DNA of 32,000 nt. Source: an archaeon. Lineage in GTDB: Archaea > Iainarchaeota > Iainarchaeia > Iainarchaeales > CSSED10-239. Position 1 is the stretch's first letter; each line of letters begins with the position of its first letter. Position numbers and translations under genes: made by a program. Positions 1 to 32,000 of the stretch are shown here, piece after piece. The notes below the pieces were generated by a model. The model searched no databases, was not told the origin of the DNA, and was given only the letters and a program-made list of their open reading frames with translations. The stretch is from NCBI GenBank assembly GCA_041657425.1, contig JBBABY010000009.1, positions 1-32,000 on the forward strand. The letters are read 5' to 3'.

Positions 1-1
1 T

Positions 2-532
2 ACGTCTTTCTCTGGTTGTGATATTAAGGCCGTTGTCAACATGGCTGGTGGGTCAGCTAAGCAAATCGGTAACCTCAGTACTATCTCCTACTCGATCCAT
101 AGAGAGAAGTTCCCCGTTAGGGCTCTGGGGTTTACTAGAGCCAAGGGTTGGACAAGAGGGCCCAGGACAATCGCTGGTACTCTGGTATTTACTATCTTTG
201 ATAGATATGCTCTATACAATATCGCACAGGCCAAGGCTGTACTAGACAGAGGCCGCGGCGAAGCAGCCTACTCCCTACTCGGAGATCAGATGACTCCGTT
301 TGATATCATATGTATGTTTACGAATGAGTATGGAAGGTCTGCACAATTGAGGCTTATAGATATAGAGTTAGTAGACGAGGGCCAAACAATGTCTGTTAAC
401 GATATCTACACGGAGAGTACTCATAGCTTCGTGGCCGGGGATATAGATGTGATGTATCCTGAAGAACTTGGACCCATGACTTCTAAGAGGCCATTCCTAT
501 CGGAAGGTGTGGCCAATTCGTTCCGTAGTTAA
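2..532 (+). CDS. tail tube-like structural protein, C-terminal fragment (5' end lies left of the window)
   Basis: Frame 2 is open from nt 2 to TAA 530-532; TSFSGCDIKAVVN precedes the first Met at 41. The segment NLSTISYSIHREKFPVRALGFTRAKGWTRGPRTIAGTLVFTIFD looks like the strand-loop-strand pattern of Hcp/gp19/XkdM-type tube proteins. It aligns by eye with DITMIQYQATQNKRPFWGYKSKKFDVMAQGTQLIQGVFSMNY of the 1284..2171 product. The gene lies upstream of the chaperone-like genes and the tape-measure-like ORF. Confidence 0.5.
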   Translation, partial: TSFSGCDIKAVVNMAGGSAKQIGNLSTISYSIHREKFPVRALGFTRAKGWTRGPRTIAGTLVFTIFDRYALYNIAQAKAVLDRGRGEAAYSLLGDQMTPFDIICMFTNEYGRSAQLRLIDIELVDEGQTMSVNDIYTESTHSFVAGDIDVMYPEELGPMTSKRPFLSEGVANSFRS

Positions 533-1227
533 TTGTTAATCCAGTCTGTTCTATACAAGCCAAAGATATGGTCATTCGAGACATTGCGAATGACCTGAGA
601 TGTTTGCCATCCTGAAGACATACTAGGTATGGCGTCGGGGTTCTCGGGAAGAGAGAAGTACTTTCCGCAGGCACCTGGATGAAAGAAGACGTTCTCTCCT
701 ATCCAGAAGTAAGACTCGTCCATAAAGAGTTTCTTATTCATCTGGTCAATCAAAAGAGGGGTCACGTCGGCGACCACACACCTGAGGACCTGCTCTCTTC
801 CCCGACCCAGACACTGCTCTCTAAGACTTCTAAGTTGGTCTATCGAAGATATAACACCACCCACTAGTTTATTCTTCTCCTGAAGTTCAGTAGCTGTGAG
901 GTTCCGGCCAACATATACTTCCTGGGCCTGGCCATGAATAGCAATCCACATAACATTAGTTAGGAACCAGCGCTTACAGAAGACTAGGTTCATGTGGTTG
1001 CTACCAATGGGGTCCATGGTCTCGGCCGAACGCTCGGTTCTGTAGTATGGCAGATAGAGTTTGAGTGTCGGAATAGCTTCTCGCACCCTTGAATAATCAA
1101 TATAAATGGCGTAATAGCAGGAGTCTTGTACCTGGAGAGGCTCAATAAGGCTGACGTAGCGGTACATCTTGGCATATACCGGGGCCACTATTAATGTTAT
1201 AATCAATGCGGCCAGTAGTTTCTTCAT
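529..1227 (-). CDS. secreted protein of unknown function (232 aa), reverse-strand moron
   Basis: The ATG at 1227-1225 is preceded by GGAGG (1238-1234) with a 6-nt spacer. The N-terminus MKKLLAALIITLIVAPVYA|K is a classic Sec signal peptide: basic n-region, hydrophobic core, VYA cleavage motif, and no lipobox Cys. The mature part has 5 Cys. The stop is TAA (complement of 529-531). It is the only convincing minus-strand gene in the window. Confidence 0.8.
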   Translation of the reverse strand: MKKLLAALIITLIVAPVYAKMYRYVSLIEPLQVQDSCYYAIYIDYSRVREAIPTLKLYLPYYRTERSAETMDPIGSNHMNLVFCKRWFLTNVMWIAIHGQAQEVYVGRNLTATELQEKNKLVGGVISSIDQLRSLREQCLGRGREQVLRCVVADVTPLLIDQMNKKLFMDESYFWIGENVFFHPGACGKYFSLPENPDAIPSMSSGWQTSQVIRNVSNDHIFGLYRTDWINN

Positions 1228-1244
1228 AGTTCGCCTCCAGAAGT

Positions 1245-1273
1245 AGTATAGTAATACCAACCCCAAGAGTCAA
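1245..1273 (-). promoter_or_regulatory. near-consensus sigma70-type promoter for the reverse-strand moron
   Basis: The minus strand reads TTGACT (1273-1268), a 17-nt spacer, then TATACT (1250-1245). This is followed by ACTTCT, GGAGG, CGAACT and ATG. The predicted transcript start falls at or just before the SD, so the leader is very short (about 11 nt). Confidence 0.6.
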
Positions 1274-1283
1274 GTAGGAATCC

Positions 1284-2171
1284 GTGGGATCTAACTCTTA
1301 TCTATCCTCCCTAAGCGACAGCGCTGGTAAACTCTCCATAGCCTCTACTGTAGCCAATAAGCTTCTTGGCAGGGACAAGGGCTATACAGACATGTCTGCC
1401 CAGACCGGGTCAGAAGAAAAGTACGTGACAGATTACTACGCAGGTAGTCAGGTTGCAATCTTCATGGGTGATCTTTGGCTCTCAGACATTACAATGATCC
1501 AATACCAGGCCACCCAGAACAAGAGACCCTTCTGGGGATACAAGTCTAAGAAGTTTGATGTTATGGCCCAGGGTACACAGCTTATCCAAGGCGTCTTCTC
1601 CATGAACTATACTCACACCAACTTTCTTAACATGGCTGTAGCCGAATGGAGAAAGAGAACTGTAGTTCCTGACAAGAATACGGAGATCAGCGAGGATGAG
1701 ATCCAACGCTTCCTAACTGATATCAAGGCTACCTCGGACCCCTACCTTCTCAAAGACCTAGCTTACAGTCCTTCAGGTGTTATGAACAACCAGAATAACC
1801 AGTTCAATAACCTCGACAAGAGTGCCAAGCAGGCCCTGCTAGAGCAGTTCTTCTGGGGCGCCGACGACGTGAGACTAACCTCAACTGCTGTTATACAACC
1901 AGACGACCTGCCCCCGTTTGACATCACTATTACATTCGGGAACTATCCAAGTAGCCGCGATAACCCCAACTCAATGGACGAGTTCACTAGTGCCCATACA
2001 GTAAAGGCCTTGACAGGAGTCCACATCACGGATTCCTCAATGCAAATAGGCATTAGTGGAGAGCCTATACAGGAGATCTTCACCTTCGTGGCCAGAGCCC
2101 TGGATACCCCCTTGACACGGGTGCCCAAACAGTTTATAGTACCACCTAAGAAATCTGAGGCAACTCAGTAA
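1284..2171 (+). CDS. tail tube-like structural protein (paralog of the 2..532 product), 295 aa
   Basis: GTG 1284 is the first start after the in-frame TAG at 1275-1277. AGGAA at 1276-1280 is a close, weak SD. An alternative start is ATG 1392. The central segment YYAGSQVAIFMGDLWLSDITMIQYQATQNKRPFWGYKSKKFDVMAQGTQLIQGVFSMNY matches the tube-like motif of the upstream ORF. The C-terminal part (ITITFGN...LTGVHITDSSMQIGISGEPIQEIFTFVARAL) looks like terminal tube strands. Stop is TAA 2169-2171. Confidence 0.5.
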   Translation: MGSNSYLSSLSDSAGKLSIASTVANKLLGRDKGYTDMSAQTGSEEKYVTDYYAGSQVAIFMGDLWLSDITMIQYQATQNKRPFWGYKSKKFDVMAQGTQLIQGVFSMNYTHTNFLNMAVAEWRKRTVVPDKNTEISEDEIQRFLTDIKATSDPYLLKDLAYSPSGVMNNQNNQFNNLDKSAKQALLEQFFWGADDVRLTSTAVIQPDDLPPFDITITFGNYPSSRDNPNSMDEFTSAHTVKALTGVHITDSSMQIGISGEPIQEIFTFVARALDTPLTRVPKQFIVPPKKSEATQ

Positions 2172-2189
2172 ATACAGGAGGAAATAGCA

Positions 2190-2546
2190 ATGAGTGAAAA
2201 GGTAACAGAACCTTCAAAAGTAATAGCACCTTCAGCAGAGATGATTGCTGAACTCAAGAATAGGTATGGAGTGCTCTTTAAGGTTTCATACAACAGTTCA
2301 AGCAACTATCTTATTCGTCCAATCACCAGGGCAGAATACAAAGACGTGGTCGCAGTTATCGAAACCGTCGATGCTAAGCTCCGCCCTGAACTTCACGATG
2401 AGAACGTGGTTAAGTTAGGCGTCGTATGGCCCACATTGCCGCCCGAGTTCTTCACCACGAGTGCTGCTGGACAAGTTCCCAATCTAGCTCTACAGATTAT
2501 GGAACGCTCTGGCTTCTCGAACAACGTGGATGTCACGGAAGTATAA
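2190..2546 (+). CDS. tail assembly chaperone-like protein, short paralog (118 aa)
   Basis: AGGAGG (2176-2181) lies 8 nt before the ATG. It is a small protein sitting between the tube-like and tape-measure-like genes, the canonical chaperone slot. It is a clear paralog of the N-terminal half of the next gene. Confidence 0.55.
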   Translation: MSEKVTEPSKVIAPSAEMIAELKNRYGVLFKVSYNSSSNYLIRPITRAEYKDVVAVIETVDAKLRPELHDENVVKLGVVWPTLPPEFFTTSAAGQVPNLALQIMERSGFSNNVDVTEV

Positions 2547-2571
2547 ATCCCTTCCTGCCATGGTCTTCACT

Positions 2572-2608
2572 GGGGCTAGGGTCTTATGGGCCCTGGCCCC
2601 TTTTATTT
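2572..2608 (+). terminator. intrinsic (rho-independent) terminator-like hairpin plus T-tract between the two chaperone paralogs
   Basis: GGGGCTAGGGTC (2572-2583) pairs with GGGCCCTGGCCCC (2589-2600). The stem is 12 bp (9 GC, 1 AT, 2 GU) with loop TTATG, followed immediately by TTTTATTT (2601-2608). Confidence 0.6.
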
Positions 2609-2618
2609 AGAGGGGCTT

Positions 2619-3260
2619 ATGATAGAAGTAGACTTAAAGCGTAAGTATGGTAGGGTCTTCCGAGCCGTTCTCCCATCAAAGACAGTCTTGTACTTCAGAT
2701 TACTAAGCAAGACTGAGTATGATATGTTTGCGCGGCTGCACCCTTCCATGGAAGCTGACATTCCCTTCGAAGCAGAAGAGTATGTTATTAATACTGCTGT
2801 TGTATATCCAAGCATTCAGGAGCTAGATCTGCACTGTGGAGCTACAGAGCTCAAAGCTGTAGTTCCTCACATTATAGTGGCCTCAGGATTCTCAGATCTC
2901 GAAACCTTCTTAGCTTCGCTAGCCGAGAAGAGAGAAGAGATGGGCCTGCTTAGTGAGCAGATTATAGCTACTATCATGAGGGGTATGCCAGCGTATCGTC
3001 GCGAAGATATCCAGAAGTTGAACTATGAAGAGATAGCTCATCTCCTAGCGCTAACTGAAATCATTACTGGCGAGATGCTTAACATTGGTGATGTCCAAGA
3101 AGATACAGCTAATCCGTTATACCAAGCCAATGCTAAACCTAAAGCTCCCAGAGTGGCTATGCCAGACATAGCCCATATGAGTGAAAGTGAAAAGGCCGTA
3201 GCCGAGAAGCTTAGACAAAAAGGACTAGAGGCTCTCTCCGCTATTCGTGCCAGAAGGTAA
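2619..3260 (+). CDS. tail assembly chaperone-like protein, long paralog (213 aa) with basic C-terminal extension
   Basis: ATG 2619 is preceded by AGAGGGG (2610-2615). The track's ATG at 2586 sits in the hairpin loop and has no SD. The N-terminal half parallels the previous gene: DLKRKYGRVFRAV / ELKNRYGVLFKV, SKTEYDMF / TRAEYKDV, VVYPSI / VVWPTL, IIVASGFS / QIMERSGFS. About 100 extra residues end in KPKAPRV...RQKGLEALSAIRARR. Stop is TAA 3258-3260. Confidence 0.55.
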   Translation: MIEVDLKRKYGRVFRAVLPSKTVLYFRLLSKTEYDMFARLHPSMEADIPFEAEEYVINTAVVYPSIQELDLHCGATELKAVVPHIIVASGFSDLETFLASLAEKREEMGLLSEQIIATIMRGMPAYRREDIQKLNYEEIAHLLALTEIITGEMLNIGDVQEDTANPLYQANAKPKAPRVAMPDIAHMSESEKAVAEKLRQKGLEALSAIRARR

Positions 3261-3264
3261 CTAA

Positions 3265-6200
3265 GTGCCGCTCCCACCTAGCATGCTCAGAAATGCGACA
3301 CTTGGACTTGGAGGCCTAGCCGGCCTTGCTGGCCTTCGTTCAGATACTGCCTCCGACTTCAATGATCAAGGTTCCAAAGATACCCCTACAAGTGTAGCTT
3401 TCGCTGCTGGTATAGGTGCTACTACAACCGCAGCCGTAATGCTTGGCGTCAACTATGCCATGAAGAGGGCTTCTACTCCCGCGCTACAAGGGAGGTATGG
3501 CGCTCTTGGAATGGCCCTTGTTGCTGGCGGCGCCTACGCAACAGGTAGGATCTTCAGCAGATATAACCCAGCTAAGATGTATGAAGGAGATCAGCGTAGT
3601 GCTCTACCCGGAGTGCTTCAAGGTGTCATGGGCCTTGGGGCCTTATGGTATGGCGGCAAGGCTATATCGCCTTACCTTGCCAGGAGTGTCGCCAACTTTG
3701 ACATGCAGGCTAGGCCTTGGTTCAGTGCTGTAGGTAGAGCTTTTGATGAGACCCAGATCGACTTCAAGAATCTACCTAACTCAGTACGAGACTTTAAGAA
3801 TGCATTCACCCAGAATCTTCAAGCTACTAGAGAGATGTACGCTCATAACCAGCTTGAGGGCCCGCCTCTTACCAAATATCTATCCTTATACAGCAATATA
3901 ATAAACTCAATTAGTGACCCAGCAATGCGCGGCACAATGCTGGAGGGTGCTAACCAGCAATTGCTAAAGAGGCACTCATTAGCTGATCTGAATGTTATTA
4001 ATGGAATAAGGTCTGCTACGTTTAGCGACCTACTACATCATAGTGGCCTTCCTGTAGATTCGCCTGTTATGGGAAAGGCGAGAACAGTTGCCAACCTATT
4101 ATATGATAAAGTAATGTTCGATAAGTTGGGCCTTGGTAAGGGTGTCATGTTTGACACCAGATCCAAGAAGATATTGAATCTTAATGCATACACTCCAGGG
4201 AGTATGCTCAAGAGCGGGTTACTAGGATTCGAGAAGAACTTTACGATCCCAGTGGCCGGCTTCAATCCCATATCTATCCTAAGGCCTAGAGAGATATCGG
4301 GGTACTTTAGCCAAGGTCATCAGTTCCACTACTTCCCAGCTGGTTCAAAACTTGGTCCTAAAGCAACTGAAGTTGCAGGTCCTATGGGAGCCTATTTTAG
4401 CGCTGGGCGCCTATATGATGTAGCCACCCGTAGAGATACGGGTATTAAGGGATCACTAGTTAAGGCGGGGCGCTGGGTTGAAGGCGAAGTAAGACATCAC
4501 CAAGAGACCCGCTTTGGTGAGACGATGCGGATGTTCCATGGTGAAGGACTAGGTAAAGAGGCTTCACCCGGCTTTATAAATATTGGTCATACACAAGTCC
4601 GTGCTCCGGATACACTAATCAAGAAAGCCCTAGCATTCATAGAGGCAGGGCCACAGACGGGATTCCCTCAAGTCCAGTCTGTTCCAGAGAGATTTATAGA
4701 TGTCGTAAAGAATAAGAAGGGCATTAGCGGAGTAGCTAACGCTATCAAGGAATCTATGCGTATGCTTCTCGGGGAGACCGACGAAGCTGCCGCATATATG
4801 AGCCCCTATAGGAAGCTAGGGTCTAGTACTAACGTATTCCCTACCATGGCTGCAGGAAAAGGATCCTCTTTCGCCTTCTTAGCAGATAAGGATATCCCTG
4901 GCGCAGCAGCATTCTTCTTAACGAATAGGCCTACTCGTCTGCTGGAGAGTCTAGGCGTTGGCGGATTCGATCCAAGAACTACTCGTACTGCCACAGATGT
5001 CATTAAGAAGTTGGTCCTCTATCGCTTCCTCCCCGTGTATCTAGCTTGGAAGAGCCTGCAGTTTACCAACGACATGTCCAATGCGGCTCTGGGAATAGGG
5101 CCCCTAGAAGCAGGCGCCTCTCTATTTGCTGGTGCCAATGTAGGCATGGCCTATATGAGGGACATCCTTGGTATCACTGGGATGGCTCAATACCTGGAAG
5201 AACTAATGCCTGGATTTATTACTGCTTCAGGTCCTAGTCTAGCTAGAGGAATAGGCCTTCCGATCCTAGGCGGAACTAAGTTCGGCCCCAAGGGCTTGGT
5301 TGCAGGGATGGCAGCTTCCGCGGCCTTGGGCTTCGGTGGAGATATAACCAAGACAGGAACAGAGAAGGCCGATGAGTATTTTGGTGATGCCCGCGTGCCC
5401 CTAAAGCAGGGCAGGTGGTGGATGTTTGGCAGCACACCTTTCGAAGGTGGCAAGGTTAAGGAATTCATCCCCAACTGGTATCAGCGAGTTATGTCTCGCT
5501 ATCAATATACAGATGTCCAGTACGGCTCAGAACTCAAGTACTGGAGCCAATACCTCAACCCTTGGTACATGTCCGAGTACCACTACTATGATCGTCCTTA
5601 TCCATTAGCCACAACAGGGATAGAAGAGATCCCGTTTATTGGCCCAGCTCTAAGTTCAATAGCGCCTACACGCTCAATGCACGGAGATGAGTTTAGTACT
5701 GGAGGTGTTCTAGGAACAGGCATTGGTCCGGGATCAGGATTAGGTCTTGGTGGTGGCCCAGCAACTGCTATGTTAATGCCAACCATAAGTGGGCCTACAG
5801 CTGTATACCCACAAGAAACAGTTGGCGGGTATATAGCTGGCACTCCCGAAGAAGAGGGAATTGCTGGTGGTGTAAACCCCATGCTTGGCGGTCTGCCTCC
5901 CGACGCTGCCAGCCTGCCTAATGGACTGGGGGGAACAGCTGGCGAAGAAATCTATCGCATGACAGAGTACATGGGCTTATATGGTTTTGGTATTGGGGCT
6001 ATTAAGGAACAGCTAACTGGAAGCCAAGACTTCTTTACGGGACCACAGATCCAATCAGCACGGTATATGGATAGTGCTGAGAGATCTTACTGGGAACAGA
6101 ATGTGGGTGACCCATTTGGTTATACTGAAATGTTCCGTCGTTTCCTCCCTCACCGCCGTAGGCAGATTGACCAAGTCAATCCCATCCCTAATACAATGCC

Positions 6201-8358
6201 TGACTGGATGCCAGGACCTGAGTACTTCCAGAACTTTAGGATAGGGGATCCATACTCGAAGGTAGACTTCGGCGAGATCCGACTGCCAGGTAGTGGCTAT
6301 GAAAAGTTCTATACGCCAGGAGCTGGCGTTGTTGAGGCTGCCCGTAGTCTAGGCACCCAGAACCTAGGGATAGCTAATACATATCCTGAGTACTCAATGT
6401 TGGATATCTATAGAATCACAGGAGACGTAGCACCATGGAGCCCACAATACAGGTACGCTAAAGCATACCTTGGCTCTATGTCGAAGGCAGGACTTCTAAC
6501 TCCAGAGGGTGAAGAAGAACGTAAGAAGGTTGCCAAGGAAGTACCCCTACGTAAGCGCAGATGGGATTTCACAGAGCGCAAATTCTCTGAGGGCGATCTA
6601 CAAAATGAACTGCTTACTGTATCATCCTATCTTGGCAATGGCGCCTTTGAAGCTGAAGGCCAAAGGGGAATCTTTAAGCTAGCAGGGATTAAGAGTTTAA
6701 CTCCCGAAGGTGAGGAAAGACTAAAGTCTAACTTAACACCTGGAAGCACGATTCTTGCTCAGACCCTAGCTGACGAACGCTATAGGACTAAGGACCTTAC
6801 GGTCCCAACAACCCCAGTTATAATTGGTGGTCTCAATAGAGGACTTGTAACATCTGGTGAAGCAGAGTTCGATAAGACTGGACCCGGCGAAGTATTCGCC
6901 CCTATGAATCTTAAGGTCCAGTACAATCCCATCGAGCGAATGGTTGGAGGCCTCTGGGAGGATATAAGTCACGCAGACGTTCCCTATCTCCAAACGAAGT
7001 TCATGCACAAACGTACCGCTCTTGAAGAGTGGGAAAGAACTATGGTCTACGGTAGAGACTCGTCCTCGTGGTCGAGACCTATCCGAGACTTCGTCGAACC
7101 CCTAATACATAAAATGATGGGCGGAGGCATTGTTGGCTCTGCCCTACTAGGTGGTGGCCTAGGTTGGTTTACAGGTGCTACCCGTAGTGCAGAAACAGAA
7201 GTGGGTGCTTCTACTATAGGCGCTCTAGCAGAGGCTGCGGGCAAGGCTGGCAAGGTATCTCTAGCGGGTAATCGTACTAGGATACTAACTGCGGGGGTAG
7301 GAGCTATCATTGGTGGAGGCCTCGCCTTGGCAGGAGGAGTACTTGGACTTGGCGGGTCAAATTGGGTACCAGAGTATAGAAAGAAGATCTGGGATACGGA
7401 ACAGTACTTTGATACTCTAGAGTATCTTAAGTACCAAGGGCTCTACGCTAAGTCTCGTAGGGAATCTATGCAGCAGACGGGCATGGATCCCGAAGAGCTT
7501 ATGCAATCTATTGAGGCATCACGTCGTGCTAGAAAGACTATCGCCGATCAACTCAAAACTGAGTATGGAGACCTGGGCCTACAAAGAAAGAAGACCGAGA
7601 GCGCCAAGGAGATAGAAAGCATTAAGAAGCGCAGAGATCTTGTAGCTGCCCAAATTGAAAGACTAAGTTATCAGAAGTGGACAGAGGATGCTGCACTAGA
7701 TGCTGTTGCTGGGACCCCAGTTGGTAGAGCTCTTGAGTATCGCAAGAGGGCTACATCAACTATGTATGGAGCGGACCCGAGGGGAGACTTTGCCAGTATC
7801 ATGAGGGCCCTCCCCAATAAGCAACGTGAGTTCTTCCAGGCCTTTGTACAGGCGCCCCAAGAAGAGCGTTCTAGAATCCTTGAGACCACACCTCTTGGGA
7901 TGCGCCGCTTCCTTGAAGCCAAGTGGGGCATGGATGTAGAAGCCAATCCAGACCTAACAAGTTACTTCCAGGAGAACTACCTGCCAGCAGAGAACTGGGT
8001 AGGATGGCATCCTGCGGTTAATCTGGATGATGTCAAGCTTAAGGTAGCGCGCCAAGAAGGCCTAGATATACATGACTTTAACCTATGGGAGTCATCGGAG
8101 CGTGAGCTAAGTAGAAAACCCTATGTGCCCCTAATCGACCCATTCACAGCCAGTGACGATCAGGGTCAGATGAAGAGCCAGATAGCCGACATCATAGGCG
8201 GTCAAGGTTATAATAACTATGATATCAGTGTTACTCCCTATGCTTCTGATAGAGAGGGAATCAACTTGAACTTTGATGTCAAGTATGCTACCCAGCCTGA
8301 CGCTGTCGAATACATACGTAAAAACCTAGGCAACCTAATGAGCCCCGCATATGGCTAA
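3265..8358 (+). CDS. giant tape-measure-like / ejection protein (1697 aa) with multiple glycine-zipper hydrophobic segments
   Basis: GTG 3265 has GAAGG 7 nt upstream; an alternative start is ATG 3283. It sits directly after the chaperone pair. Gly/Ala-rich hydrophobic segments occur at aa ~10-130, ~600-690 and ~1285-1365. Examples are LGLGGLAGLAGL, YGALGMALVAGGAYATG, GLVAGMAASAALGFGG, GGGIVGSALLGGGLGWFTGA and AIIGGGLALAGGVLGLGG. A charged coiled-coil-like stretch lies at aa ~1400-1470. I recognised no enzymatic motif. Confidence 0.5.
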   Translation: MPLPPSMLRNATLGLGGLAGLAGLRSDTASDFNDQGSKDTPTSVAFAAGIGATTTAAVMLGVNYAMKRASTPALQGRYGALGMALVAGGAYATGRIFSRYNPAKMYEGDQRSALPGVLQGVMGLGALWYGGKAISPYLARSVANFDMQARPWFSAVGRAFDETQIDFKNLPNSVRDFKNAFTQNLQATREMYAHNQLEGPPLTKYLSLYSNIINSISDPAMRGTMLEGANQQLLKRHSLADLNVINGIRSATFSDLLHHSGLPVDSPVMGKARTVANLLYDKVMFDKLGLGKGVMFDTRSKKILNLNAYTPGSMLKSGLLGFEKNFTIPVAGFNPISILRPREISGYFSQGHQFHYFPAGSKLGPKATEVAGPMGAYFSAGRLYDVATRRDTGIKGSLVKAGRWVEGEVRHHQETRFGETMRMFHGEGLGKEASPGFINIGHTQVRAPDTLIKKALAFIEAGPQTGFPQVQSVPERFIDVVKNKKGISGVANAIKESMRMLLGETDEAAAYMSPYRKLGSSTNVFPTMAAGKGSSFAFLADKDIPGAAAFFLTNRPTRLLESLGVGGFDPRTTRTATDVIKKLVLYRFLPVYLAWKSLQFTNDMSNAALGIGPLEAGASLFAGANVGMAYMRDILGITGMAQYLEELMPGFITASGPSLARGIGLPILGGTKFGPKGLVAGMAASAALGFGGDITKTGTEKADEYFGDARVPLKQGRWWMFGSTPFEGGKVKEFIPNWYQRVMSRYQYTDVQYGSELKYWSQYLNPWYMSEYHYYDRPYPLATTGIEEIPFIGPALSSIAPTRSMHGDEFSTGGVLGTGIGPGSGLGLGGGPATAMLMPTISGPTAVYPQETVGGYIAGTPEEEGIAGGVNPMLGGLPPDAASLPNGLGGTAGEEIYRMTEYMGLYGFGIGAIKEQLTGSQDFFTGPQIQSARYMDSAERSYWEQNVGDPFGYTEMFRRFLPHRRRQIDQVNPIPNTMPDWMPGPEYFQNFRIGDPYSKVDFGEIRLPGSGYEKFYTPGAGVVEAARSLGTQNLGIANTYPEYSMLDIYRITGDVAPWSPQYRYAKAYLGSMSKAGLLTPEGEEERKKVAKEVPLRKRRWDFTERKFSEGDLQNELLTVSSYLGNGAFEAEGQRGIFKLAGIKSLTPEGEERLKSNLTPGSTILAQTLADERYRTKDLTVPTTPVIIGGLNRGLVTSGEAEFDKTGPGEVFAPMNLKVQYNPIERMVGGLWEDISHADVPYLQTKFMHKRTALEEWERTMVYGRDSSSWSRPIRDFVEPLIHKMMGGGIVGSALLGGGLGWFTGATRSAETEVGASTIGALAEAAGKAGKVSLAGNRTRILTAGVGAIIGGGLALAGGVLGLGGSNWVPEYRKKIWDTEQYFDTLEYLKYQGLYAKSRRESMQQTGMDPEELMQSIEASRRARKTIADQLKTEYGDLGLQRKKTESAKEIESIKKRRDLVAAQIERLSYQKWTEDAALDAVAGTPVGRALEYRKRATSTMYGADPRGDFASIMRALPNKQREFFQAFVQAPQEERSRILETTPLGMRRFLEAKWGMDVEANPDLTSYFQENYLPAENWVGWHPAVNLDDVKLKVARQEGLDIHDFNLWESSERELSRKPYVPLIDPFTASDDQGQMKSQIADIIGGQGYNNYDISVTPYASDREGINLNFDVKYATQPDAVEYIRKNLGNLMSPAYG

Positions 8359-11300
8359 TATGGAACACTATAACCGTCTCCGCGGTATGTTCAAATTTGA
8401 CCTGCCCAAGTATGAGGTTAGGGGTAGTGGTCTCGTTTGGCATAATGCCTCACTTATTAGTCCACTCGATATACGCATAGGCACGGGCAAGGGTGGAGAA
8501 GCCGTTTACCAAGAACTTGGTGACTGGCTAAATAAGCACGCCGCTCGACTGCTAAGTCTCCCCAAGGCGAGACAGCAGGAGTTAGTTCAAGAACTGGGCT
8601 CAACCGCAGAACAGATGCTAGACATCGCTCCTAAGATAACAGGAGCTGGTGGTGTTTATGTTCCTATGTCCTCTGCCTTACGTAAGTCTATGGCTATTGA
8701 CCTCCCTGCTTATAAGGGATATAAGAGCCTAGAGGGACAGAGGGGAACAACTAGTGTAGCCAAGATGGGCTACTATAGAAATTGGGGAAGACGAGTAGAA
8801 GCTGCAGGCGGCGCCTTTGGTGGACTATCTGATGACAACATTGGTAACTTCATATACGCTAGAGAAGATATCGGCCGCTATATGGCTGGCCAAGGATCAT
8901 ACCTTAGCTCAAGAAAGCCTACAACTCTTGAGAACTACCTGGGCCTAAGTGGTAGTACGCCGGGCGCTAGACTAACAGCTGACGCTCTTTATACGGCAGA
9001 GCGCGTGCTCCATCTGCAAGACCAGCAGAAGTTATTCACACATGGTTCTGCATCGAGTGCAATGCACGATCGCGTAGCCGCCCACCTATATAATACAGGT
9101 AAGATTGTCCAAGCTACTATCCCTAACGCTCAGGCCCTCCGAAGCAGCAGTGTGGCTGGCCTACTACTAGGCGGACCTGCCATCGGTCGTAAGGGTATCT
9201 TTGGAGATATTAAAGCACAGCGCGCTTCCGTAGAAGCCTTTAGTCTGACTGCCCTTGGGCGCTGGTACGATCCCGCAGGCCTTAATGAATTAATGCAGAA
9301 AGTACATACACCTGGAGCTGTTCTCAGCTCGGAAGAGTATGTACGTCTAAAGGCATCGACACCTGGGCGAGCCGAAGATCTGATTAGTGTACTTGATAAG
9401 TTCAGACTTGAGCCGAATGCCGGAGGTGTCAGCCCGGAAGTACGGGCCTACGAGAGCCTGGGGAAGAGAGTCCCGCTCGAAGTCTCTGTGGCTGCAGCCG
9501 CCCATGAAGGTGATGCCCTTAATCTAACTATGCAAGTTAGCCACGGTCTTGTAGAAGGCAACAAGGTTTCCTTCCTCGACAGGAAAGCACGTCTTGGAAC
9601 TCTTGAAGATGCTGGCTTTGATGCTGCCCTAGGAGATATCGTGTCAGCTGGAGGCTTGTCTGGTAGAGAAGCTGCTGCCGTTAGAGGGGCAGATGTAATC
9701 CTTCCTCCTATCAGTGCAAAGGGCGGAGATGTACAGCGTATTATGCGCCAGTGGTGGGAACCATATCTCAACGCCCTAACCATCCCAGAAGCTGGGGTCT
9801 TTACTGAAGAACAAACTGTAGCCAACTTAGATACCATCGCTGCTGGATTTGAGAAGACTTTAGGAACCAAGGCCAAAGTTATCCGTCTAGCTAACGGCCA
9901 GAGAAGACTGGAAGTTCCGGGTGTAACAGCATTCAATATGAAAGCCACCCGCTATCTACATGACCTACTAGTACAAAGCGGACAAGGCGCCGTTGCTGAA
10001 GACATCGCTTCTCTTAGAAGACTGCCTGTTAATATGCACGCCTTACCACAAGAGTTGTTCTCTAAGATTGGCCCCGAGGTTGGTGGCGTAAGCGCCCTAG
10101 AGGCTCTTGGGTTCCAGATCGAGGGCTACGGTGGCCTAGCCCAGCAAGTAATGAATGCAACTGCACCTCGTGGCGGTAAACGTAAAGCTATGATGAACGA
10201 GATGCATTATATAAGCGCATCCTATTCTGGTATCCCAGGATATACAACTCCCACTAACAAGATCTCCTATAAGGATCTTGATTATAGAATGATACAAACC
10301 TTCGCTCCTGGCCGTGGTGGTATTGTGCCCCAGCCTCCCATAGGGGAGGGTAACCCTCTATCAATCCTGTACCACGAGAAGATGGCTAAAGCAACTAAGC
10401 CTACGGGCAGTGAGTTTAGTGCTTACTATATGCCAACAGAAGTAGAGCTACCTGTTGATGTAGTAACCAAGAGTGGTAAAACAACTAATAAGATCCTATT
10501 CACTAGTGCTAACTTAAAGAATATAAGAGGCGGTGCTGCCGGGACAGTGCGCAGCAGCGAACAACTACGCATAGAGCAAGCAATACTAGCCAACATAGCA
10601 GGCACAGGTGGGAACCTAAGCCAGCCAGAACTGCAACGCTTAGTTACCAGATATGAGAGTGAGCTTGAGACTGTTATAACTGGCAAGGAAGGCTTATACA
10701 ATAAAGCTATCCTAAAGGGTAGATCTTATGGTGCCCAAGGTTCACTAGGCTTCTTATCCGACGAAGCTGAGCGGGGACTACTAGGTCAGTTCGAAGAGGG
10801 AGCCGATGCCCTTGGTGGCATGGTTGGCGTCACAGAAGAACAGTTCATTAAGCTACGTGGTCTAAACGCTTTAAGGAAGCTCCCTGCAGAACAACGTCGT
10901 AGCGCCATAGAGTCCATGGTTCGCCAAGGCGAGTACATGATCTCTAATAGAAACCCATCTCCTGCTGGTATGGCTGTAGCCCGCGTTGGTATTATAGACT
11001 ATCTATCCGATAGGACCAAGGCAGGTATGATCACTTATAATGATCAGATCCTTGAGTCTGCAGGTATGGGCCTGTTCAAGAGGGCTGACATCGACGGAGA
11101 TATGGTTCGTATTATCAGTGGCTTCTCCAGAACGAGGAGCGCCCGCACGTCAACATATGACAAGCTAGCCAAGGACGCTTTTGTCTCTATGCTGCCCCAG
11201 TACCGGGCCGCTCGTACAGAAGCTGAGTCTAAGATGGTATCTGCTGCCGAAAAGATCGGTAGCCTAAGTTCCTTTGAAGAGTTTATGGGATCTGAAGAAG

Positions 11301-12352
11301 TAGCTTCGGCTGCTGGAAGAACACAACTTGACCTTCTAGATGATATGTTACAGAAGAAGTTTACTACGGGCCCCGCCCATAGTCTAATGATCGGTGTTGC
11401 TGAAGGAGCCCGGTATAACAAGCTTGGCGATGAAGAAGCCAACAGGTTAACTAAGGTTGCCAGATATATCTACCAAGAAGGCGGTCTGGATATTAAGCAA
11501 CAGAACGTTGTAGGAGGAGCCGTTTCTAACCTACAGGCTGCAATGTGGGATCGTGATCTCACAATGGGAGAGAGAGTTAATTTAACAAGGCCTCTACTTG
11601 AGGGCATTAATAAGAAACATCCTGAACTTGGTGGAGTAGACGATACAACTATCACCAATATGTTTAAGTCCTATGATGCTGGTAATGCCCAAGGCATGAT
11701 TGCTAAGAGTTACTCCAAGCTAGTAGGCCGTAGTAAGTCCTCGTTGGCTCAGCCAATGGCCTTTAGGCGAGCACCTGATTACGCTATGGGTCCTGCTGAA
11801 GTGGTAGATTCAACTCTTATGGGTATGATGAGAAATGCAGGGTCTATCCAGAGCGTAGGACAGAACATAGGCGAGAAGAACGCAGCAGTAGCTGCTGCCG
11901 TAGAGCAACCACGCACATGGGAAGGAAAGGCTAGCGAAGCCATCGACTGGATAGGTAAGCGGGTATCTGATTATGGCGAGGGCTTGAAAGCTGGCAAGGG
12001 ATGGGGTAAACTAGCTATCGGGGCCGGAGTCCTAGCCGGGATTGGACTATCTCTACGTCGTCCACCTAGGATGGATACTATGGAGGCTACCCAGGAATCT
12101 GACCAGCCAGTAGTTATCCCCAGAAGACAGCGCAATCTAAGTGTAATGACTAAGAGTCAGTATGATGTTAGAATAAAGCTGAGAGATGCCCAAAGGCAGG
12201 ACAACCGCGCCTTTATCAACCTCTCCGAAGCTATAGCCGGTAAGTTCAGCCAACCCTCTAACGTCCGCATGCATATTCGAGATGACTCAAACGATGTCAA
12301 CTATGACAAGGTGTTTCGCGACGCCTATAACCAAGAAATGAGAGCCGGATAA
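8351..12352 (+). CDS. giant virion/ejection protein (1333 aa) with a candidate two-barrel RNA polymerase catalytic signature
   Basis: ATG 8351 overlaps the upstream stop by 8 nt; an alternative start is ATG 8360. NRNPSPAGM (aa 866-874) and ADIDGDMV (aa 912-919) match the NRxP...DxDGD pattern of beta-prime-type DPBB domains. A C-terminal hydrophobic segment GKLAIGAGVLAGIGLSL lies at nt ~12003-12053. The stop is tandem, TAA TAA at 12350-12355. Confidence 0.45.
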   Translation: MANMEHYNRLRGMFKFDLPKYEVRGSGLVWHNASLISPLDIRIGTGKGGEAVYQELGDWLNKHAARLLSLPKARQQELVQELGSTAEQMLDIAPKITGAGGVYVPMSSALRKSMAIDLPAYKGYKSLEGQRGTTSVAKMGYYRNWGRRVEAAGGAFGGLSDDNIGNFIYAREDIGRYMAGQGSYLSSRKPTTLENYLGLSGSTPGARLTADALYTAERVLHLQDQQKLFTHGSASSAMHDRVAAHLYNTGKIVQATIPNAQALRSSSVAGLLLGGPAIGRKGIFGDIKAQRASVEAFSLTALGRWYDPAGLNELMQKVHTPGAVLSSEEYVRLKASTPGRAEDLISVLDKFRLEPNAGGVSPEVRAYESLGKRVPLEVSVAAAAHEGDALNLTMQVSHGLVEGNKVSFLDRKARLGTLEDAGFDAALGDIVSAGGLSGREAAAVRGADVILPPISAKGGDVQRIMRQWWEPYLNALTIPEAGVFTEEQTVANLDTIAAGFEKTLGTKAKVIRLANGQRRLEVPGVTAFNMKATRYLHDLLVQSGQGAVAEDIASLRRLPVNMHALPQELFSKIGPEVGGVSALEALGFQIEGYGGLAQQVMNATAPRGGKRKAMMNEMHYISASYSGIPGYTTPTNKISYKDLDYRMIQTFAPGRGGIVPQPPIGEGNPLSILYHEKMAKATKPTGSEFSAYYMPTEVELPVDVVTKSGKTTNKILFTSANLKNIRGGAAGTVRSSEQLRIEQAILANIAGTGGNLSQPELQRLVTRYESELETVITGKEGLYNKAILKGRSYGAQGSLGFLSDEAERGLLGQFEEGADALGGMVGVTEEQFIKLRGLNALRKLPAEQRRSAIESMVRQGEYMISNRNPSPAGMAVARVGIIDYLSDRTKAGMITYNDQILESAGMGLFKRADIDGDMVRIISGFSRTRSARTSTYDKLAKDAFVSMLPQYRAARTEAESKMVSAAEKIGSLSSFEEFMGSEEVASAAGRTQLDLLDDMLQKKFTTGPAHSLMIGVAEGARYNKLGDEEANRLTKVARYIYQEGGLDIKQQNVVGGAVSNLQAAMWDRDLTMGERVNLTRPLLEGINKKHPELGGVDDTTITNMFKSYDAGNAQGMIAKSYSKLVGRSKSSLAQPMAFRRAPDYAMGPAEVVDSTLMGMMRNAGSIQSVGQNIGEKNAAVAAAVEQPRTWEGKASEAIDWIGKRVSDYGEGLKAGKGWGKLAIGAGVLAGIGLSLRRPPRMDTMEATQESDQPVVIPRRQRNLSVMTKSQYDVRIKLRDAQRQDNRAFINLSEAIAGKFSQPSNVRMHIRDDSNDVNYDKVFRDAYNQEMRAG
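10946..11101 (+). other. candidate beta-prime-like double-psi beta-barrel active-site region (NRxP ... DxDGD)
   Basis: AAT AGA AAC CCA at 10946-10957 encodes N866-R-N-P. GAC ATC GAC GGA GAT at 11087-11101 encodes D913-I-D915-G-D917. The spacing of about 46 aa is comparable to NRAPTLH...NADFDGD in bacterial beta-prime and NPxLHPGD...DLDGD in cellular RdRPs. Confidence 0.4.
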
Positions 12353-12356
12353 TAAT

Positions 12357-15300
12357 ATGGCAGATAAAAGATCACAAGAAGATATAGCCGTTGGATCTTG
12401 GACTAATGAAGCATCTAACTTGCCAGGCGCAACGCGCCTTGGTTACATCTGGCTCAACGTCCCTCCCATCTCTATTTCATACGACCTGAATACCAATAAC
12501 GATACCATGATGACCATGCGTCAGCAAGGCCCTAGTATTATTAAGACGGGTCGTACTATGATGACGTTCGAAATGCAGCTTGTGTTTACCGGCCGCCACA
12601 TGATCAATACAAAGCTAGCGCCTATACTGGCCATGATCCGCCGCTCCCCATATACTACAATCTCTAACGAGACTGTAGCTAAGATCCTTGGAGAAACATC
12701 TCAGGATGCAGATAGCCTTAAGGGTCTTGTAGAAATACCTATTGTGGTTAGTGGCTATACACTCAATACCGAACCCTCCCTTCCCGACACTATAACTATG
12801 CACCTGGCATTCATGATCTACAACTATACATCCTTCCTTAAGAGTTGGGTATATCTTAAGCAGGGTGTGCGCAGAGATAGCAATGGTCGCGAGACAGCTT
12901 TTAGAGAAGACGGTGTCCCCATCATTGAACCAGCGTTATCTGCTGAACATAGTAACCTATACACCCAGTGGTGCGATAGCCTAATCAAGTCTAAGGATGA
13001 TATTAGCAGTTTCATGTTCGATGGAGAAGTTGCGCCCACAGAGATTGGTGCATCTAAAAAGACTCGGGCAGGTATAAAGAATGAGTCGTCCTATACCGAT
13101 CTACAAACTAGGGTTGATATAAAGGACCGCGCGGTCCTACGCAATGGAGATGCAGTTATCAAGGTTGGTGACTCCTTTCCTAATACCCCTACCAATGTAA
13201 CCATTGGGTACCATGTCTATGAACTAAGTGATGCTCTTAATCTAGATCTGGGTGCCTATCAGAGTAAGAGGACCGGGGAGTGGATCTGGACAAAGGAAGA
13301 CATGAGGCGGGATATCGTTGGCTTCATTAAGGATGAGTTTGATGTCACGGTTGATGCTAAGGAAAATGTAGAGACCCTAGTTGTTAAGTACCGTGAGTAT
13401 CTAGAAGAACTCCCTGTATACAATGTTGCCTTCAAGTACATTAAGAAGGTATCTATTACTAATACTAGCTATCGTGTAATCGACGGCATGTCATTAAGGC
13501 GCTCAGTGCCTCTATCTGTTCTACCCCTGGTGTCATCTCCCGTTCCTACGGTACAGTATCTGGGCGGTGCCACCACAGACATCAGCTTTTCCATTACCTC
13601 AACCAGCGAAGACGATGTCAGAAAGTTAACAACTATCTTCGCAAAGGTAGAAGAGAGCTGTCGGAACAAAATTCACCACAGTGGATCCCAGTTGATTTAC
13701 GTTGAATCTGATTTAGCCAACTTGAATGGCACATTTGTCATCACGACCAAAGGTATCAACGCCCAGTCAGTTCCCTCGCTTCCTGGGACCTTTGTCATGA
13801 ATGTCAGTCTATCCGAACAGACTGAGGTCTCTAGGTCTCTTGTAATGCCAGAACAGTATAGTACAGAGAGACGCAAAGCCATTATTAAGGACATCCTGAC
13901 CTATTATAAGAAGTGGGATTCGTCCAAGATCATGGCTGGCGACCGCTATATATTCGATAAGCAGAAGCCATCTTATATCGAAACCATCCTTATCCCGTCA
14001 CTTGTTAGGGTAATACGTAATGGATATCTGCGTTATCTTAAAGAGCAGAACTTTGGTGTTGCTACTCCAGGAGAGGACTTCTTAAGTGCTGCAGATCTAA
14101 TGTCTATCCAGCCGGAGACCAGTAGTAATGTTATGCAAGTCCAGGATGAACGTAGGGCAGTTAACCTAAGCCAAGAAATGCAAATAGGAATAGAGTACGA
14201 AACAAGTACAGGTTTCTGGACAACTGAAAAGATGCTTGGTTCATCAAGACTAACATCCTTCATGAATCCTATCTGGAAGATAGTAACCGGCCAACTAGGA
14301 CATCATGAGTTGATAGCCACCAGCGCTAGGAACAACCGCGTTTGGACAGGCCTAATAAGGTGGCTTATTACTCTACTGCCACCGGGATCTGAAAAAGATC
14401 AGCACGGCCAGATGGTAACTAATGAACAAAAGCAGATTATGGGTGCAGTGGAAGCTATTAACAAGTCCGACTCTAGAAGGTTAGCTCTCCTGCTGCGTAG
14501 CCCCAAACTATTAGATTGGGAGCAGCGCATTATGGCTGGGGAAGATGTAGCCCTCTTCGAGTCTTCCAAGACCATTAATGCTGACGCCCAGATAGACTTC
14601 GACTCCTACAAGAAGTATGAGTATCTCTATCCCAAGGACAAAGATGGCAAGCCTAGCTTTGATGACAAGAAGGCTGTAGAGGACTTCGAGTCCAAGAAGA
14701 TTCTATCCTGCTATCCAGATCTTGGGATCCCTTTCAGGTATGCCTGTGTTAATAGCAAGGGCGAGCAACTCTATACCTATGTCAATGTGAAAGAAGACAA
14801 TACCAAGGTTCGTGTGAAGATGGGGAATAGTTCTATTATGAGACTTGATGGGACGCCCAGCCCAGCAACATCGCTAACTATAGATCTGATTGCTAGAGTA
14901 GGCGGCGCTAGAACAAGACTAAAACAGCCTACAGACTATACGGTTTCAGGTGTCAAGGTTTCCTTTACAACTGTCCCTTCAAGAAGTGACTATGAGATTG
15001 AGATCAACTACTCGACTAGAAAGCCCGTTACTCTTCTAGCTACCAATCCAGCCTTCTATCTAGCCGACCAGACATTGCTAGACTCGCAGGAGACACAGAA
15101 GCTCCTTGCTGAAAAACCTGCTGATATCAATGCTAAGCATGATACCCTGGGGTTCAATAGCCCTGTGACCATTGAGAGGATCTTCGGGACAACCGTAGTT
15201 CCATCTAATGTCATCTCCAATACATGGAGTACAAGCGGCGTTAATCAATTCAGTGCTAGCCTGTCAATGGAAGACCCTGCCGGCAACAAGGTTTCAGCAG

Positions 15301-18300
15301 ACCAGTCGCAATCCGACAAGTCTATTAAGAAGGCTAGAGAAGATATAGATAAACTAAACGCTTCTCGTAGGACCACAGGTGATCTATCTAAGGTTCCACA
15401 GTCTCCTAATATAAGCAATATTGGAACCATGAAGAGTCTTGATGACATCGTTGCCACCCCAAGGATCATGGGGCAGCTAACAGCTTATGGCCAGGAGACT
15501 TCAGATACTGTTATCGCTGAAGCTCAGCTTGAACATAAGATCTTCAAGTCAACCTTTAGAGACTACAATGCTGATATTGAGAAGAGCGTGGGCGATATTG
15601 TTGCGGAGGCCCGCAAAGACATCTATGCCAATCCTAAGTATTACTCTATGGATAGGGCTTATCCTACCTACAAGTTATACTTCAGGGAAGAGAATGCCCC
15701 ACAGTGGTTCTTGTTCGACAACTTCTTCGACTATAGATCACTAGAATCTATAAGGTTCTGGAGAGAGAAAGCTTCTCCGGTAGCCCGTTGTCATATCGTT
15801 CTTAATGACACTAACGGAACCCTAACTGATATTAAGGCCCTACTAGCCAAGGAATCATTCAATCCTGAGACTAGGAATACTAACGAGAGTCTAACAGATG
15901 CATCTGGCGAGAAGCCAATGCAGACACTATTCCTAACTCCAGGTACACAAATTCAGCTCAAGGTTGGATATGCAACTGACCCGGCCAACCTAACAACCCT
16001 GTTCAACGGGTTTATCACAGACGTATCTCCTGGTGAGAAGTACGAGATCATCTGCGACAGTTATGGCCTAGAGTTACTCAACGACGCCGATATGGGAATG
16101 CTAACAGGCTGGCTATGCCCGCCCAAGGCATTCATCTGGATGATGCTTCTAGACCCCAAGGTCAAGCACTTGGGAACACTATTCACACCATCCACACTGC
16201 CCACAGGCCTAAGCGATTGGTTCGATGGCCCTAGCTTCGACGACAACATCTACATTAATGAGCGCCATGAGCCTGATAAGATCCGTCTATTCCAGGCATA
16301 CAACGCTGATGGAATGAAGAAGTGGGACGTTCTTCAGGACATCGCTGCGGCACATCCTGGATTCATATGCCAGACAGCTGTCTTCGACGATCGCGAGACG
16401 GTCTTCTTTGGGCGCCCCGACTTCAACTATGCCTATACATCCGATCTAGGTACAGTTAGCTACTACCCAGATCTAAGCAATGAAGAGATAACTAAGGCCA
16501 TGAAGGCTGTTGCTGGAGACTATTTATCTGGAGCAGCTCCTCAAACTGCCTTTGGGAAGAGCTACGTAGCTAGCTCCCAGAGCCAGGATATCGCTAACTA
16601 CAACCAGAACAAAGAGAACATCGAGAACGCCCGCAAGCTTCTCGATGAGATTGGCAAGGATCCTAGCCAAGTAATTGGGTTTAACTATATGCAGTGGATG
16701 CCCTTACAGAAAGCCATCGATTCAACCATCCAGTTGTATCATGATAATCTATACAACGACTATCAAAATAACACCAAGGCTGGTGTGTTTGAACTAGTCA
16801 AAGAATACTGTAGATGCGTAGATCAGCTAAGTCAATTAGCTGCAGATATACAAACCCATGGTAACGTAGAGTATGACCTATTTGGTGGAGCCATGACGCC
16901 CGAGGCCAAGAAGAAGAGGGACGAACGCCGTAGGGCTACTATGGTTACCAAGCCCGCGGACATCTCTCTCTTCGATGTAACCGAAGCATCGAATAGAGCC
17001 CGACTAGATACCGAAGGCACAAAGGTCAAAGGCTTAGACGGTCGCAACCAGATCCTCGATAAGAGACTGGCCGTACTATTTGACAAGCTTAAGGTCTATG
17101 CTCAGCAGAATGGCTGGGTCATTGAGCTACGCGAGGGCTATAGAAATAAGCAAGATCAGGAAGCGGCTCTAACCGCTGGCTATAGCAACGCCATCTACGG
17201 CTTATCTCCTCATAGCTACGGTTTGGCTTTCGATATTGCGCTTCTATATAACAGCAGCTATTATCCTGGAGACGAAGCACTCCCCGGCGAAGTGGCAACT
17301 ATCTTTGAAACGCTAGGAGACTATGCCGAACTGTCTCTAGGTATGACATGGGGTGGTAGGTTCTCAAATCTCTATGACCCTCCTCACTTCGAGTTAAAAG
17401 GCTGGACTTCTGATAAGGCATATACAGATGCCAAAGCCATGGCAAAGTCAGCAAGAGCCGAAGAGCTCAAGCAGGCTCAGGCTAGCTCTAAGAAGAAGAT
17501 GGACGAGATTACCAAGCAAGGCAAAGCCGAAGGCGACGATAAGAGCAACCTTGATACAGCAACTATAGAACAAGGTGCTGGTAAGATTATTGAGTATAAT
17601 CCGGAAGACTATATCCGTGTGGCAAGACTAGAGAAAGAAGTTAATCTCCTTGGCTTAGCAGAGGCAGACTATCTGCCCATAGTTAGCGCAGGGGAGTCTT
17701 CGCTGCCATGGTATGACCTTCTCTTTGATGCGGGCACTAGCTCTGTAATTAAGGGATCCTCTGTTACATCTTTCGTTCCTCTAGTCTTCTTCCAACAGGA
17801 CTCAGATGTATGCCAACTTGTATACCAGGGCACAGGCGCCTGGGACTCTATCAAAGCTTTATCAACAGGCATGGATACAGGAGTAGTACAAGGTACGCCT
17901 AACTTAGTTGACCTGCAGAATGCAGCCAAAGCCCTTGAAGACAATATGAACCAGCAAGGTTCATCCGATGACAGAGACAAGCTTCTAGAACAAATGCGTG
18001 GCGCAGGAGCTTCAAGTAAGAAGGCTCAGTTTGCTGATACCTCAAAGAAGCTACAGGTCTTGAAGTTCTGGGATACAGATTCCAGTGATGTTGTAAAGGC
18101 AACCTCTAATGTCTATCAGAAGATAGGCATGCAATCTCCAATGGTTATCTACTTATGGAGAAGGATCCATGAGATCCTGGCCAAGCTAAAGGCCATTAGT
18201 GATCTACGGAACTCAGAGACTGCCCAGCTAAGTAACCTGTTTGAATGGCAGGGAAAGCTAAAGGTAGCCGTTGCGAATGCCTATTCGTCCAAGACTACCG

Positions 18301-20003
18301 AAGATCTGTTCATGAATGATGGATCAGCCGGCATGGTCATTGATCTGGGGACACCAGTCTTCTCTATTGTTGATAGACCATCAGATCCTCATATCGCAGT
18401 AAGGCAAGCGACCCCATCTAGTAAGGCAGATATAATCTCCTTCAGAGGTAGGATCTCAGAGACAGACCTCCAAGCCCACGTCGCTCTCAAGAACCTACTA
18501 CTAACTACTCTCTTGAATATGGATCCAAGACTACAAACTATGATGGCTGTAGCTGGCCGCCCGCCTACCAAGAGAAGGTTCCGCAGGTACCATGTTGTAA
18601 CTAGTTATGAGCACATAGTCAACAACAATATCAAAGCCACCTATGCCAACATGTGGAACAAGGTTAAAGTTATGTACAAGAGGCACGACCTCTTGTTAGA
18701 TTACTATATCCCTATTCTCCCAACACTTATCTTTGGTAGCAAACCCAGCAATCAATTTAACATCCAGGCTGGACAGACTCTAGATATGCGCGTAGTACGA
18801 GAGATTACTGTACCTATTGAGAATGCCAGGACTATCGGGCAGGCCCGTGCTTACGCCACATCTATCCTTGCCGAAGGGGTTCGCAATATGTATACTGGGA
18901 CCCTAACAATACTGGGCAACCCAGAGATCAAGCCTCATGATATTGTGTATGTATATGATGACTACACCAACATGTATGGACCCATAGAGGTCAAGAGTGT
19001 AAACCATATCATGTCAGCAGAGACGGGATTCATAACAATCATTGAGCCACATGCATACGTAGAACCACTTGGAGTTTCGTTCTCTAGACTAGCCCTTATT
19101 ATTGACATCATTGATACAGCATTAATCTTCTGGGCAGCTGGTAAGTTCGTCGCCGGTGGAGTAAGAGCAGCATGGCTGATTGGCAGAGAGGGCTGGGCTA
19201 AGGGCTCAGAGATCTTAGCCACAAGAGCAGCCAAGGAGATGGGGGCCAAGGTAGCAACAGCAGAAGCAGCTACTACTGAGTTATGGGCTGTTGCCTCCAA
19301 GAATACAACCCCTATTCGGAGACGTGCCTTAAGCAAGGCCCTACGTCGTAATGTTAATAAGCTTATTACAGACGAGAAGGCCGAGGGCGTTATGAAGGTT
19401 GCCCGTGAGAAGCTTCAGGGCCCACTGGGCACAGTAAAAGCCGAGGAACGCATCCTAGAAACTCTGAAGAGTGCGCGCCGTCTAAAGACTAAAAACACAC
19501 CCGCCCCCACTAAGACTATCTTTGAGCCGCCTAATAAGATAGAGGACTTTACAGGCGATGAGATACGAGAGGCACTCCAACACCTAGGCGTTGACCAGGC
19601 TGTTATCCAAAAGCTTTCTCGTACATCAGCACTTGAGACACTTGGAATGGCTAAGGATGTTGTTAAAAGGGTAGCCCAAAATCTGGGCAAGGATCCAAAG
19701 ACAGCCAAGCTCTTCCATCTAGGAATAATGCAGAAGCTCATGGTCCTAGGCCTTGGTCTTGGGGTCGGATACTTCTATATCTTTGCAGGCAAGGATGATA
19801 AGAACTATGCTTGCCCTCTCAAGATTACCCCGCTATCATATAAGGGCTCGCCTTATACAGCAGGGCTTGAAGGCCTAACCCACAAGGGTGGGGTCATGAA
19901 CATGGTCAAGGGAGAACTAAGAAGGTTCTGGGGATCTCTACAAACAGTCAACCAGGCCTTTGGATCTTGGTGGCGTAATAAGACATGGACGTTCGAGGAA
20001 TAA
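12357..20003 (+). CDS. giant baseplate hub fusion protein (2548 aa): gpD/gp27-like hub split by an insertion carrying an M15 peptidoglycan peptidase, with C-terminal membrane segments
   Basis: ATG 12357 lies 4 nt after the upstream tandem stop. Hub-like, M15 and membrane segments are detailed in the separate domain features. Its position immediately upstream of the spike, gp25-like and J-like genes matches Mu (gp44) and P2 (gpD) hub logic. Confidence 0.6.
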   Translation: MADKRSQEDIAVGSWTNEASNLPGATRLGYIWLNVPPISISYDLNTNNDTMMTMRQQGPSIIKTGRTMMTFEMQLVFTGRHMINTKLAPILAMIRRSPYTTISNETVAKILGETSQDADSLKGLVEIPIVVSGYTLNTEPSLPDTITMHLAFMIYNYTSFLKSWVYLKQGVRRDSNGRETAFREDGVPIIEPALSAEHSNLYTQWCDSLIKSKDDISSFMFDGEVAPTEIGASKKTRAGIKNESSYTDLQTRVDIKDRAVLRNGDAVIKVGDSFPNTPTNVTIGYHVYELSDALNLDLGAYQSKRTGEWIWTKEDMRRDIVGFIKDEFDVTVDAKENVETLVVKYREYLEELPVYNVAFKYIKKVSITNTSYRVIDGMSLRRSVPLSVLPLVSSPVPTVQYLGGATTDISFSITSTSEDDVRKLTTIFAKVEESCRNKIHHSGSQLIYVESDLANLNGTFVITTKGINAQSVPSLPGTFVMNVSLSEQTEVSRSLVMPEQYSTERRKAIIKDILTYYKKWDSSKIMAGDRYIFDKQKPSYIETILIPSLVRVIRNGYLRYLKEQNFGVATPGEDFLSAADLMSIQPETSSNVMQVQDERRAVNLSQEMQIGIEYETSTGFWTTEKMLGSSRLTSFMNPIWKIVTGQLGHHELIATSARNNRVWTGLIRWLITLLPPGSEKDQHGQMVTNEQKQIMGAVEAINKSDSRRLALLLRSPKLLDWEQRIMAGEDVALFESSKTINADAQIDFDSYKKYEYLYPKDKDGKPSFDDKKAVEDFESKKILSCYPDLGIPFRYACVNSKGEQLYTYVNVKEDNTKVRVKMGNSSIMRLDGTPSPATSLTIDLIARVGGARTRLKQPTDYTVSGVKVSFTTVPSRSDYEIEINYSTRKPVTLLATNPAFYLADQTLLDSQETQKLLAEKPADINAKHDTLGFNSPVTIERIFGTTVVPSNVISNTWSTSGVNQFSASLSMEDPAGNKVSADQSQSDKSIKKAREDIDKLNASRRTTGDLSKVPQSPNISNIGTMKSLDDIVATPRIMGQLTAYGQETSDTVIAEAQLEHKIFKSTFRDYNADIEKSVGDIVAEARKDIYANPKYYSMDRAYPTYKLYFREENAPQWFLFDNFFDYRSLESIRFWREKASPVARCHIVLNDTNGTLTDIKALLAKESFNPETRNTNESLTDASGEKPMQTLFLTPGTQIQLKVGYATDPANLTTLFNGFITDVSPGEKYEIICDSYGLELLNDADMGMLTGWLCPPKAFIWMMLLDPKVKHLGTLFTPSTLPTGLSDWFDGPSFDDNIYINERHEPDKIRLFQAYNADGMKKWDVLQDIAAAHPGFICQTAVFDDRETVFFGRPDFNYAYTSDLGTVSYYPDLSNEEITKAMKAVAGDYLSGAAPQTAFGKSYVASSQSQDIANYNQNKENIENARKLLDEIGKDPSQVIGFNYMQWMPLQKAIDSTIQLYHDNLYNDYQNNTKAGVFELVKEYCRCVDQLSQLAADIQTHGNVEYDLFGGAMTPEAKKKRDERRRATMVTKPADISLFDVTEASNRARLDTEGTKVKGLDGRNQILDKRLAVLFDKLKVYAQQNGWVIELREGYRNKQDQEAALTAGYSNAIYGLSPHSYGLAFDIALLYNSSYYPGDEALPGEVATIFETLGDYAELSLGMTWGGRFSNLYDPPHFELKGWTSDKAYTDAKAMAKSARAEELKQAQASSKKKMDEITKQGKAEGDDKSNLDTATIEQGAGKIIEYNPEDYIRVARLEKEVNLLGLAEADYLPIVSAGESSLPWYDLLFDAGTSSVIKGSSVTSFVPLVFFQQDSDVCQLVYQGTGAWDSIKALSTGMDTGVVQGTPNLVDLQNAAKALEDNMNQQGSSDDRDKLLEQMRGAGASSKKAQFADTSKKLQVLKFWDTDSSDVVKATSNVYQKIGMQSPMVIYLWRRIHEILAKLKAISDLRNSETAQLSNLFEWQGKLKVAVANAYSSKTTEDLFMNDGSAGMVIDLGTPVFSIVDRPSDPHIAVRQATPSSKADIISFRGRISETDLQAHVALKNLLLTTLLNMDPRLQTMMAVAGRPPTKRRFRRYHVVTSYEHIVNNNIKATYANMWNKVKVMYKRHDLLLDYYIPILPTLIFGSKPSNQFNIQAGQTLDMRVVREITVPIENARTIGQARAYATSILAEGVRNMYTGTLTILGNPEIKPHDIVYVYDDYTNMYGPIEVKSVNHIMSAETGFITIIEPHAYVEPLGVSFSRLALIIDIIDTALIFWAAGKFVAGGVRAAWLIGREGWAKGSEILATRAAKEMGAKVATAEAATTELWAVASKNTTPIRRRALSKALRRNVNKLITDEKAEGVMKVAREKLQGPLGTVKAEERILETLKSARRLKTKNTPAPTKTIFEPPNKIEDFTGDEIREALQHLGVDQAVIQKLSRTSALETLGMAKDVVKRVAQNLGKDPKTAKLFHLGIMQKLMVLGLGLGVGYFYIFAGKDDKNYACPLKITPLSYKGSPYTAGLEGLTHKGGVMNMVKGELRRFWGSLQTVNQAFGSWWRNKTWTFEE
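15639..16430 (+). other. gpD / Mu gp44 / gp27-like hub domain, N-terminal part
   Basis: The segment YYSMDRAYPTYKLYF...LESIRFWREKASPVARCHIVLND...PGTQIQLKVGYATDPANLTTLFNGFITDVSPGEKYEIICDSYGLELL...WDVLQDIAAAHPGFICQTAVFDDRETVFFGRP follows the recognisable late-control-D / VgrG-N pattern. That pattern is a subject strand, then xVxLGY...LFxGxIt...G...I...d, then a wDxLxxlA...g...F block. Confidence 0.5.
17052..17405 (+). other. peptidase M15 (VanY / L-Ala-D-Glu peptidase, Peptidase_M15_4-like) domain
   Basis: Motifs present are ILDKRLAVLFDKLKVYAQQNGWVIELREGYRNKQDQ, SPHSYGLAFDI (H1619 and D1626, H-x6-D) and GMTWGGRFSNLYDPPHFELKG (H1677). This is the S-x-H-x-x-G-x-A-x-D plus WGG...D-x-x-H zinc-ligand signature of the M15 cell-wall peptidases found in many phage lysins. 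Confidence 0.8.
18572..19068 (+). other. gpD / Mu gp44-like hub domain, C-terminal part
   Basis: IGQARAYATSILAEGVRNMYTGTLTILGNPEIKPHDIVYVYDDYTNMYGPIEVKSVNHIMSAETGFITIIEPHAY matches the characteristic C-terminal gpD pattern (A...a...l.....tG.l.l.Gnp.l..g..v.......g.y.v..V.H......Gf.T.i.). It lies about 700 aa downstream of the N-terminal hub part. Confidence 0.45.
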
Positions 20004-20012
20004 GGAGACGCA

Positions 20013-20816
20013 ATGAGCCAGACCATATCCCAGAAGATGCGTAATAACAGCAGGCTAGAATCAGACAGGAATCCAAAAGATATCCCTGTCTTTATAGACT
20101 ATATCAACGTGGACCAATCTATTGCTACTGTACGCATTGTAGGAAGTGATGAGAATAAGAGTCTAGAGCTACCTGTGATCATGGTAGACCCAGACTATAT
20201 CCGTGGCCCCATTAATGTCTCTAACTATAACGGAGTACTCGAAGGCGACCCCAAAGCTCCAACAGGCGTACGCCTTATCAAGAAGGCAACCGTCGAGCCT
20301 AATATTCGACACGGTGTATCACAGGCACTATATGGATCTGCTAGCGGCAGAGCCCAAGAACCTGTAGATAGGGTAGTCGGCAGGACTGCCAAGAACGCTA
20401 CCCAGAAACAGAACCATGAGAATTTACCTAATGGGCAGATGATAGTCATCAAGCCGCCTAGGCAATTGCCTGTTCATTATAAGGGTAGAAACCCCTTTGT
20501 TAATGATTCCCCTGCAGATCTACTAGATGCCGCCGGGGCCCATATCTTAGTCTCAGAAGATGAGGCCAGGCTAATTGCTGACCCTGGGAATGGTATAGTT
20601 GTCAACTCAAGATCTGGTATCAATATGGCAGGGAAGGTAAATATAGGCACATCCATTCAGGATGTTAGGATCGGCGGCGCCTGGAGGTTCAATCCTATGC
20701 TTCAATTCCAAGTACCATCTACCGCGGTTACCCCTATCCCTACCCTGCTTTATGACTACCCAGGTAAGGATATACTCGGTGGAGTAGATAAGTATATAGA
20801 TGCAATGAATAGCTAA
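20013..20816 (+). CDS. baseplate central spike-like protein (P2 gpV / Mu gp45 position), 267 aa
   Basis: AAGGAG (20002-20007) lies 5 nt before the ATG. The N-terminal segment IPVFIDYINVDQSIATVRIVGSDENKSLELPVIM looks like a gpV-type OB-fold. The C-terminal part has a short-strand pattern (ILVSEDEARLIADPGNGIVVNSRSGINMAGKVNIG). It sits between the hub and the gp25-like gene. The stop is TAA followed by an in-frame TGA. Confidence 0.4.
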   Translation: MSQTISQKMRNNSRLESDRNPKDIPVFIDYINVDQSIATVRIVGSDENKSLELPVIMVDPDYIRGPINVSNYNGVLEGDPKAPTGVRLIKKATVEPNIRHGVSQALYGSASGRAQEPVDRVVGRTAKNATQKQNHENLPNGQMIVIKPPRQLPVHYKGRNPFVNDSPADLLDAAGAHILVSEDEARLIADPGNGIVVNSRSGINMAGKVNIGTSIQDVRIGGAWRFNPMLQFQVPSTAVTPIPTLLYDYPGKDILGGVDKYIDAMNS

Positions 20817-20825
20817 TGAATACCT

Positions 20826-20834
20826 TGTTATAAT
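20826..20834 (+). promoter_or_regulatory. possible extended -10 promoter element (TGTTATAAT) in the 38-nt spike/gp25 intergenic gap
   Basis: TG (20826-27), n, then TATAAT (20829-34) is a perfect extended -10. The -35 is poor (ATGAAT, 20805-10). GGAG (20844-47) and ATG 20855 follow. Confidence 0.3.
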
Positions 20835-20854
20835 CCATATAGCGGAGTCCCCTA

Positions 20855-21271
20855 ATGCCCGGCCTATATACCACCCAAGACATATACATGACTGATAGCG
20901 GTGACTTCGCAGTCACTGAGAACGGTGACCTACGTTCATCCGATATGGATGAGACCGTCCGCCAAGAGGCTATTCTTACTCTGTATACGCCAGTCGGCGA
21001 GTTCGACTCCTTCCCTATTTATGGTTCTAAGCTAATGGACTTCATAGGTGAACCTAACTCCAGAGACAATGCTGCGCTTATGAGGAAAGAGGTTGTCCGA
21101 GCACTAACCCAACTAGGGTCATTCTCGGCCGATGATATAGAGGTAACTATAACCCCCATTGGTATCGACGACGTTCTTATCAACCTAGACATACAGAATG
21201 TACTAGGCATTGGGGAACAAAGCCTAACCATTGACTTTAACTATATCAAGGGCATCCAGATAACCAATTAA
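20855..21271 (+). CDS. baseplate wedge protein, gp25 / GPW / XkdS (DUF2634)-like, 138 aa
   Basis: GGAG lies 7 nt upstream of the ATG. The N-terminal DIYMTDSGDFAVTENGDL, followed by ETVRQEAILTLYTPVGEFDSFPIYGSKLMDFIGEPNS...MRKEVVRALTQ, matches the conserved gp25/W core (Q.i...L.TP.GE....P.YGS.L.d.ig.p). Its size and its position before a J-like gene fit. Confidence 0.7.
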   Translation: MPGLYTTQDIYMTDSGDFAVTENGDLRSSDMDETVRQEAILTLYTPVGEFDSFPIYGSKLMDFIGEPNSRDNAALMRKEVVRALTQLGSFSADDIEVTITPIGIDDVLINLDIQNVLGIGEQSLTIDFNYIKGIQITN

Positions 21272-21281
21272 GGATAGGCAT

Positions 21282-22538
21282 ATGGCAAACGTAACAATCA
21301 AAGATGAAGACCAGATGAGTACAGAAGCTCTTCGGCTTCTGCAAGACAATACTCAGATCACAAACGTCTCAGATGGCACCCTCGCCAGAGCCTTGATCCG
21401 TGCTATTAGTGATATGCATGGAAAACAATATCGTATCCTTACGCGTGAACTAGCCAATGGATTCTTAAGTACGGCAACTGGTGTATACCTTGATATGTTT
21501 GGCGTCCTATTAAGTACGCCTAGAGGTTCCAGTACTCTAGCCGGTAGAGAGAATGTACAGAGATTCTACTCCACTGATGGCCTGACACCTATAGCGAGCC
21601 TAGTAGGAGCCGGAAGTCTAGGCGGAGTTATTCCAGCTGGGACTATCGTTCAGTCTGGGAATGGCTCTATTCGCTACGAAGTTGTCTTCAATGTTCCCTT
21701 TAGCTCAACAGACCTTCAGGTTATGGCAACCGTTAGAGCTGTAACAGAAGGTGTAACTTCTAATGTTGGTACCAATATCCTCACCACGCATTCGCTAAGT
21801 GTTACGGGCTTATCTACCACAAACATTCTTGGTATCTCCAATGGCACAGATATACAAGGCGATAGTGAATATCGCTACATGCTATCCAAAGCGATCACAG
21901 CAGCAGAAGCCGCAAATGAGATCTCTATTAGACTGGCTGCCTTATCAGTAGCAGGCGTATCAGATGTAAGACTTCTTCCCTATTTCCATGGCGTTGGAAC
22001 ATTCACTGTTCTAGTAATAGGAACAACTCCAGTGGTATCAGCTCAAGTCCTAGAGGGTGTACGAGCTGCGGTATCTGGAGTAACTGCTCTCGGGGAGTTC
22101 TTCTCAGTCCGTGGCCCGAGGTATATAGGAACAGAGCTGCAGGCCAAGCTCATCTTTAGAGATGATGCCGATGAGACTGCAAGAACTAGCATAGCTGCTA
22201 GGGTAACTGATGTGCTATACGAATATATAAATAACCTACCCCTAGGCGAAGGTTTGGTATGGAATGAAATTATACAACGGATCATGGAGACTTCGCCACT
22301 GATCCACGATATTGATGATGATCCTGCCTCCGCCTCATGCCTCCGAGTGTGGACATGGACTCCGACTATTATGGATATCATAAACAATGTAGAGACATAT
22401 CACAGAGTCAAAGAAGAGCTCAAAGAGCCTACTCGTAACTACGAAGCTTATTCGGATGATAAGATGATCGTAGAGCAAGACCTTCAGGGTTTTGTTCATG
22501 AAGCCAACTTCACGCCTATACGCATTACCTGGGAGTAA
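21282..22538 (+). CDS. baseplate J / T4 gp6 / Mu gp47-like wedge protein, 418 aa
   Basis: AAGGA lies upstream of the ATG. The N-terminal TLARALIRAISDMHGKQYRILTRELANGFLSTATGVYLDMFGVLLSTPR matches the baseplate-J pattern (...y..l......f..tA.g..Ld..g...g..R). The size and the canonical position after the gp25-like gene both fit. Confidence 0.65.
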   Translation: MANVTIKDEDQMSTEALRLLQDNTQITNVSDGTLARALIRAISDMHGKQYRILTRELANGFLSTATGVYLDMFGVLLSTPRGSSTLAGRENVQRFYSTDGLTPIASLVGAGSLGGVIPAGTIVQSGNGSIRYEVVFNVPFSSTDLQVMATVRAVTEGVTSNVGTNILTTHSLSVTGLSTTNILGISNGTDIQGDSEYRYMLSKAITAAEAANEISIRLAALSVAGVSDVRLLPYFHGVGTFTVLVIGTTPVVSAQVLEGVRAAVSGVTALGEFFSVRGPRYIGTELQAKLIFRDDADETARTSIAARVTDVLYEYINNLPLGEGLVWNEIIQRIMETSPLIHDIDDDPASASCLRVWTWTPTIMDIINNVETYHRVKEELKEPTRNYEAYSDDKMIVEQDLQGFVHEANFTPIRITWE

Positions 22539-22545
22539 CTTCTAA

Positions 22546-25500
22546 ATGTCTCCAATCCCTTCTGGTTTATCAGCATCGTTCTTCTATACAGACACGACAA
22601 TAGAAGAGCATGTCCTTGAGCCAGGTAAGGCTTTCTATTCCCCGTTCACTCAGAAGCTAGCTAATTACTATCCGGGATGGATGGAACTTCGGATTGATAA
22701 GTCTTCTGTTGGCCAGCAGATTATCAACACAGCAGGTATCCAGTTACAAGAACTAGACCGTGCCTTTGACTTAATGAAGAATAGCCTTCATCTCTCAACG
22801 GCAGATCTTAATGCCGCTGATGTTCTTTACAAGGTTAAGCTAAGTCGAGTGGTTGCACTTGATGAGGATAACCCTCCCGCCTTGCATGGTGACGGCGCCG
22901 ACATTATTATATCCGATAGCTCAGATGAGTTCCTAAGACAAGTTTTCCCTACCCGCATCGAGGTTGAAGCCTCTGGACTGGGCGCTAGTGGTGTAACAGA
23001 GGGTCTCGTTATTCCGGATCTAACCTACGGAGTAGAGTACTATACCCCCTGGGTAGACCAGCATAAAGAAGAAAAGGACCTATACTACAACTGGGATGAG
23101 GCTTCTCAGAAGCTTATTAAGTTCCACCTAATTAGTGAAGGGATGGAGCGCCCTCAAGAGATCCCTGTGCATAAGGAAGTTCTTGGCTATTATAGTCTTC
23201 TAGATCACGAGGGTGATCCTATTACCGGAGACTTCCACGGCATCACCATTGACGATGACCGTTTATATATGCTCTTCGGAAATCTCCTATATATCTTTGA
23301 TGCACGCATATCCCTACTGCTAAATACGGATGCCAGCTGGGATGGCAATAAGGAACAAAGCTTCCTACAGGCTAAGTGCGACGCTATCATTTTAGACGGA
23401 GTACAACAGGGTGCGGGCATTCTAGTAGATGGAGACAGATCTCAGAAGTGGCTATGGTGCTACGATAATTGGGGCTGGATTAAGTATCGACTTCACTATG
23501 ACTATGCTATTGTTGACTATGATACAAACACAATCTTCTTTAGAGAAGAGTACACAACCTGCCTAGTTGACGGAACCACATACGATCAGGAACTCCACAA
23601 TGTGTGGAACTGGTTTGACGAGTACGGCCTAGTCCTAGATACAGAGAGACTGCTCGGAGAACCTAATGAAGAGTATCAGGCGCGGCTACTGAATGTTATG
23701 AAGTTCCGTGCGAACTCAACTACCCAGGGAGTGATCGACGGCGTAACACAAAGTCTCGACCTTGACAACTGGGGCTATTTCCCATCTGGCCTATATCCCG
23801 AGAACCTATTCGTGGATGGTCTCTTTCCTAGTGGATACCCGATCTACCCCAGTGGGAACATCCCAGTTGACATTGGAGACGTAGCTCTAGTAGATGCTTT
23901 ATATACTCCCGCATTCTATGAGACGGTTGTCGACTCTGAGACTAACATCCCAACAGTTGAGATGGTTGATTATACAAAGGAAATCCTAAAGACCTTCCCT
24001 ATCTTCTGGGGGTCAGGGACTCCTGACCAATATGGATTCATCTGGGACATTGCCCCCTTCGATGGTGGCTATAACAACGTAAGTATAACTCCGGACTTCA
24101 TGGCATTGCTGCCATCGGGCATTGATGAGAAATGGTATCAGTCTGGCATACAGGACGTAAACCCACTCACCTCCAAAGAACTGATGGTACGGCTATCTAG
24201 AACAGACGAGGACGAATGGATCCCGGAAGTTTGGAATGGTGACTTTCATATCCACAACAAGCTCTACTACCTATACGCACAAGGCGTTGCAGAAGTCATA
24301 CCTTCAGGAGTAACAAGCTATAGCATCCTAGGTAGCGGCCTAATGATCCCTGGCGGCCATAAGGAACTCATCGCTAATGAGACCTTTAATAGTGGCTTGA
24401 TCCACCTTGCCTCAGGCACCGAAATGCTTCCCGTTCATGAATTCACAGATAACGGAATGGAATATATGGTGTCTGGCAATACGTTACTTATGGATCCAGA
24501 GCACGGCGAATTATGCTTCTGGTACGAGACCTCACCCTCGGGATGGTATACAATACCGGGCTGGGACTTCAACCCAACACACGCAGCCCTATATGACGGA
24601 TTCATTTGGATCTCTGACCAGAGACAAATGATCGACCCGTCTGGTAGCTATACGCTAGAAGTAACTCCCGACTCCATTCCGTTTGGTGGAGCTGGTGGAG
24701 GAAGTGTCGTATTGGGCACCTTACTAGATACAGCCGGCGAACCCATCATAGGCGCCGACGTATACTTCAGAGTCATTCCTAGTGGACTGGGTGAACTAAC
24801 TGATGAGTATAGAATGACAGGCTTGACAGGTCAGGCCTATACCTTCTATAATTCACCAGTAGATATAAGTACTATATGGGCAGACCAAGTATCTATAGAT
24901 AATCCTACTAATTCCCTAGTGGTAGATGATCTTATCACAAGCGATGAATATGATAAGATCTGGACGGTTACTACCGAAGCTAGTGCTGTATCGGGATACC
25001 CTGGTAATATTCAAAAGGTATGGATGGCTTACCACGAGACCTTAACTCTAACTGTGGCTAGCGGCGAATGGCTACCAGTGCCCTCGGGCTGGCATGAAGA
25101 CAGCCTAGGGAACCAGACCTATCAAGGATATGTCACCATCGGTGGAAGTGAATTGAACGGCACAATAGGCGGCGCAGATTACGGAGATGACCTGTTCAAT
25201 ATTGATTTAACCTCTATTAAGTATGCTGGCCTACAGGCCATAAAAGAGGTTGGTAATACAAGCCTTCCTTTCGCATATAGATATGAAATAGATGATTACA
25301 CCGAACCTAAGGACTACGGGAAAGTGCTGGTTTATGCTGTTACAATACCTACGGGATCTGTACAAGTCAGCTTTGATACTTACAGGCCAGTACGGCCAGT
25401 GAATGTGGTCCCCAATTCTCCTACGGCCGGCCAGACTACATTGTATTATGGCGAGCCAACCGCAACTATCGATGCTTCCAAGACATATCAGGTTGGGTAT

Positions 25501-25659
25501 CCACAGGTCGCCACGATTGAGTCCTGGGCCGTATGGGAAGGCGTCGAGACTATTCACCAATTTAAGAGCATAAGTATGAGCTTCTCGGACGAGCAGTCGG
25601 GGACATTCCGCCTCGATGATAAGTTCGCAGACTTCGTCTCATACCTAAGATATATCTAA
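22546..25659 (+). CDS. baseplate wedge protein, P2 gpI / XkdU (DUF2313)-like N-terminal module with large insertion and long C-terminal extension (1037 aa)
   Basis: LANYYPGWMELRIDKSSVGQQIINTAGIQLQELDRAFDLMKNSLHLSTAD resembles the gpI/XkdU start (yLP.yy...i....g.e.d.l......l...tA). The matching late block WFDEYGLVLDTERLLGEPNEEYQARLLNVMKFR (wE..lgi....g.s.e.RR..i) appears about 300 aa further on. The position after the J-like gene fits. Confidence 0.45.
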   Translation: MSPIPSGLSASFFYTDTTIEEHVLEPGKAFYSPFTQKLANYYPGWMELRIDKSSVGQQIINTAGIQLQELDRAFDLMKNSLHLSTADLNAADVLYKVKLSRVVALDEDNPPALHGDGADIIISDSSDEFLRQVFPTRIEVEASGLGASGVTEGLVIPDLTYGVEYYTPWVDQHKEEKDLYYNWDEASQKLIKFHLISEGMERPQEIPVHKEVLGYYSLLDHEGDPITGDFHGITIDDDRLYMLFGNLLYIFDARISLLLNTDASWDGNKEQSFLQAKCDAIILDGVQQGAGILVDGDRSQKWLWCYDNWGWIKYRLHYDYAIVDYDTNTIFFREEYTTCLVDGTTYDQELHNVWNWFDEYGLVLDTERLLGEPNEEYQARLLNVMKFRANSTTQGVIDGVTQSLDLDNWGYFPSGLYPENLFVDGLFPSGYPIYPSGNIPVDIGDVALVDALYTPAFYETVVDSETNIPTVEMVDYTKEILKTFPIFWGSGTPDQYGFIWDIAPFDGGYNNVSITPDFMALLPSGIDEKWYQSGIQDVNPLTSKELMVRLSRTDEDEWIPEVWNGDFHIHNKLYYLYAQGVAEVIPSGVTSYSILGSGLMIPGGHKELIANETFNSGLIHLASGTEMLPVHEFTDNGMEYMVSGNTLLMDPEHGELCFWYETSPSGWYTIPGWDFNPTHAALYDGFIWISDQRQMIDPSGSYTLEVTPDSIPFGGAGGGSVVLGTLLDTAGEPIIGADVYFRVIPSGLGELTDEYRMTGLTGQAYTFYNSPVDISTIWADQVSIDNPTNSLVVDDLITSDEYDKIWTVTTEASAVSGYPGNIQKVWMAYHETLTLTVASGEWLPVPSGWHEDSLGNQTYQGYVTIGGSELNGTIGGADYGDDLFNIDLTSIKYAGLQAIKEVGNTSLPFAYRYEIDDYTEPKDYGKVLVYAVTIPTGSVQVSFDTYRPVRPVNVVPNSPTAGQTTLYYGEPTATIDASKTYQVGYPQVATIESWAVWEGVETIHQFKSISMSFSDEQSGTFRLDDKFADFVSYLRYI
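24643..24858 (+). other. bacterial Ig-like (Big_1 / invasin-type) domain candidate inside the gpI-like protein
   Basis: GSYTLEVTPDSIPFGGAGGGSVVLGTLLDTAGEPIIGADVYFRVIPSGLGELTDEYRMTGLTGQAYTFYNSP follows the Big_1 pattern (a.v.l.D..GnPi.ga.V.f....G.l......Td..G.A...y.s). Confidence 0.35.
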
Positions 25660-25670
25660 GAGGGGCGCCG

Positions 25671-28373
25671 ATGAGCGTAAATTCAAGTAGCAGTTCAGAC
25701 AACCTAGATAATGTCTTCAGCGAGCCACTCTTCAACAGAAACGAAGTGGTTAACTCGACCAAGCTCAACCAACTAGGAGCACAGGTCGGAGCCCAGTTTG
25801 ATATTGTTAGCGAGGCTGTCGGGAACACCTATAGCCAAGGCATTCCTAATGTGGGCGGATCACTGGGTGATCAAGCTCTTCTAACGCCTACTCCTCTTAA
25901 CTCAGACGATCCTCTAGGCACCGTTCCACTAATGTATTCAGCAGCAAACACACTCTTCAACAAGATTGAAGGATGTACTACAAGCTGGACTCAGGCAACT
26001 ATCGATGGCATCTTAACAGATATATGCACAGTCACACTGCCGACTGGTAGTCAGATATCAGCTGATCTAGCTGTCGCCGACGACGAACATGAAGTTGTTA
26101 AGAACGTTGTTCTCTCAATAGGGAACACATTCTACCCTGGGATATACCTAACGCCAACAGGGCACTCAACCCATGTCGATATGGATTCATTGATCTATGT
26201 CGGTCGCGATATCCCGAATAGTGAAACCAACTGCACGCTGTATGTATCTAACCTAAGTACCACAGCGGCGTTAGAAGAAGTTATCCGTAACGTTGGAGAT
26301 CTAACGGTCTCCAGGCTAACAGGATATGTTCTTACAGATACGGCTATCTCAACCGAGTCAGCCTACCCAACGATCACAAAGAGTATCAACTCTATTGATG
26401 ACAAACCTGTCACTGTGCGTTGGCATGCTCGCCTAGCGTTTGATCCAGCAACACATCTACCTACAACTGGGGCACTCTCTGGTCCAAACTGGGTTTGGAC
26501 AACAACTGCTAGTGCTTCCTCATGGGCGGATGGTAACCCGTCTCCCACCATGGTTAGAGCACTTATCGCTAACGACATAACTAATACCTGGCTGAATGTT
26601 AATAGTTCATTTAGTCCATTAGCCTATGCTAACGGAGCACCACTCCTGAATAGCACTGGCACTCCAATCGCAGTTACAGTAGGCTACCAACACTCAACAG
26701 GTACTCTTACTATAACAATGCCAACGTACACAACCGTCTTCGCTAATCTATTCAGCACCTATAGCGACCAATCTCCCGCCTATATCGATGTCTACTTCGC
26801 TGTAGAAGTTCCCTATAGGCTTCTACAGTCTTACTCAACTACCTATGACCACGAAGGTGCTGATGATAGATACCTATTCAAGCATATCCTTGGCGATCAG
26901 TATGGATGGTCTGAGGCCAGTGGATACCCAAACACAATAGCCAATAGGCTAGATGCCGATGAGGCTGACATTGCAACTCTGATGGGCCAGGCTTCTAACT
27001 CGCTGCGCACTCATGAGACAGTTACAGTTGATATCGCTGACATCCTTGCTTCAAGAACAACTATAGAGAGTGCTCTTGTCAACAACGTTATGACACCATC
27101 CATCTTCTCGGATATCGTTAGTAACGCTGATCCGGCTATTACACATCACACTGTAGCCCTACAGCCAGGCATACACAACCTAAATTCAAGTCCACTCATA
27201 GTGCCTGCATTCAACTCTATCATTGGAGTATCAGCAGACGAGTGTAAGATCAATGGAAATATTGTTCTTGGCCGCGGTGCAACTCTTGAGAACGTGAACG
27301 TTTTGGGTACAGTAACCTGTGGCGAGGCGCCAGAGGACGTACAGAGCGACACTCTTGCAGACAACCTATACAACTGGGCAGAAATGTTCTCTATACATTG
27401 TCCAGCCGGAACAACCACGGGCTCATCAATTATTAATCAAGCGTGGCCGTATGGATATGGCACCAACTCTACTGCCACTACGCGTTGGACCTGTGCACCA
27501 ATTACAACTGGGACAGGTTCTATATCTGTCGGAGCAGAGAAAGATTCAAGTGGAGTTAATAGACTGGTTGCTTCCTCTATCGCTCCTGGTGGAAGCTCAG
27601 CATCGTTCACTCTCAACACAAACTCTTTCAATAGTGTTGCAATCAATAACACGATATATGCCAGAATAAAGGTGCCTACTATAAGTGCCAGTACGGCTGA
27701 AGCTGGCGTAGGAATGCTTACTGGAACCCGCGGGGTAAGGGTTCATGTCTTAAATAGCGGTGGAACGCGATACTGGAACGTCCAGGCTACTGGAGATGGT
27801 TCGACTTGGGGAGGGTATGGAAGTCCAATAGCTATTGGAACTCCCAACCCATACACAGAGTGGACCGATCTTAAAATCGTGTGGTATACAATAAAGGTTG
27901 ATGTATATGCCAAGACTATAGCAGGAGCCTACACATTAATTGCAAGTGTGAATCTCCCTGGGAGTTTAAGTCCTATAATGGGAACAGCCTATGGTCAGAT
28001 CTATAGTAAGACACCAGCCAGCGGAACCTCAACAATTGAATGTTGCAGGTTCTTTATTAAACAGACAGCATCCTCTGCAGTTGATCCTCTTGCTGGCTCC
28101 AACCCTACAACTACAACAACACTAATAAGGCATGGTATTAATAAGTGCCATATATATAACCCAGCAAGTAGTGGAATCATCCACAACAATATGCTTGCTG
28201 GAGTAGAAATTACTAATAGTCGAGTGACTGCTAAAGCTCCAGTTAGCTACACTGGTAACAAACTGGCTATATCTAGTAGCTCAAGAAGGTCCAATAATAC
28301 ATCTGGGTATATGAGACTGCTCGATTCTGATGGCCAGATTGCAGAGATTCTTGGCGTGGAGCAGTATATCTAA
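25671..28373 (+). CDS. tail fibre / receptor-binding protein candidate (900 aa)
   Basis: AGAGGGG lies upstream of the ATG. It sits in the P2 gpH / Mu S slot after the J- and I-like genes. The composition is Ser/Thr/Asn/Gly-rich and beta-type. The central segment (NSSPLIVPAFNSIIGVSADECKINGNIVLGRGATLENVNVLGTVTCG) is beta-helix-like. The C-terminal ~300 aa (TTRWTCAPITTG...YWNVQATGDGSTWGGYGSPIAIG...WTDLKIVWYTIKVDVYAK) looks like a lectin/jelly-roll tip. Confidence 0.5.
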   Translation: MSVNSSSSSDNLDNVFSEPLFNRNEVVNSTKLNQLGAQVGAQFDIVSEAVGNTYSQGIPNVGGSLGDQALLTPTPLNSDDPLGTVPLMYSAANTLFNKIEGCTTSWTQATIDGILTDICTVTLPTGSQISADLAVADDEHEVVKNVVLSIGNTFYPGIYLTPTGHSTHVDMDSLIYVGRDIPNSETNCTLYVSNLSTTAALEEVIRNVGDLTVSRLTGYVLTDTAISTESAYPTITKSINSIDDKPVTVRWHARLAFDPATHLPTTGALSGPNWVWTTTASASSWADGNPSPTMVRALIANDITNTWLNVNSSFSPLAYANGAPLLNSTGTPIAVTVGYQHSTGTLTITMPTYTTVFANLFSTYSDQSPAYIDVYFAVEVPYRLLQSYSTTYDHEGADDRYLFKHILGDQYGWSEASGYPNTIANRLDADEADIATLMGQASNSLRTHETVTVDIADILASRTTIESALVNNVMTPSIFSDIVSNADPAITHHTVALQPGIHNLNSSPLIVPAFNSIIGVSADECKINGNIVLGRGATLENVNVLGTVTCGEAPEDVQSDTLADNLYNWAEMFSIHCPAGTTTGSSIINQAWPYGYGTNSTATTRWTCAPITTGTGSISVGAEKDSSGVNRLVASSIAPGGSSASFTLNTNSFNSVAINNTIYARIKVPTISASTAEAGVGMLTGTRGVRVHVLNSGGTRYWNVQATGDGSTWGGYGSPIAIGTPNPYTEWTDLKIVWYTIKVDVYAKTIAGAYTLIASVNLPGSLSPIMGTAYGQIYSKTPASGTSTIECCRFFIKQTASSAVDPLAGSNPTTTTTLIRHGINKCHIYNPASSGIIHNNMLAGVEITNSRVTAKAPVSYTGNKLAISSSSRRSNNTSGYMRLLDSDGQIAEILGVEQYI

Positions 28374-28385
28374 GGAGGAATTAAG

Positions 28386-28745
28386 ATGGCACTAAGTGGA
28401 AAGATTGTAAACACCTCAAGGGGTTCTAGCGGAAATCTACTCAGCGTAGCAGCTGGAAGTCGTGGCATTCTTCGGAATCTAAGAATAAACTCGACAGGAC
28501 ACGGTGCCGGAGACACTGTCTCTATAGCTTTTAATGTTGATGGAGTTGCCGGCGACTCGATCAATTTGTACACATATCCTACCGGCGGCTGGGACACAAT
28601 GCTCCCAGGCTTTAGTGGTGGCACGGGCGGCAATCTTACAGGTACAGCAATTAACATTCCGTTTAATAATGGGATTACTGTCCCGGTTGTTATATCCGGC
28701 TCTGTAACAGTTGAAGCGTCGTTCGACATTGTAGTCGAGTCTTAA
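28386..28745 (+). CDS. small Gly/Ser/Thr-rich beta protein of unknown function (119 aa), fibre-associated by position
   Basis: AGGAGG (28373-28378) lies 7 nt before the ATG, which is one of the best SD sites in the window. The stop is tandem TAA TAA (28743-28748). The mirror-image minus-strand ORF 28370..28729 has no SD. Confidence 0.65.
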   Translation: MALSGKIVNTSRGSSGNLLSVAAGSRGILRNLRINSTGHGAGDTVSIAFNVDGVAGDSINLYTYPTGGWDTMLPGFSGGTGGNLTGTAINIPFNNGITVPVVISGSVTVEASFDIVVES

Positions 28746-28760
28746 TAACAGGAGCTACAA

Positions 28761-30734
28761 TTGGCCTGCCTAAAGCGCTTCTACTTCCGATATTCTCGTG
28801 AGGTCCCTAAGACTGATATAGGTACATTACGTGGGCCGAATCTGGCCTATGTTAATGTGCCTGAGCTTGACCCGTCTTCGGATACTGGGAATATTAGTAT
28901 CGTAGATACATCGACATCCTTCCCAGAGAACTCAGTTCTCTTCTCGGATTCGGTGCGTATCTTTACGGCGGGATATACCCTGGCAGACACAGACAACGTA
29001 TTGATCACTGATGAGTATACCAATACCAACTCTAACCACACACTAGATCCTATAAGCCGAAGCCTACCTGTGCGCCCCATGTGGTATAGACATAAGTTCG
29101 ATCTACCTATTATTACTCAGCCCAATGGCTTATATTCTGTACAGGTCGTTGATAGTCTAGGTAGTACAATCTCCTCTTCTCACTATAAGCTTTATCCAGA
29201 TAGCGGCGCTGCGAAAGAGGGGATCTATACAGATCTAATCAATACGCCTGATCTATGGTACTATGTGGTTTATCTAACTACGAGCGGAGCAGAAGTCCGC
29301 AGGCTCCTATCGGTTACTCCTATCTTCTCTGACATATCTAAAACTGGTGGAACACTTATAGGTAAAACCTTTAAGACGAACTATAGTACCTTATATAACA
29401 CTGTGGAGATCACTACTCCGGAAGCAAATCACCAGTACAGCCTAATGGCTATAGGTACTACGAAGATAGCTGTAAAGCATCCTGTCCAGGCAGCCGATGA
29501 GGACCCATGGTATGTGCAGATTACTAATGGATACTTTAGGAAGTATGTAACCGATGGCAGTGATGTCAATGTGTACGAATACTACCTCCCAGAATATGCA
29601 GTTCAGACATGGAACCCCAGCCGTCCAGACAAGTCACAGTTCGGTGAGGCGCCTATCTTCCTAGATAATGATTTAGTACGACTAAGGCAAACACCATTAT
29701 CTAATAGCAATATTAGGACCGGGTCAGATATAAACCCAGCCGAAAATGTACGAGTCTACTTAAGGGCAAGCAGTGAAAGATCTAACGAGATCAATGAACT
29801 GATCAATGCTGCGGGCGGCAAGGTAGACACAGCTCCCTATCTGGGCAACGAAACTACTGAAGGCTGGTGGGAACTAATTATAGACGGTATCGACCGCAAT
29901 ACGGGTCTCATCAGAGTTAAGGGAATCAGGGGAAAGTTGGATCCGAGTGATACCGATCCAACTGATATTCTTACTGGGGACGACGCCAAGATCTATGCCA
30001 GCGATACTCTAATTGCCTTCTATTATTATGAAGAGCTTGAGTATACGTTCAAGAAGATCAACCTAAATCCTATTCAGAACAGGCAGCTATTAACAAGCGG
30101 TGTCTCTATCTACATGAGGCCCCCTGCTTATAAACTAGGGAGCGCAGCTAGTATCCCAGCTAGTACAACAGTAGACTACCTAATGTTTGATAAGGATCAG
30201 AAGATCATTAAGGCATCAGACACTTCCGTTGTCCTAGGTGGAGCTCTAGAAGACTTCTATGCGGCTGGCGCCACTGAAGAGATCCCAGGAGTCGGGTACA
30301 ACCAGACCCTTCTGCTAGAGATCGCTCGTATCTTTGTAAGGAATACAGCTCTTATTCGGGACATCACAGATGAGAACCTGGTTGACACACGCCAACAGGG
30401 CGGCCTTCTAATTGAAGACCTTCCTCAAGAAGTCATCGATCTTATCAATAGGTCTACCAATGACATGTATGAATTGCGGAACTGGGACGGCATTGTTCTC
30501 CCAGGAAACTCTGTGGTCATAATCAAAGTCCCTAGTTATCTATTAAACGATAACTGGGAAGCAGATGGGACTCTACTAATAGGAGATGCTCTTACCCGCA
30601 GGATGATTGATATCCGCAACCTATGTAAGAAGCACCTAGCCTCTGGCGTACTACCCATAGTGAGGTTCTATGATAATGCAACGAGAGAGATCGTAGAGAC
30701 CTATAAGCCACCCCTCGACAGAAGGTATTTCTAA
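28761..30734 (+). CDS. structural protein of unknown function (657 aa), TTG start
   Basis: The frame opens right after TAA 28746-48. AGGAG (28750-54) lies 6 nt before TTG 28761, and the next in-frame ATG is about 96 codons downstream. The stop TAA 28732-34 region is not involved; the gene's own stop TAA 30732-34 overlaps the next ATG (TAATG). Confidence 0.6.
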   Translation: MACLKRFYFRYSREVPKTDIGTLRGPNLAYVNVPELDPSSDTGNISIVDTSTSFPENSVLFSDSVRIFTAGYTLADTDNVLITDEYTNTNSNHTLDPISRSLPVRPMWYRHKFDLPIITQPNGLYSVQVVDSLGSTISSSHYKLYPDSGAAKEGIYTDLINTPDLWYYVVYLTTSGAEVRRLLSVTPIFSDISKTGGTLIGKTFKTNYSTLYNTVEITTPEANHQYSLMAIGTTKIAVKHPVQAADEDPWYVQITNGYFRKYVTDGSDVNVYEYYLPEYAVQTWNPSRPDKSQFGEAPIFLDNDLVRLRQTPLSNSNIRTGSDINPAENVRVYLRASSERSNEINELINAAGGKVDTAPYLGNETTEGWWELIIDGIDRNTGLIRVKGIRGKLDPSDTDPTDILTGDDAKIYASDTLIAFYYYEELEYTFKKINLNPIQNRQLLTSGVSIYMRPPAYKLGSAASIPASTTVDYLMFDKDQKIIKASDTSVVLGGALEDFYAAGATEEIPGVGYNQTLLLEIARIFVRNTALIRDITDENLVDTRQQGGLLIEDLPQEVIDLINRSTNDMYELRNWDGIVLPGNSVVIIKVPSYLLNDNWEADGTLLIGDALTRRMIDIRNLCKKHLASGVLPIVRFYDNATREIVETYKPPLDRRYF

Positions 30735-32000
30735 TGGCTAACTGGAGTTACTTAGACGCCTATACTGGCTCACTGCCCGCTGCACAGCGGCAGCGCCTGC
30801 TTGACCTGCTATATGCAGATATCAAGACTGAGACCATTGGCAATATCACAGACTACGAAGCACAGCTTAACAAGCAGTTAGAGAAGATCGCTGGCAAGCT
30901 CCCAGCCCCTAAGTTCAAGCTCAGAAAGACCAATGAGAAGGGCATCACTAACTCCTATAACTATAATGATATGGAGACTAATGCCATAAGTGATCTGGGC
31001 CTACTCTATAAAGAGGCAGTCCTACTAAGCGAGGCCTCATCCAATCATAGTAATCTGTTGATTGGAAAGCTAGAGTCTATCGAGAGTGTCCTGGGGCGCC
31101 TTGAAAAGGAAGTAGATTCTCTTGAGGTTTTAGCCTCTAACACAGAGGGCTTTGTAACAAGTGTCTTCAATTCCTTTGAGGAAGGTAGTACTAACCGGCT
31201 AGAAAGATACCAGTCTCCTTCTATCTCTCCATTTACAATAGCCATTGTAGGCTTCATTAGTAATGAGTATGATGCCGTTACCGAAGGTGGTAGCTTACGC
31301 CTCCCTGTCAGCAACACTATCTCATATAGGCTTGAGGCAGCATCGCTTGAGAATCAGACTCCAGAAGCCAGCGGCGTTATCTCTACTAGCGAAGATACTC
31401 CTACAGAAGACAGAGAGTATGGTCTAGCTAAGCTCATAGATGCAAACACCTCGACCTATTGGGCAGAGACCGTAACCATTCCAACCCTAACAGCTCAATC
31501 GGCTACCGCAGATCTTGTAGTACTATTGGCAGGTGTGCAACAGCTTACACGTATTGTGGTTGAGCCCTTTACTAGATTCCCATATAAGATTACAGGGATC
31601 CGATACAAAGAGAACCGCGCTAGTGTTCAGGAGTTTGATGTCTACGATGACCCAGCAGAGAGATTCCCCATCTGGGTGTCAGGAAAGACCATCATCGAAT
31701 TCCCCACTATCGCCGCTGATCAGATCAGAATATCTATAGAGCAGCCTAACTACTCAAGACTACGCTATGTTGTCCCCAACACTAACAATACTGTTACTGA
31801 GCTCTTTGATCTAGCAACTGGTCAACAACTTGACATCAGCCCCGAGCTAGAAGAAGTAGACTCAGTATACTTTGCTATGACGCGCAACATGCGCAACCTA
31901 TTGAATATCAATAGGGACAAGTTAATGGACATCACGACAGTGGATACGTTCGAGTTCCTCTATGGCCTTAAGAGTCTAGCTGTAGCACAGCTTAACTATA
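30734..32000 (+). CDS. structural protein with coiled-coil N-terminal region and discoidin/F5-8 type C-like carbohydrate-binding domain (3' end beyond the window)
   Basis: This ORF is not in the supplied track because it has no stop in the window. I translated frame 2 from ATG 30734 by hand (MANWSYLDAYTGSLPAAQRQRLLDLLYADIK...) and found no stop through nt 31999 (422 codons). The TAATG overlap with the upstream gene suggests translational coupling. Confidence 0.65.
   Translation, partial: MANWSYLDAYTGSLPAAQRQRLLDLLYADIKTETIGNITDYEAQLNKQLEKIAGKLPAPKFKLRKTNEKGITNSYNYNDMETNAISDLGLLYKEAVLLSEASSNHSNLLIGKLESIESVLGRLEKEVDSLEVLASNTEGFVTSVFNSFEEGSTNRLERYQSPSISPFTIAIVGFISNEYDAVTEGGSLRLPVSNTISYRLEAASLENQTPEASGVISTSEDTPTEDREYGLAKLIDANTSTYWAETVTIPTLTAQSATADLVVLLAGVQQLTRIVVEPFTRFPYKITGIRYKENRASVQEFDVYDDPAERFPIWVSGKTIIEFPTIAADQIRISIEQPNYSRLRYVVPNTNNTVTELFDLATGQQLDISPELEEVDSVYFAMTRNMRNLLNINRDKLMDITTVDTFEFLYGLKSLAVAQLNY
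31415..31750 (+). other. galactose-binding-like (discoidin / F5-8 type C) domain candidate
   Basis: EYGLAKLIDANTSTYWAETVTIP...ADLVVLLAGVQQLTRIVVEPFTRFPYKITGIRYKE...IRISIEQPNY follows the l.DG...T.W.....(gap) l.vdLg....i..i.i......p..i..i.v pattern of this fold. Confidence 0.35.

Follow-up and report, generated by a model that had tools for sequence, protein, structure and literature searches.

The closest described precedent for the locus analysed here is gp96 of the Thermus phage P23-45, a virion two-barrel RNA polymerase fused to the tape measure (Chaban et al. 2024, PMC10770324). In gp96, as in ORF2, the second of three consecutive giant ORFs described below, a polymerase-like module is carried by the tape-measure gene, and its elements occur in the order lysine barrel, RxP...DxDxD barrel and helices. 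The K-to-D spacing is 508 residues in ORF2 and 451 residues in gp96. In both phages, that protein also bears a hydrophobic segment, and the module encodes a metallopeptidase. In contrast, P23-45 is a long, non-contractile siphovirus, whereas the phage described here is contractile-tailed. The gp96 protein is 5002 residues long, with an N-terminal polymerase and a long ruler behind it, whereas ORF2 has 1333 residues and essentially lacks a ruler. The peptidase is located on the hub here and on the tape measure in P23-45. Activity has been demonstrated for gp96, while that of ORF2 is predicted.

Gene order and context, including a two-gene chaperone, are the same in the Bacillus jumbo myophage 0305phi8-36 (PMC2147016), in which gp145 corresponds to ORF1 and the hub protein gp147 to ORF3. 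The intervening gp146 (2537 residues) occupies the same slot as ORF2, but has neither a DxDxD motif nor a detectable polymerase module; 0305phi8-36 encodes a YonO-like polymerase elsewhere (Iyer 2021). The gp147 protein is reported to carry transglycosylase, NlpC and M23 domains (Hardies 2007, PMC2147016), and an M15 domain stands in their place in ORF3. In the cultured Acinetobacter phage vB_AbaM_ME3, the gp35/gp36/gp37 trio likewise lies between chaperone and baseplate genes. ME3 gp35, annotated as a homologue of gp145, directly matches ORF1, and the annotation of gp37 is that of a hub homologue. ME3 gp36 (1603 residues), which has no annotated function, features the sequence SREPAQG...GGDHDQD and a hydrophobic segment about 120 residues from the C-terminus. 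It matches the ORF2 module profile around the Asp loop only (iE 0.007), and the two proteins differ in length. The crAss-like phi14:2 gp66, the N4 virion RNA polymerases and T7 gp14/15/16 are functional analogues only, being large virion-carried proteins that enter the host and serve the start of transcription or form an entry channel. They are capsid cargo of short-tailed phages and match the trio neither in sequence nor in family, and the N4 enzyme has a different (T7-like) fold.

Organization of the tail module

The window, i.e., the whole stretch of 32,000 nucleotides analysed, contains three back-to-back giant ORFs, as the sequence-only reading had proposed. According to the ORF list, they span 16,739 nt in all, accounting for 52% of the window. 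The trio and its neighbours are as follows.

2190..3260, + strand: two small genes (118 and 224 residues) in the slot of the two-gene tail chaperone gp143/gp144 of 0305phi8-36, assigned by synteny only (PMC2147016)
3265..8358, + strand: ORF1, 1697 residues, GTG start codon, virion protein of the gp145 family (tblastn, AF2, Foldseek)
8351..12352, + strand: ORF2, 1333 residues, tape-measure-slot protein with a two-barrel RNA-polymerase-like module (synteny, motifs)
12357..20003, + strand: ORF3, 2548 residues, predicted enlarged baseplate hub of the 0305phi8-36 gp147 family, T4 gp27 / P2 gpD type (PHROG, BLASTP)
20855..22538, + strand: downstream baseplate genes, a gp25-like sheath initiator followed by Baseplate J (PHROG/Pfam)

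The tight junctions described earlier were found: ORF1 and ORF2 overlap by 8 nt (ATGGCTAA), and ORF2 and ORF3 are separated by 4 nt. Overlaps between the first two genes also occur in the related loci L007 (8 nt), L008 (11 nt) and L010 (17 nt). The sequence AGAAGG is located upstream of the GTG start of ORF1, the homologues of which likewise begin with MPxP. The start of ORF2 is less certain, as the public gene call (P0004) begins at Met13 and yields a protein of 1321 residues. ORF1, ORF2 and ORF3 are real, tightly coupled genes. Searches of the trio region revealed no tRNA, Rfam family or tandem repeat, and no near-identical DNA was found in the phage collection. The contig, which belongs to an assembly classified as archaeal, is probably mis-binned.

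The trio lies between the tube and chaperone genes on one side and the gp25/J baseplate genes on the other, and each member has a counterpart in 0305phi8-36 (gp145/gp146/gp147) and in ME3 (gp35/36/37). The order tube, two chaperones, gp145, gp146, gp147 hub, V and J of 0305phi8-36 is matched, synteny extends to MTATph1 and ME3, and the same gene order is common to nine metagenomic loci. A pair of small genes is also present upstream of the ORF1 homologue in loci L005-L011. Downstream, the gp25-like gene shows weak matches to PHROG 975/43 and to Pfam PF10934/PF04965, and the Baseplate_J gene matches PF04865 (E=1.5e-21). Since sheath, gp25 and J genes are all present, the tail is contractile. 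The phage itself is large and uncultured, and its relatives include Bacillus phage 0305phi8-36 and Acinetobacter phage ME3. The trio had been viewed as an unusually large ejected machine rather than a simple ruler plus hub. It corresponds instead, gene for gene, to the known gp145, tape-measure-slot and hub module of 0305phi8-36-like contractile-tailed phages.

We favour the following interpretation, to which we assign a probability of roughly 0.62. The trio would make up the inner tail and hub of a phage with a contractile tail, in which ORF3 is the hub and carries an M15 peptidase, ORF2 is mostly a very divergent single-chain two-barrel RNA polymerase with an anchor, and ORF1 is a compact virion protein of the gp145 family.

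By homology, ORF3 is assigned as the hub of the baseplate, located at the tip of the tail. The protein matches PHROG 20474 (E=1e-55) in three collinear blocks (residues 391-486, 1097-1243 and 2073-2317), and BLASTP comparisons with gp147 and with MTATph1 CDS32 each revealed three collinear blocks. ORF3 also matches PHROG 52 (tail protein); the Pfam gpD model does not match it. The hub assignment of gp147 and its link to gp27 are taken from Hardies 2007 (PMC2147016). In addition to being homologous to hub domains, ORF3 is encoded ahead of the gp25-like and J genes. One domain is inserted between the hub blocks.

17049..17591, + strand: inserted M15 (LAS-type) peptidoglycan peptidase of ORF3, residues ~1565-1745 (Pfam, PHROG, PDB)

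This embedded wall-cutting domain, already noticed in the sequence-only reading, is intact. It matches PF13539 with E=1e-10 (42.5 bits, curated cut-off 25), the endolysin families PHROG 465, 2649 and 6523, and the L-Ala-D-Glu peptidase 2vo9 of the PDB (E=0.007). The motifs SPH1619SYGLAFD1626 and PPHFE are preserved, and fit the zinc-ligand pattern H-x6-D ... H. The domain is missing from the L011 homologue.

Residues ~550-1690 of ORF1 are 29-31% identical to 0305phi8-36 gp145 and to its homologues in MTATph1, WH1, Edson and ME3 (tblastn; 478 bits at 31% identity). Along with homology in the conserved core, the position after the chaperone genes places ORF1 in the gp145 family. The gp145 protein has been found in 0305phi8-36 virions by mass spectrometry. 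We identified 43 ORF1 homologues, some on contigs of up to 220 kb. Among relatives, the length of the protein ranges from 1263 to 2012 residues, and 97 columns are invariant in the family alignment (A3). The AF2 model of the C-terminal 1158 residues (540-1697) has a pLDDT of 78.6 and a pTM of 0.78, and is compact rather than extended. Its structural relatives belong to its own family only (Foldseek on BFVD, A7KUR9 and relatives, E 1e-29 to 1e-47). The ORF1 family thus features a fold that is confidently predicted and compact and that has no match among solved structures. ORF1 does not look like a helical ruler: the suggestion that it might measure a tail of 250 nm is not supported, given the compact model and the location of the gene outside the tape-measure slot. 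One part of the model resembles a known domain.

6598..6879, + strand: staphylococcal-nuclease-like OB-fold domain of ORF1, residues ~1112-1205 (Foldseek, PDB)

The domain is similar to 2rdf/2khs (probability 0.99, TM 0.51-0.56, E 0.2-0.3), and a single ORF1 homologue (P0036) bears Pfam PF00565. A nuclease function was considered, but in our reading of A3 the D-T-P-E catalytic positions are not conserved, and the domain is probably not catalytic. Inteins found in ORF1 homologues were also considered as a sign of an enzyme, an argument weakened by the presence of an intein in the tube gene of L007.

Hydrophobic segments and the ORF2 anchor

Gly/Ala-rich hydrophobic stretches had been reported at six places in the three proteins, five of which were verified; the stretch of ORF1 at nt ~5080-5340 fails on both hydrophobicity scales. 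The segments are located as follows.

3394..3555, + strand: N-terminal hydrophobic segments of ORF1, residues 44-62 and 79-97 (Kyte-Doolittle 1.74; crude insertion energies +1.9 and +5.6 kcal/mol)
7114..7350, + strand: glycine-zipper hydrophobic pair of ORF1, residues 1284-1302 and 1344-1362 (hydropathy)
11999..12349, + strand: C-terminal anchor of ORF2, a glycine-zipper hydrophobic segment (residues 1217-1235) and a conserved tail of ~95 residues (profile)
19074..19790, + strand: C-terminal hydrophobic segments of ORF3, residues ~2240-2275 and 2452-2478, just past the last hub block

An N-terminal segment is also present in gp145 (residue 33) and in MTATph1 (residue 32). The internal segments of ORF1 have counterparts in gp145, MTATph1 and metagenomic homologues that occupy the same position, and G1296 and G1346 are invariant in A3. 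A pair comparable to that of ORF3 follows the last hub block in L011 (residues 1750-1788 and 1933-1959) and in gp147 (residues 1419-1444 and 1507-1528), and at least one such segment does so in MTATph1 CDS32 and ME3 gp37. Across 0305phi8-36, MTATph1, ME3 and metagenomic homologues, the ORF1 pair and the ORF3 pair alike keep their locations.

The C-terminal anchor is the best-conserved part of the ORF2 family. The segment GW..LA.G..LAG.GLS.R.P is located about 100 residues from the C-terminus in all 14 aligned members, 12 of which pass the hydropathy cut-off. When the C-terminal profile was used to score 1,396 sequences, including five real C-termini and their shuffles, the C-termini of the distant orthologues L022 and L023 ranked first and second. 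The C-terminus of L023 in turn matches the one in gp146, the assigned tape measure (iE 5.9e-6). By this route ORF2 appears, at the sequence level, to share its anchor with gp146 through the intermediates L022 and L023. BLASTP and HMM searches revealed no direct homology of ORF2 to gp146 or to MTATph1 CDS27, and with the C-terminal profile gp146 does not outscore shuffled sequences. The slot protein is built of modules: its C-terminal anchor is conserved, and the enzymatic cargo upstream of it can be exchanged.

Conserved segments of this kind in all three proteins would be anticipated if tail-lumen and hub proteins are expelled and meet the host membrane. They may, alternatively, never enter a membrane and be buried helices or a plug in the tube or hub, the DNA conduit being made otherwise. 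On a crude scale, insertion energies are positive throughout, from +1.9 to +5.7 kcal/mol, denoting only marginal hydrophobicity; a few windows in the other ORFs fall in the same range, and the soluble Baseplate-J protein of the same window is similar. Moreover, the model confidently places packed helices in the part of ORF1 encoded at nt 5080-5340. What places the segments above chance is the conservation of their positions, which is maintained while the surrounding sequence diverges. The segments also have a GxxxG/AxxxG zipper, a pattern that typifies membrane helices that oligomerize, and the hub and tape-measure-slot positions match proteins thought to insert into membranes in other phages (Chaban 2024, PMC10770324). 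We consider a purely internal role unlikely, if by no means negligible. Being only marginally hydrophobic, the segments could lie buried in the fold adopted before ejection, which weighs against the favoured interpretation.

Polymerase-like module of ORF2

ORF2 lies between the gp145 and hub homologues, and directly upstream of the latter, in 7/7 close loci, in both of the distant loci fetched and in ME3, the position between chaperones and hub being that of a tape measure. An exhaustive HMMER search of 1.84 billion representative proteins revealed 16 ORF2 homologues, which are 19-24% identical, compared with ~50% identity for ORF1 at the same loci. Word-indexed searches with ORF2 and with its alignment returned only ORF2 itself. 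The candidate polymerase elements are listed below.

9557..9589, + strand: candidate DPBB-B lysine pair, K405 and K412, in GNKVSFLDRKA, residues 403-413 (motif)
10928..11101, + strand: candidate DPBB-A, with G860, R867-x-P869, G873, R878 and the metal loop D913-x-D915-x-D917, residues 860-917 (motif)
11354..11371, + strand: bridge-helix-like motif KKFTTG, residues 1002-1007 (motif-level evidence only)

In an alignment of 16 sequences from three deep clades, the only invariant residues of the module are K405, K412, G574, R867, P869, D913, D915, D917, G1007 and K1049. The family has diverged by ~80%, and nearly all that stays invariant coincides with hallmarks of two-barrel polymerases, namely GxKx6K, RxPxxPxG, DxDxD and a bridge-helix-like K..G. 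The elements are arranged (lysine pair, RxP...DxDxD, bridge-helix-like motif) as in gp96. The RNAP-like signature noticed in the single sequence is therefore present, and the comparative data, in which the DxDxD loop, the RxP motif and the basic-residue pair that mark this superfamily are invariant (n=16), strengthen it considerably.

The lysine pair (16/16 sequences) follows the consensus GxKx6K[GA] and is located ~500 residues upstream of DxDxD, a similarity at the motif level only. Its counterparts are GDKMAGRHGNKG in E. coli beta and EGNK328 in P23-45 gp96, which hhalign aligned to K405. The motif falls in the sole moderately confident, beta-rich part of the ORF2 AF2 model. R867, P869 and the three aspartates (16/16 sequences) are paired by hhalign with R741, P743, D779, D781 and D783 of gp96. 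In the best alignment with E. coli beta-prime, RxP is paired with R425/P427 and DxDxD with D460/D462/D464. RxP is found 35-46 residues upstream of the Asp loop. The cellular version reads NRAPTLH (verified in the E. coli sequence), and the RPPxAPxG of the ORF2 family matches RRPDLPTG in P23-45 gp64 (NRRPDLPTG...ADYDGD), a validated polymerase that shares the RxPxxPxG pattern. In the third element, G1007 is conserved in all 16 sequences; K1002 and T1006 are invariant in the close-clade alignments A1 (n=10) and A2 (n=8), the lysine being missing in one member of a 14-sequence set. Distant positional orthologues are near-canonical, as exemplified by IRFPTIH...GDADGD (L022) and IRYP...NADSDGD, and L023 has KKGIGYLS where E. 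coli beta-prime has KTANSGYLT. The ORF2 family profile matches these distant orthologues collinearly (E=6e-4; domain iE 5.8e-5; four targets). DxDxD is absent from the slot proteins of 0305phi8-36 and MTATph1, and the polymerase module is consequently not universal in this tail module.

The comparison of ORF2 with gp96 by hhalign produced one collinear alignment. Of 15 conserved residues, 11 are identical in it, whereas none of 24 column shuffles gave more than 6; its score is 25, and the shuffles reached 21 at most. None of the known polymerases is significantly similar to ORF2 by hhalign (E 0.05-0.13 for the gp96 family, 0.27 for gp64 and 0.18 for rpoC; probability ~1% or less), and Pfam, PHROG and NCBIfam gave no polymerase match. 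A profile of the Asp-loop region placed AR9 beta-prime among the top PDB matches (E=0.05), while PDB sequence and profile searches with ORF2, alignments A1, A5 and A6 and the L023 module found no significant polymerase match. Families of the two-barrel superfamily typically lack significant sequence similarity to one another (Chaban 2024, PMC10770324). The AF2 model of ORF2, built from 8 sequences, has a pLDDT of 45; only residues ~270-450, which are beta-rich and include the lysines, reach 60-85. The model is too poor to show double-psi barrels, and Foldseek found no relevant match for it in the PDB. Because fold prediction failed and profile matches are not significant, the polymerase reading is based on motifs. 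Top matches of A5 to aminotransferases were set aside as a chance motif: the RPPxxPxGxxxxR half of the ORF2 motif is also similar to one found in aminotransferases, which are unrelated (AONS/SPT, E=0.005).

These results leave room for a more conservative view, in which ORF2 is only a tape measure or a tail-lumen scaffold, and the DxDxD, RxP and lysine residues form a structural or metal-binding site, such as a Ca2+ loop, or belong to another enzyme. DxDxD-type loops also bind calcium in unrelated proteins. The protein sits in the tape-measure slot and carries the C-terminal anchor of that slot; the lack of significant polymerase similarity, the failed fold prediction and the aminotransferase resemblance point in the same direction. 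However, four motifs are ordered and spaced as in single-chain two-barrel polymerases and are almost the sole invariants in three deep clades, and distant orthologues read RFPTIH, NADSDGD and GYLS. A calcium loop of the DxDxDG type requires a G behind its third D, which ORF2 lacks, and neither tandem repeats nor the long heptad regions typical of rulers were found in the protein. A mere scaffold is, in our judgement, improbable. ORF2 bears the catalytic motifs of RNA polymerases of the cellular type, and the phage probably injects its own transcription enzyme through the tail.

Proposed ejection and first transcription

We infer ejection, membrane insertion, polymerase activity and the presence of the trio in virions, the last from the homologues in 0305phi8-36. 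Upon sheath contraction, the tube would drive the hub through the outer layers, and the M15 domain of ORF3 would open the murein locally. [quoted passage not shown] Held by its C-terminal anchor, the ORF2 polymerase would transcribe the first genes during DNA entry, as proposed for P23-45.

Part of the ejectosome idea advanced in the sequence-only reading survives as function, in view of the M15 domain, the polymerase signature and the conserved hydrophobic segments. Kinship with T7 gp14/15/16 or crAss cargo does not: there are no Pfam, PHROG or NCBIfam matches to these proteins, and the trio is encoded within a tail module, that of a phage with a contractile tail. An ejectosome of the T7 or crAss kind, spanning outer membrane, wall and inner membrane, with ORF1 doubling as a ~250-nm ruler, would account for conserved hydrophobic segments in all three proteins and for a lysin next to a polymerase-like module, but is very improbable, as the tube of a contractile tail (sheath, gp25, J), rather than the trio, crosses the outer layers, ORF3 is a structural hub and not cargo, and ORF1 is compact and lies outside the tape-measure slot.

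More tentatively, and at somewhat less than even odds, a broad group of large contractile-tailed phages (0305phi8-36/ME3 relatives, the present phage among them) may have a single-chain two-barrel polymerase as slot protein, the trio being a membrane-anchored complex that couples DNA translocation to first transcription. The glycine-zipper anchor of ORF2 would hold the polymerase beside the membrane segments of ORF1 and of the hub. To our knowledge, tail delivery of a cell-type RNA polymerase has been demonstrated so far only in P23-45-like siphophages of Thermus. Should ORF2 and its relatives prove active, contractile-tailed phages of soil and water metagenomes and the cultured Acinetobacter phage ME3 would share this strategy. 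Polymerase delivery through the tail lumen would then be widespread rather than a curiosity of Thermus phages, and the independence from the host of such large phages in starting transcription would be explained. A slot protein that is almost all polymerase would also raise the question of what measures the tail. An active ORF2 would provide a tractable system to ask how an enzyme of ~150 kDa passes a tube of 4 nm, how tail length is set if the slot protein lacks a ruler, and whether the glycine-zipper segments of three tail proteins jointly build an inner-membrane conduit.

Organization and relatives of the three-gene module

Three consecutive giant genes together occupy 16,739 nt (52%) of the window, and the ORF list and junction sequences confirmed the coupled arrangement described in the sequence-only reading. 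These genes, and the upstream genes discussed below, are as follows:

3265-8358, plus strand: ORF1, 1697 aa, GTG start
8351-12352, plus strand: ORF2, 1333 aa
12357-20003, plus strand: ORF3, 2548 aa
41-532 and 1284-2171, upstream of the trio: two tube paralogues, labelled 'major head protein' in PHROG 9206
529-1266, minus strand: gene between the two tube paralogues

The ATG of ORF2 overlaps the stop codon of ORF1 (ATGGCTAA), and between ORF2 and ORF3 there is a gap of 4 nt. Relatives also show overlaps at the ORF1/ORF2 junction (8, 11 and 17 nt). An AGAAGG ribosome-binding motif precedes the GTG of ORF1, the product of which starts with MPxP..., as in its homologues; the start of ORF2 is less sure, because a public gene call places it at Met13. 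Neither tRNAs nor Rfam families nor tandem repeats were found across the stretch, and ORFs on the opposite strand are short. The gene at 529-1266 is the sole sizeable minus-strand gene of the window lying outside plus-strand genes. A minus-strand gene occupies the same place in two related metagenomic loci (L005:7513-8007 and L010:7505-8233), marking a recurrent slot.

The source contig (C9, 47 kb) has a GC content of 47%, while 16 of the 19 other contigs of the 1.1-Mb genome bin range from 26 to 30%; C3 (37%), C15 (62%) and C16 (50%) also deviate. The contig is therefore probably a mis-binned phage fragment, and the organism of the bin gives no indication of the host.

Tblastn searches matched ORF1 and ORF3 to nearby genes of the Bacillus jumbo myophage 0305phi8-36 (gp145 and gp147). 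Moorella phage MTATph1 is also matched by both, and Acinetobacter phage ME3, a cultured relative with DSM 30007 as its laboratory host strain, by ORF1 alone. The annotated phage regions share the order sheath, tube, tube paralogue, two chaperones, gp145, gp146, gp147 (hub), V and J, in which gp146 is annotated as a 'hypothetical tape measure'. The very same module, with its two-gene chaperone and a 'hyperplastic' hub, was described in 0305phi8-36, where mass spectrometry detected gp145 in virions and gp147 is the hub (Hardies et al. 2007, PMC2147016). In the window, two small genes at the chaperone position follow the tube paralogues, and downstream of the trio lie genes for a gp25-like protein, Baseplate J and large proteins of the baseplate or fibres. 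All nine metagenomic loci fetched via ORF1 homologues feature the order capsid, Big_5 protein, sheath, tube, tube, two chaperones, ORF1-like, ORF2-like and ORF3-like. Several close relatives reside on 105- to 190-kb contigs; those carrying more distant relatives reach up to 220 kb. The trio is homologous to an ordinary module of virion protein, tape-measure-slot protein and hub, not to T7 or crAss systems; the ejected machine of channel, wall-cutter and polymerase once proposed for it is partly supported as a function, not as a homologue of those systems.

The 'major head protein' label of the tube paralogues looks like a propagated mis-annotation. It follows the RefSeq record of 0305phi8-36, the notes of which identify gp140 and gp141 as tail tube and tube paralogue.

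Beyond the window, the contig carries a fourth giant gene (L025:7002-14738 = C9:39002-46738). Collagen triple-helix repeats (Pfam PF01391, E=1e-191) make up nearly all of its 2579-aa product, which presumably forms a fibre of great length; curly fibres are a known trait of 0305phi8-36. Another gene (L025:2077-4719 = C9:34077-36719) encodes a likely receptor-binding protein of 880 aa that contains an F5/8 type C (discoidin) carbohydrate-binding domain (PF00754, E=3e-9).

A polymerase-like module in ORF2

ORF2 has no match in Pfam, PHROG, NCBIfam or PDB sequences. An exhaustive HMMER search retrieved 16 relatives, and orthologues in the close loci L005-L011 share only 19-24% identity with ORF2, compared with about 50% for ORF1 in the same loci. 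Against this divergence, four sets of residues are invariant or nearly so: K405 and K412 (motif GxKx6K[GA]); G860, R867, P869, G873 and R878 (consensus EGxYxxxxRPPxAPxGxAxxR); D913, D915 and D917; and K1002, T1006, G1007 and K1049. Over all 16 sequences, K405, K412, G574, R867, P869, D913, D915, D917, G1007 and K1049 do not vary within the module.

The proteins occupying the tape-measure slot (the place of ORF2) in the distant loci L022 and L023 (1979 and 2381 aa) feature the motifs GTKILVNGEKA, IRFPTIH...(35 aa)...GDADGD, IRYP...NADSDGD and KKGIGYLS. The sequence-verified counterparts in the E. coli polymerase are GDKMAGRHGNKG, NRAPTLH...NADFDGD and KTANSGYLT. The ORF2 family profile matches these slot proteins collinearly (E=6e-4, domain iE 5.8e-5, four targets). 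The L022 and L023 motifs are the decisive addition to the case for a polymerase.

The hhalign comparison of ORF2 with the family of gp96, a polymerase of Thermus phage P23-45, yielded a single collinear alignment, in which EGNK405 is paired with EGNK328, R867/P869/G873/R878 with R741/P743/G748/R755, and D913/D915/D917 with D779/781/783. Eleven of the 15 conserved residues are identical (at most six in 24 column shuffles), and the score of 25 exceeds the highest value among the shuffles (21). In the best alignment to E. coli beta-prime, RxP falls on R425/P427 and DxDxD on D460/462/464, and the characterised P23-45 polymerase gp64 reads NRRPDLPTG...ADYDGD. None of the comparisons with the gp96 family, beta-prime or gp64 is statistically significant, and the AlphaFold2 model of ORF2 failed (pLDDT 45). 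Residues 860-878 (window 10928-10984; G.Y....RPP..P.G.A..R), which make up half of the barrel motif, also resemble the C-terminal motif of 8-amino-7-oxononanoate synthase and serine palmitoyltransferase (PDB 1bs0 and 2w8j; E=0.005-0.02). This aminotransferase likeness was taken as chance convergence and cautions against conclusions drawn from short motifs by themselves. For these three reasons, we place the probability that ORF2 is a polymerase at about 0.75-0.8.

The best-conserved part of the ORF2 family is the C-terminal 140 aa, comprising a glycine-zipper segment and a tail. Scored with a profile of this region, the C-termini of the L022 and L023 proteins rank first and second among 1,396 sequences, above every shuffle, and the L023 C-terminus in turn matches that of gp146 (iE 5.9e-6). 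Among the tape measures of this lineage, conservation had been noted for no more than the last ~60 residues (Hardies 2007, PMC2147016). The polymerase-like module lies upstream of this anchor in the ORF2 clade, L022, L023 and ME3 gp36 (SREPAQG...GGDHDQD); none was found in gp146 or MTATph1 CDS27, and 0305phi8-36 encodes a YonO-like polymerase elsewhere (Iyer 2021). The slot protein thus combines a conserved anchor with variable upstream content. Residues 317-428 of the L023 slot protein (L023:15608-22750) weakly match RNase_T/DEDD exonucleases (E=0.004, below the cut-off), which suggests that some slot proteins may carry further enzymatic cargo.

The closest precedent for ORF2 is P23-45 gp96 (Chaban 2024, PMC10770324). 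Extension of an RNA primer on an RNA-DNA scaffold has been assayed with gp96, and crystal structures exist for both gp96 and gp64. Unlike gp96, ORF2 belongs to a phage with a contractile tail and to its own sequence family, and is a separate, far smaller protein that lacks an obvious ruler; the peptidase, moreover, sits here on the hub (ORF3). Our literature search found no description of such a polymerase-like module in contractile-tailed phages.

Hub, peptidase and hydrophobic segments in ORF3 and ORF1

ORF3 matches PHROG 20474, the gp147 family (E=1e-55), collinearly over three blocks (aa 391-486, 1097-1243 and 2073-2317), and BLASTP likewise aligned it to gp147 and to MTATph1 CDS32 in three collinear blocks. 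Between the second and third blocks lies an M15 peptidase (aa ~1565-1745), which passes the curated cut-off of Pfam PF13539, matches several PHROG endolysin families and the L-Ala-D-Glu peptidase 2vo9 in the PDB, and retains intact SPHSYGLAFD and PPHFE motifs. The L011 homologue is ~320 residues shorter at this place and gave no lysin match; the peptidase is therefore an inserted, exchangeable module. In gp147, other lysin domains were reported in place of M15 (Hardies 2007, PMC2147016).

Five of the six Gly/Ala-rich regions initially singled out as hydrophobic pass both Kyte-Doolittle and a crude insertion-energy scale; the sixth passes neither. The segments score only marginally (+1.9 to +5.7 kcal/mol), and comparable energies occur in soluble baseplate proteins of the window, so hydrophobicity alone proves little. 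The real evidence is the conservation of their positions and the zipper pattern. ORF3 segments occur directly after the last hub block (aa ~2240-2275) and ~200 aa later (aa 2452-2478), with comparable pairs at the same position in L011 and gp147 and at least one segment in MTATph1 CDS32 and ME3 gp37. In ORF1, the N-terminal hydrophobic region and an internal glycine-zipper pair (aa 1284-1362) are found at conserved positions across the family. We propose that ORF1 may be an expelled, membrane-inserting tail protein.

The 43 ORF1 homologues comprise a group of ~50% identity, located on long phage contigs, and a more remote group (25-30%) that includes gp145. Among relatives, ORF1 homologues measure 1263-2012 aa and slot proteins 1213-2537 aa. 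An alignment of the ORF1 family contains 97 invariant columns in which W, Y, P, G and R abound, as is characteristic of a folded protein and not of a ruler; a role of ORF1 as a ~250-nm ruler is not supported. AlphaFold2 modelling of aa 540-1697 with 37 sequences gave a pLDDT of 78.6 and a pTM of 0.78. The sole PDB match of the model is a staphylococcal-nuclease-like OB fold (aa ~1112-1205), in which the nuclease catalytic positions are not conserved, and among predicted viral structures it matches only its own family.

Inteins or LAGLIDADG domains are present in several ORF1 homologues (P0020, P0030, P0034 and P0046) and in a tube paralogue gene (L007:5818-7626). Inteins are unusual in structural tail genes.

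Follow-up and report, generated by a model that had tools for sequence, protein, structure and literature searches.

Genomic context of the 1333-residue ORF

The window, that is, the whole 32,000-nucleotide stretch of DNA that was analysed (positions 1 to 32,000 of contig JBBABY010000009.1), belongs to an uncultured phage sourced from metagenome contigs alone and carries three giant ORFs in succession (Table 1). The middle one, hereafter the target, shares its first 8 nt, from the ATG onwards, with the stop-codon end of the upstream ORF; it is translationally coupled to both flanking giants and has an alternative start call at M13, which would yield 1321 aa. The upstream giant comes directly after the presumed tail-chaperone genes and is 29-31% identical, over ~60% of its length, to proteins of Moorella and Bacillus jumbo phages, while both flanking giants are also homologous to their counterparts in Moorella phage MTATph1. 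With a gp145-like giant on one side and a gp147-like hub on the other, and located downstream of the tube and chaperone genes, the target is by synteny the positional equivalent of gp146 of phage 0305phi8-36. Homology bears out the slot assigned in the original prediction, with a giant ORF before the gene, the hub after it, and gp25-like and J-like baseplate genes further on. A search for a second, non-virion RNA polymerase (RNAP) in the same phage found none, the 77-kb contig being structural-only from 22 kb to its end.

Table 1. Coordinates of the target ORF, its internal features and its neighbours.
Feature	Position (nt)	Strand	Description	Basis
Two small ORFs	2190..3260	+	slot of the 0305phi8-36 tail chaperones gp143/gp144	position only; PMC2147016
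Upstream giant ORF	3265..8358	+	1697 aa; 0305phi8-36 gp145 homolog (virion structural protein)	similarity
Target ORF	8351..12352	+	1333 aa / 1333 open codons	reading frame, synteny
aa 726-814 of target	10526..10792	+	weak similarity to DEDD-exonuclease-like region of the MTATph1 slot protein	E=0.044
Conserved island, aa 862-922 of target	10934..11116	+		46% identity to P0002
C-terminal module, aa 1213-1333 of target	11987..12349	+		59% identity to P0002
Downstream giant ORF	12357..20003	+	2548 aa; hub/tail-lysin, 0305phi8-36 gp147 homolog, Peptidase_M15_4 domain	
gp25/sheath-initiator-like ORF	20855-21271	+	baseplate	
Baseplate_J ORF	21282-22538	+		

A divergent protein with a conserved C-terminus

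The target is laid out like its positional equivalents, with a long variable body, a Gly-rich membrane-type segment and a short conserved C-terminal module; its body is Gly/Ala-rich, with many predicted coil stretches and no continuous coiled coil. An exhaustive phmmer search over 1.84 billion representatives produced its sole homolog among ~15 billion proteins, a 5'-truncated fragment (P0002) of 34% identity. A word-indexed homolog search returned the target itself and nothing else, tblastn against 50,697 phage records gave no match, and scanning viral, metagenome and genome collections for patterns added no further relatives. Furthermore, neither the whole protein nor its sub-regions matched Pfam, PHROGs or NCBIfam entries up to E=10. 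BLAST of the target against gp146 and CDS0027 of MTATph1 detected no significant overall similarity beyond weak patches, some C-terminal and some internal. Fast divergence is the norm in this slot; indeed, gp146 and its BtI1 counterpart are alignable in their last 60 residues alone (PMC2147016).

Conservation in the target peaks in the C-terminal module. This module includes the glycine-zipper hydrophobic segment (aa 1213-1236; 83% identity to P0002), with GKGWGKLAIGAGVLAGIGLSL at aa 1213-1233, past which the tail is strongly conserved as QY.VRI..DAQ ... HIRDDS.DV.Y..VF.DAY. The target and its giant neighbours had been proposed to end in such a segment; the segment is real, in the neighbours as well, but in the target it sits ~100 residues before the C-terminus and is not terminal. 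Gp146 and the MTATph1 pair CDS0027 and CDS0031, which occupy the same slot between gp145-like and gp147-like giants, share this end architecture, in which a Gly-rich hydrophobic segment is followed, at the extreme C-terminus, by [YM].V.[IV][KR] and I.D[DN]. The resemblance of the target C-terminus to those of gp146 and CDS0031 reaches an hhalign E=0.06, over 23 columns only.

A conserved R-x-P and DxDGD motif pair

The conserved island of the body begins with YMISNRNPSPAGMAVARVGII (aa 862-882; nt 10934-10996), which contains NRNP at aa 866-869 (R867-x-P869 codons at nt 10949-10957), and ends with LFKRADIDGDMVRII (aa 908-922), which contains DIDGD (aa 913-917; nt 11087-11101). R867 and D913 are 46 residues apart, and the ORF and both motifs lie where the original prediction had placed them. 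The DxDGD loop has beta-type hydrophobic runs on its flanks and is the sole D.D.D across the three giant ORFs; one further D.D.D, DIDDD, is present in the Baseplate_J ORF. In 200,000 shuffles of the target protein, D.DGD alone arose in 1.3%, D.DGD with R.P 30-55 residues upstream in 0.10%, and D.DGD with an upstream NR.P in 0.0055%, so that a chance origin of the pair (~1e-3) is indeed unlikely, as had been argued.

P0002 retains the R, P, D, D, G and D of the pair, and the survival of all six has a background expectation of 6e-4 from residue-specific conservation rates. Invariance of both motifs among homologs had been proposed as a check, and these six residues are kept; N866, in contrast, is replaced by Ile. 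Identity to P0002 is 46% across the island versus 21% across aa 923-1212, and the island, judged by this comparison, is under functional constraint.

The published filter for two-barrel RNAPs is [RK]xP x20-100 DxDxD, the Rpb1 equivalents being R446/P448 (supplement, PMC10770324), and the spacing and conservation of the target pair match what this filter seeks. The metal-binding DxDxD loop of DPBB-A, which in most such enzymes reads DxDGD, is found as DIDGD in the target and DKDGD in P0002, and the R-x-P that is invariant 20-100 residues before it is present as R867-N-P869 in the target and kept in P0002. The 46-aa spacing compares with 38-45 in verified single-chain enzymes, and that of QDE-1, from R962 to D1007, is the same as the 45-46 of the target (PMC2919709).

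Similarity to RNA polymerases beyond the motif

A column-shuffle test was employed in which the six motif columns were fixed and hhalign was run against the gp96, gp64 and orf99/YonO-like families. The score of the target was reached by 26/160, 56/160 and 49/160 shuffles, respectively, with a target profile of two sequences only and the limited power that this entails; outside the fixed columns, no DPBB-A similarity rose above column shuffles for any of these three verified polymerase families. For the positive controls gp96 and gp64, 0/100 shuffles each reached the score, while the very divergent control, phi14:2 gp66, gave 0/100, 2/100 and 29/100 and passed two of three comparisons. Overall, the verified polymerases pass in 6/7 comparisons. 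The best local match of the motif-region profile was the catalytic site in all three families, which is to be expected from the way the region was selected. The (T/G)G-x-D context of gp96, gp64, gp66 and orf99 is replaced by KRAD in the target and LHGD in P0002, and the target has ~5 extra residues ahead of the DxDGD loop. Resemblances picked out by eye (GE.hI.NR.P..P.G with gp64, N.Q...S.G with gp96, and SGIPGY with YQGIPGW of gp64) were dropped, as permutation and independent hhalign gave them no support.

The profile search for RNAP families that had been proposed as a check returned zero polymerase matches: the target matched neither Pfam RNA_pol_Rpb1_2 / RdRP nor PDB sequences at E<=10, and phmmer and hmmsearch, queried with the whole protein and the motif-region profile, found no polymerase among PDB sequences. 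The second barrel, DPBB-B, lies N-terminal to DPBB-A in these enzymes and contributes two basic residues and an Asp. When aa 1-860 were aligned by hhalign with the gp96, gp64 and orf99 families, no colinear DPBB-B match emerged, and no DPBB-B motif with K..KG plus a hydrophobic strand was found. The two beta-like barrel candidates named originally, GRKGIFGD (aa 279-286) and KGRSYGAQGSLGF (aa 789-801), both went unsupported, and two others, TKSGKTTNKILF and TKAKVIRL, were likewise unsupported. An aa 925-1110 profile was without match at the bridge helix or the trigger-loop helix, which follow DPBB-A on its C-terminal side, in the three families, nor did it reproduce QKKFTTG and GGLDIKQ, which had been proposed by eye as these respective elements.

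AlphaFold2 models built with P0002 are of low confidence because two sequences only were available (mean pLDDT: aa 500-1333, 33; aa 790-960, 49). The larger is mostly helical past aa ~737, and the smaller places DIDGD at a turn between two strands. Foldseek of this low-confidence small model against the PDB found no polymerase and nothing at E<=0.001, its matches to gyrase and topoisomerase helices being meaningless. On present evidence, the target is not recognisable as a two-barrel RNAP. What stands of that claim is the motif pair, which is real, non-random and kept in P0002, and the tail-lumen slot of the gene, in keeping with how gp96 of P23-45 came to be recognised; no test beyond the six residues showed a polymerase.

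Comparison with known phage polymerases

Thermus phage P23-45 gp96, a tape measure with an N-terminal two-barrel virion RNAP, came to light when virion proteins were scanned for DxDxD (Chaban et al. 2024, PMC10770324). Like the target, it is a giant tape-measure-slot protein with a membrane-type segment and an RxP ... DxDGD kept in relatives; both are without other obvious polymerase similarity, and the same motif-scanning route led to each. Gp96 differs in being a siphovirus protein of 5002 aa, with its motif at 779-783, a 38-aa spacing and TG-x-D. Its activity and structure have been demonstrated. The target shows no profile similarity to gp96 past the fixed motif and has no identifiable second barrel. 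The original statement of novelty, that such enzymes had been described for crAss-like podoviruses but not for a phage with a gp25/J/I baseplate, is outdated, since the tape-measure RNAP of siphovirus P23-45 is published (PMC10770324); gp96 makes the virion-RNAP idea plausible, though its novelty is smaller than was asserted.

Orf99 of 0305phi8-36, a single-chain two-barrel RNAP of the SPbeta YonO type encoded in the same phage lineage, likewise has R-x-P followed by DxDGD (R529, P531, D573, D575, G576 and D577 invariant; 44 aa spacing). Unlike the target, it is the product of a non-structural early gene, ~1200 aa long and readily detected by Pfam (PF05183 relatives), while the target has no Pfam match and chance-level similarity to the orf99/YonO family. 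The virion RNAP gp66 of crAss-like phage phi14:2 resembles the target as a giant, highly divergent protein, and is ejected into the host; however, it is packaged in a podovirus capsid, has DFDID, and passes the beyond-motif test against gp96 and gp64, which the target fails.

Exonuclease-like regions and other acidic loops

CDS0027 of MTATph1, the positional equivalent of the target, has an RNase_T/DEDD-type domain common to gp146. Gp146 and the MTATph1 slot proteins have DEDD exonuclease motifs and no DxDxD, whereas the target lacks those motifs and bears the DxDGD island. In the target, aa 726-814 (pattern EQ..LANI..GG..LQRLV.R.Y) align weakly to the ExoII region and may be a degenerate exonuclease remnant, with an alignment score of 56 against 35.3 ± 5.6 for shuffles (4/1000; p=0.004, chosen post hoc). 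Here the GFD of ExoII has become GFL, no ExoI D-x-E or ExoIII H-x4-D lies in register, and Pfam RNase_T has no match in the target.

A calcium-binding EF-hand or FG-GAP reading of DIDGD was rejected, as the loop misfits DxDxDG and DxDGDG. Phosphohexomutases, with their metal loop DxDGDR, illustrate that such loops exist in unrelated folds; membership of that family is backed by no Pfam match.

Interpretation and alternative readings

The explanation that we tentatively prefer, with confidence a little short of even, is that the target is a fast-evolving tail-lumen protein that fills the tape-measure slot in a contractile-tailed phage of the 0305phi8-36 kind, equipped with a conserved, probably metal-binding island. 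The DxDGD loop most likely binds a divalent cation, and the island would be part of a lineage-specific cargo or structural domain. Position and hydrophobicity suggest that the C-terminal module would dock the protein at the hub within the tail tube, that sheath contraction would then expel it ahead of the DNA, and that the hydrophobic segment would enter the host membrane and aid a DNA conduit.

Alternatively, the target may be simply a tape measure, or a scaffold of the tail lumen, that carries neither catalytic nor metal-binding cargo, its island being an assembly contact with the tube, a chaperone or a neighbouring giant protein and its motif match coincidental. We consider this rather unlikely. 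Its location in the tape-measure slot, the mostly helical low-confidence models after aa ~737, the lack of an enzyme family match anywhere in it and the chance-level polymerase similarity beyond the motif are all consistent with a scaffold, but the retention of three Asp and a Gly at 34% identity points to a specific acidic site, not a generic contact. The Gly/Ala-rich body, whose many predicted coil stretches do not make up one unbroken coiled coil, and the enzyme-like cargo in the slot protein of relatives also argue against it.

Less probable again is an extremely divergent single-chain two-barrel RNAP that would reside in the tail lumen, be ejected with the DNA and transcribe the first-entering genes, as gp96 of P23-45 has been shown to do, with R867/P869 and D913/D915/D917 as its DPBB-A invariants. 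In its favour, the target does have the motif, which would seldom arise by chance, its five beta-prime-type invariant residues and G916 are all kept in P0002, and its spacing equals that of QDE-1 (PMC2919709); gp96 offers a tape-measure-fused precedent with the same motif and no other detectable similarity (PMC10770324). The catalytic-site match in three polymerase families, the strand-strand turn of the low-confidence model and the nucleic-acid enzyme domains of related slot proteins point the same way. Against this, the scores are ordinary among shuffles once six residues are fixed, where gp96, gp64 and gp66 mostly pass; the (T/G)G-x-D context is missing, the loop is preceded by extra residues, N866 is unconserved, neither DPBB-B nor bridge helix nor trigger loop was matched, and Pfam, PDB sequence and Foldseek searches yielded no polymerase. 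We accordingly doubt that this contractile-tailed phage has, independently of the P23-45 lineage, a tape-measure-slot two-barrel RNAP of which the RxP...DxDGD core alone survives.

Quite improbable is that the island forms the active site of another Mg-dependent enzyme acting on nucleic acids, whether a nuclease, a nucleotidyltransferase or something primase-like, that took the place of the DEDD exonuclease cargo of gp146 and CDS0027 or evolved from it: the conserved acidic loop, the RNase_T-type domain of the positional equivalent and an alignment to it better than 996/1000 shuffles favour this, but the exonuclease acidic residues are lost, no nuclease or transferase family matches, and the alignment was picked post hoc.

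Were the island a polymerase active site, a two-barrel RNAP delivered through the tail would be on record for a second time, and for the first time in a myovirus; this would widen the sequence space of an ancient enzyme class and show how transcription is started in such phages. Phages of different tail types would then have arrived repeatedly at tail-delivered transcription enzymes, and the tape-measure slot would be a general cargo bay for nucleic-acid enzymes, with an exonuclease in some relatives and a polymerase here. If it is not a polymerase, the case is a caution that the RxP...DxDGD filter is insufficient alone, even when homolog-conserved. In this phage lineage, the cargo of the slot proteins appears to be enzyme-like and interchangeable, DEDD-like in relatives and an acidic loop here, of which we know of no earlier description, and this cargo merits experimental attention, polymerase or not. 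Gp146 itself, a putative tape measure, is a virion protein by mass spectrometry (database record; PMC2147016).

Genomic position of the target ORF

The 1333-aa ORF studied here (the target) is a new, nearly orphan slot protein of the gp146 type, and the genes around it are a contractile-tail module. In tblastn searches against phage genomes, the two flanking giants matched gp145 and gp147 of the Bacillus jumbo phage 0305phi8-36, and likewise the corresponding proteins of Moorella phage MTATph1 and further Bacillus jumbo phages. By position, the target thus corresponds to the intervening gene (gp146 in 0305phi8-36, CDS0027 in MTATph1), which bears out its predicted placement between a giant ORF and the hub. 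The three giant genes are tightly coupled: the target's start codon, ATG, lies within an 8-nt overlap with the gene before it, and 4 nt separate its stop from the next start. The gp146 record reads "hypothetical tape measure protein", identified in virions by mass spectrometry. Hardies et al. (PMC2147016) assigned it as tape measure on tail length, could align it with its BtI1 counterpart over the last 60 residues only, and placed the YonO-like RNA polymerase of this phage elsewhere (orf99, early region).

BLASTP revealed no similarity between the target and gp146 or CDS0027. All three giants carry hydrophobic Gly-rich segments, as predicted, although that of the target lies not at the end but about 100 residues before it. 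This arrangement, followed by [YM].V.[IV][KR] and I.D[DN] at the extreme C-terminus, resembles that of gp146 and its MTATph1 counterpart; at an hhalign E-value of 0.06, the likeness is suggestive only.

Features of the tail module, the target and related loci (window coordinates unless indicated)
Feature	Position	Strand	Remarks
Paralogous tube-like ORF pair	41-532; 1284-2171		PHROG 9206
Two small ORFs
245-aa ORF	529-1266	-	between the tube-like genes
Giant ORF (gp145-like)	3265-8358		1697 aa; hydrophobic Gly-rich aa 44-62, 1339-1357
Target ORF	8351-12352	+	1333 aa, uninterrupted; hydrophobic Gly-rich aa 1213-1233
Stretch aligning to exonuclease-like domain	10526-10792		target aa 726-814
NRNP			target aa 866-869
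DIDGD	11087-11101		target aa 913-917
Island			target aa 862-922; 46% identity to P0002
Intervening segment			target aa 923-1212; 21% identity to P0002
C-terminal module			target aa 1213-1333; 59% identity to P0002
Giant ORF (gp147-like hub)	12357-20003		2548 aa; Peptidase_M15_4; hydrophobic Gly-rich aa 2452-2470
gp25/sheath-initiator-like ORF
Baseplate_J ORF
119-aa ORF pair	28370-28729; 28386-28745	-; +	near-complete overlap
Fourth giant ORF	k141_1148457, ~69.3 kb onward (locus L013, 20242-21974)		at least 2579 aa; runs off locus
Exonuclease-like domain, MTATph1	L002 15063-15812		CDS0027
Exonuclease-like domain, 0305phi8-36	L001 ~18074-19573		gp146
MTATph1 slot gene	L002 12513-19869
Transposase gene, MTATph1	L002 16539-18026

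The metagenome contig that contains the window is 77 kb long and carries structural genes only from 22 kb to its end; the phage genome is therefore probably much larger, possibly jumbo-sized. Beyond the baseplate and fibre genes, a fourth giant ORF begins. The tube-like pair matches a PHROG labelled 'major head protein'; since the corresponding 0305phi8-36 genes gp140/gp141 bear the note 'tail tube', this PHROG and GenBank name looks like a propagated misannotation. The minus-strand ORF between the pair, set against an otherwise one-directional structural operon, is also called on the ENA contig (232 aa) and has no family match. From the overlapping 119-aa ORFs, the ENA gene call picks that on the plus strand.

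A conserved acidic island

The ORF and its two motif peptides were located exactly where predicted, and both proposed "GxKG" peptides are present. Among 200,000 shuffles of the target protein, D.DGD arose in 1.3%, D.DGD with R.P 30-55 residues upstream in 0.10%, and D.DGD with NR.P upstream in 0.0055%, while D.D.D is absent from both other giant ORFs of the window. The motif pair is hence confirmed as unlikely by chance and not trivially expected.

The target family is almost orphan. A word-indexed search of 5.8 billion clusters returned the target alone, and exhaustive phmmer (aa 1-1200 against 1.84 billion representatives) added one protein, P0002. Its gene, of which only the 3' part is present because a 4.8-kb contig begins within it, is followed by a hub-like gene. 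It is 34% identical to target aa 827-1333 and keeps R867, P869, D913, D915, G916 and D917 (IRHP...DKDGD; probability of joint survival 6e-4, given residue-specific background rates in the same alignment). Of the fixed positions in NRxP and DxDGD, this one homolog lacks only N866, which is Ile. The architecture is modular: by the segment identities, the motif block forms a constrained island, and conservation is highest in the C-terminal module.

AlphaFold2, run on an alignment of two sequences, reached a mean pLDDT of 33 for aa 500-1333 and 49 for aa 790-960. In the latter low-confidence model, a strand-strand-helix unit precedes DIDGD, which sits where one strand turns into the next, a placement that many folds would allow; a Foldseek search of the PDB gave nothing at E<=0.001 and did not turn up a polymerase.

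Our tentatively preferred reading is a slot protein that would reside in the tail lumen, be ejected and insert into the membrane, with a conserved, non-polymerase island whose acidic loop probably binds metal. A plain tape measure with a structural island appears less likely.

Comparison with RNA polymerases

The original prediction proposed the target as a candidate ejected two-barrel virion RNA polymerase. Direct precedent exists: the virion enzyme of Thermus siphovirus P23-45, a two-barrel RNAP fused to the tape measure protein gp96, in which no further similarity to polymerases can be detected, was discovered by a DxDxD scan of virion proteins (Chaban et al. 2024, PMC10770324), and the target matches that survey's filter, [RK]xP x{20,100} DxDxD. 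The hypothesis thereby gains plausibility and loses part of the novelty first claimed for it.

Three family alignments were compared: gp96 fragments from P23-45, stolb2 and TSP4 (A4), gp64-type non-virion RNAPs (A5), and 22 orf99/YonO-like proteins, all with PF05183 (A6). Neither a whole-region profile (target aa 500-1333 plus P0002) nor the full-length target matched any of them, in a test whose power is limited, as the controls show: gp96 matched gp64 (E=2.5e-6) and, in the catalytic barrel DPBB-A only, orf99 (E=0.011), while gp64 against orf99 failed. The motif region alone (A3) had its best local match at the catalytic site of each family (E 0.039-0.096), as expected of a region selected for motif residues. 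Six motif columns were therefore fixed, all others shuffled, and hhalign repeated. For the DPBB-A region of target plus P0002, shuffles reached the observed score in 26/160 (A4), 56/160 (A5) and 49/160 (A6) cases, unlike gp96 (0/100 against A5 and A6) and gp64 (0/100 against A4 and A6); phi14:2 gp66 gave 0/100, 2/100 and 29/100 against A4, A5 and A6. Among the tested queries, only for the target is similarity confined to the motif. No polymerase was found with the motif-region profile among 177,635 PDB sequences at E<=10.

Ahead of the loop, the four single-chain families carry (T/G)G-x-D (STGVD, PTGAD, KTGSD, MGGAD), whereas the target has KRAD and P0002 LHGD, and the conserved S.G.G lies 5 residues further upstream. 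In an independent test, nothing in target aa 925-1110 fell in register with bridge helix or trigger loop in any of the three families. Resemblances noted by eye with the help of the structure-based alignments in the PMC10770324 supplement were not reproduced. Taken with the profile and column-shuffle results, these differences disfavor the polymerase identity, and a truly divergent virion RNAP is improbable; if real, it would be a new form of an already known kind, the tape-measure-fused virion RNAP, here in a myovirus.

Exonuclease-like domains in related slot proteins

The slot proteins of related phages contain a predicted DEDD/RNase_T-type exonuclease-like domain. In CDS0027, aa 962-1065 match Pfam RNase_T (PF00929; E=1.5e-6), with motifs LDLETTT, GQNVVGFD and HEALTD. 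gp146 has no Pfam match itself, but aligns to this region (E=7e-6) and carries LDIETTGL and LAGQNV (LAGQNVADAD). Just upstream of the island, target aa 726-814 align to the MTATph1 domain in its ExoII portion, with the pattern EQ..LANI..GG..LQRLV.R.Y (score 56 against 35.3+-5.6 for shuffles, beating 996/1000, in a region chosen post hoc). The catalytic Asp is replaced (GFL for GFD), and this stretch may be a degenerate exonuclease remnant; that the target is another nucleic-acid enzyme is very doubtful. The domains in positional equivalents and the target match suggest that slot proteins of this lineage carry enzyme-like cargo that varies.

The MTATph1 slot gene is apparently split by an inserted transposase gene, and its C-terminal module, which resembles that of gp146 and comprises the hydrophobic segment, MRVRVRG and NIQDNS, lies in the separate downstream CDS0031.
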